DNA of 64,000 bases from an uncultured Candidatus Rokubacteria bacterium. GTDB taxonomy: Bacteria; Methylomirabilota; Methylomirabilia; Rokubacteriales; DASRDR01. The translations under genes were made by a program, and so were the position numbers. Below the pieces are notes generated by a model. It did no database searches. It was given only the letters and a program-made list of their open reading frames with translations, and was not told the DNA's origin. Location of the stretch: contig CAWDVE010000010.1 of assembly GCA_963805625.1 (NCBI GenBank), positions 64,001 to 128,000 of the forward strand, given 5' to 3'. Each line of letters opens with the position of its first letter. Position 1 is the first letter of the stretch. Positions 1 to 64,000 of the stretch are shown in pieces.

Positions 1-3000
1 TTCGGCAAGGGAAGTCGCTTTATGGGACAGCGTCACTGCGCTATGACCGATTTCCAGAGAACAATCATATGATTGTATTGCTTCCCTGTGCTGGTCAAGT
101 GCAGCATAAGCCATACCCTCAAAGTAATACAGGTCAGCAGTCCTGTAGTTGTTCTCAATGGCATGCTCGAATGCCCGTATCGCATCATCAAAATTGCCCA
201 TCTCAAAATAAGCTCTCCCTTTCCAGAAAAAAGCCTGGTTACAGGCAGGGTTCATCTCGAGAGCCCGTTCAAATGCAGAGATTGCCGCGTCAGGATTTCC
301 GAGAATGAAAAGAGCCCTTCCCTTCTCATAGACAGCATTTGCATACCCGGGACTGAAAGCGAGCGCAAGATCAAATGATGCAATTGCCTCTTCATTCTTA
401 CCGCTGTGCATGAGTGCCCGCCCGCGTTCATAGAGAGCTTCCTCATTTTCCGGATTAATGCCAAGCGCAGCATCAAAGGCAACAATCGATGCATCATAGT
501 CACCAGTACGGGCAAGAGCAATTCCCTTGTGGTGGTATGCCTCGGTATACCGGTCATTCAATTCAAGTGCATGATTAAATGCGGTTATCGCGTCGTCATA
601 CCGTTCATGCCTGAGGTACGTGACACCCTGATAATAGAAGGCTTCCGGATAATCCTTCCGGAGGGAAAGTGCCCTGTCAAGTGCTTCAAGCGCTTCATCG
701 TATCTGCCCAGGTGAATCAATGCAATACCACGGTACAGGTATGGGGCAGCTGATGGTGCCTCTTTGGAAATTGCATGATCATAACAGTCGAGAGCCATAT
801 CGTATCTGCCGAGGTTTGCTTCAGCAATACCTTTACTGAGCCATGCATCCGTAAATGTGCTTTTTTCACCGATTGCCCGGTCGAATGCACCTATTGCCTC
901 ATGATACATCAAAAGACTCATGAGAGCCTGTCCCTTCTGATAGAACGCCTGGACGCACTTCGGGCTGCGGGCCAGGGCAGCTTCGAAGCTTTTAATTGCC
1001 TCATGATACCTGCCGAGACGGGATAATGAAATCCCGGAATAATAGTATGCCCGGGGGTCTTTTGTATCGATGGCCAGTGCCTTGTTAAAGCAGGTTACGG
1101 CATCCAGATCCTTCCCGAGTGCTGAGAGGGCGAATCCTTTCCCGGTCCAGGCAAATGCAGCGGTGGGACGGAGACGTAATGCCTGATCAAATGAGGTTAT
1201 CGCTTCTTCGAACCGGGTGAGCCGGGTCAGGGCAATTCCCTTGTGGTAGAGTGCTTCGATATGTGCCGGCTCGGCTGCAAGTGCATTTTCGAAGGATACT
1301 ACTGCCTCGCTGTCCCTTCCCAGTTCAAAGAGTGCCCGCCCCTTGTAATACAATGCTGAAACGAAATCCGGGCGTATTTCCAGTGCGTTGCTGAATGAAT
1401 CATCTGCATCTTCGTAACGGGTCAATGCGAAAAGTGCAGTCCCTTTCAGGTACCATGCGTCAGCACTGGTCGGGTCAGTCGCGAGGGATTTCTCATATGC
1501 TTCAATCGCTTCATGATATCTGCCCAGTTCTGCCATTGCCATACCACGGTGCAGCAATGCTTCAACAGATTCGGGTTGTACCTGCAATACCCTGTCAAAT
1601 GCATCGATTGCATCTTTCTGCCGTCCGGTCGCAACAAGGGACAACCCTTTATTATAAAAGGCCTGTGCATTACCTGCATCAAGATCGATGTTTTTGTTGA
1701 AGGCGATAATGGCATCTTCATGGCGGCCCAGATTTGCAAGGGCACACCCCTTATGGAGATAGACATCAGCATAATTTCTCTCAATGCTGAGTGCCTTGTC
1801 AAAGGCTTTTACCGCATCACGGTACATGCCAAGAGAAGCGTGTGACTTTCCTTTGTTGTACCATGCCTCAGCAAAGGAAATATCGGTCTCGAGTGCCCGA
1901 TCAAACGATTTGACAGCTTCTTCAAACCTGCCGATATGAGCAAGTGCAGCACCCTTATAGAAAAGTGTATACGTGTGTTTCTGGTTGAAATTGAGTGCCT
2001 GGTCATAGACGGTAATTGCATCACCGGTCCGGCCGAGAATGTCCAGTGAACGCGCCTTGCTGTAATACGCCTCAAAATAATCCGGTTTCAGGGCGATGGC
2101 ATTTTCAAATGCTGAAATTGCCAGGTCGTGGCTTTCGAGTTTTGCATAAACAACACCCTGCTCAAACCAGATCTGTGCATCGTCACGGGTTATGGTAAGT
2201 AGTCTTCCGAATACTTCTGCAGATTCAGCATATCGTCCCAGTTCGGCAAACGATGATGCGTAAAAGAAGAGGGCATCCGTATTACCTGCTTCGACAGCGA
2301 GTGTTTTTCCCAGTGCACTGAGTGCTTCTTCAAATTTACCGAGGTGGAACAACGCAATACCCTTCTCACATAAAGCACTCGTAGTATCCGGTGAGAGCTT
2401 AATCACCCGGTCAAAGGAATCGATCGCCTCCTCAAATTTACCCAGGCTTGTAAAAACTCTGCCCCGCTCAAGATAAGCCCTGTGATTATCAGGACGGTAT
2501 TTTATACTGTTATCGAACGCATCGATTGCATCTTCGGGACGGTCCAGATACGTAAGTACCACACCTTTCTCATACCAGATCTCCCCGTCAGTATTCCGGA
2601 GTCCGAGTGCTGCGTCAAATGCATGTCCTGCCTCATCATATCTGCCGAGATTTGCCAGGGATATTCCCCGTAAATAGCTCGGTTCATACAGGTCCGGAAG
2701 GACAGATGAGGCATGTGCGAAAATTTCCTGAGCTTCTTCGTGCCTTCCCAATAGTGGCAAGGATCCGACCCTTCTCGGTCAGGAGCTGCCCGTTTTCAGG
2801 AGCCAGAGTCAGGGCAAGATCAAAAATATGCAGCGCATCGTTATAACGTGCGAGCCGCGAAAGTGCGCATCCTTCTGCGAAGAGCAGTGTGATATTCCGC
2901 GGGTCGTTCTGACGTGCTTTTTCAAATGCGGAAACGGCATCTTCGTCTTTACCCAGATGTTCAAAAGCGACGCCTTTATGGAACCATGCATCGGAATGGT

Positions 3001-6000
3001 CTCCAATCCGTAAAAGTACCTCGTTGAATGCCTGGATCGCATCTTCGTACTTCGTGAGATTTTCGAGTGAAAGCCCCTTATTGAAGTAGGCTTCGGCAAA
3101 ATCAGGATCAAGAACAAGAGATCGTGAAAATGAAGATTCCGCTTCCTCATACCTGCCGAGCATCGCATATGCAAGTCCCTGTTCGAAATGCCCGTCCCTG
3201 CTCTGATCATCAATTGCAAGCGCTTGTGAGAATGCAATGACCGCCTCTCCATGTTGCTTCAGGTTTGAAAGCGTACGTGCCTTGTAATAATGTGCATCGA
3301 ATGCATTGTTATCGAGAGCGATCGCCCGGTCAAATGCTTTGGCTGCTTCTTCAAACCTCATGAGATTGAAGAGGATGATGCCCTTGTTAAACCAGGTCTC
3401 GTAGCTGGCGGCATCAAGTTCGAGAGCCGCATCGAATGCCAGGAGTGCCTCTTCGGGTTGGTTCAGGTTTTTGAGGGAGAGACCCTTGTGATAATATGCT
3501 GATGACAGGGACGGGTCAACCGAGATCAGCTGGTCGAATGAAGCGACAGCATCCTGGTCTTTTGAGAGCCGGGCAAACGCGAGCCCCTTGTCATAGAAGG
3601 CACTGACAAACCTGGGATCAATAGTCGTAGCCTGTTCAAAAGCTTCGACAGCCTGGAGATCCCTGCCGAGTTTTGTCAGGGCGATACCCTTGTCATACCA
3701 GGCATTTGCATACCTGGGGTTAATGGCAAGGACCCGGTCATACGATGAGACGGCTTCTTCGTGCCTGCCGAGTTCTGAGAGTGCGATTGCCCGGTCGTAC
3801 CACCCGTAGGCTGAACCGGGTTTGATGTCAAGGGCACGGGTGAGAGCATCCAGCGCCGGTTCAAACCTGCTGAGCGAGAGCAGCGTACTTCCTTTTCTCA
3901 GCCACGCCGGTGCACACGCCGCATCGTGTGCAAGAACCTGGTCAAAGCAGGCAATTGCATCTTCCGGGTTCTGGAGTTCGATGTATGTCTTTCCCTTCCG
4001 GTACCATGCTGTTGTGTTGTCCGGTGCAAGGGCAGTTGTCCTGTCAAATGCTTCGAGTGCCTCTTCAAACCGTCCCAGTTCGAAAAGCACCCTCCCCTTG
4101 AGCAGCCAGACGTCAGCGACAGTGCTTTCAAGGCTGAGTGAGGATTCGAGCGCCCCGAGCGCCTCCTCAAACCTGTGGAGAGATGCCAGGATGACTACCC
4201 TTGTTGAACCAGGTCTCGTAGCTGGCGGTATCAAGTTCGAGAGCTGCATCGAATGCCTGGAGTGCCTCTTTGGGACGGTTCAGGTTTTTGAGGGAGAGAC
4301 CCTTGTGATAATATATCGGTGCGTGTGACGGTTCAACAGCGATTGCCCGGTCAAATGATGCAATGGCATCCCGGTCTTTCGAGAGCCGGGCAAATGCGAG
4401 CCCCTTGTCATAGAATGCATGGACAAACCTGGGATCAATAGTCGTAGCCTGTTCAAAAGCTTCGACAGCCTGGAGATCCCTGCCGAGTTTTGTCAGGGCA
4501 ATACCCTTGTCATACCAGGCATTTGCATATCTGGGGTTTAAGGCAAGGACCCTGTCATACGATGAGACAGCTTCTTCGTGCCTGCCGAGTTCTGAGAGTG
4601 CGATTGCCCGGTCGTACCACCCGTAGGCTGAACCGGGTTTGATGTCCAGGGCACGGGTAAGGGCATCCAGCGCCGGTTCAAACCTGCTGAGCGAGAGCAG
4701 CGTACTTCCTTTTCTCAGCCACGCCGGTGCACACGCCGCATCGTGTGCAAGAACCTGGTCAAAGCAGGCAATTGCGTCTTCCGGGTTCTGGAGTTCGATG
4801 TATGTCCTTCCCTTCCGGTACCATGCTGTTGTGTTGTCCGGTGCAAGGGCAGTTGTCCTGTCAAATGCTTCGAGTGCCTCTTCAAACCGTCCCAGTTCGA
4901 AAAGCACCCTCCCCTTGAGCAGCCAGACGTCTGCGACAGCGCTTTCAAGACTGAGTGAGGATTCGAGTGCCCCGAGTGCCTCCTCAAACCTGTGGAGAGA
5001 TGCCAGGATGATGCCCTTGTTGAACCAGGTCTCGTAGCTGGCGGTATCAAGTTCGAGAGCCGCATCGAATGCCAGGAGTGCCTCTTCGGGGCGGTTCAGG
5101 TTTTTGAGAGAGATTCCCTTGTGATAATATGCTGGTGCCAGAGACGGTTCAACGGCGATTGCCCGGTCAAATGATGCAATGGCATCCTGGTCTTTTGAGA
5201 GCCGTGCATAAGCGAGCCCCTTGTCATAGAATGCTTTGGCAAACTCCTCATCAAGTGTCGTAGCCTGTTCAAAAGCTTCGACAGCCTGGAGATCCTTGCC
5301 GAGTTTTGTCAGGGCGACACCCTTGTCATACCAGGCATTTGCATATCCGGGGTTAATGGCAAGCACCCTGTCATAGGATGAGACAGCCTCTTCATGCCTG
5401 CCAAGTTCTGAGAGTGCGATTGCCCGGTTGTACCACCCGAAGGCCGAACCGGGTTCAATATCCAGGGCACGGGTGAGGGCATCCAGCGCCGGTTCAGACC
5501 TGCTGAGCGAGAGCAGTGCACTCCCTTTTCCCAGCCACGCCGGTGCACACGCCGCATCGTGTGCAAGAACCTGGTCAAAGCAGGCAATTGCGTCTTCCGG
5601 GTTCTGGAGTTCGATGTATGTCTTTCCCTTCCGGTACCATGCTGTTGTGTTGTCCGGTGCAAGGGCAGTTGTCCTGTCAAATGCTTCGAGTGCCTCTTCA
5701 AACCGTCCCAGTTCGAAAAGCACCCTCCCCTTGAGCAGCCAGACGTCAGCGACAGTGCTTTCAAGGCTGAGTGAGGATTCGAGTGCCCCGAGCGCCTCCT
5801 CAAACCTGTGGAGAGATGCCAGGATGATGCCCTTGTTAAACCAGGTCTCGTAGCTGCCGGCATCAAGTTCGAGAGCCGCATCGAATGCCAGGAGTGCCTC
5901 ATCGGGCCGGTCAAGGTTTTTAAGGGAGAGACCCTTGTGATAATATATCGGTGCCTGTGACGGTTCAACAGCGATTGCCCGGTCAAATGATGCAATGGCA

Positions 6001-9000
6001 TCCGGTCTCTTGAGAGCCGTGCAAACGCGAGCCCCTTGTCATAAAAGGCACTGGACAAACTTGGGATCAATAGTCGTCGCCTGTTCAAAAGCTTCGACAG
6101 CCTGGAGATCCCTGCCGAGTTTTGTCAGGGCGATACCCTTGTCATACCAGGCATTTGCATACCTGGGATTAATGGCAAGGACCCTGTCATAGGATGAGAC
6201 GGCCTCTTCGTGCCTGCCGAGTTCTGAGAGTGCGATTGCCCGGTCGTACCATCCGTAAGCTGAACCGGGTTTGATGATCCAGGGCACGGGTGAGGGCATC
6301 CAGCGCCGGTTCAAACCTGCTGAGCGAGAGCAGCGTACTTCCTTTTCTCAGCCACGCCGGTGCACACGCCGCATCGTGTGCAAGAACCTGGTCAAAGCAG
6401 GCAATTGCATCTTCCGGGTTCTGGAGTTCGATGTATGTCTTTCCCTTCCGGTACCATGCTGTTGTGTTGTCCGGTGCAAGGGCGGTTGTCCTGTCAAATG
6501 CTTCGAGTGCCTCTTCAAACCGTCCCAGTTCGAAAAGCACCCTCCCCTTGAGCAGCCAGACGTCAGCGACAGTGCTTTCAAGGCTGAGTGAGGATTCGAG
6601 TGCCCCGAGTGCCTCGTCAAACCGAAGAAGTTTCACCAGAACAGATGCCTCGCTGATAGAGCGCAGGAGCATTATCCGGCTCCTTTTCCAGCACGGTATC
6701 GAATGCATCGAGAGCTTTTTCATTTTTTCCAAGGCTGACAAACGACAGACCAGACTGGAATATCGCATCTGTCAGGGAACTGTCATAGATAAAAGCCTGG
6801 CTGAATGACCGGATTGCCTTTTCGTATTTTGCTGTGGCTTTCAGCACGAGTCCCTTATAATAATGTGCATAAGCGTGCTCCGGAACATTTTCAAGAGTAT
6901 AGTCAAAGGCTTTGATGGCGTCTTTGTACCTGCCTGTGCGGTAAAGTGCAAGACCTTTATTATAAGCTGCGTCGGTAAAGGAAGGGTCCAGGGCAAGTGT
7001 TTTTTCATAAGCACTGATGGCGTCATCGTCATACCCGAGTGAAGACAGTGCAAGTCCCCGGCCATATGCTGCATCAGCGCTGCCGGGTTTCAATTCGAGT
7101 GTTTTATCAAATGCCAGAATGGCATCGTTGAAATACTTTAGCTTATAAAGAACCTGCCCCCTCGCCAACCAGATATCAGCATCGTCCGGAGTAAGTTCGA
7201 TTGAACGGTTCAGGGAGGCAAGAGCATCTTTGTCGCGTCCGGCTGCCATGAGGGCGTTCCCGCGGTGGTAGTTGAGATAACCGGTTTCAGGTCCGATGGC
7301 AAGTGCCAGATCGAATGCTGTAACCGACTCCTCGTATCGCCCGATGGTTTCGAGTGCGACTCCTTTTTTGTATGCAGCGTCCTGCATACCCGGGCTGAGT
7401 TCAAGGGTACGATCAAACGCAGGCACCGATTCTTTAAACCGTTTTAGTATACAAAGGACATCTGCTTTATTGTACCATGCGACTGCACATGAATCGTCCA
7501 GAGACGACGCCATGCCGAACGCTTCAAGGGCATCCTCATACAGTGACATCTGCTTATAACTGATCCCGCGGTAATACCATGCAGTGGCATGCTGTTTGTC
7601 AAGAACAATCACCTTATCAAATGCTGAGACTGCCTCTTCCCACCGTTTGAGGTGAAGCAGGGCTTTACCCCGGTGAATAAGGGCAAAAATGTTCTGGGGT
7701 TCACGCCTTAACGATTTCCCGAAAGATTCAACTGCTTCCTTGAATCGGAACAGCTTATAGAGTGAATACCCCTTGCATGAAAGGAGACCTGAATCCGTGG
7801 TGTCCTGTTCCAGTGCCCTGTCCAGTGCAATTACTGCGTCTTCGTACCGGGCAAGTTTTACTAAAGCAACACCCCTTCTCCGGTGTGCCCGGGTATTTTC
7901 CGGATCAAGGAGGAGAGTTGCGTCGAACTCTCTGATTGCTTCCTCATACCGGGCAATCTTTTCAAGAATCTCACCCTTGACGAGATGGGAAACCACATCA
8001 GTTGTATCAAGTTCGAGTGCGCGATCGAATGAAGCGATTGCATCCTCATACCTGTCGAGCCGGGAGAGCACCATTCCCTTTTCAGCATAGATACGGGAGT
8101 TATCCAGACCCATCTCAATACATGCATTGAATGCTTCCAGGGCAGATTCCGGTTGGCCGAGATGGGAATATGAAAGCCCCTTCTCAAAAAGGATCTCACC
8201 TGAATCAGGTTTGAGAACAAGAACGGCATCGAATGCTTCTATTGCCCGGTCGTATTTTTTAAGGATGAAAAAAGATCTTCCCATCTCTTTCCAGGCTTCT
8301 ATCCGGGATGGGTTGAGAGCCACGGAACGGGTGAAAGCCTCAATGGCATCAGAATACTGATGCAAACGAACGAGAGCGGCACCTTTATAATAAAATACCC
8401 GTTCGCACGAGGGGTCCAGCTGGTTAATCCGGGTATATACGGTAACTGCTTCTTCAGGCAAATCCTGGCGGTCTGTTGCCCGGGCAAGACCGTACAATGC
8501 TGTCAGATCATCTGGATTTGTGATGAGTACATTCCTGAATGCTTCAGTCGCCTCCGGATCGCGTCCGAGAGCATAAAGCGCTCTCCCCTTCTGCAGATAC
8601 GCATCTGCAAAATCCGGCATCAGACGGTTTGCCTGTTCGAAGGCTGCAGCGGCTTCTGATACCTTCTGAGCTCTGGCAAGTGCGATTCCCTTATAGTAAT
8701 ATGCTTCACCAAATTCCGGTTCGAGAGCCAGTGCATGATCAAATGCTGCAACTGCGTCATCAAAATTGTCAAGGCTGATGTGGGCCCTGCCTTTATAGAA
8801 CCAGGTATGGGGATTGTCCGGGTCAATTTCCAGTGAGGTTGCATAAGCAAAGAGAGCGTCCTGAAATTGTTCGAGAGCAAAAAGACAGAATCCTTTTATC
8901 AGCCATGCATTGGCGATCCGTGGTTCAGCCTCGAGTGCACGGGAAAGGGCCTTTACAGCGTCGCTGAATTCACCAAGCTCGGCAAGAGCCAGTCCCTTGT

Positions 9001-12000
9001 GGTACATCGCATCGGTAAAACCGGGATTAATCTCAAGGGCGCGTGTAAATGCCATGGCCGCTTCATCATGATGTCCCAATACCGCGTGGGATAAACCATA
9101 CCGGTAAAATATATCTGCCCTTCCGGGATCGATTGTACTTGCCGCCTTAAAGGCAGCAGCTGCCTGTTCATGTTCATCCAGATGTGCAAGCGCAATTCCC
9201 TTCTGATAGAGTGCCTCAGGATTATCGGGGGTCATTTCAAGGGCACTATTGAAAGCGGATAGTGCTTCGTCATACATACCCACATTTGAAAGGGCTATAC
9301 CTTTATTGAAGAAGGCTGGTGCGAAATGGGGAATCAGTTCCAGTACGCGATCAAACGAGGTGACCGCTTCAGGATACCTGCCAAGGTGAATCAATGCCAG
9401 ACCCCGGTCATAATACACCTGTGCATTACCCGGATCGAGGCTCAATAGCCTGCCCAAAGGCAGTAACGGCAGGCTCAAAGCGTTCCAGGTCAGCAAGGGC
9501 TTTTCCTTTCTGGTAAAGTGCTTCGATGAAGTCCGGTTTGAGTTCTATTGCCTTTTCGCAGGCAGCAAGCGATTCTTCATTACGACCCAGGTCGTGAAGT
9601 GCGACTCCTTTTCGCAGTGCGGCTTCCGCTGAATCCGGATCCAGTTCAAGCGACCGGTCAAATGCATCTATCGCCTCCTGGTAGCAGCCCATGCCATACA
9701 GGGCCAGTCCTTTCTGGAAAAATCCCGGGGCATATGACGGAAGGAGGGAGAGTGCCCTGTCAAAAGAGACAACCGCTTCGCTGAACCTGTCCAGTTTTGC
9801 CAGGGCAACGCCCCGGTTGTAGTGCGCATCTGCGAGTTGGGGATTTGTTTCAAGAGCGTGATCAAATTCCTGAATTGCCTCGTCCGTCCGGGATAATTCC
9901 AGGAGGGCAAAACCCTTATGGAAATGAGCATCAGCAAAACCCGGTTCAATCTCAAGTACCCTGTCATAGGCATAAATTGCCTCGGAGGTGTTTCCGGAAT
10001 CGAAAAGTGCTCTTCCTTTCTGGTAGTATGCATGGTAATTTTTGGGGTTATCAGTAATAATCTTGTTAAAGTCCCTGACAGCATCCCTGAATTTTTTAAG
10101 ATGAGACAGGGCGATGCCTTTTCGCATCCGTGCTTCTGCATAATTCGGTTTTAGCTGAAGCGTCTTTTCGAAAGCAAAGATTGCCTCATTGTAACGGTTC
10201 TGACCCATGTAGGCCTTGCCCTTGTGATAGAAAGCCAGTGCATTATCAGGATCATAAATAAGTGCTTTATCAAAAGCCTCCAGTGCCTCTTCGAATCTTC
10301 CAAGCCGGGAAAGTGCCAGACCCCGGTTATAGTGCCCCTGTGCATTCCCCGTATCCTTCTCGAGATTCTTATCGAAGGATTCAATGGCTTCAGCGTATTT
10401 TTCCAGCTTAAAAAGTGCAAATCCGAGATGATAATAGACTTCAGTGAATGAAGGATCAATTTCCAGAGCGCGGGTAAATGCAGAAATTGCATCGGAATAT
10501 TTTCCGCTCTGGTTTAAGGATTTTCCCTTGTTATACCATGCAGGTGCAAAGGAAGGCAGGATATCGATAGTCTTTTCGAAAGCTTCGATGGCATCACGGT
10601 GATCTCCAAGTCTGGCTAATGCAAGTCCCTTATGATACAGGGCTTCATAATTCCCGGGATCAATTTCAAGGAGTATCTCATATGCATGGATCGATTCGTC
10701 GAATCTGTTCACTTTTTCCAGCGCGAGCCCCTTGTAGTGAAATGCTTCAATGCATCTCTGGTCCAGGGCTATAGCATTATCAAACGCATCAATAGCATCC
10801 TGGTATCTCCCAATGTCAAAGAGAGCCTTCCCGTTTCTGACCCATCCGTCGACCTGACCGGGATCAATTTTCAGGGATTTGGTGAATGCGACGATTGCAT
10901 CTTCCGTTCGCCCGAGATCATTCAGGGCATCACCTTTCTTCATCCAGATGTCGCGAAGCGCAGGGTTAATATCAAGGGCACGGGAGTAAGCAAAAACAGC
11001 ATCCTGGATTTTATGGAGATCGTAGAGAGCATTGCCTTTTTTTACCCACGCCTCCGCGAAATTCGCATTAATCTCCAGGGCTTTTGAATATGCGAGGACA
11101 GCATCCTGCTTTCTCTGAAGAGAAAAGAGGGCATCTCCCTTCTGCATCCAGATCTCGATTATCGTCGGATTGAGCGAGAGAATCCTGTCGTGTGTCTCGA
11201 TAGCTTCGGGATACCGCCCAAGCTTAAAGAGTGATTTTGCACGGCAGATGAGTGCTTCGATAAGCGACGGGTTTGCTGATAAGCTCCTGTCCAGTAAAGG
11301 AATAGCTTCTTCGTAACGGGACAGTTCAGCGTTGGCGATACCCTGGTACATGTAACTTTCAGTGAGTGTTGGATCGATTTCGGTCGCTTTTTTGTTTGCA
11401 GCGATAGCATCCTCATACCGCTTTAATTCGAGATACGAAAGTCCCAGGTAATAGTAATTTGAGGCGTCGGACGCATCCAGGGACAGGGCCGCCTCAAAGG
11501 ATTTGACGGCATCGCTATAGCGTTCACGCTGGACAAGGGCGACTCCTTTGAAATGATGCGTTGATGGATTTGAAGGATCAAGAAGAAGTGCTTTGTCGAA
11601 TGCTTTTATCGCATCGCTGTATCGTTCTTTACCGGTAAACGCGACACCGAGGAAATAGAACCCCAATGCATTTTCAGGCTCGATTTCCAGTGACTTCTCA
11701 AATGTCCTGATGGCATCATCGTATCTCTCGCGCTGGGTAAGAGCAATCCCTTTCTGGTACAGGATTTGTGGATTATTGGGAGATATTTCCAGTGCCAGGT
11801 CGTAAGATACGATAGCTTCCAGGGGTTTCCCAAGGTGAATAAGGGCATTTCCCTTTTCAAAAAATGCACGGGCGCAACGGCGGTTGATCTCAATAGTTTT
11901 ATCAAAAGCATGAACGGCTTCTTCAAATCTTTCAAGAGCCGACAGCCCGATACCAAGGTAACACCATGACCAGACATCGCGTGGCTGTTCTTCAACCGAG

Positions 12001-15000
12001 CGGGTAAGAATCAGCACCGCTTCTTCAAAATGGTGAATTTTGATAAGTTCGATACTTTTTCGTACTGTTGCTTCAGTAAGTCCTGGATCCAGCACGAGGG
12101 CCTGATTAAAAGCCTCAATTGCCTCGTCATGTAAACCAAGATTTGCCAGGGCAATACCCTTGTTCAGCCATAATCCGGGACGCGAGGGATCATGTTCGAG
12201 TGCTTCCCTGAAAGTATCCAGAGCTTCCTGATAGTGTAAAAGACGTAAATGGGCAATCCCTTTCCCGGATAATGCCTCGTGATTATAGGGGGAAATTTCA
12301 AGGACGCGATTAAAAGCGTCGATTGCATCGGAGTATTGCCTGAGCTTCAGGAGCGTTTCTCCCCGGTAAAACAGCGCAGGAATATAGAGCGGATTGATTC
12401 CAATTGCCCTGTCGAAAACATTCAGGGCCTGAGAATAATTTTTCTGGTGAACCAGCGCAAGTCCCATGGCATAATGAACCTCAATAAAATCCGGTTGAAG
12501 TTCAAGTGCGATGTCAAAGGACCTGATTGCATCATCATACCGTTTCAGCTCGGAAAGAGAAATTCCCTTATGGTAGCTGATCATCGGATCATCAGGGTTT
12601 AGTTCAAGTGCCCTGTCAAAGGCTGCAATTGCATCCTTGTGCCTGCCCAGCTGGGACAAGGCAATCCCTTTCCTGCGATAAGCGGGGGTGCAACCATTAT
12701 TGATCTCTATGGCTTTATCGAATGACTGGAGCGCTTTTTCGGGCTGCCCTCGTGCCGCAAGGGCAACACCCTGATAACACCAGAGCAGGGCATCCCCGGC
12801 GCATTCCCCGGGAACGCTGCTGAATACTCCGAGAGCCTCCTCATGTTTTCCAAGTTTGACGAGTGCAATTCCTTTTCTGACCAGCGCATCTGTTCTTTTT
12901 GGATCCAGCAGAATCGCCTGATTAAATGCCTCGACTGCTGCTTCATACTGTTTCATCTGCTGGTGCACAATCCCGGAATAATAATAGGAAGGTGCATGGG
13001 CAGGATCGAGTGCAACAGCCCGATCGAATTCTGTAAGGGCCTCCTCAAAGTGATCCAGCTCGATAAGGGCAATACCCTTAAAATGGTGGACAAGGGAATA
13101 TGAGGGATCGATGGCAAGGGAATGATCGAATGCGGTTACCGCTTCAAAATACCGCTCGGTTCCGGCATATGCCAGTCCAAGAAAATAATATCCCGAAGCA
13201 TTTTCCGGTTCATGTGCAAGGGCATGTTCGAATGCATCGATTGCATCGTCAAAACGTTCCTGACGAAAGAGAGCGACACCTTTCAGATAGATAATTTTCG
13301 GATTATCAGGTTCGATCTCCAGTGCACGGTCATAGAGATCTGCCGCTTCTGACTGGTCACCCAGATAGGAGAAGGCGTTTGCTTTCTCATAGAGTGCACG
13401 TGTGCACCGCGGGTTGATCTCCAGAGTTTTGTCAAACGAACGAATGGCTTCTTCAAATCGTTCGACAGATGAAAGGGCGATACCTTTATAGTACCATGCC
13501 TGGTCATTGCCCGGCTGTTCTTCAAGAGCACGGTTAAGAATTGAGATTGCCTCATCATACCGGCAGAGAGTAATCAGGACAATTCCTTTACGGACTGCTG
13601 CCTCCGCATGCCGGGGATTTAATATAAGTACCTTCTCGAATGACGCGATGGCTTCATCTGCCATTCCCAGTCTGCTGAGGGCAATTCCTTTCTGGAGCCA
13701 GCCTTCGGTAAGCGCCGGGTTTTGCTCGATTGCCTCGTTAAATGCCACCAGTGCTTCCTGATATCGTGAAAGATGGAAAAAAGCCAGACCTTTATTAAAC
13801 CATGCACCGGTATTCTGCGGTACCTGTCCGAGTACGCTGTCGAAATCCAGTATCGATTCAGCATAATGTCCGGTCTGCAGATAAGCGGTACCGCGCTGAT
13901 AGAGAACGAGGGTATTTGCCGGATCAATTTCAAGGGCCTGATCGTAGGCATATACGGCATCTTCATATCTCCCCAGCTGAATGAGTGAAAGTCCCAGGTT
14001 GTAATAGGCATTGATGTAATTCGGGTTGATGGCAATGGCGTGTTCAAATGCATCAATTGCCATTTCGGACTTCCCGAGCTTTGCCAGGGCAAGACCTTTA
14101 TCATAGAATGCCTGGGCATACGAAGGTTTGATCCCGATACTTTTATTGTATGATTCAATTGCATCAGGATATTTACCGAGTTTGGCGAGCAGGAGTCCTT
14201 TCTGGTGAAATGCCTGTGCATTTTCCGGGTTCTGTTTGATTGTCCTGTCAAATTCCTGAATGGCTTCATCGACATTTCCCAGTTTTGCGAGTGCAAAACC
14301 CTTATGGAAATATGCATCCCCATACATCGGATTGATCTTCAGGGCCCTGTCGTACGCAGAAACTGCTTCCGTATACCTGCCAAGGCTGGCGTACGCAATT
14401 CCGCCCTGGAATGCTGCCTGTGAACATCCGGGATCCAGACGAAGCGCCTGTTCGAACGATTCAATCGCTTCTTTATGCCTGCCCAGCTTCGTCAGGGCAA
14501 TGCCCCGGAAATAAAATGAGGCAGGATGCTCCCCTTTTTTCAAGCAGAGCCTGGTCAAATGATGCCAGCGCATCCTCGTACCGGCTCAGCCTGATGCAGG
14601 CAACTCCTTTCAGGTACAACGCATCGGAATTTTCCGGCTCAAATGAGAGAGTACTGTCAAAATCCAGCATCGCATCCCGGTACTTATGCAGATGGGAAAA
14701 CGCAATGCCACGATTGTAATATGCGGGAGTGTTTCCCGGGCTGAGCTCTATGACTTTATTAAACGCAGAGACTGCATCGGTATATTTTTGCATCGCGTTG
14801 AATGCAAGTCCTTTATGAAGCCATGCATCAGCCACAAGCGGGTTCATCTCAAGGGACCGGTCGAGTGCTGCTACAGCTTCGTCATATCTTCCGATTCTGA
14901 AAAGAGAAATTCCTTTTATTGCCCAGATATCAGCATGCCCAGGTTCCTGCCTGAGAAATGTATCGGCCGATTCGACAGCTTCTTCAAAACGTTCCTGCTT

Positions 15001-15664
15001 CGCGTAAATAAAACTGCGGTAATACCAGACCCATATATCAGTGGAATCTATTTCAAATGCTTTATTGAATGCAATCAGCGCGTCATCATATTTCCCGATG
15101 TCGTAGAGTGAGATTCCCTTATTATAGAATGCCTTTGCGTAACCGGGTACGATTTCGATGGCCTTATCGTATGCCAGAATTGCTTCAGAGTGCATGTTGA
15201 GATCGGCAAGTGCAATTCCCTTGTTATAATAGACTTTCGCATGCCGGGGATCGACGGTCAGTGCGTGATCATATGCACCGATTGCTTCTTTGTAGCGCCC
15301 CAGTCTCATAAAAAGCAATGCCTTTAAGGATCCATGCTTCGGCGTTGTCCCATTTGATGGTCAGTAAACGATCACATGCTTCCAGGACATCCTCGTTTCT
15401 TCCCATCTGGGCGAGGGTCGCTGCTTTATTATACCAGGCATTGGTATCAATGGGATCGATAGCAACTGCATGATCATACGCATCGATGGCATCCTCGTAT
15501 CTGCCGAGATCATACAGAGCAATGCCTTTAAAATAATAGGCTTTTGAAAAATCGGGAAAGAGGGCAAGCGCACGATCAAACATGACAATGGCTTCCTGAT
15601 ACCTGCCAAGGTCATAGAGTTCGATGCCCTGTCGCAACAATGCCTCAGCATCACTCTTATTCAT
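1..15664 (-). CDS. Giant tetratricopeptide-repeat (TPR) protein, >5,000 aa, 3' end outside the window; split by several apparent frameshifts
   Basis: Consecutive overlapping minus-strand ORFs (15269-15664, 14473-15318, 9426-14573, 6617-9496, 6187-6768, 6039-6314, 4167-5723, 2684-4249) all show the 34-aa TPR pattern (AWYxKGxAL..LGRYEEAxxAFDxALxxxP). The same pattern is readable on the minus strand down to base 1. Confidence 0.9.
3372..6620. repeat. About 4 near-identical tandem copies of an 816-bp unit (8 TPRs, 272 aa) inside the TPR gene
   Basis: Identical strings recur at 816/817-bp spacing, e.g. AGGATGA..CCCTTGTT.AACCAGGTCTCGTAG at ~3372, 4188, 5005 and 5821, and GTGTGCAAGAACCTGGTCAAAGCAGG at 3926, 4743, 5559 and 6376. 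Confidence 0.95.
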
Positions 15665-16044
15665 GGATTTCTTACCTCACAGTAAACAATTTGGAATTTT
15701 GGTATTTTCCGCACAGACCGTTTAAGTGTACCGGTTTAATAAGGCGGCATATACCTTTTCTGGTATATATGTATGACAACACGGTATTTATGAATGCTAT
15801 TTTTATACGATGAGATCATCTTTTCTTTTTTTCCGAATCATGTATCCGTTTTTCCTGCCGGTAATTCAGGTGAAAGGATATGACTCTGACCTTTACCATG
15901 ATAAAATCCATTATGGATGGTTTGCAGGAGACTTTCTCCCGCGAGCCCCGGTACCACTATCAGCATTACCTTGAATGGGTACATCGGAAAAAAGAAAAAA
16001 GACCGCTCATCAAAAAAAGTGAAAGATTTGACCTGTTAATTCCA

Positions 16045-16118
16045 AGCCTGTGGCGAGATTTGAACTCGCGACTTCCTCCTTACCAAGGAGGCACACTGCC
16101 GGGCTGTGTCACACAGGC
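16045..16118 (-). tRNA. tRNA-Thr (anticodon GGT), no encoded CCA
   Basis: Reverse complement folds as GCCTGTG/CACAGGC acceptor stem, ACAC/GTGT D stem, CCTCC-TTGGTAA-GGAGG anticodon arm and GCGAG-TTCAAAT-CTCGC T arm. Confidence 0.93.
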
Positions 16119-16359
16119 AATTGTCGGTATTGAAGCAACCAGGATGGTCAGAACACATGCCAGACCAATAAACCACGGGCAGGTTGCCTAACTACGTTGT
16201 GAGTACTCCCTATAAAACATTGCGGAACTTCAGGAATAGTTCTGATAAAACAGGCTTTTCCGGAAATAATAATTACAGCCGAGGTTTTGATTTTATTCAG
16301 CGGTTCGAATCTTTCAATACCCGGGAAATAAACTCTTAGAGAATACCGGGGAACGATAG

Positions 16360-17457
16360 ATGTCGCACGTACTGGTCTCGCCGCTGAACTGGGGTCTGGG
16401 GCATGCAACCCGGGATATTCCCGTAATCCGGAACCTGCTCGACCATAACCATGAGGTAACGGTTGCCGCAAGCGGGAACGCACGTGCTGTCCTGGAGAAG
16501 GAATTTCCTGAATGCCGCTCTGTTGAGTTTCCCGATTATCCCGTCCCGTATAGCCAGAGCCGTTTTTTTCTTCCGAAATTCGTTGCTTCCTTCCCCCTCA
16601 TGTTAAAGGCGATCTCGGATGAACGAAAGAACCTGGACCGGATTCTTGCACAGGATACCTATGATCTGATCATCAGCGATAACCGGCTGGGAGTCTACTC
16701 CTCCAAAATCCCGTCCGTCTTCATCACCCACCAGCTCCACTACCACCTCCCCCTCATCTTCTGGCCCGCAGAACTCCTCGCAGTCGCCATGAACGGACTG
16801 GTGCACGGAAAATACCGGCATATCATCGTACCGGACAATCCTCCGGGCCCGACCGCCCTTGCAGGGAAACTGTCACGTCCGGAAACAGATGCGACAAAGA
16901 AAAGAGTATTTTTTTCCGGTATCCTGACAAGCACCCGCAGATGGAGAAGTGAGGAGGATCTCGATTACCTTGTCCTGATCTCCGGGCCGGAACCCCAGAG
17001 GACGCAGCTCGAGAAGATCCTGCTGCCCCGTATTCATACCCTCGGGGGAAACAGCGTAATCCTGCTTGGAAGCCCGTCAAACCATGCACTTCCAGAACAA
17101 ACCGGTTCATGCAGGATCATTCCCTATGCATCCACCCGCGATAAAGAAAATCTCATGAACCGTGCACGCTGCATCATCTGTCGTTCCGGCTACACCTCCA
17201 TGATGGAGATAGCAGAACTTGGGAAGCGTCATGCCCTTTTCATCCCTACCCCCGGCCAGACCGAACAGGAATACCTGTCATGGTACTATGAAAAGCAGGG
17301 ATGGTTCCATTCACAGAACCAGTACCGGCTCGATCTGCCCGCCGATATCCGGATCGCACAGCAGCCCTGCTACACGGGATTTCCCGCAGTACAGAAGACA
17401 GAAGAGAATGTAAAAAGGCTGTATGACCAGGTACTCTCCCAGTATCTTGAGCAGTGA
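16360..17457 (+). CDS. GT-B fold glycosyltransferase (GT28 C-terminal / MurG-like)
   Basis: N-terminal SPLNWGLGHATR motif; C-terminal CRSGYTSMME and IPTPGQTEQEYL motifs. Confidence 0.85.
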   Translation: MSHVLVSPLNWGLGHATRDIPVIRNLLDHNHEVTVAASGNARAVLEKEFPECRSVEFPDYPVPYSQSRFFLPKFVASFPLMLKAISDERKNLDRILAQDTYDLIISDNRLGVYSSKIPSVFITHQLHYHLPLIFWPAELLAVAMNGLVHGKYRHIIVPDNPPGPTALAGKLSRPETDATKKRVFFSGILTSTRRWRSEEDLDYLVLISGPEPQRTQLEKILLPRIHTLGGNSVILLGSPSNHALPEQTGSCRIIPYASTRDKENLMNRARCIICRSGYTSMMEIAELGKRHALFIPTPGQTEQEYLSWYYEKQGWFHSQNQYRLDLPADIRIAQQPCYTGFPAVQKTEENVKRLYDQVLSQYLEQ

Positions 17458-17512
17458 GGTATTTTTCCGCAAAATCCCAAGCAGTTTATATGCAGAAATG
17501 CTACTATTTTCC

Positions 17513-17731
17513 ATGGATGATCTCGTTGTCTCGGGGGTACTCGGACTTGTCGCGATCTATCTGGCGCTCTTCCTTTTTCTTTTTGCGATATATGCTATTG
17601 GCCGGTTGATGTACACGTCACTTGCCGCCGGGGATTTCGGGGTTGTACTTGGCGGTGCAATTGCCATTCTGATTTCAGTAATGCTTTATTTCGGAATTGG
17701 CTTCTGGTTACGGAAGACTGACAGAATCTGA
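17513..17731 (+). CDS. Small two-helix membrane protein
   Basis: Two hydrophobic segments; start at ATG 17513 is chosen (17498 is an alternative). Confidence 0.55.
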   Translation: MDDLVVSGVLGLVAIYLALFLFLFAIYAIGRLMYTSLAAGDFGVVLGGAIAILISVMLYFGIGFWLRKTDRI

Positions 17732-17883
17732 TTTGCTATGGTTTTCGGGTGTCCGGGTTTTTTCTGAGCATGTTATCTGAAGTTCTGGAAAGACATCACA
17801 AACAGGGAAATTTGCATCTGACAATGAAAATCGCAGTAGTGGAAATCATGAGGGACTGGTTTCTTTATACTTTATTCAGGAGC

Positions 17884-18246
17884 AACGCCGCCGCCCCCGA
17901 AGGGACGCCCCCGCGGCGGATCAATAACAAAAAATTCTCACGAAACCAACTGACCGCCGATGCTCCTGGAGAGGCCATGAAGCGGATTGTCACAAATGGT
18001 AACGATTTTCTGGAAAAGACATGATATATCTCGCATCCGGATTTCGAGAATTGTGTATTCAGATATAGATCAGAAATTGGCAGCTCTCCATACCATAAAA
18101 GGAAACATACTGCCCCGCCGATTTGACCTGCGGCGGATCGGCAACAAAAAAATTCTCCCTGAACCTGCTGACCCGCCGTGCCTCGGAGAGGCCCTGAGGC
18201 GGGTGACATTCATAAATGTCGATGATTTTCTGGAAAAGGACATGAT
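17884..18246 (+). repeat. Hairpin-doublet repeat, two partly degenerate tandem units (~219-bp period)
   Basis: CGCCGCCGCCCCCGAAGGGACGCCCCCGCGGCGGATC at 17886 and CCCGCCGTGCCTCGGAGAGGCCCTGAGGCGGG at 18172; shared tail GATTTTCTGGAAAAG at 18005 and 18224. Confidence 0.85.
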
Positions 18247-18379
18247 CAAGGAGCTCGCATAGGAAGCTCGAGTCATAGTATTACGGGATAATCGGAAATT
18301 TTTCAGATTTCCATACTCTAAAAAGATAAACGCCTATCGCAGGGTTCCCGGTCGAATAATCAAACAGGATATCCCAGGA

Positions 18380-19234
18380 TTACCGGTTACACTGGTGATC
18401 CCAGCTTCCATCCGATGATTTTTTCGGGATTTTCGGTAACAGCCGTGCTGCAAGTGCGGCAAGGATAAAGAAACAGATGGTAACCAGGACAATTGCCCCC
18501 CCCGGTGCAAGGTCATACATGAATGACAACTGCAACCCGGCGACAACTGACAAGACGGCGACGCCGCATGCGGAGAACACGGTCTGTCTGAACGGCATCT
18601 TCAGTTGTATTGCTGCGGATGCCGGAATTACGATCAGGCTTGAAACCATGAGCACGCCAACGAGCCTCATCGCAACCACCACGGTTAAACCGGTCAGGAT
18701 CGTGAAAACAAGTTCCAGTGCCGACACCGGCAGGCCTGAGACTCTTGCAAACTCCGCATCGATGGTGATCCCGACCCATTCCTTCCAGAACAGCAATAAA
18801 ATGCTGATGACGGTAACCCCGAGGGCTGCGGCAAGGTAGAGGTCGGTCTGGTTTATGCCGAGAATTGTCCCGAAAAGGAAGGACAGGACATCAACAGCCA
18901 CATTATGCGTGATACTGATCATGATAATCCCGATGGCAAGCCCGGCTGCAAACATGATCGCAATTGCTGCATCCGAGGCCACTCGCAATCTATTGAGTGT
19001 GTGTATGCCCAGCGACCCGAGAACTACGCCGACAACCGCCGTGTATAAGGGGTAAATTCCCGTGAATAAACCCAGAGCAATCCCGCCAAAAGCCACATGA
19101 CTCAGCCCGTCTGCAATGAGGGAAAGCCTCCGGAGGACGAGGAATACCCCGAGGCTCGAACAGGTGACTGCGATGATCAGCCCCCCTATCAGTGCACGGA
19201 CACCAAACTGGTAGGATAAAAACTCAAGGACCAT
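18380..19234 (-). CDS. Zn/Mn-type metal ABC transporter permease (ZnuB/MntB family)
   Basis: GVFLVLRRLSLIADGLSHVAFGG motif; polytopic hydrophobic profile. Confidence 0.92.
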   Translation of the reverse strand: MVLEFLSYQFGVRALIGGLIIAVTCSSLGVFLVLRRLSLIADGLSHVAFGGIALGLFTGIYPLYTAVVGVVLGSLGIHTLNRLRVASDAAIAIMFAAGLAIGIIMISITHNVAVDVLSFLFGTILGINQTDLYLAAALGVTVISILLLFWKEWVGITIDAEFARVSGLPVSALELVFTILTGLTVVVAMRLVGVLMVSSLIVIPASAAIQLKMPFRQTVFSACGVAVLSVVAGLQLSFMYDLAPGGAIVLVTICFFILAALAARLLPKIPKKSSDGSWDHQCNR

Positions 19235-19243
19235 GGTCTGCTC

Positions 19244-20008
19244 TCAGGTAATTTTTCCTGCCGTTATCATCAGGTTCCACAGACCTTCTGCATTAAGACT
19301 CGCTGAGGGACCATCATAGATCACCTTTCTCTGCAGGAATATGACCCTTTCAACGTGAGCTGCGAGATCGGGCAGATCGTGCAGGATCATCAGGACCGTG
19401 ATCCGGTGCACTTTATTCAGATGGCTGACAAGGGTATAGAATTCCTGTTTGCTCTGTGCATCGATACCGTTTGTGGGTTCATCGAGCGCGATGATGTGTG
19501 GTCTGCCGACAAGAGCACGGGCAATCAGGGTTCTCTGCTGCTGTCCACCGGAGAGGTCGGAAAACTGGTCATACTGCACATGATCGAGACCTGCTTCTGC
19601 GATAGCGGTATCGACCGCCTCCCTGCTGTCGGAATTCATCCGTTTGAACAGCCCGATCTGGCCAAACGTTCCCATTTCGACGATCTCGCGGGCAGTTACC
19701 GGAAATTGTTCCTGCCTGATAACCGGGTTCTGGGGAACGTAGCCGATGCAGGGCCTGCAGGGAGTCATCCCTTCGCATTCATCGATATGGCAGGTAAATG
19801 AAACAGTGCCCTTATCGGGTTTCAGGAGGCCGACCATGATCTTCATGAGCGTGGATTTTCCCGAACCGTTTGGCCCGGCAATTCCCACGATCTCCTCCTG
19901 GCGAATCGAAAGAGATACATCTTCCAGTACTGGATTTGCACCGTAAGCAAACCAGACATTGTTCAGGGTCAGACAGACCTTTTCGCTTCCCGGAAGAATC
20001 ACTGGCAT
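19244..20008 (-). CDS. Metal ABC transporter ATP-binding subunit (ZnuC family)
   Basis: Walker A GPNGSGKST, signature LSGGQQQR, Walker B ALDEPT, H-loop ILHD. Confidence 0.93.
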   Translation of the reverse strand: MPVILPGSEKVCLTLNNVWFAYGANPVLEDVSLSIRQEEIVGIAGPNGSGKSTLMKIMVGLLKPDKGTVSFTCHIDECEGMTPCRPCIGYVPQNPVIRQEQFPVTAREIVEMGTFGQIGLFKRMNSDSREAVDTAIAEAGLDHVQYDQFSDLSGGQQQRTLIARALVGRPHIIALDEPTNGIDAQSKQEFYTLVSHLNKVHRITVLMILHDLPDLAAHVERVIFLQRKVIYDGPSASLNAEGLWNLMITAGKIT

Positions 20009-21002
20009 AGCATCGCTTTTTTCATTTCCTGCAGGTTAGTTTCCATGATCGCTACATAATCGGTATCGCCCTCTTTAAGGGGACCAGACGGGAGCACCTC
20101 CATGGTGGTGAAGGAATACACGGGAATATCGAGTTCTTCTGATATCGATTTACTCAGGTCTTCTGCTTCATCCGGCTCCACGAGAATACCCCTGACATTG
20201 TGTGCCTTCGCTTCTTCGATGATAGCAGACATCTGTTTTATTGACGGCTGAGTATCGGGGCCTGTCCCGGCAATCGGGATCTGGGTCAGGTTATACGTCG
20301 CTGCAATATAATCAAGGAAGGAGTGTGAGCTCAGGAATGTTCTGGTGGTACAGTTTGAAAACCCCGTCGTATAGTCGGAATCGAGCTGCTCCAGTCGTTT
20401 TTCAAATTCCACAGCATTATTCTGGTAATCGGACGCATTTTCCGGATCTATTTCAGATAACTCCCGGGCGACATGGGCTACGTAGTACTCTGGTAAGCTG
20501 TGGTGATAACCAGAGGTGCGGGTCCCGGGTCATATCCGGGAAGCCGGGGTATCGGTTTTTCATCTGATCGTATTCAGGTACCGATACAGCATCGGCAAAG
20601 GTCACGAGTTTTATATCAGGGTTTGACGAGGCTGCAAGATCGGCTGCCCAGGGTTCGAGAAACGGTCCGGCATAAAAGAAGATCCTTCCGTTTTTAAGCG
20701 CTACGGCATCGTTTGGTGTCGGTTCATATTCATGGGGATCTGCCCCGGGAGGAAGTATCTGGGTTATCGATAGGTGATCCCCGCCAATGGGTCCGACCAG
20801 GAGGGTGAACGGGCGAAATGACGTAATTACCTGAACCCTGCCACCCTGGCCGGGCTGTGCCGGTACTACTCGAGCCGGATACGCCGGGATCCGATGGGGA
20901 TACCGCTGGTGAGCTGGTCAGGCAACCGCTTCCTGCGATTATTGCAATAACCATTGCCATGGCCAGTATCGTCAGAATCGTTGTGTAATGTCTTTGTGTC
21001 AT
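19999..21002 (-). CDS. Metal ABC transporter substrate-binding lipoprotein (ZnuA/TroA family), apparently frameshifted
   Basis: Lipoprotein-like signal (..IIAGSGC) in ORF 20730-21011; DPHxYEP and DPHLWLSP-like segments in intermediate frames; C-terminal domain (SSHSFLDY..) in ORF 19999-20412. Confidence 0.8.
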
Positions 21003-21081
21003 CCGGATCAAAATCCCCCCGGCACTCCAGGTCTTTCCTGCAAATCTAATTCACAGGTTCTGCTTATAATAGTTGTGAGAA

Positions 21082-21100
21082 TTTTGGATAGTGTCCAAAA
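21082..21100. promoter_or_regulatory. 19-bp palindrome, candidate DtxR/MntR-family operator for the metal ABC operon
   Basis: TTTTGGA-TAGTG-TCCAAAA about 80 bp upstream of the binding-protein start, next to a TTATAA box; a weaker look-alike TTTTGCTGTTACCCCAAAA lies at 21659-21677 upstream of the regulator. Confidence 0.6.
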
Positions 21101-21202
21101 ATTACTTTATCACCGGATTCGGGCTTATCCTCCCTGTCTGGAATGGGGAAAACAAACGGGATTGAGAATGTCTGGTTCACAGGGGATATCCGATTTACCG
21201 GC

Positions 21203-21628
21203 TCACACCTCAAGGCAACTGTCATCATGCGTAATATCCCCGCACACGCCTTTTTTCGGATGCCCCATAGCCCTGCACATCTGGTCTATTGCATCCTTTG
21301 ATACGTAGCTCTCAAATCTTGAAGCCTCACGACACGCCTGCTCATGGGAAAGACCAAAATGAGTCAGGGCCAGGGCGAGTATCCTGTGCCTTTTTATCAG
21401 GAATTGTGCGGTAATCTTTCCTTTTTCTGAAAGAGATACCCCATGATAGGGTGTGTAAACCAGAAGTCCTTCACCGGCAAGTTCAGCCATCGTTTTGGTA
21501 ATAGTTGATGGGTCTACACCGAACCCGGCGGCAATAGTATTTGTTTTCACAGGACCGCTTTTACCGTTAATGAACTTGATGTAGTCGACTTTCCTTGGCG
21601 AAAGTTCGAGTCCGGTATCTGTGCCCAT
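21203..21628 (-). CDS. DtxR/MntR-family metal-dependent transcriptional regulator
   Basis: wHTH (IAAGFGVDPSTITK..L..EGLL.YTPYHGVSL) followed by KRHRIL and EASRFES metal-site helices, ending GHPKKGVCG. Confidence 0.9.
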   Translation of the reverse strand: MGTDTGLELSPRKVDYIKFINGKSGPVKTNTIAAGFGVDPSTITKTMAELAGEGLLVYTPYHGVSLSEKGKITAQFLIKRHRILALALTHFGLSHEQACREASRFESYVSKDAIDQMCRAMGHPKKGVCGDITHDDSCLEV

Positions 21629-21756
21629 GCATACATGTTTACGAGTTAACAAAAAAAATTTTGCTGTTACCCCAAAAATTTCAGTGAGTCTCCAGAGCTA
21701 AAATTTTGTGTATTCAATTCACGGTAAACCATGTCTTATTAAGAAACGTGAAAACA

Positions 21757-22284
21757 GTCTCTGTTGAAACGAGCATGAACTGGAGTTCGCACCCATACTG
21801 TGAAAATCATTAAACCATGTAATTTCAGGAGGATCCCCCGCCTCAGGGCCTCTCCGAGGCACGGCGGGGCAGTGCGGTGTTTGCAAATCATGTTTACAGA
21901 CACTGATCCGCCGCGGGGGCGCCCCGTCGGGGGCGGCGGGGTTCATCGCAAATAATTAAGGGATATAGACATTCCACAACGCACATCAGTTTAATTCAAT
22001 TTAATATGGAAATGTCCCGGTATTTCCATTCTGTGTGCCTGTGGCCGCAGGCATCGTGTCTATTTTCATGGGAAACCATAAGCAGTCCAACAAATTGCGA
22101 ATCACCTGGTGTTGGACGGGAAGTGCCTGTCCCCCCGAACCGCTCCTGTGCTTTGTGATGGTGTTGTATTACCTTCTCTGGAATTATTGCTCCAGAGGGG
22201 GATACAACAGCGGGGGTGGAGGCATTACGCAGCGTGGCCAAAAAAGAGTATTGAGAAAAATATTATGAGGATTTCGACAGAGCC
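21757..22284 (-). mobile_element. MITE-like element (hairpin-doublet core plus module C)
   Basis: Ends GTCTCTGTTGAAAC (21757) and ATTTCGACAGAGCC (22271-22284); internally homologous to the copies at 33.6, 40.8, 47.2 and 51.1 kb; carries an extra ~60-bp insert. Confidence 0.8.
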
Positions 22285-22302
22285 TAAAAATGATTTGTGT
22301 AT

Positions 22303-25300
22303 TTATACCGGCTTATAGCCGAGAGCCTGCACAAGGGCAATCATCTCTCCAACCTGCTCTTCCTGCTCTTTTGTCAGCCTGCGGTTTTTCTGGATTAAAC
22401 GCCCCATCCTGATAATCTGAAGACGCTGGTCATGGGAAAGTGATTCGGAATGACGGGCCCACTTGATCAGGCCCAGCCATTGCCTTCTGTTAAACGAGAA
22501 GGCAGGAGAGGGGAACATATCCCCATAGGTTTGGATTTCACGGACATCCTTATCGGGTTCTTCCACGCCTTCAGACTCATCAGAGACATCCCCTTCAGAT
22601 TCAAGATCTTCTGTTGCTGCTTCTGGATAGACGAGCCCGGGTGATACCTCCTCTTCGTGTATGACTGGCGAGGGTGAAGGCTCCTGGGCAGGCATTGACG
22701 CACGGTTCATCTTCTTCGAAAAGGTCATCTATGCCGGAAAAATTCTGATGGCGGGTGACCGTTCCCGGTGGTTTGTCTTCTGCTGAAGACACAGGAGAAA
22801 CAGGTTCATTTTCCGGAGCGGGAGGGGTTTGTTTTTCGGGGTGATACCAGCTCCAGGGAATGGGATGCAGACTCAATTTTCACGGGAAGAACCGGCTCTT
22901 TTGCAACAATTTCCTGCACCTCCTTTTTTTCTGACCCGGCCAGGTCTGCCTGCGAGAGGGATTGCTCCAGCCGCTGTCGTTCCAGGACGGCAGCCTCAAG
23001 ACGTTCGTCACTGGTCATGTGGTCCTCCCATTCCTCGGCAAGGGCAGTTCTTGCCTGTTCAAGCTCAAGGGTGAGGGCCCGGACCTTCTGCTCAGCCTTC
23101 ACCTTTTCCTCATTCAGGACGCTTACTTCTTCTTCCAGGGATTTTTGCAGGTTACAGACGGTTTCGAGATCTTTTTTAAGATTCTGGAACTTTTTTGCCC
23201 GGTCCTGTTCCTGGTTATCCCGCTCTTCGGTCAGTGCCTGAAGTTCCTCTTCCAGTTTTTTCTTCTCCTGGACTGCGATATTGGACTTTTCTTCAGCGAT
23301 CCGGCGGCTTTTTTGTTCGTCTTCAAGTCTTGCTTTGAGTGAATTCAGCTCATCAGAAGAGCTGCGGAGATCCTCTTCATAGCGCTGGCGGTTCTGCTCA
23401 ACTGCTTTCAGGTTTTCGTTTGAGGTCCGGTGAAGGCGCTGCTCAGTTTCAAACTCTCCCTTTAACCGTTCAAGTTCGCCAGTAAGCAGCCGGATCTGTT
23501 GTTCGTAGTGTTCCCTGCCGCTTGTAGCCAAAGCCATCTCCTTTGCATAAGCCATATTCTGCGTTTTTGCAGAAGCCAGATCGCGTTCGAGCATTCGCCG
23601 GCTTGCAAGCGTTTCGTCGAGATCGTGTTTTAATCGTATGAATGTCGTTTTGTACGACTCCATATCCGTTTTAACCTGCTCTTCAGTTTTTTCCTTTTCA
23701 AAGACCGCGGCGTTGAGGGTTTCCCTGAGTGACTGCAACTGGCTTTCTTTCTTTTCAAGCTCTTCTTTTACCTGACCCAGTTCGGTCGTCAGGGAACTCA
23801 CCTGTTGTCCGGTTTCCTCTTTTCCCCGGGACAGGAGGGCCAGTTCGTCTGCATATGTCCTGGCCTGAGCCTTCGCGGCGTCAAGATCCGCTTCAAGTGC
23901 CGAACGGGTCGCAGCAGCCTGCGTAAGAGCCTGGTTCAGATCTGCAACCGATGTATCGTACGAAACCTGGGTTGCTCTTACCTGTTCTTCGGTTTTTATC
24001 TTTTCCGCAACAGATTCCGCAAGATCCCGTTCCAGTGATTTTATCTGGTCCTCTTTGGTTTCGAGCGAGGAACTGACGGTCCTGTATTCCGCCTGAAGGG
24101 CGTCCAGTCTGCCCGGTAAGATTATTGATGGTGGACTGAAGGGATGATTCCCGTTGTTCATTTTCCTGCCTGAGTGATTCCAGCTGTTCCTGTCGGGAAA
24201 TCCGCCCGCTTCTCTCGGCCTCCAGTTCTTCTTTCAGCCGTGCCAGATCCGCAACCTTCAGCTGGATGGTCTGGTCAAGACCGGTGATTTTCTCGTTAAG
24301 TTCCTGTTCGGATTGTGCTCTGGCCTGCATCAATGCCCGGATTTCCTGCTCTGCAGCATTCAGCCGGGATTTGTCGGCCTCGAACGCAGATTTCAGGTTT
24401 TCGTGTTCAGGTATGAGTGCATTCAGGTTCTTTTCTGTCAGATCTTTTTGCGCACTCATCTCCGCGAGGGTGGTTTCCAGCGAGACCCGCCGGGTCTTTT
24501 CTTCTTCAAACGCAGATTTCAGGGTTTCATGTTCAGGTATGAGCGCATTCAGGTTCCTTTCTGCCAGATCTTTTTGTGTACTCATCTCCGCGAGGGTGGT
24601 TTCCAGCGAGACCCGCCGGGTCTTTTCCTCTTCAAACGCAGATTTCAGGGTTTCATGTTCAGGTATGAGTGCATTCAGGTTCCTTTCTGCCAGATCTTTT
24701 TGTGTGCTCATCTCCGCGAGGGTGGTCTCCAGCGAGATACAATGGGTTTTTTCTTCTTCGAACTCCTTCTGGACAGAGTCTAATCTCACTTTTGCGGTGT
24801 TGATCTTGGTTAACAACCCGGAGACCTGTTGGCGGAGAGCGTCAGTTTCCGAGAGGTGAAATGATTCGATCTCCTCTTTTTCCCGGAGCAGGGTACGGAT
24901 GTTTTCATCTTTTTTGGCAACGAGAGCCGTATTCTCTTCAAGTTTTCCGGTAAGAGTCCTGATTTCTGCTGTTTTTTGAGCGAGGGCCCGTTCCTTATCT
25001 GCACCTTCGCTGCTCAATGCGACAATTTTCTGATCCTTCTGCTTGACAGTAGCATTCAGGAGATCGATAACACAGGTATGTTCGGTGACACTTTCTTCGA
25101 GAGTTGCAGCAGATTCGGTCAGCCTTTGAATTTCCAGATTCAGTTCGGACAGCTCAGATGATTTGTTGACTGCAATCTCGAAAGAGGAGAGGAGAAACTC
25201 GAGGATTTTGCGCCGGCTGGCGGAGACGACATAGATCCGGTCGTCATGGTTGATTTTGAACTGCGTTTTGATAAGTTCGGGAGTCTGCCGCTCCACAGGT

Positions 25301-25692
25301 GTTGAGAGCATGGTATCTATCAATGAGAGGCGGTAAGGAAGGTCGGAGGGATACGCGAGGAAGTTATCTGCGTTACAATCAAGGACATTCAGCAGATCCG
25401 CAAGTGTGGATGCGCTGGTAAAAATCAGGACCGGGATGACCCAGAGATCACCATCTGCCTTGATCCTGCGACATACCTCGAATCCGTCTTCCACGGTGGT
25501 TGTGTCACAGACCAGGAGGTTTGGTTTTCCTTCACGAAGTATTTCAAGCAGGCGTGTACTGTCAGAAAAGAGGGTGATACGGTATCCTTTCTCTTCCAGA
25601 TGCTCCGTCAGCTGCGGGGCTATTGATTCACTGATACTTAAAACGAAAATATCGATTATACTTTCGTTTCTGTCCAACGGTGGCTCATTCAT
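22303..25692 (-). CDS. Atypical receiver (REC) domain + long coiled coil + acidic linker + small C-terminal helical domain (~1,130 aa), apparently frameshifted
   Basis: ORFs 23893-25692, 22806-24161, 22601-22876 and 22303-22728 overlap and join into one sensible protein; N-terminus has KPNLLVCD..DGFEVCRRIK..IPVLIFT; the middle is heptad-rich in E/K/Q/L. Confidence 0.75.
24385..24760. repeat. Three tandem 126-bp (42-aa, 6-heptad) repeats in the coiled-coil gene
   Basis: EEEKTxxxSLETTLAEMSxQKDLxExNLNALIPEHExLKSAF three times; CGAGACCCGCCGGGTC at 24481 and 24607. Confidence 0.93.
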
Positions 25693-25937
25693 CGCAATCT
25701 CCCTTACTCGATTAAAAGCTCAAGAAATTATATACTTGTTTATATGTTCTCCTATACTCAATTATAGCATTTCTGGTCAAACGGGACATTCCAGTGGCTG
25801 ATTAATGATAAAACTGCGTTCATGAATACTTATAAAAAACGAATCTTGCGAAAAACAATTTTCCTGCGCTCATCCCTTCATACCGGGAATGGTATCAGGT
25901 TTGTCAGGCTTTTTTTGAAAAAAGGTATTCTGTTTCA

Positions 25938-26798
25938 CTATACCAGGGGATCGGGCTGGTTATCGCCAAGGGCTGGTAACCGTGTGGGTTTGACCAGGAC
26001 CTGCTCGTCTGACTGACGGATCTTTTCAAGGATCAGCAGTTTCCCTTTCCGGGTCATGGCAAAAATCGGGATCGTGACACCGGCCTGGAGAAGGGCTATG
26101 GGCCCGGCAATGTCACGGATGGTCCGGGATGCACATGAGGTGACAAGGTCTGACGCTGAAACGAGCACTTCGGCATCTTCACGGGAGAGCCCGGTAACAT
26201 GGACTGCAAAGATGAAGGTATCGGGATGTATCCTGCGAATTGTTTCTGCAATCCCGGGGCTGGCAACCGTGACAGCAATGTTCCGGAACCCTTCTGCCAC
26301 TGCTAGTGCCACTCCCGCCAGCTGATCGATCCGTGCATGCTCACGGTCAAGGACAAGTCCACCGCCCTGCTCAATCCGCTCAATAACCGTTGTGTGGGGA
26401 GATGTTTTTACAAGCCCGGACATCCTGCCCCCGATTCCCTGCACCATTTCGGGTTTTGTCGCAATGACCGTGCCGGCGCCATCACATGCAAGAACCACAG
26501 CATCGATAAGACCGGCACGAAGACCGAAACTTAATAATTCCGAAGCCCCGAATCCGACAAATTCACGGTTATCACACACTTCACGGTCCGGCACGCACAT
26601 GCCGAACGCTTGTATCCGGTGCTCAATATTTGCTTTTATGGCGTCTTTTGTTATTGCAGGAATCGGGAAAGCGAATCGTTTTGCAAGAGGACAGTCTGAA
26701 ATCTGTGGCTCTCCAACTTCAACAACCCTGCCGTCCCGGATCACAATGCGACTCCGCCCAATCGCCTCGATGATATGCTCGTCACTTTTTTTGACCAT
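25938..26798 (-). CDS. Methanogenesis marker 8 protein (DUF2099)
   Basis: DEHIIEAIGR, CPL, FGMC, FGASE, ACDGAGTV and QGIGGRMSGLVKTSP motifs; start placed at MVKKSDEH. Confidence 0.85.
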   Translation of the reverse strand: MVKKSDEHIIEAIGRSRIVIRDGRVVEVGEPQISDCPLAKRFAFPIPAITKDAIKANIEHRIQAFGMCVPDREVCDNREFVGFGASELLSFGLRAGLIDAVVLACDGAGTVIATKPEMVQGIGGRMSGLVKTSPHTTVIERIEQGGGLVLDREHARIDQLAGVALAVAEGFRNIAVTVASPGIAETIRRIHPDTFIFAVHVTGLSREDAEVLVSASDLVTSCASRTIRDIAGPIALLQAGVTIPIFAMTRKGKLLILEKIRQSDEQVLVKPTRLPALGDNQPDPLV

Positions 26799-26929
26799 AT
26801 GCGTCCATCCTGAGAATTGAGATACAGGAATATTTTGATTCTCCGGTTTAAGGAATATTGCACACCTGCAAAACCAGCCGGTTCCGTCCCGTCCAAACAG
26901 ATATGACGTTCCAGTGCCGATGAAAGTAC

Positions 26930-27670
26930 ATGAATGCAGTATCACGGTACCCTGAGATCGATATGGTCCGCGGTATCGCGATATTTATGATGATTCTTTT
27001 TCACACCGTTTTTGATCTCAGTTTTTTCGGGGTTTCTGCCATTGACGTTTCGGCCGGGTTCTGGAGGTATTTTGCATTTTCAACGGCGGCACTCTTCCTT
27101 CTTGTCGTCGGAATATCCCTGACTCTGAGCCATGCACGGGCGGCAACATCCTTATCAGGATATCAGCTGGCACGGAAATTCATCTATCGCGGGGCAGGTA
27201 TCTTCCTTCTCGGACTCCTTGTCACAGCGGGCACGTGGCTGTACCTTAAGGAAGGGTTCATCGTATTCGGGATCCTGCACCTGATTGGTATTTCCGTCAT
27301 GATCTCCCCACTTTTCTTTCGGTTTAAGCGTTTCAACATCATTCTGGGTCTTTTTTTCATCGTGATCGGCTTTATCCTGTCAACGGTTACCGGCCCGATC
27401 TGGCTCCTGCCCCTCGGCGTCCACCCGGCAACCTTCTGGTCGGTGGATTACGAACCGGTTTTTCCCTGGACGGGCATCGTCCTTCTCGGTATGGGTCTTG
27501 GCGAATACCTGTACCCGGGTGGCGTGCGGAAATTTACGCTGCCCCGTATTCCAGTATTTTTTATCCGGCCCCTTGCGTCCCTGGGACGGCATTCGCTCAT
27601 TGTATACCTGGTTCACCAGCCGATCATCATACTCCTGCTTGCGGCTGTTTTTGGAATTGCTTTGATCTGA
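26930..27670 (+). CDS. DUF1624 / HGSNAT-like membrane acyltransferase
   Basis: RYPEIDMVRGIAIFMM..H, FGILHLIG, DYEPVFPW and LGRHSL.VYLVHQP motifs. Confidence 0.85.
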   Translation: MNAVSRYPEIDMVRGIAIFMMILFHTVFDLSFFGVSAIDVSAGFWRYFAFSTAALFLLVVGISLTLSHARAATSLSGYQLARKFIYRGAGIFLLGLLVTAGTWLYLKEGFIVFGILHLIGISVMISPLFFRFKRFNIILGLFFIVIGFILSTVTGPIWLLPLGVHPATFWSVDYEPVFPWTGIVLLGMGLGEYLYPGGVRKFTLPRIPVFFIRPLASLGRHSLIVYLVHQPIIILLLAAVFGIALI

Positions 27671-27771
27671 TCCCATCAATCTGGATGATTATTGGGATGG
27701 TTCGTGGTGATCAACGAAAAGAAACAAGGGATTTGTCTGGTATCAAGGCTTTTTCACGACAATATAGTTAT

Positions 27772-28089
27772 GATGAGGGTTCCCCGCCTCAGGGCCTCTC
27801 CGAGGCACGGCGGGGCAGAAGGGTGATTAGCAGAATTTTTCAGGTTTGTGAAAAACCATGAATCTAAATAAATCCCTATTGGGCTCATGAGATTGCTTCT
27901 CCAGTGAATCACCGGTAAAAACTGAAAAATTGTTCTTTTGTAAGAATGTGTATTTCTGCCCATTAGTATTTATGAGACTCAGTCGCCTCGGGGCTTTCCC
28001 GAGGCATGGCGATTCAGGGAAGTTTATAAGGAGTAACTCTCTCCCTGATCCGCCGCGGGGGCGTCCCTTCGGGGGCGGCGGCGTTCATC
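27772..28089 (-). repeat. Hairpin-doublet repeat: lone B hairpin (27772-27817) plus a full doublet (27981-28089)
   Basis: CCCCGCCTCAGGGCCTCTCCGAGGCACGGCGGGG at 27782; CTGATCCGCCGCGGGGGCGTCCCTTCGGGGGCGGCGGCGTTCATC at 28045. Confidence 0.9.
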
Positions 28090-28184
28090 CTTTTGGTATC
28101 GACATCTGACCGTTCCCCGAGATATCTGAATATTGTGATTTTTATTGTGGTTATTGCCGGCAGGGATCAAATTTGAGCCGGCTC

Positions 28185-29855
28185 TCACTCCACAAACATC
28201 GGGACGTCCCTCATTTCCCCGACATCAAACAGTCCCCGGTTCGTGATCCTCAGTTCCGGGATAACGGTGAGTGCAAGGAACGACAGGTACATGAAAGGAT
28301 CGTTAATACTCCCCATCTTTTCGGTGGTGTCGCGCAGATCCTTTAGTTGTGCGACAACGTTGTCGTACGGCAGCGTTGACATAAGCCCTCCGCAGTCGAG
28401 CGGGAGTACAGTCTTTGATTCCCCCACAACGGCTACCATCGCACCCCGGGACCTGATGACTTCTTCGATAGCGAACAGGATTTCCCTGTCACTCGCTCCC
28501 ACGGCAATAATGTTATGGGCATCATGAGAGATGCTGGACGCTATCGCCCCTCTGTTCAGCAGGAAGCCGTGGACAAGTCCGACACCGCACGCCGTTTCAT
28601 GGTAACGGTTACAGACTACCACCTTCAGAATATCCCGTTTGAAATCAGGTATGTCCCGTGCTGAAACAGGGAACTGCAGTGACCGGGTGAGAATCTGATG
28701 GGGGACAAGCCCGATTACCCGTGCTTTACCGGATCCACGGATCCGGATATCATCGACCCTGGGGATTTTGGAGAAGAATGCCGGGACAAAGGGTGGCGCT
28801 GGCACATGCACGGGGTCGGCAATCTCCTTTCCCTGTACAAAGACCTTTTTTACCCTGACACTTCGCGGATCATCGATGATACAGAAATCCGCCCTCCTGC
28901 CCGGGGTCAGCGCCCCGCGATCGGACAGCCCGAACCGTTCTGCGGCTGAAAGCGTCGCCATCCGTAAGGCAAGTTCCGGTTTGAGCCCGCATTCCACGGC
29001 ACGCCGTATGCAGTGGTCGATATGCCCCCTCTCAAAAAGTGTATCCGCATGACAGTCATCTGAGGCAAAGCAGCACCGGGAGACCGTTTCCGGCGTTACC
29101 AGATCGATAAGATCGGCGATATTTCGTTCGGTTGATCCCTCCCGGATGAATATGTACATCCCGCGCCGGAGTTTTTCTTCTGCCTCGTCCAGCCGGGTAC
29201 ATTCATGGTCGCTCTGCAGACCTGCCAGGATATACGCATTGAGATCATTTCCGGTAAGAAGGGGAGCATGCCCGTCACGGACAGAACAGAGCTGGAGTTT
29301 TTCCAGAACTGAGGGATCTGCGGCAAGGACGCCGGGAACGTTCATCATCTCCCCGAGTCCAAGGATGCCACGACGGTCTGCGTATGGCCTGAGATCACGG
29401 GCTGTGAGTGTCGCACCACCCACGTCTTCGGGCGTCGCAGGTACACAGGAGGGGAGAAGGTACAGAATGTCGATGTCCGCCCCCTCCCGCTGGTCAAGCA
29501 TGAAATCAATTCCCCGTGCACCGGCAACATTTGCAATTTCATGCGGATCGGCGATAACGGTAGTTGTGCCGTGTCGGACGACCAGGCGGGCATATTCGCG
29601 GGGTGTAAGGAGCGAGCTTTCGATATGGACGTGGGCATCGATCAGCCCGGGGATGATACATGAACCCCCGAGATCGTATTCCGTTATTCCTGAATAGTTA
29701 CCAATGCCCAGTACCAGACCGTCCTTAACCGCAAGGGTGCCCTGCTCCCACTCACCGATAAAAGGATTGAATATCCGGGCGTTCCTGAAAATGGTATCTG
29801 CCGGCATCAGGCCCCGGGCTGCTTCCAGCAGTTCCTGTAAGCCGACACCAGTCAC
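28185..29855 (-). CDS. ade: Adenine deaminase
   Basis: PGLIDAHVHIESS, ADPHEIANV, GEMMN, DGHAP, SDHEC, IREGS and SHDAHN motifs. Confidence 0.95.
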   Translation of the reverse strand: MTGVGLQELLEAARGLMPADTIFRNARIFNPFIGEWEQGTLAVKDGLVLGIGNYSGITEYDLGGSCIIPGLIDAHVHIESSLLTPREYARLVVRHGTTTVIADPHEIANVAGARGIDFMLDQREGADIDILYLLPSCVPATPEDVGGATLTARDLRPYADRRGILGLGEMMNVPGVLAADPSVLEKLQLCSVRDGHAPLLTGNDLNAYILAGLQSDHECTRLDEAEEKLRRGMYIFIREGSTERNIADLIDLVTPETVSRCCFASDDCHADTLFERGHIDHCIRRAVECGLKPELALRMATLSAAERFGLSDRGALTPGRRADFCIIDDPRSVRVKKVFVQGKEIADPVHVPAPPFVPAFFSKIPRVDDIRIRGSGKARVIGLVPHQILTRSLQFPVSARDIPDFKRDILKVVVCNRYHETACGVGLVHGFLLNRGAIASSISHDAHNIIAVGASDREILFAIEEVIRSRGAMVAVVGESKTVLPLDCGGLMSTLPYDNVVAQLKDLRDTTEKMGSINDPFMYLSFLALTVIPELRITNRGLFDVGEMRDVPMFVE

Positions 29856-30212
29856 TTACACCACAATATCCCGGATTACCGCGGTTTTCCGTTCGCCATT
29901 CTGGATCAGGTACATTTTGAATTTATAGTTTCCGGGTGCGAGCGGTGCCGGGATCATGACCGCATTGTCACCTGTATTTAGTCTCGCCGCCCCCATAATT
30001 ACCGAATGTTCCTGCTGGGTAAGACCCGTCACCCGGTATATCGTGACCTGTACAAATGCATCTGAAGGTTCATCCGGATTATTAATACTCGCAGTTATGT
30101 TGTTACCAGAGTAGCCGACATCGCCGATACTCGATGATACGCATCCGCACAGGAATAGAAAAAGAACCAGAAGAGCTATTTCGCAGGCAGGTGACCTGAC
30201 ATGTGCGAACAT
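29856..30212 (-). CDS. Hypothetical lipoprotein (Ig-like beta-rich)
   Basis: Hydrophobic signal ending LCGC; stop abuts the ade start. Confidence 0.65.
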   Translation of the reverse strand: MFAHVRSPACEIALLVLFLFLCGCVSSSIGDVGYSGNNITASINNPDEPSDAFVQVTIYRVTGLTQQEHSVIMGAARLNTGDNAVMIPAPLAPGNYKFKMYLIQNGERKTAVIRDIVV

Positions 30213-30550
30213 TATTCAAATGTAAATTCTCCGGGATTTAAACCTTGGTATGCCTGGCTCATTTGAGTTTTCTCTTTCATCGATTGGCTGGAATTTTCTT
30301 CCTGACACCTGAGTGCAGAATATTCTCCAGATCTTTATACAGGCTGATAACTGATTCACTCGTTGACGGGTTATCTCGAAAATATCGGGCAATCTCGAAC
30401 AACGGGCTTTTTCCTCTCCCATTGCCGAATTATCCTCCGCACACCCTGATTCGATAATTTGGCTCATATCGTTATTTAGATGTGTTTTCACATGATTTCG
30501 GAACAGGACATTCTGGTCTCGCTTCCCGAAAATCTTAAGATAAAAGAGAG

Positions 30551-30665
30551 TCACCCGTTTCAAGGCCTCTCCGAGGCACGGCGGGTCAGAGAAGTGTCGA
30601 GATTTTTATTTTTTTAACTACCAGTCCGCCGCGGGGGCGTCCCTTCGGGGGCGGCGGCGTTCATC
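30551..30665 (-). repeat. Solo hairpin-doublet repeat
   Basis: GGCCTCTCCGAGGCACGGCGGGTCAG ... CCGCCGCGGGGGCGTCCCTTCGGGGGCGGCGGCGTTCATC. Confidence 0.9.
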
Positions 30666-30784
30666 GCGAATGTAAGAATTGGAATCAGAATGGAACCGGA
30701 CCTCAAGTTAAAAGGATCGTAATACAAACAAAAAAACGCCAATCCCGTACGGACCCCCTCTGAAAATGGAATGTATGGCGGGTT

Positions 30785-30973
30785 TCAGACCTTTTCCACG
30801 GTTACCCGCACACGGTCCCCGGCTTTCAGGACATGACCTTTCGGGATATCGATGTTGAACCACAGGGAATTCGGGTTATCCTGCGTCGGGTCCTGGGACA
30901 TCAGGCAGTCCTTGAAGTCATTGATGTCGGCGACAAATTCTATCTCGGATTCAAATTCCAGGATTTTTGCCAT
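30785..30973 (-). CDS. Small hypothetical protein (62 aa)
   Basis: Clean ORF with natural composition directly downstream of the HTH gene. Confidence 0.65.
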   Translation of the reverse strand: MAKILEFESEIEFVADINDFKDCLMSQDPTQDNPNSLWFNIDIPKGHVLKAGDRVRVTVEKV

Positions 30974-30994
30974 GATAAAAAATAGATACCGGGC

Positions 30995-31246
30995 TTAGAT
31001 GGCCCTCGGCGTGACCATCCACGTCGTACTGTTCGAATAGCTCCAGCGGATTATGTCAAGTTCCTTGCAGATATCTGCAAGGATCGCCATATTCGTTCCA
31101 ACCTCTTTTGGTGATAACCCCAGTTCCTTGGCAATATATTTTGATTTAAAGTAGTGCTTGCCCTTGGTTATACCCGAGTTGAGGTATTGAACAATTTTGT
31201 GCTGGGTCTCGTTATACGTTTCACGTAATTTCTTTGTTGTAGACAT
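30995..31246 (-). CDS. Small winged-HTH-like euryarchaeal protein (DUF7123-like)
   Basis: YFKSKYIAKELGLSPKEVG..M..L and W S.S..TTW pattern; TATATATA box at ~31285-31298. Confidence 0.75.
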   Translation of the reverse strand: MSTTKKLRETYNETQHKIVQYLNSGITKGKHYFKSKYIAKELGLSPKEVGTNMAILADICKELDIIRWSYSNSTTWMVTPRAI

Positions 31247-31470
31247 GTTATGCCTCAGCATTTAAATCTCATTTAGATCATTTGGTATATATATATATCT
31301 GATTCTTCAGGTTATAGATAGGTCATTTTTACTTCACTGCACTTGTATTCTGGCAGGAATAAGTATATCTGGCACGCAGATTACATTGAATATCCTGGAC
31401 CTGATTAACGCGCATTATAAGCATTTTGCAGTAATTTTCATAGGATTTTTTCAAAAATAAGGCAGTTATT

Positions 31471-33309
31471 TCATTTTTGTATCTGTGCCTCACCTATTTT
31501 GCTGATAAGTGCTTCGAGCACCACATCACGCATGCCTTCAACAAATTTGATGCTGCCCACTACCAGGTGACCTCCACCGCTGATGCCCCCGCCAGGTATC
31601 TCGTTCCTGAGTTCCCGGACCATACGGGGGATGTTCATGAGAACCCCACGTGACCGGAGCACGGCAAAGTCCGGACCAAACCCGATGGTTACCACCGGTT
31701 TTCCTGCATGCTGCCGGCAGAGCCGGTCATGGACTTCACCGGAAGTCTTGCCGGGAGGGGGAAACGTGAACTTGTGTGCATGGATTTCCACATCAATGAG
31801 GAAGAGATGCGCCTCGTTCCCGAGTACTCTGGGGACAACATGAGGCATGCAGGCACTCATCTGGTCCTCGATCATCGTATTTGCCCCTTCTACCAGGAGT
31901 GCCACAAGTTTCCGGTAGCGTTCAGGATTCCCGGTCAGGTTCAGGATATCCTTGATAATCTCCCTGCCGTCATTGAACCGTAACCAGAACTGTTCATAAT
32001 CCAGGGCAAGGGCAATATCCTTGCAGGCCTGTTCGGGATACTGATCCCGGACAAGGGCAAGGAAGAGGGTACGTTCCGGGGCTTCACTCCGGTCGCCGAC
32101 TCCCGCTACTGCCGGCAGGTGACGGATGAGGGATTCGATTTTCGGATTAATCAACCGGGCGATTTCGGTTCCCAGCATGCCCGCCGTAATGCCGAAGTCT
32201 CCACCGACATGGTAGGGATTGACATGTGCTTTGAGGTACTTGTCTATCGTGCCGTCAGGGTGGTGATGGTCGATCACGACAAAGGGTATGTCATACACGC
32301 TTGCGATCTTGTACGCAGGTTCATCCTCCTCGGTAGATCCGTTATCGGTCAGGAGAACCAGCGGCATTTTCTGACCGTACCTGATATGGTCCTTCAGCGA
32401 AAAATCAAGGTCACGGGTGATATCTTCAATCTCGTAAAACGGAGCCTTCGACGGGGCCCGTTTGAAGAGGAAGTGATCCGCATCAAAGTCACCCCCGCTC
32501 TCCCTGATAAGAGAGACAACGGCCTGCTCTATTGCCACTGCCGAACAGATCCCATCAGCATCAGCGTGATGACGAAGGATGATAGGCTGGGACGTGAAGA
32601 TCGCCTTTCTGATTATTTTTGCGACCTTCTTCATTTCAGGGCGGAGTTTTTCCATGACCTCGCTTTGCACGAGCAGGGGTATATCATCGGGTTCCGATCG
32701 TGCTTCCAGCGCTTTTTCTATCCGTATTTTAACCGCGGCTGCATCTTCATCCCTGAGGATGGACAATGAATCGACTTCGATTTGCAACTGGTTGTTGCGC
32801 ATCATCACTTCGCCGATGATTTTGACGATGTCGTCCAGTTCGGCTTCCGGGTATGCCCGGACTCCGGCTTCGACAAATGCTGCTGCATTCTGAGTCCCGG
32901 TCTCATCCACAACAGTAAATATTGTCGGACCGCTTGTCTGTTTGATCTGGGCGATCTCCCCTTCGATTGCGACGGTCTTCCCGACTTTGCTGGTCAGGTC
33001 CGCGATATTCACGGTCGTTGACTTGCGGTCGACGTTCTGCACCTGATACACCTGGACAAGGACTTCTTCCAGATCAATATTGCCGTTCGGGCGGATCTGG
33101 CGAACCCTGACGAGGATAGGATCCCGTTCCTTATGTTCTGCCTTGATATTGCTCTTGTGCACCAGACCCTTGATCCGGTCGTTGATCTGGGCAAACATCC
33201 CGAACGTTGCAAAACCCTGTACTTTTGCCTGGTATATCTTTCCTTCTTCCACATCGGAGAGGTCGCATCCTGCGCCAAGCCGATAGACTATGACATCGTT
33301 ATTTTCCAT
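31471..33309 (-). CDS. RecJ-like DHH phosphoesterase with S1 and OB-fold domains
   Basis: N-terminal S1 (FGMFAQI..GLVH), OB fold (QTSGPTIF), HHADADG, DNGS, DHHH and GGGH motifs. Confidence 0.9.
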   Translation of the reverse strand: MENNDVIVYRLGAGCDLSDVEEGKIYQAKVQGFATFGMFAQINDRIKGLVHKSNIKAEHKERDPILVRVRQIRPNGNIDLEEVLVQVYQVQNVDRKSTTVNIADLTSKVGKTVAIEGEIAQIKQTSGPTIFTVVDETGTQNAAAFVEAGVRAYPEAELDDIVKIIGEVMMRNNQLQIEVDSLSILRDEDAAAVKIRIEKALEARSEPDDIPLLVQSEVMEKLRPEMKKVAKIIRKAIFTSQPIILRHHADADGICSAVAIEQAVVSLIRESGGDFDADHFLFKRAPSKAPFYEIEDITRDLDFSLKDHIRYGQKMPLVLLTDNGSTEEDEPAYKIASVYDIPFVVIDHHHPDGTIDKYLKAHVNPYHVGGDFGITAGMLGTEIARLINPKIESLIRHLPAVAGVGDRSEAPERTLFLALVRDQYPEQACKDIALALDYEQFWLRFNDGREIIKDILNLTGNPERYRKLVALLVEGANTMIEDQMSACMPHVVPRVLGNEAHLFLIDVEIHAHKFTFPPPGKTSGEVHDRLCRQHAGKPVVTIGFGPDFAVLRSRGVLMNIPRMVRELRNEIPGGGISGGGHLVVGSIKFVEGMRDVVLEALISKIGEAQIQK

Positions 33310-33594
33310 AATTTTTTTCTCACCACACACAGCGAAGCGTATCTGGTGCCTGCATGGGAGATTTCTCCCTGCGGCAACGTTGCATAACGAACCAGAGCTG
33401 ATGGATTATCATTGGGTGTAGTGACGTTTAAGTCCATGGTATCAGGCATCACCTGCCACGATATCTGCTGTACCCTTGCAGGATCCAGGTCACGGTCTCT
33501 TCCTGAATTCGGGGGATAGTCACATCCCGGGCGAACTAAAAACTCATTTTTATTGTATAATCCTGTTCACTCAGACTCTCCCGGGAATTCGCCA

Positions 33595-33996
33595 TTGGCT
33601 CGTCCCCGCTGCTGTGGCATCCCATCTGGAGCGATAATTCCAGATAAGGTAATACAACACCATCGCAAAAGCGCAGGGGCGGTTCGGGGGGACAGGCACT
33701 GTCCCCTCCGATACCAGGTGATTCCCAATTTGTTGAAATCTCAGGGTTTCCCATGAAAATTGCACAATTCTGGTATCTTCAGGAAGTGCTAATCCCGTTA
33801 TTGCGATGAATCTGCGCCGCCCCCGACGGGGCGCCCCCGCGGCGGATCAGTGTCTGTAAGTATATCTGCAAACACCACACTGCCCCGCCGTGCCTCGGAG
33901 AGGCCCTGAGGCGGGTGACCCTCCTGAAATTAGCATGGTTTAATGATTTTCATGGTTCGGGTGCGAACTCCCGTTCATGCCCGTTTCAACAGAGCC
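33595..33996 (+). mobile_element. MITE-like element, left end decayed
   Basis: Module C (reverse orientation) 33600-33750, doublet core 33805-33925, right TIR GTTTCAACAGAGCC at 33983-33996. Confidence 0.8.
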
Positions 33997-34046
33997 ATGA
34001 TACCCTTAACTTAAAAAGAAAAAATGAAGAGATTTTGAGAATACCG

Positions 34047-34991
34047 CTAAATCTCATCCCGGAAACCGACTTCTATCATATCAAGATCATCGGGAGCGAT
34101 AATGGAGCCGGAGAATTTTTTCTTTGCATCGCCGATGTGTGCCTGCGCATCCGGGTATCGTGAACTGGTATGCACAAGGGCGAGGATCCGTGCATTGAGC
34201 ACCGTTGCGGCCTCACCTGCCTGTGCAGCGGTCGCATGGTAAAATTCTGCTCCCCGCTCTGCTTCAGACTCATCGTAGGTCGCATCATGGATCAGGATGT
34301 CCGCATTGCTGGCAATCTCCCGGATGCTCATATAATTGGCCCGGGTATCACCGGTATAGACAATTTTACGGCCTGGTCGTGAAGTGCCCATGACCTGTTC
34401 AGGCCGGATCTCACGGGCATCATCACCAGATCCCAGGCGTATAACCTCTCCCCGCTGCAGCCTGCCAAAGAGCGGGCCGGGAGGGACACCCAGTTCAATT
34501 GCACGTTCGCGATTGAACCGTCCCGGGCGGGGGTCTTCTTCGAGCACATACCCGAGCGCAGGAAGCCCGTGTTTGGCAGCAAATGCAGTAACCGTGTAGC
34601 CGTCAAACCGCACCCAGGAACCATGCACCAGTTCGACAGACTCCAGGGTGAACTTCAGGTTGAACCGTGCGACCTGCCGGAGGATCGTGACACATTCATG
34701 CACCCATTCCGGGCCGTAGATGGTAAGTGGTTCAGTCCGCCCGTTGAATGACATGGTCTGGACAAGCCCGAAAAGACCAAGAAAGTGATCTGCATGCCAG
34801 TGTGAGATAAAAACGGCATTCACGATAAAGCCGCATCGCGAACGCATCATCTGCTGCTGGGCACCTTCACCGCAGTCAAAAAGGAGCGTATCAGACCCGC
34901 GGCGGATCATGATACAGGGCGGGTTGCGCAGGGGAGTCGGGAGCGCCCCTGCAGTCCCGAGAAAATAGACCTGGAGGGTCTCGCCGCTCAT
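34047..34991 (-). CDS. rnz: Ribonuclease Z
   Basis: FLGT.GALP, FDCGEGAQQQ, SHWHADH, GVPPGP exosite, YTGDT, HDAT and HTSSRY motifs. Confidence 0.96.
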   Translation of the reverse strand: MSGETLQVYFLGTAGALPTPLRNPPCIMIRRGSDTLLFDCGEGAQQQMMRSRCGFIVNAVFISHWHADHFLGLFGLVQTMSFNGRTEPLTIYGPEWVHECVTILRQVARFNLKFTLESVELVHGSWVRFDGYTVTAFAAKHGLPALGYVLEEDPRPGRFNRERAIELGVPPGPLFGRLQRGEVIRLGSGDDAREIRPEQVMGTSRPGRKIVYTGDTRANYMSIREIASNADILIHDATYDESEAERGAEFYHATAAQAGEAATVLNARILALVHTSSRYPDAQAHIGDAKKKFSGSIIAPDDLDMIEVGFRDEI

Positions 34992-35761
34992 TGAAAATAT
35001 CTCCTGAATACCGCGAGACTCTTCTTTGCCTCCTCAATTGAACGTCCTTCGATGACCACAATGCCGTTGTATTTTTCGGCAATCGTTTTTCCGACTACCG
35101 GCCAGGGAATAGTCCCGTCACCAAGTGCAAGGTGCTGATCGGACATGCCGTTGTTGTCATGGATATGTATGTGATGGGCTTTGTCCACATGCCGGAGGAA
35201 ATTATCAACATTCCCGATAGTGTTGGCATGCCCGAAATCAAAGGTCATGCCGATACCCTCAATCCCTTCCGTCATCCCTATCAGTTCATCGGGAACACGG
35301 CAGAGGAATTCCTTAACCCCGATCATATTTTCAAGACAGGCAAGTACGGAGTGCTCCTGTGCATATTTCCCAATCTGCCTGAGCGCTTCCTTCTGGAGAT
35401 CCCAGACCTTCTGGGGCATCAGCTTGCCGACAGGAGACAGGTAACCGGGATGGATGGTAACCCGGTCGGTGAGCTCTGATGCGTGCTCGATACAGGTGCA
35501 GATCTGTCGTATTGATTCATGCCAGATCGGATCGTTGAGCGTTGCAAGGTTCAGGTCGCCGTAGGGTGCATGAACGGTCACGTTAAGCCGGGTGGCCGCG
35601 ATCACCTCCTCAATTTTGGAAAAACAGGCCGGGTTATCGAGCCGGTAGTTCCCATCGCAGACAATTTCCCACCCCTCGTATCCTGCATCCCCGATACCAT
35701 ACACCCAGGAGATATCTTCCCAGACCTTTGCAGATGAGGAGAAATAGGGTTTGAGTGTCAT
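34988..35761 (-). CDS. Sugar-phosphate isomerase / AP-endonuclease-2 TIM-barrel family protein
   Basis: VHAP, IHPG, LENM, DFGHA, HIHDNNG..DQHL.LGDG motifs. Confidence 0.85.
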   Translation of the reverse strand: MTLKPYFSSSAKVWEDISWVYGIGDAGYEGWEIVCDGNYRLDNPACFSKIEEVIAATRLNVTVHAPYGDLNLATLNDPIWHESIRQICTCIEHASELTDRVTIHPGYLSPVGKLMPQKVWDLQKEALRQIGKYAQEHSVLACLENMIGVKEFLCRVPDELIGMTEGIEGIGMTFDFGHANTIGNVDNFLRHVDKAHHIHIHDNNGMSDQHLALGDGTIPWPVVGKTIAEKYNGIVVIEGRSIEEAKKSLAVFRRYFQ

Positions 35762-36306
35762 GGATCGCCCCGGATCCCGTCAAGGAGTTTGTGCACGGCC
35801 ACAGAAAATTCATCGAGGGTACCGTTGTTCTCTATCCGGAGGTCAGCCAGTTCCAGAGCCCTGCCAAGACCCCACCCAAGCTCCCGTTCGTCCCGGGTGC
35901 GGAGTTCCCCAGCGGTCTGGAAATCATCCGAACGGCCCCGTGCCACAACCCGCGACAACCGGTTCCCGAATGAAGAATCGATCCTTACCAGCGTGAACCC
36001 GGGGAAAACCTTCCGGAACAGCTTCACTTCAGCGTCTCCCCGGATGCCATCGATGAGGACAAGCGGAGCCGTCTGGCGCCCGACTTCCGGTATGCAGAGC
36101 TGCCCGATCGCGTCCATGCCCCGTTCGGCTCTGAGCCGGTTTGCCGTGGCTCCGAAATTGGTATCGGTAGGTTCCAGTCCTGACGCTTTCACCGCGTTCC
36201 GGATCATATCTCCCATGACGACGACAGGTATACCCATCTCGGATGCGATCCTCGCAAACTCGCCTTTTCCGCTTGCGGGCATACCGACAACTCCGATCAC
36301 TTTCAT
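35758..36306 (-). CDS. Dephospho-CoA-kinase-like nucleotide kinase (UPF0200)
   Basis: P-loop GMPASGKG, MGD.IR, IDGIRG, RGRSDD and RDEREL motifs. Confidence 0.85.
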   Translation of the reverse strand: MKVIGVVGMPASGKGEFARIASEMGIPVVVMGDMIRNAVKASGLEPTDTNFGATANRLRAERGMDAIGQLCIPEVGRQTAPLVLIDGIRGDAEVKLFRKVFPGFTLVRIDSSFGNRLSRVVARGRSDDFQTAGELRTRDERELGWGLGRALELADLRIENNGTLDEFSVAVHKLLDGIRGDP

Positions 36307-37091
36307 GGACCCTCTCTGCCTTTATAAATAATTTCTCCCACCTCGCGTGTTCGTATCCTGACCTTTCTTCCTAGTTTGTCCGCAATTCGTTTAATCTCAT
36401 CTAATGTCAGCGGATGATAATTTTCCTGGAGTTGCCGCTTCTTTTCCCTGTATTCCCCTTCCGTCATATTCAGGGGGGGAGTTGTCAGCCGTAACATTTT
36501 GTGTTCACCCTGCTGGAGGACAAGAGGCACCTTACCAATGAGTTCCGAAATTTCTTCAATATATTCTTCGTTTTCGTAAAAAATGGTAATTACAACCTCG
36601 AATTCCGCAAGAATATTTCTGGCGTAAGCATTTTTACAAAGATTAAAAGATTTACGGACATTTCTCTCGTAATTTTCAAAATTAAAACCGCTTTCCTGGT
36701 GACCTGAATATCCTTCAAAGCGCGACTTGAAGTCCAGTGCAACTTTATCAACCAGTCGTTCTTCAAGTAACTGACCCAGCGTGTCAGGAAACAGGCCATT
36801 TGTCTGAATACCGACATCAAGGTTAATCCCTTTTGAATACCGGGCTAATTCCATCAGAGCTTCCCGTTGCCTTGTTGGTTCCCCTCCGGAAAACATAACG
36901 CCGCTGATATAGGGTGACGAAGATGTAATCATCTCTTTGATCTCTTCCAGATCCCGAAAATCTTCCCCGGTAAGAATACCTTCGTTCTGGCAATAGGAAC
37001 AGCGTATCGGGCAACCGCGGAAAAAAACTGTACAGACCGCACGCCCTCTCCAGTCTATCGTTGAGAGAGGGATAAAGCCCCCGAAATTCAT
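36303..37091 (-). CDS. Anaerobic ribonucleotide-reductase-activating radical SAM protein (NrdG-like)
   Basis: GCPIRCSYCQN (CxxxCxxC), SGGEPT and QTNG motifs. Confidence 0.85.
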   Translation of the reverse strand: MNFGGFIPLSTIDWRGRAVCTVFFRGCPIRCSYCQNEGILTGEDFRDLEEIKEMITSSSPYISGVMFSGGEPTRQREALMELARYSKGINLDVGIQTNGLFPDTLGQLLEERLVDKVALDFKSRFEGYSGHQESGFNFENYERNVRKSFNLCKNAYARNILAEFEVVITIFYENEEYIEEISELIGKVPLVLQQGEHKMLRLTTPPLNMTEGEYREKKRQLQENYHPLTLDEIKRIADKLGRKVRIRTREVGEIIYKGREGP

Positions 37092-37234
37092 GTGAATGGT
37101 CCATCACCGTGCCGTTTCTATCGAGAGATTATATGGAGCAATGCCGGGTAGTGTATCGCTCTCTACAATTATGACTACCATCCCATAATGCTGGCGATAC
37201 AGCATAGGGAACAGAACCAGAAAAAAAGTATTGA

Positions 37235-38513
37235 TCAAAACTGGAAATGCCGGTTGACGATCTTGATCGCACAGTAATCCCCGCACATGGTGCAGGCATC
37301 GGTATCTGCCGGCATCCGTTCTCTTCCGGATCGCCCGTGCACGGGGAGGGTTGATGGCAACGGCAAACTGGCGTTCCCAGTCAAGGTCGCGGCGGGCATG
37401 TCCCATTTCGAGGTCTGCCTGGCGGGTCTTTTTGAGCTTGATCATATCCCCGACATGAGCAGCAATTCGTGAGCTGATAACGCCTTCATAGACCTCGGCC
37501 GGAGTCGGGAGTGCGAGATGTTCCGCCGGTGTCACATAACAGATAAAATCAGCCCCCAGTGAGGAGGAGATTGCGGCACCGATGGCAGCTACACGGTCGT
37601 CATACCCGGGGGCGATGTCCGTGACGATGGGGCCGAGCATGTAGAACGGTTTGTTGTTGGTCACACGTTTCATGAGCATGACATTTGCGGCAATTTCATC
37701 GATGGGCACGTGCCCGGGTCCTTCAACAATCACCTGCACGCCCTCTTTATGTGCCTTGTCGGCCAGCTCCGCATTGATGAGAAGCTCCTGGACGGCTGCA
37801 CGGTCGGTGGCATCATGGACAGCGCCTGCCCGCATGCCGTTTCCCATCGAGAGTGTTACCTCGTGTTCCTTCATGATCTCGAGCAGGTAATCGAATTCGG
37901 AATACAGGGGGTTCTCTTTTTCATTGTGGAGCATCCACGCGGTCATGAATGCCCCGCCACGGGAGACCAGTCCCGCATGCCGGCCCTGGTTTTTGAGACG
38001 CTTGACGGTCTCAAAGTTGATACCGGTGTGGATTGCCATGAAGTTGGTGCCCAGTTTTGCCTGTTCGGCCGTAATCCGGAACAGGTCGTCTTCCTTCATG
38101 TTGACGACAGCACCATCTTTCTGTGCCGCTTCAATGAATGCCTGGTAGAGGGGAACGCAGCCGACAGAAAGTTTTGTGCTGGCAATGACCTGTTTCCGGA
38201 TCTCGATGAAATCACCGCCGGTCGAAAGTTCCATCAGGGTATCGGCCCCGGCAAGTTCTGCCTGCCGCGCCTTTTCCAGTTCCTGGGGGATATCAACAAT
38301 ATCCGTTGAGGTGCCTATGGATGCGTTGACCTTCGTGCGCAGTCCTTCGCCAATGCCGCATATCTTGACCTTCCGATAAGGAGAAACGGGGATGACGATG
38401 TGTCCTTCTGCCACTCCGCGCCGGACAAAGTCTTCTGTAACTCCTTCCTGCGCTGCAACGATCTTCATCTCTTCTGTGACGATACCATTCCTGGCATCTG
38501 TAACAATACTCAT
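37235..38513 (-). CDS. thiC: Phosphomethylpyrimidine synthase ThiC (or BzaF-like paralog); frameshift near the 3' end
   Basis: [39 protein letters not shown]; the C-terminal CTMCGDYC Fe-S motif lies in another frame after ~37320 and ends at the stop at 37235. Confidence 0.88.
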
Positions 38514-38835
38514 ACCATACCCGTTGCCATAAAGACAAGATAAAGGCTCGGTTTTTTAATTCTGAACTAAATCTGGCTTGTTATGGAAACAAGTAAAGTT
38601 GAGTTGTGCTAAGTAAAAAAATATTTGTATCCTGATGGATTTTTGTTTACACGATCAGAAATCTACCATGAAATGTGTTCTCCATCCGGGTTACAGGCAA
38701 AGACGCAGACATACCCCGGAAGCATATTAACCACCATGCGGCTAAAGGAAAGTGTAAGTGCAAAGACCTTGCCGTGGTCTGAACTATCCCTATGGCACCT
38801 GCAGAATCCCCACGTTTGTAAAGAGATTGTAGCGG

Positions 38836-40837
38836 TTGCCGGAAGGCGGTACCGTGGTGGCAAAGGACTCGTGGAACTGGGAAGACATCCGTGCCCGTGC
38901 CCGGCACGCAATTATTGGCGCGAAAAAAAACGTTGAAGATCCCGGCATATTTCACAAGATTGCACTCTTCCCTCTCCTGGCCTGGATTGGTTTGGGGGCT
39001 GACGGAGTTTCATCCTCGTCATACGGACCTTCGGAGGCCTTCGTCGCCCTTGGTGATTACACCTATCTTGCGGTATTTCTTGGTCTGGGAACCGCTCTTA
39101 CCGTCTTCATCATCTCGTATGCGTACAGCCGTATTATCGAACATTTTCCCAGCGGCGGTGGCGGGTACATTGTCGCCAACCATACCATCGGTGAGCGTGC
39201 GGGGGTTGTCTCGGGCAGTGCCCTTCTGATCGATTATATGCTGACGATTACGGTCTCAATCGCAGCATGTGCTGAAGCAATTTTTTCTTTCCTGCCGTAT
39301 TCGTTCCAGCCGTACAAACTCATGGTTGCCTGCCTGCTCATCCTTATCCTGATTGAGATGAACCTGCGGGGAGTAAAAGAGTCGGTCACGGTACTCGCAC
39401 CAATCTTTCTTGTTTTCATCGGGGCACATGCCCTGCTGCTGGGCTATGGAATTTTTGCCCATGCCCCGCAGATTGCCCCGGTTGCTGTCGGGATACAGGC
39501 AGGACTTTCCCGCGATATTGCAGCGATCGGTTTTATCGGTGTGCTGGCAATTTTCCTGCGGGCATATTCACTGGGTGGTGGCACCTATACCGGGATTGAA
39601 GCAGTCGCCAACGGCATGCAGATTATGCGCGAGCCCCGGGTGAAGACCGGGAAGCGGACAATGCTCTACATGGCCATCTCCCTTGCCGTCCTTTCCTCAG
39701 GCCTCTTTGCCTGCTACCTCCTCTGGAATGTCCGCCCTGTCCCGGGCCAGACCCTGAATGCAGTACTCGCGAACAGCATTTTCAGCGGCTGGCCTTTGGG
39801 TGGGCTCATCGCCCTCATCACCATCTTTTCCGAAGCCGCCCTGCTGTTTGTGGCAGCCCAGACCGGGTTCATCGACGGCCCCCGGGTCATGGCAAATATG
39901 GCAATCGATTCATGGCTCCCCCGCTCGTTCGCGCTGCTGTCGGAGCGCCTCACGATGACCAACGGTATCCTGCTCATGGGGGGGTCAGCACTCTTTGTCA
40001 TGATTTTCACCCGGGGATCTGTCCTCATCCTGGTCACGATGTATGCGATCAACGTGTTTCTCACCTTCTCTATCTCGGAGTTCGGTATGTCCCGGTTTTT
40101 CTACAGGAACCGGGCAACAGAGAAGGACTGGAAGCGCCACATCCCCATCCATCTCATCGGTCTTGTATTGTGCAGCACCATCCTTGCCATCACCCTTTTT
40201 GAGAAGCTGGGTCAGGGAGGGTGGCTCACCCTCATGCTGACATCAGCACTTGTCGGGTCTCTGTTTCCTGATCCATGGGCATTATCAGCGGGTAACAAAA
40301 GGACTGAGGAAACTGGACTCACTTCTGGAAGTAATACCCGCGACCGGGGTAAAGAACACAAATCCTGTCAATCCCCATAAAATGACTGCGGTACAACTCG
40401 TTACCGGGTTTCATGGTTTTGGCGTCAATACGTTTTATTCGGTACTGAAAAATTTTCCGGGCGTATATGAAAATTTCATCTTTGTCTCAATTGCCGTCGT
40501 GGATTCCGGAACATTCAAAGGAACTGCGGAATTAAAGGCCCTTTCAGAATCAACAAGGAATTCACTTATCAGATACGTCGATCTTGCCAGGGAGATGGGT
40601 TTTACTGCCGACTACCGGATGGATATCGGCACTGATGTGGTAGAAACGGCAGTGCCGCTCTGTAAAAATATCGCACAGGAATTCCCGAATTCGACTTTCT
40701 TTACCGGGCAGATCGTGTTCCGTCATGAAAATCCCTTCCAGAAGATACTGCATAACGAGACCGCCTTTGCGATCCAGCGACGGTTGCAGTACAGCGGGAT
40801 TACGACGGTCATTATGCCGGTCCGTGCGGAAAAATAA
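38836..40837 (+). CDS. APC-superfamily transporter, KimA/YdaO-like (probable K+ importer); frameshift near 40260
   Basis: DGVSSSSYGP, PSGGGGY, ALLIDYMLT, TGIEAVANG and YAINVFLTF motifs; ORF 40250-40837 supplies the cytoplasmic C-terminal domain (ILHNETA). Confidence 0.82.
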
Positions 40838-40844
40838 ATTTTTT

Positions 40845-41294
40845 GGCTCTGTTGAAACCGAAATTTCAACAAATGACGAATCACCTGGTATCGAGGGACA
40901 GTGCCTGTCCCCCCGAACCGCCCCTGCGCTTGCGATGGTGTTGTATTACCTTCTCGGAATTATCGCTCCAGAGGGATGCCACATCGCGGGGCGGAGGCAT
41001 TACTGCCGTAGCCCAAAAAGGAGCGTTGAGAAAAATATTGTGAGGATTTCCCGTGAAAATTGAATTAAACAGACGTGCGTAGTGGAATGTTTATACTCTT
41101 AGTTTTTGCGATGAACCCCCGCCCCCGACGGGGCGCCCCCGCGGCGGATTAGTAACCGTAAGTATATTTGCAAACACCGCACTGCCCCGCCGTGCCTCGG
41201 AAGGCCTGAGGCGGGGGATCCTCCTGAAATTGCATGGTTTAATGATTTTCATGATTCGGGTGCGAACTCCGTTCATGCCCGTTTCAACAGAGCC
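40845..41294 (+). mobile_element. Complete 450-bp MITE-like element with perfect 14-bp TIRs
   Basis: GGCTCTGTTGAAAC (40845-40858) / GTTTCAACAGAGCC (41281-41294); module C 40854-41050 and doublet core 41110-41220; no coding capacity. Confidence 0.9.
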
Positions 41295-41363
41295 AATTTT
41301 ATACAAGAACAAAGGCAGTTGCAGACCGTAGTGTAATCCTGATGAAACACCCCTGCCAGTGTT

Positions 41364-41733
41364 TTACCCTTTATACCGGTAGTATTTTTTCAGGGGTAAA
41401 TCCCTTGAATATATTTCATCAAAAAGAGAGTCATGCATCCAGTCCGTTGTTTCACCGGTAGATGACAGTGTCGTATAATGTCCGGATTCTATCTTTGTCC
41501 ATGTGCCATTATCAATCATTTGTTCGCGGTTTAAATAGAAATTTACGGAAACAAATGTCTGATTCTCATAAAAAATGATATGCAGGTCAGAGGCCGGCGG
41601 CTCCCCTCCAATCCACTGGCCGATAATGGGATCGGGAGTGTTACTAAGAATATGCATGCCCGGGCAACTGGGTGCACCCGGCTGTCATGATACAACAGAA
41701 GACTATTACGGCAATGAGATCCCGTGATCTCAT
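41364..41733 (-). CDS. Small exported/lipoprotein, apparent frameshift near 41660
   Basis: MRSRDLIAVIVFCCIMTAGC signal from 41733 joins ORF 41364-41657 (DPIIGQW..GTW). Confidence 0.55.
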
Positions 41734-41890
41734 AGTTGACAATACATCTGTCTGACACGTTTAAGTTTTCCCTGGTTTACCCGACCAAGTGGCAGTAAAA
41801 ACGACACTTTTATGATACAATTACCCTATTGCAATTAAGTATTTGCGGAAGAGAAATGACAGCATGAGCAGGTATCAAATTCACATAAAT

Positions 41891-41926
41891 TTTTATACTC
41901 TACAACACTAACTTATGGTAAATTAT
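41891..41926 (+). promoter_or_regulatory. TATA box plus candidate heat-shock operator upstream of cdc48
   Basis: TTTTATAC-N9-CTAACTTATGGTAAATTAT; the same arrangement recurs at 44382-44417. Confidence 0.6.
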
Positions 41927-41947
41927 GAGCATAAGGAAGAATTTACG

Positions 41948-44337
41948 ATGACAGAAAAGGATTTCACAGAAGTAACGGTAAAGGAGGCGTCACACGAGGA
42001 TGCGGGGCGGGGGATAGCACGGGTCAGTATCGAGGTGATGAAAAAACTCGGGCTTGTCTCGGGAGATGTAATCGAGATCCTGGGCAAGAAGAAGGCGGCT
42101 GCCATTGTCTGGCCGGGTTTCCAGCATGATGCAGGTTACAGTATTCTTCGTATTGACGGGAATATCCGGAGCAACCTGAGTACCGGGATTGATGAAAAAG
42201 TCAGGATACGGAAATCCGAGGCCGAGTATGCGAAGAGAGTCGTGATCCAGCCTACCCAGCCCATCCGGCTGGTCGGTGGGGAACAGTACCTGTCGCGTCT
42301 CTTACGGGGCCGGGCGGTGTTTGAGGGCCAGACCCAGCGGATAGATGTGATAGGGAATTCCATCACGCTGGTAATTGCCAAGGTCCTGCCCAAAGGGATT
42401 GCCATTGTCACCGATGATACCGAGATTGAATTAAAAGAGGAACCCTACAAGGCCGAAGAAGGAAAAAAAGAGGCCTCGGACATCCACTATGAGGATATCG
42501 GTGGTCTCGGTCGCGAACTTCAGCTTGTCCGGGAGATGATCGAGCTCCCGCTCCGTCACCCGGAGATCTTTGAACGGCTGGGGATTCAGCCCCCGAAAGG
42601 TGTACTCCTGTACGGTCCTCCGGGACCGGCAAGACCCTGATCGCAAAAGCGGTCGCAAACGAGGTGGATGCTCATTTCATCTCACTCTCCGGCCCGGAGA
42701 TCATGAGCAAATATTACGGGGAGAGCGAGAAAGGGTTACGGGGAAAATTTGAAGAAGCCGAGCAGAATGCGCCTGCAATCATCTTTATCGACGAGATCGA
42801 TTCAATTGCCCCCAAACGGGCGGAAGTCCAGGGCGAGGTTGAACGTCGTGTGGTTGCCCAGCTCCTCTCGCTGATGGACGGTCTCAAAGGGCGGGGACAG
42901 GTCATTGTCATAGCGGCGACAAACCTGCCGGACTCCATCGATCCTGCACTCCGGCGGGGAGGGCGTTTTGACCGGGAGATCGAGATCGGCATTCCTGACA
43001 AGAAAGGACGGCTGGAGATCTTCCAGGTTCATTCCCGGGGCGTACCGCTGGCAGATGATGTCAGGCTCGACGAGTTTGCCAATTCGACACACGGTTTTGT
43101 CGGTGCGGATGTCGCCCTGCTTGTCAAGGAAGCCGCAATGCATGCGCTGCGAAAGGTCATTCCCCAGATCAAGCTGGACGAGGATATCCCGAATGAAGTG
43201 CTCGACCAGCTCAAAGTGACCAACGAGGACTTTGCAGAAGCCCGCAAACATGTCGAACCAAGTGCAATGCGTGAGGTGCTTATCGAAGTTCCCGATATAA
43301 CCTGGAAACAGGTCGGGGGCCTTGAGGATGTCAAACAGGAACTCAGGGAGGCGGTGGAGTGGCCGCTGAAATTCCCGGACGTGTTCGAACGGCTCCTGAC
43401 AAAACCCCCAAAAGGCATCCTGCTCTTCGGTCCTCCGGGTACCGGAAAAACCCTGCTTGCAAAGGCAGTGGCAAACGAGAGCGAGTGTAACTTCATCGCG
43501 GTGAAGGGGCCCGAACTCCTCTCGAAATGGGTCGGGGAGTCGGAAAAAGGCGTGCGTGAGATCTTCCGCAAGGCACGGCAGGCATCCCCGTCGATCATCT
43601 TCTTTGACGAGATCGACGCCCTCGTGCCCAAACGCGGGAGTTCCCTTGGATCATCCCATGTTACGGAGAGCGTGGTAAGCCAGATCCTGACCGAACTTGA
43701 CGGTATGGAGGAACTCAGAAATGTGACCGTACTTGCCGCGACCAACCGCCCGGACATGCTGGACGAAGCCCTGCTGCGCCCGGGACGCCTTGAACGTCAT
43801 ATCTATGTGCCGGCACCGGATGAAGAGAGCCGCAGGAAGATCTTTGAAGTCTATCTTGGCGGGGAGACCGGCGATATCCTGGCAAAAGATGTTGATATCG
43901 AAGCGCTGGTCCGGGAAACTGAAGGATATGTCGGGGCAGATATTGAGGCACTGGTCCGGGAAGCAAAGATGGCTGCGATGCGTGATTTCATCGTCCTGAT
44001 GGGTATAAGCACCGAGCAGGAGCGCAAAGACGCGATCAGAAATGTGATGGTTACCCGTGCTCACTTTGAAGCCGCGCTGATGAAAGTTAGGGGATCGCTT
44101 GACCGGGATGCCCTGCAGAAATCCGAGATACAGGCATGGGAGATGCTCTATAACCAGGACCAGCGCACGATTCTCACCAGAGCGCTGGCTGCAATAAACC
44201 GTGCTGCCGCATCATCCAAAAAGATTGATGAAACGCTGGTAAACGATCTCCGGAAGGCGGTATTCCAGCGGAAAAAGGATTTTACCGAGATCACAAAACT
44301 GACGGATATCCTCGAAAAGAAGATGGACAGAAAATAA
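41948..44337 (+). CDS. cdc48: CDC48/VAT AAA+ ATPase; frameshift in the first Walker A (~42625)
   Basis: N-domain (DAGRGIARV), [11 protein letters not shown][T][15 protein letters not shown], second module GPPGTGKT / FFDEID / LLRPGR. Confidence 0.93.
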
Positions 44338-44381
44338 AATCCATAGATACCAGATTTTTTTATTGGTATCAAACAACTAAT

Positions 44382-44417
44382 TTATATACTATTTTATGCT
44401 AACTTAAGGTAAATCAT
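44382..44417 (+). promoter_or_regulatory. TATA box plus candidate heat-shock operator upstream of the clpB unit
   Basis: TTATATAC-N9-CTAACTTAAGGTAAATCAT, a 17/19 match to the cdc48 site at identical spacing from the TATA box. Confidence 0.6.
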
Positions 44418-44418
44418 A

Positions 44419-44607
44419 ATGGTGAATCAGGATAGTGATGATCACACTCACGACAATGGTCAGGGTGTTGATCAACTGATCTCTGACGCCCTGGTGCGAT
44501 ACTTTGCCGGAGCACAAAAAAGATGGATCGTTTCACCAGACCCTTCACCTGTTCCACCAAAAATACCTGTAGCGAATGATGAACAACGAAAAAAACCAAT
44601 ATCATGA
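44419..44607 (+). CDS. Possible 62-aa leader ORF translationally coupled to clpB
   Basis: Starts just after the promoter motif; its TGA overlaps the clpB ATG (ATGA at 44604-44607). No recognisable domain. Confidence 0.35.
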   Translation: MVNQDSDDHTHDNGQGVDQLISDALVRYFAGAQKRWIVSPDPSPVPPKIPVANDEQRKKPIS

Positions 44608-47196
44608 ATTTCAACAATTTCACCATCAAATCACAGGAAGCCGTTCAGAAAGCAATGGAAATTGCAGCGGCAAAACAGAACCAGGCCATCGAGACTTCGC
44701 ATGTACTCAAAGGGATGCTTCTGGTTGACGAGAATGTCATTCCTTACCTCCTGAAGAAACTGAATGTGAACCTTGATACTTTCACCCCTGCACTCGACAG
44801 GATCCTCGATTCTTATCCCAAAGTCAGCGGCGGGGAGCAGTACCTCTCAAATGATGCCACAAAAGCCCTGCAGAAAGCCACCGCACTTTCCCAGGAATTC
44901 AAGGATGAATTTGTCTCCCTGGAGCATCTTCTCCTGGGAATTCTTTCGGTGAACGACAGCACCTCCCGGCTGCTGAAGGAGAACGGGGTTACGGAAAAAG
45001 ACCTGAAAACTGCCATCCGCCAGTTGCGGAAAGGTTAGACCGTGAACAGCCAGAACGCAGAAGAGACCTATAATTCCCTGAATAAATATGCCCGGAACCT
45101 GAATGATCTTGCCCGGACCGGGAAACTCGATCCGGTCATCGGTCGTGACGAAGAGATCCGCAGGGTGCTGCAGATCCTTTCGAGAAGAACGAAAAACAAC
45201 CCGATCCTCATCGGGGAACCCGGCGTGGGAAAAACAGCCATTGCCGAAGGTCTTGCCCACCGGATCATTGACGGGGATGTACCGGATAACCTGAAAACCA
45301 AGCAGACTCTATTCCCTCGATATGGGAGCCCTGATCGCCGGGGCTAAATTCAAGGGAGAATTTGAAGAACGGTTGAAAAGCGTGATTAAGGAAGTGATAT
45401 CTGCCGAAGGGGAGATCATCCTTTTCATTGACGAGATTCATACCCTGGTCGGGGCCGGTGCCAGCGAAGGCGCAATGGACGCTGCCAATATCCTCAAACC
45501 CGCGCTTTCACGGGGAGAACTGCATGTCATTGGTGCAACTACCCTGAAGGAATACCAGAAATATTTTGAAAAGGACAAGGCGCTCGAGCGACGTTTCCAG
45601 CCGGTGATGGTGAATGAACCGGATACGCTGGATGCCATTTCCATCCTCCGCGGAATCAAGGAGAAATACGAAACCCATCACCATGTGAGGATCAAGGATG
45701 AGGCTATCATTGCCGCCGTTGAACTTTCGCAACGATATATCTCCGACCGTTTCCTTCCCGACAAGGCTATCGACCTGATCGACGAGGCTGCATCAAAACT
45801 CCGCCTTGAGATCAACTCGAAACCGGAAGAACTGGAAATGATTGAACGCAAGATCCGCCAGCTGGAAATCGAACGGGAAGCCATCAAACGGGAGAAAGAC
45901 CAGGGAAAGCTGAAGATCCTGAATGAAGAGATCGGGAACCTGACCGAGGAACGAAACCGGTTGAAGGCAAAGTGGCAATCGGAGAAAGATCTTGTTGAAC
46001 AGATCCAGTCGCGGAAAAATGAGATCGAGAACCTGAAATTCGAGGCCGAAGGTGCCCTGCGCAGCGGCGACCTCGAAAAGGTGGCAGAGATCCGCTATAA
46101 AGATATCCCGGAGATCGAAAAGACCATCGAGGGACTGAAGGAAAAACTGACCGTGCTGCAAAAGGATTCCGCGATGGTGAACGAGGAGGTGGATGCAGAG
46201 GAAATTGCCGAAGTGGTTTCGCGCTGGACCGGAATTCCTGTGAGCAGGATGCTGCAGAGTGAAAAACAAAAACTGCTGAGCCTCGAGGCCGAACTCCACA
46301 AGCGTGTCGTGGGCCAGGATGAAGCCATCGGGGCAGTCTCCGATGCAATCCGCCGGAGCCGTGCAGGGTTGCAGGACACAAAACGTCCGATCGGATCCTT
46401 CATCTTCCTGGGGACGACCGGGGTAGGAAAGACCGAACTGGCAAAAGCCCTGGCAGAATTCCTGTTCAACAACGAGAACAGCATGGTGCGGATCGATATG
46501 TCGGAATACCAGGAACGGCATACCGTTTCGAGGCTTATCGGAGCGCCTCCGGGCTATGTAGGATATGAGGAAAGCGGGCAGCTGACAGAAGCTGTCCGGA
46601 GAAAGCCCTATTCCGTGGTATTGCTGGATGAGATCGAAAAAGCCCACCCGGATGTGTTCAACATCCTGCTGCAGGTTCTTGACGACGGCCGTCTGACAGA
46701 CAACAAGGGCCGTACGGTGGATTTCAAGAATACCATTATCATCATGACATCGAACATCGGTTCACACATCATCCAGGAAAACCTGGAGAATATCACCGAC
46801 AGAAACCGGGACGAGGTATTCGACCGCACCCGGCAACAGGTGTTCGAACTGCTGAAAAAGACCATCCGTCCCGAATTCCTCAACCGGATCGATGAGATCA
46901 TCATGTTCAAACCGCTCACGAAGGATGAGATCCAGACGGTTGTCGAGATTCAACTGGGAACCATCCAGAAAATGCTCGGGAAGAACGATATCCGGCTCAC
47001 GGCAACAAAGAAAGCCATCCAGTTCATCGCAACCCAGGGCTTTGACCCGCAATTCGGTGCACGGCCGATCAAACGTGTGATCCAGAAAAACCTGCTGAAT
47101 GAATTGTCAAAAATGATCCTGGAAGGAAAAGTGAATAAAGACAAGGAGATCGTGGTTGATGAGAAAGACGGAAATCTGATGTTCAGGAATACCTGA
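44604..47196 (+). CDS. clpB: ClpB disaggregase; in-frame TAG at 45036-45038 and frameshift near 45310
   Basis: Clp N-domain, [29 protein letters not shown], coiled-coil M domain, [25 protein letters not shown] and GARPIKR motifs. Confidence 0.93.
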
Positions 47197-47218
47197 TCCT
47201 GAACGGTTGGCTTTTTTT

Positions 47219-47671
47219 GGCCCTTTTAAATCCTCACAATATTTTCTCAACGCTCTTTTTGGGCTAATGCATCAGCCCCCGCCGCTGTGGCATTCCCTCT
47301 GATAGCGATAATTCCAGAGAAGGTACTACACACCATCGAAAAGCGCAGGGGCGGTCCGGGGGGACAGGCACTGTCTCTCCTATAATAGGTGATTCGCGAT
47401 TTTTTGAAATCCTAGGATTTCCCCTGAAAACAGAGCAGACCGATGTGCGTAGTGGAATGTTTTTACCTCGTAATTATTTGCGATGAACCCCGCCGCCCCC
47501 GACGGGGCGCCCCCGCGGCGGATCAGTGTCTGTACGAATATTTGCAAACACCGCACTGCCCCGCCGTGCCTCGGAGAGGCCCTGAGGCGGGGGATCCTCC
47601 TGAAATTGCGTGGTTTAATGATTTTCATGGTCCGGGTGCGAACTCCTGTTCATTCCCGTTTCAACAGAGCC
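47219..47671 (+). mobile_element. MITE-like element (module C reverse + doublet core)
   Basis: Degenerate left end GGCCCTTTTAAATCCT, right TIR GTTTCAACAGAGCC at 47658-47671; T-tracts on both sides. Confidence 0.85.
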
Positions 47672-47899
47672 TGTTTTTTTGCATTTCTAGGTTCCGGGGA
47701 AAAACATACCAGTTCCCTCAGAAAGGGAGATTGACCGGTACATTATTTGGTAAGGCAACATTCCGGTTTTTCGTGCCGGTATAGTCTGCAGCAGGATAAT
47801 AATCCTGATAAACCTCTGGATCAAAGGACTACTCACGGAATAGAAATCCGGCCGGATAATCGTTGAACCCCTGTTGCAAAAAGAGGATGGTGATAAAAA

Positions 47900-48809
47900 A
47901 TGATGCTCAAAGATTTTCTTGTAAGTTCGGGAACAGATGAAAAACCTCGCAGAATTAATTCTCTTTTTGAGCAGGCAGGCTCAGCTGGTGAAGAAAGGAT
48001 TTCTCGCCACCTGCATGAAAAAATCACCCGATGAATGTACCAGGAATGTCTATGGCGAAGAGCAGATGGCGCTCGACAAATATGCCGACAAGATCTTCAT
48101 TTCCGGATTACAGGAAACACGTCTTGCCCGGTATGTCGCAACCGAAGAACAGGAGCAGGTTATCGAGATAGATCATCCGAAGAATAATTTCGGGGTCGTC
48201 ATCGATCCTCTCGACGGGTCCTCGCTCATTGACGTGAACCTCTGTGTAGGATCCATCATCGGCATCTATCCCGGGCACGTGCTTGAAAAGGGGGCAAAGA
48301 TGGTTGCTGCCCTGTATATCCTGTACGGGCCTCTCACTGTCCTGACATTAACCACGGGAAAGGGAGTGCATGAATTCGTCCTCGATGATTCCGGTGAGTT
48401 TGTTCTGAAGGAGAAAGATATCAGGATTCCTGAGGGGAAAATTTACGCCCCGGGTGCCCTCAGGAAGGATTACCTCCCTGCCCATGCAAAATGGATCGAA
48501 CATCTCGAACAGGCAGGATATAAGCTTCGCTTCAGCGGCTGTTTTGTTGCAGATGTACACCAGATCCTCCACAAAGGAGGAGTGTTCACCTATCCCGGGT
48601 TCAAAGGCAGGGAAAAAGGAAAACTGAGAATGTTATACGAGGCAAATCCCATGGGAATGATAATCCATGAAGCCGGGGGGGCAATCAGCAACGGGAGGGC
48701 TGATATCCTCACTATTATTCCTGAAACCATCGCCCAGATCACCCCGATCTATGTGGGTGGTAAAAAAGAGATACGGCTGATTGAAAAGTTTATGGCTGAC
48801 GGATTATAA
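47900..48809 (+). CDS. fbp: Class I fructose-1,6-bisphosphatase (probable extra A near 47940)
   Basis: [43 protein letters not shown] and [10 protein letters not shown] motifs. Confidence 0.92.
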
Positions 48810-48827
48810 GAAAGGAATGATACGTAT

Positions 48828-49979
48828 ATGAAAGAAAGAGATTTTGGTCCAATCCCCGGTTCAACGATTCTTCGGGGGCTCTCCGGTCAGAAAACAATTG
48901 TTATGGCAGCGAATGCGCGAATTGCCATGGTCGCCCCGGGGATTTTCAAAGCAGCAAAAGACACTGATTCTGCAGTATTTCTGGAGCTTGCCCGGTCTGA
49001 ATGCGACCTGAAAGGGGGTTACACCGGATTAACCCCGAAGGATTTTTCAGAAAAGATGAGAGAAGCAGCGAAGGCTGCACAATTTGACACCTGGGCCCTT
49101 CATGCAGATCATATCACCATAAAAACAGGAGACAGCAAAGAGATCGAAGGAACCAAACAGTTGATCGATGCCCAGATCAATGCAGGGTATACTTCCTTTG
49201 CCATCGATGCCTCTCATCTCTTTGATTTTGAGGGAAAGACGGTCAGGGAGGAGCTGGAGCCCAATATCCGTGCAACAACGGAGCTGGCCCTGTTTATCAA
49301 GAACAGGATGAAGGGAAAGGATTTCGGTCTTGAGGTGGAAGTGGGGGAGATCGGAAGAAAGGACGGGCACGGGCTGATCCTGACAAAGCCGGAAGAGGCA
49401 GTTGAATTCATCCGTGCCCTCAATGAAAATGAGATATATCCCCAGGTGCTTGCCATTGCCAACGGGAGTACCCATGGGCACACGTATGATGAAAACGGCA
49501 ACGTTGTCGAACAACTCTCCATCGATATCCCGCAGACCCGGGCAATCGCACAGGCCCTCAGGGATAACAACCTGCATGTTGGCATCGCCCAGCATGGTAT
49601 TACCGGTACTCCACGGGACCTGATCAACCTGCACTTTCCCAAGGGAGATATCATCAAGGGAAATGTCGGCACCTTCTGGCAGGACGTGGTGTTTACCACG
49701 CTGAAGGTGTATGAACCTGCGTTATACAAAGAAATCCAGGACTGGACCCTGGCAACATACCGGGCGGCAAATCCCGGGAAAAAAGACAGCCAGATATTTG
49801 ATGGCAACTGCAAGTTTGCCATAAAAGAATTTTTCAAGGACCTGTATGCTGTCGGTGAAGATACCGAGAAGGCTATCCAGGCGATGGCATATGCTGAGAG
49901 CCTTGTCTTTTTCAGGGCGTTCGGGTCATACGGTTCTGCTTCCCGGGTGAGAAAGTATCTGAAAAATAATACACCGTAA
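48828..49979 (+). CDS. fba: Class II fructose-bisphosphate aldolase
   Basis: HADH, GYTSFAIDASH, EVEVGEIG, AIANGSTHG, AQHG.TG and KGNVGT motifs. Confidence 0.9.
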   Translation: MKERDFGPIPGSTILRGLSGQKTIVMAANARIAMVAPGIFKAAKDTDSAVFLELARSECDLKGGYTGLTPKDFSEKMREAAKAAQFDTWALHADHITIKTGDSKEIEGTKQLIDAQINAGYTSFAIDASHLFDFEGKTVREELEPNIRATTELALFIKNRMKGKDFGLEVEVGEIGRKDGHGLILTKPEEAVEFIRALNENEIYPQVLAIANGSTHGHTYDENGNVVEQLSIDIPQTRAIAQALRDNNLHVGIAQHGITGTPRDLINLHFPKGDIIKGNVGTFWQDVVFTTLKVYEPALYKEIQDWTLATYRAANPGKKDSQIFDGNCKFAIKEFFKDLYAVGEDTEKAIQAMAYAESLVFFRAFGSYGSASRVRKYLKNNTP

Positions 49980-50019
49980 TATTTTAATATCACGGATATA
50001 TCTCATACTGTGAATTTTT

Positions 50020-51120
50020 ATGGCAAAGACCACGATTTCCGTCATAAAAGCTGATGTGGGAAGTTTCCCCGGCCATTCCCGCACGCACCCGAAGCTTCTG
50101 GAAAAAGCATCGAAGATGCTCAAGGACCAGGAAGGCAGGCTCCTTATCGATTCTTTCGTCACCCACTGCGGCGATGACCTCGAACTGATCATGACCCACA
50201 CCCATGGTGTTGACAATGAGAAGATTCACAAACTTGCCTGGGATGTCTTCATGGAATGCACGGCAATTGCAAAGAGCCTGAAACTCTATGGTGCCGGACA
50301 GGACATGCTCGCCGATGCGTTTGCGGGAAATGTCAAAGGAATGGGCCCCGGTGTTGCGGAGATGGAGTTTGAGGAACGGGGCAGCGATCCCGTCCTCGTT
50401 TTCATGGCAGACAAGACCGAGCCGGGGGCATGGAACTTTTTCCTGTACAAGATCTTTGCCGACCCGTTCAACACCGCAGGTCTGGTGATCGACCCGTCGA
50501 TGCACAGTGGTTTTATTTTCGAAGTGCACGACCTGTTCAAAAAGCGCCGTATCATGTTCCGGTGCCCGGAAGAGATATACAACCTGCTCGCCTACATCGG
50601 CGCACCCTCGCGCTACGTCATCAAGCACGTCTTTAAAAAGGATGGCACGATAGGTGCATCGACGAGTACCCAGCGCCTTGCCCTGCTCGCAGGGAGGTAT
50701 GTGGGTAAGGATGATCCTGTCATGATTGTCCGGTCCCAGAGCGGTTTTCCCGCTGTCGGAGAGGTCATCGAACCGTTCTGTACCCCCGTTCTTGTCGCAG
50801 GCTGGATGCGGGGATCCCACCACGGCCCGTTTATGCCGGTCGGATTGTGTGATGCCAACTGCACACGTTTCGACGGTCCGCCGCGAGTCATCTGCATGGG
50901 TTTCCAGGTATCGGACGGGAAACTCATCGGTCCGGCCGATATGTTTGATGATGTCGGGTTTGATCGGGTGCGGGCACGGTGCAATGAGATCGCTGATCTC
51001 ATCCGGGCCCAGGGACCGTTCGAACCCCACCGTCTCTCCCTCGGCGAGATGGAATATACCACCCTCCCGTCGGTAGAAAAAGATCTTGCGAAGCGCTGGG
51101 AACCGCTTCCCGAGACCTGA
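50020..51120 (+). CDS. Bifunctional fructose-1,6-bisphosphate aldolase/phosphatase (class V FBPase)
   Basis: IKADVG, CGDD, LYGAGQD, DKTEPGAWN, YVGKDDP (Schiff-base Lys), GWMRGSH, FDGPP and MEYTT motifs. Confidence 0.96.
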   Translation: MAKTTISVIKADVGSFPGHSRTHPKLLEKASKMLKDQEGRLLIDSFVTHCGDDLELIMTHTHGVDNEKIHKLAWDVFMECTAIAKSLKLYGAGQDMLADAFAGNVKGMGPGVAEMEFEERGSDPVLVFMADKTEPGAWNFFLYKIFADPFNTAGLVIDPSMHSGFIFEVHDLFKKRRIMFRCPEEIYNLLAYIGAPSRYVIKHVFKKDGTIGASTSTQRLALLAGRYVGKDDPVMIVRSQSGFPAVGEVIEPFCTPVLVAGWMRGSHHGPFMPVGLCDANCTRFDGPPRVICMGFQVSDGKLIGPADMFDDVGFDRVRARCNEIADLIRAQGPFEPHRLSLGEMEYTTLPSVEKDLAKRWEPLPET

Positions 51121-51126
51121 TTTTTC

Positions 51127-51588
51127 GGCTCTGTCAGAGATCCTCGACACTATTTTTCTCAACGCTCTTTTAGGGCTACGGCACGTAATGCCTCCGCTCC
51201 CGCCGCTGTGGCATCTTCCTGGAGCGATAACTCCAGAGAAGGTAATACAACACCATCGCAAAGTGCAGGGGCAGTTCGGGAGACAGGCACTGTCCCTCCG
51301 ATAACAAGGATTCGCAATTTGTTGAAATCTCAGGAATTTCCCATGAAATTAAATTAAACAGATATGGGTAATGGAATGTTTATCCCTCATAATTATTTGT
51401 GATGAACGCCGCCGCCCCCGAAGGGACGCCCCCGCGGCGGATCAGATCCAAAGAATTTCAAACACCTCCCTGCCCCGCCGTGCCTCGGAGAGGCCCTGAG
51501 GCGGGGAGCCCTCATAAAATTACAGGGTTTAATGATTTTCATGGTCTGGGTGAGAACCATCCCGTTCATGCCCGTTTCAACCGAGACC
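51127..51588 (+). mobile_element. MITE-like element flanked by a direct repeat
   Basis: GGCTCTGTCAGAGATCCT ... GTTTCAACCGAGACC; TGATTTTTC on both sides (51118-51126 and 51589-51597). Confidence 0.88.
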
Positions 51589-51742
51589 TGATTTTTCTCT
51601 TTCGTTTTCTTTTTCGTTCTGTTATCTCTCTTCATTTCCCCGGTTTGGACACCATACCTATCCCTGATATTCATATGAAATGTTTCTTTGAGATCATGCT
51701 CATGAGCAAACTTTAATTATCTTACATCCCAAATTAGGGCAG

Positions 51743-51982
51743 ATGGTTAACGGAATTGTTTTGCCGATAAAAAAAGTGTTTGGCCTTGTGGATTCGAAAA
51801 TATCTGTCGAGATCAAAGACGAGGAAAAGAAACTGCAGGGGCGCCTCGTTGCCGTGGACGAGTACCTGAATATTCACATGGAAGAGACCATTGAATTTAT
51901 CAACAACCAGCGGGGAAGAAGCCTTGGCACAGTCGTAATCAGGGGCAATAATATCCTGACTATTGCGCCTCTTATCTCATGA
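51743..51982 (+). CDS. Sm-like (Lsm/SmAP) RNA-binding protein
   Basis: Sm1 (GRLVAVDEYLNIHM) and Sm2 (LGTVVIRGNNI) motifs. Confidence 0.92.
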   Translation: MVNGIVLPIKKVFGLVDSKISVEIKDEEKKLQGRLVAVDEYLNIHMEETIEFINNQRGRSLGTVVIRGNNILTIAPLIS

Positions 51983-52341
51983 GCGGACAAGGTGGTCACG
52001 TGGAAGATCCTGTTGATGATGCACTGAAACTGATCCAGTCGAAACCCGAAGGAATTCTCCAGAGCGAGCTCTGGAAGGAACTGGGGGTTGACAGCCGCAA
52101 ATGTTCGCGGATTGTCAAGAAACTTGAAGATGGCGGGCTCATCGAAAGGTCCGAGTTCAGGAAAGACGGGATCAAAACCTATCTCCTGCGTGCAAAACAG
52201 ATGCCGGTGAATCCCTGCGACCTTCTCGCCGGTGATGAATTAATTCCCTGTATCAACTGCGAACTCGAATGTATCGTTGAGGAATGTCATCCGCTCATGG
52301 ACTGGATGTACCAGCTGGCCATCGTCCATCATACGGAATAA
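51979..52341 (+). CDS. Winged-helix protein with C-terminal 4-Cys cluster (RPC34/TFE-beta-like)
   Basis: GILQSELWKELGVDSRKCSRIVKKLE..GLIER and PCINC..EC....C..L.DW; overlaps the Lsm stop (ATGA). Confidence 0.75.
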   Translation: MSGQGGHVEDPVDDALKLIQSKPEGILQSELWKELGVDSRKCSRIVKKLEDGGLIERSEFRKDGIKTYLLRAKQMPVNPCDLLAGDELIPCINCELECIVEECHPLMDWMYQLAIVHHTE

Positions 52342-52434
52342 TTTTCTTTTTTTCCCTGGTGAAGTGATTACTGGTCGATGTAATCATTTCGATATGCTCA
52401 TAACCAGAATCAGCAGATCTTTATCCTGTTTATT

Positions 52435-52959
52435 ATGAACCGATACAGGATTCCGCTTATACTCCAGTGCCTTGTTTTTTTGATCCCTCTGAATATCTTC
52501 ATGTGGGGAGACTGGATTATTGTTGATCTCCAATGGGCGTTCTTCCGATTCCAGAGTTCGCCCTACGGAGACAGTCTGATTCCCATCTATAAGGATATCA
52601 GTTATATCCTGCTCGGTCAGACCTCGGGAATTCACCCTGTTCTTGCTGTCGTGTTCTGGGTGGCGGGAGGAGCTCTTCTTGTCATCGGTCTTTTAAGTAT
52701 ACTTTTTGCCTACATCAACGAACGACCGGATTTTATCAGGAAAACATCGATTTTCACTATTTTCGCAGGAATCTTCTTTGGTCTTTCGGCAATCGAACGG
52801 TTCGTCGGGGGTTTTGCAATTCCCGTGGGCGTTCCGGTGATCCTTATCATCGGATGGTGGATGTACCGGGAGGGATCCGGTGATGACGAAACCGATGATG
52901 AACCCGGTGATGGAAACCATGACGAACCCGGTGATGAAAAGGTGATCGGGCCTCAATAA
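52435..52959 (+). CDS. Hypothetical membrane protein with acidic tail
   Basis: Four hydrophobic segments; C-terminal DDEPGD repeats. Confidence 0.7.
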   Translation: MNRYRIPLILQCLVFLIPLNIFMWGDWIIVDLQWAFFRFQSSPYGDSLIPIYKDISYILLGQTSGIHPVLAVVFWVAGGALLVIGLLSILFAYINERPDFIRKTSIFTIFAGIFFGLSAIERFVGGFAIPVGVPVILIIGWWMYREGSGDDETDDEPGDGNHDEPGDEKVIGPQ

Positions 52960-53259
52960 CTTTCAACATTTTTTACCAGATGATTTCACAGAAAAAGGTT
53001 TGTATCACCTGAACCGCCTGAATCCGGAAGCACTGGAGCATAATGCGACTGGTTTCCGGAACAATAAGGAATCCGGCGAGAACAGTCATTTCATCCTTCT
53101 TGTTCGTGTTGTACGTGAAATTCCGAAGGCCACCGCGTATCAATTCCCTGATTCGTATAAAAAATCAGCCGGTAACCCTGGATTCTCAACAACTATTTAT
53201 CGCACAACCTTCCACCTCATATGAGTGGACAGCACGCCATCTCCTCCGGGACAGTATCT

Positions 53260-54940
53260 ATGATCTCTGTTTTGTTTGTCGACGATAATACCGATCTTTT
53301 CGGGCAGATCCGCTCATTCCTGGAAAAGGCCGGCGATATCAGGATTGACAACGCCCGTTCCATAAAACAGGCAATCGAGAAAATGAAAGGCCGTACGTAT
53401 GATGTAATCCTTTCCTACGAGCAGATACCGGAAGTGAATCGGCATTGAATTTGTCTCGGATATGAATGGCATTGAATTTTTAAAATATCTCAAATCAACG
53501 GGAAATACAACCCCGGTGATCCTGCTCTGCCGGAGGGGTTCCCAGAAGATTGCTGTCCAGGAAGTCATGATCGGCTCCGAGATCAGCATCCCGAAAAATG
53601 GCGATATACGCCCGAATCTTCCCGAACTGGTTACCCTTATCAAACAGACAATGCTGCGAAGGAAAGCAGAACGGGAAGTAAAAATGCAGAACGACCAGCT
53701 CGCCTCCATCCTGTCTGCAACTCCTCTGGGGATATTCCAGGTCCGAAACGAGGTCATCACGTGGGCAAATCCTCAGTTTGCCGGGATGCTCGGTTATGAA
53801 GAATCATATCCTGTCGGTAAAGAGATGTGCAGTTTCTTCAAAGCTCCTGAAGACTTTGAACGTGTATGCCATGAACTCCGGATTACCAAAACATCCCGGG
53901 GTTTTGGCATGGCCGAATGCAGCCTGGTGAAAAAAGATCATACCTCCCTTGTCTGCCAGCTCCAGGTGCAGGCAGTTGATCCCCGTGATATCGGCAAAGC
54001 CGGTACGTTCGTTGTTACGGATGTCTCAGAAAAAAGGAAGATAGCCGATGCATTGAAAGAGAGTGAGGCACGATACCGGGAAGTGCTCCAGAATACCCAG
54101 AGCATCATTATCCGGATGGACACCCAGGGTACCATCACCTTTTTCAACCGTTTTGCTCTCGAATTCTTCGATTATACCGGTGATGAGGTAATCGGCAAGA
54201 ATGTCGTTGGCACCATCGTTGCAGAGAGAGGGCGTTCCGGGCATGACCTGTCCATGATGGCAAACGATCTCGGGTTCAACGCGGAAGGATATGCTGTTAA
54301 CGTGAATGAGAACGTGCGCCGGAACGGCGATCGGGTCTGGATCGCGTGGATCAACAAGGCAATCCGCGATGAACAGGGCCATATTATCGAGATCCTCTGC
54401 ATCGGAAACGACATTACCGATCGGAAGCGGACCGGTGAGGTACGCATCAGTACCGATACATGGAAGGACATTGTTGTGGCGGATACGGATGTGAAAGAGG
54501 AAGTATTTGATGCGGTCTTTCACATCAGTACCGAAATATCGATTGAGGGCAGGGAAGGAAAATCTGTCGGGACGACGTTCCTCATCGGCGATGCGGATAA
54601 TGTCATGGCAAAATCACGGCAGATATCGCTCAACGCATTCGAGGGGCAGAAACCTGAGTCGCGTATGATCACCAACCAGGACATCAAGGAGAACATCAAG
54701 GAATTTGCCCAGCTCGACGGGGCGTTTGTTATTGACGGCACGGGTTATATACGGGCACAGAGCCGGTATATCACCGTCGATACCAGTAATGTTTCCCTTC
54801 CCAAGGGCATGGGTACCCGCCACAATTCTGTTGCCGCGATGACGCAGGTCACCACCGCGGTTGGTATTGTCGTGTCCCAGAGCGGCGGGGGGATTACCAT
54901 CTTTAAGAATGGACTGATCCTCAAGAAGATTACCCTGTGA
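53260..54940 (+). CDS. Pseudo-receiver - PAS - PAS - diadenylate cyclase (DisA_N/DAC) fusion; frameshift near 53440
   Basis: ISVLFVDD receiver start; two PAS/PAC blocks (ITWANPQFAGMLGY, ITFFNRFA..GDEVIGKN..GNDITDRKR); DAC motifs EGREGK.VGT, QLDGAF, GTRHNS and VSQSGG. Confidence 0.88.
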
Positions 54941-54983
54941 TGCACCGGGATCTCACTGCGGTTTCACGATAGCGTCATTTTTG

Positions 54984-55290
54984 GGCTATAGCCCGTAGCC
55001 CACGATCTCCAAGGTATCGTTGATGAAAATTATTGTGAGGATTTTACACGTGAAATTTGCACCAATAATACCAGGATACATGCTTCCGGTGATAGATCTG
55101 GACTCCAATCACGGAAGTACCGATGGGATGACCTGCGCCGCACCACCGAAGGGACGCCCCCGCGGCGCTTCAATTACCTGCAAAACATCGCCCAGACCTC
55201 TCAAGAGACCTGTTACGGATGGCAGTCATACCTTCATATTTTTCATGGTTTGGGTGCGAACTCCAGTTCATGCCCGTTTCAACATGAGCC
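54984..55290 (+). mobile_element. Decayed MITE-like copy
   Basis: Module C end ATTGTGAGGATTT (55042), degenerate A hairpin CCGAAGGGACGCCCCCGCGGCG (55146), right end GGGTGCGAACTCCAGTTCATGCCCGTTTCAACATGAGCC. Confidence 0.7.
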
Positions 55291-55613
55291 CTTTCCTGCA
55301 TTTTTCGGGAGCGAGATTAAAAAAAGAGGTTCAATAACTTTTCTTTCAGCTGGTGTTATGGTGATAAATTCCTTCAACTTTGCGCGGATTTTTACATCAT
55401 ACAGGAAAAGGTCACACGTGAATTCCCGATCGCTGGAGTGAACGGCTGGTATTTTTCCATCATGGTTTTTCATCAATTCACGATAAAAAACCTTTGCATC
55501 CCTGGGTCGTTCTTTGTCGACAGGATAGATATTATACGAATGAATCATCCGGTTCATTTTATACCACTTTGTGGTTACATTATATAAATTTATCTCTCAT
55601 TTGTTACCCCGTT

Positions 55614-57686
55614 TTATCCGGAACGACAGTTTTTCCCGTGGTATTCTTCCCAGCACAGGTGACGGCATATGTTTCCTACCGCTTTGAATGCATCTTCAAG
55701 ATCCGGGAAATTCGGGATACCGGAGTCATGGAGTATGCGAAGCGGAGTCTTCATGGAATCGCCACCGATCATGCACCCGACGATCATCCTGTGGGTGTTT
55801 TTTGAGAATCTGACCAGCTCATTTGCAACCCGTATCGGATCGGATATTGCCGAGGGTACTGCAATGATAAACGCGATATCCCAGAGATCCTGGTTTTTGA
55901 TCATGACATCGAACGTGCGGGCAAACCGGTCAGCCGAGGCATCCCCGACCATATCGATCGGGTTGCGACGGTTCCAGTCAGGAGGAAGGATAAGGTCCAG
56001 TTCCCTGATTATGAAGTCGGGAAGATCCACCAGTTCGATACCGAACTGCTCTGCATAATCGGATGAAAGAACTGCAAAACCTCCGGCATTGCTGATGACT
56101 ATTGCACGGATACCGTTGGGATATCCTTCCGATGAAAGGAGTTCGGCGGTCTGGAACGCCTCCCGCATGGACCGGACGGGAATGATGCCGGACTGCCAGA
56201 ACGCTGCCTGGTATACTTCGTAACTCCCGGCCAGCGAACCGGTATGCGAGGCTGCCGTCATCTGCCCGATCCTGGATGAACCGGACTTGATCGCAACAAC
56301 AGGTTTTTCAGGCGTTACCCCACGGGCAATTTCCATGAAGCGTCGGCCGTCGGGGATCTCTTCGATGTAGAGGATAACTGCACGGGTAGCAGGATCATCG
56401 CCGGCATAGGTCAGGAAATCCTCAAAACTCAGATCAGCCTGGTTGCCAACGCTGATAACGGCAGAAAAACCTATTTCTTCGGGCAGGCTCCAGTCAACGA
56501 TGGTAGAGATGATCGCCCCGCTCTGGGAGATAAATGCAATGGAACCGGGTTTTGGCGATATCGGATCAAATGTTGTATTGATACCCTGGAGCGGCAACAT
56601 AAGTCCGAGGCAGTTCGGACCCATAATGCGAATGCCATACTTTTCTGCAATCAGCAGGACATTGCGTTCAAGATCCTTTCCTGCTTCACCGCTTTCCCTG
56701 AATCCGGATGAGATAATGATAGCGAATAAAATCCCCTTTTTCCCGGCTTCTTCAACGACAAGCGGTACAGTCCGGGCCGGAACTGCAATTACGGCGACAT
56801 CGACCTTGTCGGGAATTGCGGAAAGTGAAGGGTAGACCGTCCGCCCAAGGATGGTCTGGTGTTTTGGATTTACCGGGTAGAGCTGTCCGGGGAATGACAG
56901 GAGGTTTCTCAGGACCGCGTACCCTACCTTATTGGGTTCTGGCGAAGCGCCGACCAGTGCAATCGATTTGATATCCAGGATCCCGGGTGGAAGGGGTTTT
57001 TTCTGCGGGGGCTGGGGCACACTCGTCTCATCGGTCACATAGATCCGGGCATCCACAATACATGTCCCTTTTTCATAGAGAAAAACCGGGTTGAGGTCGA
57101 ATTCTGTCACCTCAGTATGTGCCATGAAAAACTGTGCTACCGTGTCGATCAATGCAATGAGCCCTTCCTTGTCGCGTGCCGGTTCGTTGCGGAATCCCCT
57201 GATCAGGGGATATGCCTGCAATTCCTGGATCATGGCATTGATATCGGCATGCCCGACCGGCAGTACCCGTATCGACACGTCACGGATAAGCTCGACAAGG
57301 GTCCCCCCCATACCGACGGTAATGATCTTCCCGAATGTCGGATCTATCCTGCCCCCGACAAGGATCTCGAGTCCCTTTTTCTCCTGTCGTTCGATAATGA
57401 AACCGGAGATATCGGCTGATGGATCATGTGCCTTTACCTTGGAAGAGATCGTATCGAATGCACGTTCGGCATCGGCAGCAGACAGAATACCGGTCACAAC
57501 CCCCCCGGCATCACTTTTGTGAACTACCCGGGGAGAAATGACCTTCATAACCAGCGGGTAACCCAGCGAATCGGCAGCTGCTGCAACTTCACTGCGGGTC
57601 CGGATAACAAGAAATTCAGGAACCGGTATGCCGTTTTTTTTCAATAGTTCGTATCCTTCTGCTTCGGAAAGCATCCTGCGAGCCAT
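55614..57686 (-). CDS. acd: ADP-forming acetate--CoA ligase, fused beta-alpha type
   Basis: ATP-grasp beta part (HKSDAGGV, FDLNP) followed by CoA-binding alpha part (GAS, GPNCLG, SQSGA, SHTGSLAG, NPIDM.GDA). Confidence 0.9.
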   Translation of the reverse strand: MARRMLSEAEGYELLKKNGIPVPEFLVIRTRSEVAAAADSLGYPLVMKVISPRVVHKSDAGGVVTGILSAADAERAFDTISSKVKAHDPSADISGFIIERQEKKGLEILVGGRIDPTFGKIITVGMGGTLVELIRDVSIRVLPVGHADINAMIQELQAYPLIRGFRNEPARDKEGLIALIDTVAQFFMAHTEVTEFDLNPVFLYEKGTCIVDARIYVTDETSVPQPPQKKPLPPGILDIKSIALVGASPEPNKVGYAVLRNLLSFPGQLYPVNPKHQTILGRTVYPSLSAIPDKVDVAVIAVPARTVPLVVEEAGKKGILFAIIISSGFRESGEAGKDLERNVLLIAEKYGIRIMGPNCLGLMLPLQGINTTFDPISPKPGSIAFISQSGAIISTIVDWSLPEEIGFSAVISVGNQADLSFEDFLTYAGDDPATRAVILYIEEIPDGRRFMEIARGVTPEKPVVAIKSGSSRIGQMTAASHTGSLAGSYEVYQAAFWQSGIIPVRSMREAFQTAELLSSEGYPNGIRAIVISNAGGFAVLSSDYAEQFGIELVDLPDFIIRELDLILPPDWNRRNPIDMVGDASADRFARTFDVMIKNQDLWDIAFIIAVPSAISDPIRVANELVRFSKNTHRMIVGCMIGGDSMKTPLRILHDSGIPNFPDLEDAFKAVGNICRHLCWEEYHGKNCRSG

Positions 57687-57995
57687 AATCAGTAATTCCC
57701 GTGTAGGTATAGCCGGCTCTTACATTATAGGTTTTTTATTACGAACGCTGAAAAAAGCAACATTTACGGGTCTTATCCGGGTATCTCCTCACAAAAACGA
57801 AATGAGGGTGACACTATATCATCGATTTCCCAACGCCCTGTCATTTGCTCGCAGAAGTTACCTGCAAGGTTTTAATCGTTTTCGGCAGGTTTTTCAGAAA
57901 TTGCTCAATGCAGGGGGAAATTTCTTATCGGCACATCATATCTGATATTACCTATTGAGAGATGATTACCCGTCCCGAGAAAAATCATCGGATTT

Positions 57996-58110
57996 ACGAG
58001 GGTTCCCCGCCTCAGGGCCTCTCCGAGGCACGGCGGGGCAGGGAGGTGTTTGAAATTCTTTCGATCTGATCCGCCGCGGGGGCGTCCCTTCGGGGGCGGC
58101 GGCGTTCATC
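57996..58110 (-). repeat. Solo hairpin-doublet repeat
   Basis: CCCCGCCTCAGGGCCTCTCCGAGGCACGGCGGGGCAG-24 nt-CTGATCCGCCGCGGGGGCGTCCCTTCGGGGGCGGCGGCGTTCATC. Confidence 0.92.
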
Positions 58111-58298
58111 ATAAATCAAAATAGCGGGACACACATCCCAAGTCATTTAGTATTTATACGATTTTTCATGAATGAGGCACAATCTTTTTTATGAGAGTAA
58201 ATCGATTTCCAGGATAGTCGAGGGACACCGGGTCAGATAACTGCAGAAACGTTCTGAAATGGCTCACGAATAATATAGGATTTTTGCACCGGATAGAC

Positions 58299-59411
58299 TC
58301 ACACAGGAAAATACGGAGTATTGGTCTTCAGGCACATCGCCAGTTCCTCCATAATGGGAACAATCTCATGTTCTTTTTCGAAACGCCGGCTGATGAGTTC
58401 GGCAAGACTCCCCTGGGCGATTCGCTTGCTGATGATGGGGAGGTACTCGCGCTCATCAGGTGTTGCATGCTTCCATGCAGCATCATAGAGACGGTTCAGT
58501 TCAGGCCTGAGTTCTTCTGTACCTCTGTGTATCGCGCGATCGGTGAGTTCAAGCAGGGCAGTCTGGTCAGTTTCGAGCCGGAGCGAATGACACCTCAGCA
58601 GTGACCGCACAAAAGCACAGACTGCCATATCTGAACGGATACATTCCTGCTCGTCAAGCGCCTTGATCTCAAGACAGGTACGGGAAAAACGGATGATCAG
58701 CCCGCTCGAGTTCACCCACTCTTCGCAGAGAATATCTGCTCCCCTCAGGCGGAGTTCTGAAAAAACCTCTTCCTGGGTCGCACGATAATCATCGGCACAA
58801 CGGATCTTCTCAGGAATAATCCGGTTGCAGATGAGCGGGATCTCTTTCTGGTTCTCCCGGTAACAGATAAGCCGGTTATCAGCAATTCCCGTAAGTTTTC
58901 CTTCCACCATGGGAGAAGAAGCGGTGACTGCAATAAGGTAGGGGAGCAGGGAGCGGATCCGGTTATAGGTCGTCACCAGTTCCTGTTCGTGTGCATAGGA
59001 AAGATTGATCTGCAACGCCTGGATGTTCAGCCAGCCGTGCTGGTGGATGTTAAAAAGACGGTCATATGCATCATAGTATTCTCCCTCGTCATGATCCCAG
59101 ACTGCCGTGCGGTCAAGAGTAAGGGTCGGGTGCATGCCCAGTCCGAGCAGCCAGTAGCGTCCCTCGAAAATATGGTAAAATTTTCGTATCCCCTTCATGA
59201 GCTGGTTTTCAAGTGAGGCAAGGTTGTCAGCGGGGACACGGGGGATAATTTCGAGGACCGTTTTCTGGAGTTCCTTGCTGAGTTTCACATCACCAAAGAG
59301 GATCTCGCTTTCGGTACGTCCGCAGATGGTCCTGATAATCCGGTCGGAAACGGGCAGGGCATTGAACCGCCGGTCATTGATGGAGTATTCATGTTCGGTA
59401 CCGATTGTCAT
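58299..59411 (-). CDS. Glutamate--cysteine ligase family 2 (GCS2/YbdK-like) carboxylate-amine ligase
   Basis: TIGTEHEY, KELQKTVLE, GLGMHP, HGWLNIQALQINL, ASSP and LEIKALDEQ motifs. Confidence 0.85.
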   Translation of the reverse strand: MTIGTEHEYSINDRRFNALPVSDRIIRTICGRTESEILFGDVKLSKELQKTVLEIIPRVPADNLASLENQLMKGIRKFYHIFEGRYWLLGLGMHPTLTLDRTAVWDHDEGEYYDAYDRLFNIHQHGWLNIQALQINLSYAHEQELVTTYNRIRSLLPYLIAVTASSPMVEGKLTGIADNRLICYRENQKEIPLICNRIIPEKIRCADDYRATQEEVFSELRLRGADILCEEWVNSSGLIIRFSRTCLEIKALDEQECIRSDMAVCAFVRSLLRCHSLRLETDQTALLELTDRAIHRGTEELRPELNRLYDAAWKHATPDEREYLPIISKRIAQGSLAELISRRFEKEHEIVPIMEELAMCLKTNTPYFPV

Positions 59412-59914
59412 GAGACTGCACAATTCCTCCGGGGGACTTCTGATACCTTTTCTGTTTCCGGCTCATCAATGCGGCAGACGGCATCAATTTCTTCCTGCGT
59501 GAGATTGCTGACGAGGTGGGTGATGCTTTTCACCGCAAGGTCATACTGGAGCTGGTATGCTTCGGGGGTATTTTTCAGGAGCGTAACGAGCGGACAGATA
59601 CCCGGAAATTTCAGGTAAATTTCAATAACATCTCCTTTCACGTCAAACGTGAACGGCCCGGCCCGGCATGTTTCAGGTTTTATCGCATGAATGACGCATT
59701 TGCCATTCTCTGAAAGTATGCAGACACCATTTTCCCGTGCTTTAAGACGTTTATACCCGACATCCTCAAACAGGTCCGGGGAAACCCCGGCAGCAGTCAG
59801 TCTCCCGCAACAGGATCGCGATACCGGGGGATGTGCATCAACACAACAATGCCCCCCGCACCGCATGCAAATCTCTTCAGCATGGCCCAACCAGTCTTCA
59901 GTCAAAAAGATCAC
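59408..59914 (-). CDS. YkgJ-family cysteine-cluster (Zn/Fe-S) protein
   Basis: CMRCGGHCC ... C ... C.IH..KPETCR.GPF ... CP. Confidence 0.88.
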   Translation of the reverse strand: MIFLTEDWLGHAEEICMRCGGHCCVDAHPPVSRSCCGRLTAAGVSPDLFEDVGYKRLKARENGVCILSENGKCVIHAIKPETCRAGPFTFDVKGDVIEIYLKFPGICPLVTLLKNTPEAYQLQYDLAVKSITHLVSNLTQEEIDAVCRIDEPETEKVSEVPRRNCAVS

Positions 59915-60783
59915 GTCGTAAAAAGGTAAGAAACAATCTGTTCGAATACACGGGGGTAACAGTCATCCTCACCGCTCTCGATAGAGGGATTGTCATTCAC
60001 CTCAATAACGTACGCATCCCCGTTATTATTTTTTATGTCCACACCATACAGGCCCCTGCCTATCGCATTTGCTGCATCAATCCCGAGATCGATCACATGG
60101 GGCGGGACCTTGTCCGGAGAGACACTCTCCACCCCGCAGTAGACAAGATGACCATTCACCGATGCCTGGATCTTGAAGGTATCGGAGGGAATCGTGTACT
60201 TGCAGACATAGAGCAGATTCCCGCCAAGCACGCCCACGCGCCAGTCATACCTGCTCTCAATATACTGCTGCACGACGATCCAGTCCGAGAGCTTGATAAA
60301 CCTGCGGGCGACACGGAAAAATTCTGCGATATCGTTGACTTTTTCGACCCGGAGCGAGAAAGAAGTGGAAGGCTCCTTGACGATAAGGGGGGACCCGAGT
60401 TCATCGAACAGATGCGTTACTTCCTCGACAGTGAGATGGGTTTTTGATAAGAAAACGGTTTTTGGCAGGGAGATATTCTTTTCGATCAGGTGCGAGTACA
60501 TGTTGACCTTATCAGAGCAGATCCGGATTGAGCGGGGATCGTCGATGACCGGTATGCCGTGAAACTCTGCCATCCGTGCTGCCACGTAGGTAACATTCAA
60601 CGGGTCGGTACGGGCACGGATGAAGAGTGCATCCATTTTCGGAATTTTATGGATATCTACAGGAAATATGAAGTCCACGTCATGGCCCATCCCCTCGGCA
60701 ATGTCCCGGCAGCGGATCAGCGCATTGAGCTGCTCGGAATTTGAGAGGGTCTTCCGATCGACAAAGATGCCAAGCTGACTCAT
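59911..60783 (-). CDS. RimK-like ATP-grasp ligase
   Basis: DALFIRA, CSDKV, LIVKEP, QQYI..YDWRVGVL, YGVDIK and IEVNDNP motifs. Confidence 0.9.
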   Translation of the reverse strand: MSQLGIFVDRKTLSNSEQLNALIRCRDIAEGMGHDVDFIFPVDIHKIPKMDALFIRARTDPLNVTYVAARMAEFHGIPVIDDPRSIRICSDKVNMYSHLIEKNISLPKTVFLSKTHLTVEEVTHLFDELGSPLIVKEPSTSFSLRVEKVNDIAEFFRVARRFIKLSDWIVVQQYIESRYDWRVGVLGGNLLYVCKYTIPSDTFKIQASVNGHLVYCGVESVSPDKVPPHVIDLGIDAANAIGRGLYGVDIKNNNGDAYVIEVNDNPSIESGEDDCYPRVFEQIVSYLFTT

Positions 60784-61637
60784 AGGAATTCCTGGTTGGA
60801 GAGATATGCCGCGAGCAGGGTGCGTTCATCAGCGGTAAGCTGGGAGTACCGGGTAGGAGCAAGAGATGACAGCAGAAGATGTTCACCGGTTTTTACCAAC
60901 ACCATGGTGACAAGGGGAATCCGGAAACATTCGTACACCTTCTCTGCAATAGTTGCGAAAGGGGACAGGGATGTGGCAGTTTTTCCAAAAATTCCCACAC
61001 AGGAATGAATCGTCGCCCCGTCCCCCAGTTTCTGGTAGCAGAAGGGATATTTGCCGATGTTGGTGATGTGTTTTATCACTTCTTTTGCCTTTTCGTTGTC
61101 GTGCACCTCAAAGAAATCGGATGTCGTGGCAAAATAATTCAGTCCATACAAGAGTGCAGGCAGGGGGACATACCCCTGGGATATCCCCCATTCACAGACC
61201 GGGATACCCCCCTGTTTTGCCCGCTCAAGGCAGATGGGTACAACATACGCATCGAGAATCGCACGGCTGGAAGGCCTGACCTTTTTTCCTTCCAGTTCAT
61301 AGCTCAGAATGGTGTAATAGGTCTCGGTTTTATACGAGTAATTTTCGCTGACAATATGGCAGGTATTATTGCGTCTGACACAATAGTGCGAGTCTTTTAT
61401 GATATTCTGCTCACGCTTTGCACTTGCCTTAACCGGTGTTTTACGTAAAGATGGCACATCGTCACACAATTCCGGCTCAGACCCTGTGGCGGGAACCAGG
61501 GGCAGTTCGGAATCAGATACTGTACTGGCATCTTTTGCGTGAGCTGTATCAGATCCTCTGGGACTCATCGGATCACCAGCCCGTCCTGCATCAGCCAGTC
61601 TGGAGTCCGCACAAAAATCCTCTGATACCGGGCACAT
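60780..61637 (-). CDS. RimK-like ATP-grasp N-terminal (RLAN) domain protein with low-complexity N-terminus; may extend to 61789
   Basis: NYSYKTETYYTILSYELEGKKVRPS resembles the RLAN motif; the stop overlaps the ATP-grasp start. Confidence 0.65.
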   Translation of the reverse strand: MCPVSEDFCADSRLADAGRAGDPMSPRGSDTAHAKDASTVSDSELPLVPATGSEPELCDDVPSLRKTPVKASAKREQNIIKDSHYCVRRNNTCHIVSENYSYKTETYYTILSYELEGKKVRPSSRAILDAYVVPICLERAKQGGIPVCEWGISQGYVPLPALLYGLNYFATTSDFFEVHDNEKAKEVIKHITNIGKYPFCYQKLGDGATIHSCVGIFGKTATSLSPFATIAEKVYECFRIPLVTMVLVKTGEHLLLSSLAPTRYSQLTADERTLLAAYLSNQEFL

Positions 61638-62008
61638 ACCGATGGTGTATCGGGACAGGGTACAACAGATGGATGTATCGTATGCTCCCCGGTATCTGCA
61701 CCTGAGATACAGGGCGTCGTAAAAAAACAGGAAGGGGACCGACTATGGGCCTCTTCATCATCGTCATCGTTTTCAAGGCACTCGTTCATGTTCAACACTA
61801 ATCCAATACCAGTCCATTGGATTATCGTTGATAGCTATAAGCATCGATCTTTAAAGTAGTTTGTAGGGATCACGTGCAAAAATCACTCTGGCTCATATCA
61901 GCGGTTTGAGCGGGTATACGAGGGAAATTCAAAGTATCCGGAATGCTGGAGCGGTTCCACGCCACAAAAAGTAAAGTTGATATTATTATATCACTATCAG
62001 TAATCACC

Positions 62009-62563
62009 ATGCATATTCCTACGCCCGAAGAACTCCGGGCACGCCGTGAAGCCCTTGGCATGAAACAGACAGAACTTGCAAAACGTGCAGGTATCAGTCA
62101 GTCAATGGTGGCACGGATCGAGGCGGGAAATGTAGACCCCAGGGTAAGTACGTTATCCAAAATCATTGTTGTCCTGAACAGTGCAGAACCCAGAAAAATC
62201 CGGGCAATGCAGATTATGCACACTCCTGTCCTGTCCGTCCAGCCCCAGGATGCGATAACACGTGCGGTTGAGATCTTTGAAAAGAATAATATCTCACAAT
62301 TACCCGTCATCGAAAGGGGTGTGCCGGTCGGCTGCATCTCTGAAACGGTCATCGTCAAGGCCATCGAACAGCAACGGTTGCACAAGACCCACCTTTTTGT
62401 TGTCCGCGATTTTATGGAACCCGGGTTTCCAACCGTCCCTCCGGACATGGATGTCGAAACGGTCATCAACATCCTGCAGCAGAACCATGCCGTGCTGGTG
62501 ATCGAAGGCGGGATGGTCAGGGGTGTAATAACCAAGCATGATCTCATCTCACTGATTGTCTAG
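62009..62563 (+). CDS. XRE-HTH + tandem CBS domain transcriptional regulator
   Basis: LRARREALGMKQTELAKRAGISQSMVARIEAG.VDPR, then ISQLPV and GVITKHDL. Confidence 0.92.
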   Translation: MHIPTPEELRARREALGMKQTELAKRAGISQSMVARIEAGNVDPRVSTLSKIIVVLNSAEPRKIRAMQIMHTPVLSVQPQDAITRAVEIFEKNNISQLPVIERGVPVGCISETVIVKAIEQQRLHKTHLFVVRDFMEPGFPTVPPDMDVETVINILQQNHAVLVIEGGMVRGVITKHDLISLIV

Positions 62564-62735
62564 GCATAGGGGAGACAGAGGGGATCGAAAAACCTGTTCT
62601 CTTTTTCCATGGTTCGGGAAAGTCTACGTTTCTGAGAATCCTGTCTTTTAAGATTATCGTACCGGTGATATTGCAGTAACAACTAAACGATAGTTCTCCA
62701 GTGAGAATTGGAATTCCTGTCATACATTCATATTT

Positions 62736-63049
62736 ATGAGGGTTCCCCGCCTCAGGGCCTCTCCGAGGCACGGCGGGGCAGGGAGGTTTTCAGAGATTAT
62801 CGGAAACTTACCGATTTTGTTGAATGATCCCATGCAGGAACGTCCCTTCGGAAGCAGCGGCGTTCATCACTCTCTGTTTCAAAAACAATTCCTGAACGGA
62901 AAATTTCATAAAAATTTATGAGGATCACCCGCCTCAGGGCCTTTCCGAGGGCGCTGCGGGTCAGAGGTTTTTTAGAGTCTGTCAAAATGTACCAACTTTG
63001 TTAACTGATCCGCCGCGGGGGCGTCCCTTCGGGGGCGGCGGCGTTCATC
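62736..63049 (-). repeat. Two tandem hairpin-doublet repeats (62736-62868 and 62918-63049)
   Basis: First unit has a perfect B and a degenerate A; second has a degenerate B and a perfect A. Confidence 0.88.
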
Positions 63050-63160
63050 CTAAATCGGGATGAGTCCCTTGTATCCAAAAATTGTAGTATATTTAGCGGA
63101 AATTAATGGGTTTTTTCCCGTAACCGTTCATGTCCGGCAGGATTCCCAATAAACCGCTTT

Positions 63161-63829
63161 TCATAATTTCGATACCAGATCGCGGAGCACATCAGCCGGC
63201 TCCTTTGCCTTCACCACACTGGATGCGAGCAGCACGCCATCAGTACCGAGATCGACGGCGATTCTCACGCAGTCCCCGGACTGGATACCGGCACCGGTCA
63301 GCACCCTGACTTTTGCATTCACTGCGTGGACTGCTGCCACCGACTTCCTGATAATTTCCGGATTGGCTTTTGAAACCGATACGCCGCTCCCGATCAGTTC
63401 CGGGGGTTCAATGGCCACGTAATCCGGTGCAAGGGCTGCAGCAGCGGCGCTGGTGGCTTCATTATTCGAACAGACGACCGCAGCCAGTTTCTGTGCCTGC
63501 AATGCCCTGACTGAGGCCTCGATATCGGCAAGTGTCAGGCGCCTCTCCGAATGATTGACCAGCGAGCCTGCAGCTCCTGCCATTTTGATGGCATCAGCAG
63601 TGATGTGCCCCGTATGAGCACCGGGCTCATAACCGTCCACATGCTGTGCATATACCGGGATGGCAAAGTGATGACAGATGGGATGGAGATCGATATAGGA
63701 GGGGGCGATTCCAATGGTTGCCCCGCTTTCATGAGCCACAAGCTGTGCAGCATTTGCAATCATATGGGCACGGTTACCCATTCCTTCTCTGAAAGTCTTT
63801 ACATTTACCAGAATGAATGGTGAAGGCAT
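63161..63829 (-). CDS. tpiA: Triosephosphate isomerase (archaeal type)
   Basis: [28 protein letters not shown] and GVLLAS motifs. Confidence 0.96.
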
Positions 63830-64000
63830 AACAACTCCTTATCCTGCTCTCTGAACGGATTAGTTAATCCATTTCAGTTCAATTATGATGAATATTTGTA
63901 CATGATGTTCAGGATTGCAGAACGCGGGGTTCTTTAAGCCCGCGGATGAAATGACCGCTCGTGATGCCTCCCAGAGAACGTAATCTGACAGCGTCTTTCA

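Follow-up and report, generated by a model that had tools for sequence, protein, structure and literature searches.

Hairpin doublets in Methanoregula-like DNA

The window (the whole 64,000-nt stretch of DNA analyzed here) is part of a Methanoregula-like segment of about 143 kb, which borders, probably through a mis-join at C10:143.1–143.5 kb, on an assembly of 70% GC; its host is archaeal, as an earlier sequence-only reading of the window had claimed. Eleven loci between 17876 and 63053, all intergenic, carry a dispersed inverted pair of related hairpins, A and B, at about one locus per 7 kb. With profiles derived from the copies, 12 A hairpins and 13 B hairpins are detected here, and a further decayed A was spotted by eye at about 18100. 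Chance does not account for the repeats: in a profile search of the 7.27-Mb assembly, all 25 A and 23 B matches were confined to positions 1–146 kb of a single contig (C10). The sequence-only reading, which had counted about 13 cores at 11 loci, was right about their number, the hairpin sequences, the order (A, spacer, B) and the outer ends common to A and B (TTRYGAKG...CCGCC, on either strand). A conserved outer tag, GATG or GAGG, lies 3–5 nt before the stem. Measured between profile envelopes in 184 doublets, the spacer is mostly 19–30 nt long (range 3–56). Predicted ORFs contain none of 78 loci, and some units stand in tandem arrays of 2–4, which have no ends in the window genome or in its close relative G351.

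Two details of the first description did not hold. The loop of A, which had been read as cGNAg, is GNA in no more than 80 of 229 copies and GAC in 89, and the cUUCGg of the opposite strand is likewise not conserved; and the short inner stem described for A shows no covariation. Also missed were terminal inverted repeats (TIRs), target duplications and extra modules lying 60–300 bp outside the core.

Five of the window loci show no recognizable ends of an IS5-family insertion sequence. At 17876..18217 (+) there are two tandem cores, with an intact A (17876–17924), a decayed B (17950–17997), the decayed A mentioned above (~18100–18140) and an intact B (18167–18217); the same locus is present in G351 and absent from G149 and G374. 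Tandem cores also lie at 27769..28093 (−), with an intact A (28045–28093), a decayed B (27968–28022) and an intact B (27769–27819); this locus is common to G351, where the intact hairpins are identical at 66 of 66 positions. Single cores occupy 30540..30669 (−), which in G351 reads as a young TIR-bearing copy from hairpin A onward, and 57992..58114 (−; A 58066–58114, B 57992–58042), which is common to G351 and empty in G149 and G374. Finally, two tandem cores lie between convergent genes at 62732..63053 (−): an intact A (63005–63053), a partly decayed B (62914–62965), a decayed A (62825–62871) and an intact B (62732–62782). Genomes G351, G367, G374 and G404 have the core at this site, with a 221-bp X MITE (a small non-coding transposon) inside the spacer in G351; the core is absent from G149.

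An IS5-type MITE around the doublet

At 6 of the 11 loci, the doublet sits inside a 450–530-bp element with the TIR GGCTCTGT(A/T)GAAA(C/T). A full-length composite MITE of 528 bp at 21757..22284 (−) has TIRs at both ends, in the order left TIR, module X, A (21903–21951), B (21823–21873), module C, right TIR; its 8-bp flanks agree at 5 of 8 positions, and the site holds other module content in G351 and is empty in G149, G374 and G404. The composite MITE at 33604..33996 (+), without a left end, consists of module X, A (33801–33850), B (33879–33929), module C and the right TIR (33983–33996); a stand-alone X MITE with the same end point occupies the site in G351 and G367. Another full-length composite, 450 bp at 40845..41294 (+), has module X reversed, then A (41106–41152), B (41181–41229) and module C, with 14-bp TIRs (GGCTCTGTTGAAAC) on both ends and the target duplication AATTTTTT/AATTTTAT; the ends are nearly the same in G351, the modules different. 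Behind clpB, at 47219..47671 (+), lies a 453-bp composite made up of a decayed left TIR, module X, A (47478–47526), B (47555–47605), module C and the right TIR; its flanks agree at 6 of 8 positions, and this clpB-fbp site is empty in G351 and G367. A 461-bp composite behind the FBP aldolase/phosphatase gene (51127..51587, +; module X, A 51397–51445, B 51469–51519, module C) is accompanied by a 17-bp direct repeat at 51110–51126 and 51581–51597; the site is filled in G351 and empty in G149, G374 and G404. A variant unit at 55120..55290 (+) begins with an A-type hairpin (55120–55173); its second hairpin, module D, is diverged, and module C and the right TIR come after it.

The same architecture recurs beyond the window. 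Of 79 loci, 53 have a TIR no more than 420 nt away, and 23 have one at both ends (null expectation, 5.7% per 400 nt). The TIR-bounded A/B elements, 28 in all, measure 253–588 bp. The match between their flanks is highest for a length of 8 bp, reaching 0.80 as compared with 0.53 for 7 bp and 0.44 for 9 bp, and 19 of the 28 match at 7–8 of 8 positions, against 2% for mixed flanks; the TIR weight matrix was trained on 18 elements whose duplications were known when they were chosen, and this training set partly overlaps the 28. Target sites are 76% A/T: the insertions lie in A/T-rich tracts, mostly behind genes, and orthologous sites are empty in relatives.

The family is built from exchangeable modules of about 200–250 bp. 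Its members include a 253-bp monomer (TIR-A-B-C-TIR) with an 8/8 duplication, X and M1 MITEs that stand alone, and fusions of these, 420–670 bp long. From the sequences compared, we consider it highly probable that the A/B doublet is the interior of a non-autonomous IS5-type MITE family of Methanoregula, likely moved in trans by an IS5 DDE transposase; a match to an IS end or a MITE was the outcome that the sequence-only reading had itself named as contradicting its interpretation. Such a family is an ordinary kind of mobile DNA, though an abundant one. Its one oddity is that the hairpins are nearly unchanged in copies that show no ends.

An inner transposon bounded by CCATGAAAAT was considered and rejected: the motif flanks the doublet on either side, but of 184 doublets just 4 carry it in the absence of module C, and no duplication was seen there. 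Separately, a variant of A occurs in MITEs of about 190 bp with other ends (GGCTCTTCGC), paired with other second hairpins; no autonomous partner of these was found at four loci.

A candidate autonomous partner

Twelve IS5-family elements of 997–1014 bp carry the same 14-bp ends, 11 of them with 8/8 duplications; the matrix search recovered all twelve, a de novo TIR search the true ends at only 4 loci. Their transposase (~310 aa) passes NCBIfam NF033579 (195.9 bits, cut-off 140) and PF01609; the transposase family is present in 78 of 108 genomes of the genus (51 above cut-off), and a homologue in G351, accompanied by the TIR, is 85% identical. The DDE transposase of these ~1.0-kb elements likely moves the MITEs in trans. 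In the 143-kb segment, neither the autonomous partner nor, in Pfam and NCBIfam scans of 45 + 60 ORFs, any transposase was found; the ORFs scanned were a subset that excluded the TPR region and several ORFs at the edges of loci.

Insertion sequences of the IS5 family, NF033579 type, share 14-bp ends and an 8-bp target duplication with the A/B MITEs, which differ from them in having no transposase gene. An 8-bp duplication is also that of the ISH1 subgroup of the IS5 family. None of the autonomous elements has an A or B hairpin in its interior, so that they do not account for the origin of the core.

Copies without ends

Many doublets have no recognizable ends: 26 of 79 loci in two genomes, most loci of distant genomes, and 58 of 79 metagenome A-B loci outside the window's close relatives (where no TIR was found, some flanks being short). 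Overall, 111 of 176 doublets have no nearby right TIR. Remnants of the right arm are found in 37 of these 111, being missing in about two thirds, and of the left arm in 44. All six end-less loci tested are intact and common to the window genome and G351, while of the nine remaining anchored loci, eight are either empty in G351 or reshuffled there. The end-less copies would then be insertions of some age that no longer move, their A/T-rich ends and linkers having decayed.

Conservation of the hairpins

The hairpins are far better conserved than spacers and flanks, as had been proposed. At seven loci shared with a relative, they are identical at 451 of 462 positions (97.6%), compared to 87.4% at four-fold sites and 71.5% in the flanks. 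Among end-less copies, pairwise identity is 0.90–0.91 in the hairpins and 0.46–0.48 in the flanks; even in TIR-bearing copies, the inner hairpins (0.84) exceed the TIRs (0.77).

There are direct signs of gene conversion confined to the hairpin. An A with a four-change loop variant occurs at seven G351 loci, with three types of flank; one of the seven is the old 58.0-kb site, where the window genome has the standard form. The near-identity likely comes mainly from ectopic gene conversion, acting among tens to more than 100 copies in which the GC-rich stretches of 32–34 bp would be the last homology left. Conversion is not the whole story, since in genome G051 a single A and a single B fall within 3 mismatches, and these are near-perfect although they have no ends. 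Some selection on the folded structure, at the level of the element or of the host, probably adds to it, although the signs of this are weaker than those of conversion. The covariation proposed as a check is partly there: the main stems show some compensatory change, with a few covarying pairs, while the short inner stem of A shows none. Double changes in stems mostly leave Watson-Crick pairs (27 of 28, 25 of 35, 20 of 22), and pair 17–23 of B is found as T-A, C-G, and G-C; conservation is the same at unpaired and paired positions (96%). That the doublet is a nascent archaeal REP-like element (two hairpins dispersed by an IS5 MITE, then domesticated, recognized by sequence and structure through a factor of the host or the element, and selected after loss of the ends) is a speculative reading that we think unlikely. 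Why hairpins of 32–34 bp outlast the ends that a transposase requires is now a testable question in a methanogen.

Other explanations for the doublet

One possibility, compatible with a MITE origin and deserving some weight even if the odds are against it, is that the hairpins, once behind genes, have a role in the host, either folded in RNA or bound by protein in DNA, for example in blocking 3′–5′ decay or read-through between convergent genes, and that host selection rather than conversion keeps them constant. The identity at shared loci, the Watson-Crick double changes with the three forms of B pair 17–23, the conserved unpaired positions and the near-perfect single copy in G051 would all fit, as would the distribution among gaps: convergent gaps are enriched (39 of 78 loci, vs. 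95 of 470) and divergent ones depleted (7 of 78, vs. 115 of 470). A/T-rich targets, however, also yield a position bias; the compensatory changes are concentrated in four pairs, and so reflect few events; sites are empty in relatives, and no B was seen in 29 of 108 genomes. A role as 3′-UTR RNA, suggested by the sequence-only reading, gains no support from strand polarity, which is absent in the larger of two sets, the independent one (36 same, 31 opposite; a smaller, non-independent set gave 22 and 10). G-U wobbles are evenly divided between strands in A (26 vs. 26), with a mild reverse-strand lean in B (62 vs. 40). Rfam has no family matching the hairpins at gathering score: the sole such match in the window is a tRNA, with none at 47200–47760 and five weak matches, far below gathering, at 62560–63170. 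A k-turn between A and B, with C/D boxes, was considered and rejected: A25 is not constant, being G in 22 of 160, and the U of the C box is mostly absent.

The other alternatives concern mobility. The many end-less copies with perfect hairpins and unrelated flanks, the end-less tandem arrays of the window genome and G351, and the A variant of the GGCTCTTCGC-ended elements with their other second hairpins could suggest that the doublet is a separate minimal mobile unit with its own enzyme, captured by the IS5 MITE. We consider this improbable: end-less loci are static between close relatives, the extra DNA relative to empty sites is mostly 300–550 bp rather than 125 bp, and clustering of ORFs revealed no recurrent mobile gene near 80 loci. 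More doubtful still, to the point of being very improbable, is the sequence-only reading's own proposal of an archaeal REPIN/BIME, which a RAYT-like HUH nuclease would excise and reinsert in single-stranded form. Like REPINs, the doublet is an inverted heterodimer whose spacer varies and whose outer tag is conserved; it forms tandem arrays and favors convergent gaps, and REP families without a dedicated transposase are among those described in PMC3733652. No HUH partner was found, however, in 151 family genomes, all incomplete MAGs: Y1_Tnp (PF01797) occurs in one, with no hairpin within 1.5 kb; REP_Tyr_transpos (NF047646) in none above cut-off, with a single RAYT match below it; and the IS91 Y2 domain (PF04986) in one (locus L169). 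The hairpins also lack the tag GT[AG]G, given in PMC6006769 as the canonical 5′ tag at the foot of REP hairpins, and their mobility is accounted for by 8-bp duplications and DDE-type ends.

Related elements and distribution

The closest known relatives of the A/B MITEs are archaeal. MITEs of the IS5 family, 140–252 bp long, are listed for Methanosarcina and Methanococcoides (Kamoun et al., 2013, PMC3852290, Table 4), and Sulfolobus SM1–SM4 are named as archaeal IS5-associated MITEs in PMC10969869; the lists in these two sources, in the parts cited here, include none for Methanoregula. Like the A/B family, those elements are described there as non-coding, under ~500 bp, intergenic, with direct repeats and in tens of copies, resembling the autonomous partner in their terminal repeats only. 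The A/B family differs in that its ~200–250-bp modules share one TIR and fuse into dimers and trimers, that the modules differ at the same site in relatives, and that conservation is higher in the inner hairpins than in the TIRs. Truncated copies of QMITE2 in Coxiella burnetii, without TIRs and direct repeats, resemble REPs (PMC10969869); this bacterial element is likened to ours by description only, and that description, in the part cited, does not include hairpin conservation. REPINs and BIMEs, as portrayed in PMC3116915, share with A/B the inverted palindrome doublet, variable spacer, tandem arrays and compensatory changes; A/B differs from them in the lack of a RAYT among the genomes searched, of the GT[AG]G tag, and in its DDE marks (TIR and 8-bp duplication). 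The A/B family thus offers a caution that REP-like doublets can be the interiors of MITEs. No earlier description of it was found in the literature searched; element lists in ISfinder and in supplements may include it.

Hairpin B occurs in 79 of the 108 genomes of the genus Methanoregula (0–135 copies per genome), where a reversed-pattern control gave no matches. The family should be useful for Methanoregula annotation and strain typing. In RNA runs, all matching contigs had shares below 0.1; short hairpin pieces with unlike flanks were found in three of four runs, showing neither strand nor transcription. Viral contigs had no match to hairpin A, and three to a TIR pattern.

Host of the repeat-bearing DNA

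The window (C10:64001-128000 of assembly G000) belongs to a segment, C10:1 to ~143.4 kb, of ~50% GC in an assembly that is otherwise ~70% GC. Named members of the segment's protein clusters are Methanoregula, and matches to the A/B repeat are almost confined to Methanoregulaceae and Methanomicrobiales records. Mis-joining of a Methanoregula-like contaminant most likely explains the segment (the assembly's contamination figure is 6.26%), and for this reason all comparisons were made with relatives of G001, a Methanoregulaceae chromosome. At C10:~143100-143500 (L001:15100-15500), Methanoregula-like DNA with an aromatic amino acid operon (~50-60% GC) changes abruptly to ~70% GC DNA within the same contig. 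This junction is probably a mis-join, so that the window probably does not come from the organism under which the assembly is filed. The repeat is also present in a Dehalococcoidia MAG (L009) and a Nitrospirota MAG (L071), which may be similar contaminations.

Copy number and placement

The repeated hairpins of the sequence-only reading are real: there are 12 copies of A and 13 of B, the two related GC-rich hairpins of the inverted doublet, at 11 window loci. The low-GC segment as a whole has 25 A and 23 B matches, and the rest of the assembly none. Hairpin B (≤2 mismatches) occurs in 79 of 108 genus genomes, with a maximum of 135 copies (control, 0); an order-wide doublet query found a match in 79 of 301 genomes. 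None of 78 loci lies within a predicted ORF; convergent gaps contain 39 of them (95 of 470 gaps overall) and divergent ones 7 (115 of 470).

IS5-type ends and a probable transposase partner

Comparison of filled and empty orthologous sites reveals a larger element around the doublet, with ends GGCTCTGT(A/T)GAAA(C/T) in inverted orientation. In the window genome plus 834 kb of its close relative G351, an end lies within 420 nt at 53 of 79 loci (a random 400-nt window scores 5.7%) and both ends at 23; six of the 11 window loci retain at least one. For 28 elements bounded by these terminal inverted repeats, chosen without a duplication filter but with a matrix trained on 18 hand-picked elements that partly overlap them, flank identity is maximal at 8 bp, and 7-8 of 8 positions match in 19, against 2% for mixed flanks. 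One MITE (small non-coding transposon) in the window is surrounded by an exact 17-bp direct repeat (51110-51126 and 51581-51597), which overlaps its right end and exceeds the usual 8 bp.

The ORF close to the hairpin at locus L166 is an IS5-family transposase, of a family found in 78 of 108 genus genomes. Twelve of the 31 transposase loci examined yielded elements (997-1014 bp) that carry the ends of the MITEs and duplications matching at 7-8 of 8 positions, in a catalogue filtered at 6 of 8. G351 has a homologue (85%) with the end; none was found in 143 kb of the window's organism.

The A/B family very probably consists of IS5-associated MITEs: it works as such elements do and agrees on the testable points with the descriptions of them in PMC3852290 and PMC10969869. 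A literature search found no description in Methanoregula and no report of a matching ISH1-type MITE. The ends, duplications and empty sites argue that an IS5 DDE transposase very probably mobilises the MITEs in trans, cutting A/T-rich tracts with an 8-bp stagger. Recombination between copies would then fuse and exchange modules; in old copies the ends would decay, and conversion with some structural selection would preserve the hairpins.

Modular structure

The same IS5 ends also bound the stand-alone modules X (206-224 bp) and M1 (221-272 bp), an A-B-C monomer of 253 bp with an 8/8 duplication, dimers of 410-560 bp and trimers of ~660 bp. The module junction is RTTTC-CCAT-GAAAAT, and X is found in both orientations. 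At about the same place as window sites 21.8, 33.8, 41.1 and 55.1 kb, G351 has other modules, and its 62.8-kb doublet has an X MITE inserted in the spacer. Loci L108, L079, L091 and L346 show deletions and crossovers at the shared CCGCC arms. M1 and another partner hairpin following A are further GC-rich modules that recur across genomes (L040:4200-4290, L198, L136, L081, L206; L291, L298, L337, L402).

A second MITE subfamily, of ~190-260 bp with GGCTCTTCGC ends, contains a variant hairpin A without B in other Methanoregulaceae (L159, L161, L164 and L167 among them), and thus A has a MITE history beyond the GGCTCTGT-ended subfamily. Its 8-bp duplications match at 7-8 of 8 positions in 4 of 21 copies; a search for its autonomous partner at four loci found none.

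Copies without ends and alternative explanations

In the two close genomes 26 of 79 loci, tandem arrays included, show no recognisable ends, nor do most copies in distant genomes. The end-less copies look old: inner flank motifs are retained at 9/26 and 7/26 of these loci (null, 3.75%), and arm remnants at 37/111 and 44/111 end-less doublets. As about two thirds of the latter have no right-arm remnant, we only infer that these copies originated as MITEs. Six end-less loci are intact in both the window genome and G351, and the four window loci among them each have an empty counterpart in one or more less closely related genomes. Neither A nor B was found inside an IS interior. A doublet that moves as a separate unit is unlikely.

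Still less probable is a RAYT system. The sequence-only reading had likened the doublets to REPINs or BIMEs served by an HUH (RAYT-like) nuclease, and the layout does resemble that of REPINs as described in the accessible part of PMC3116915, but no RAYT partner was found for the A/B family and the tag of REPINs is absent from it. Among 151 Methanoregulaceae genomes, a sample of incomplete assemblies, a Y1_Tnp domain occurs in one (L127 in G139, a 342-aa frame with no hairpins nearby) and an IS91-type transposase in one (L169 in G150). Because PF01797 covers RAYTs only in part (PMC6006769, from the portion available), the result with a RAYT-specific model matters; its sole match in these genomes was the same Y1 gene, below the cut-off.

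Conservation, covariation and exchange

An anchor in G351 was available for 15 of 21 loci; eight of these, empty or reshuffled, were excluded. At the remaining 7, identity is 97.6% (451/462) for those hairpins that the window genome retains intact and 71.5% (601/840) for the flanks. Four-fold sites of 13 genes are 87.4% identical, and the excess conservation of the hairpins holds even against half the four-fold divergence (P = 8e-5). The hairpins are thus better conserved than their flanks, as had been proposed. In sets chosen independently of the hairpin under scoring, conservation is 93-97% at paired and unpaired positions alike. Most double changes in the outer stems and in the inner stem of B are Watson-Crick, with three such forms at B pair 17-23, though they are confined to four pairs; the inner stem of A does not covary. 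A conserved cGNAg loop in A must be abandoned, with GNA in only 80 of 229 copies, and orientation shows no strand preference (36 vs 31). An additional host function of the hairpins, at the RNA or DNA level, is a possibility that we regard as doubtful.

Some exchanges visibly involve the hairpin alone: the loop variant GCACCAAAAAGGGACG spans three flank types at seven G351 loci, and in comparison genome G387 a compensated B variant is found at 7 of 9 loci with unrelated flanks. One of the seven G351 loci is the old 58.0-kb site, at which the standard form is present in the window genome. For Methanomicrobiales, the accessible part of PMC4632066 reports conversion among paralogous genes. In genome G051 the only copy within 3 mismatches is a single end-less doublet, and it is nearly perfect; this counts against conversion as the whole explanation.

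Neighbouring features

A very long repeat-protein region on the minus strand (1-15660; 102-bp periodicity, TPR-like by period alone) includes four 816/817-bp tandem copies and is split into many ORFs. This spacing, together with cdc48, clpB and znuA seemingly split over adjacent ORFs (41915-47196 and 19999-21011), suggests single-base indel errors in the assembly, possibly also touching a few repeat copies. Other features are a tRNA gene (16045-16118, minus strand); a 126-bp tandem repeat in about three copies within a response-regulator gene (24363-24763); a PAS-domain protein with a C-terminal DAC (diadenylate cyclase-type) domain (53462-54940); and an operon for a GCS2-family ligase, a CxxCxxCC protein, a RimK-like ATP-grasp protein and an RLAN-domain protein (58299-61637). 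Adjacent genes for a class I FBPase, a class II aldolase-like protein and a bifunctional FBP aldolase/phosphatase (47937-51120) form a block that is matched in 102 of the 108 genus genomes, in many at full length.
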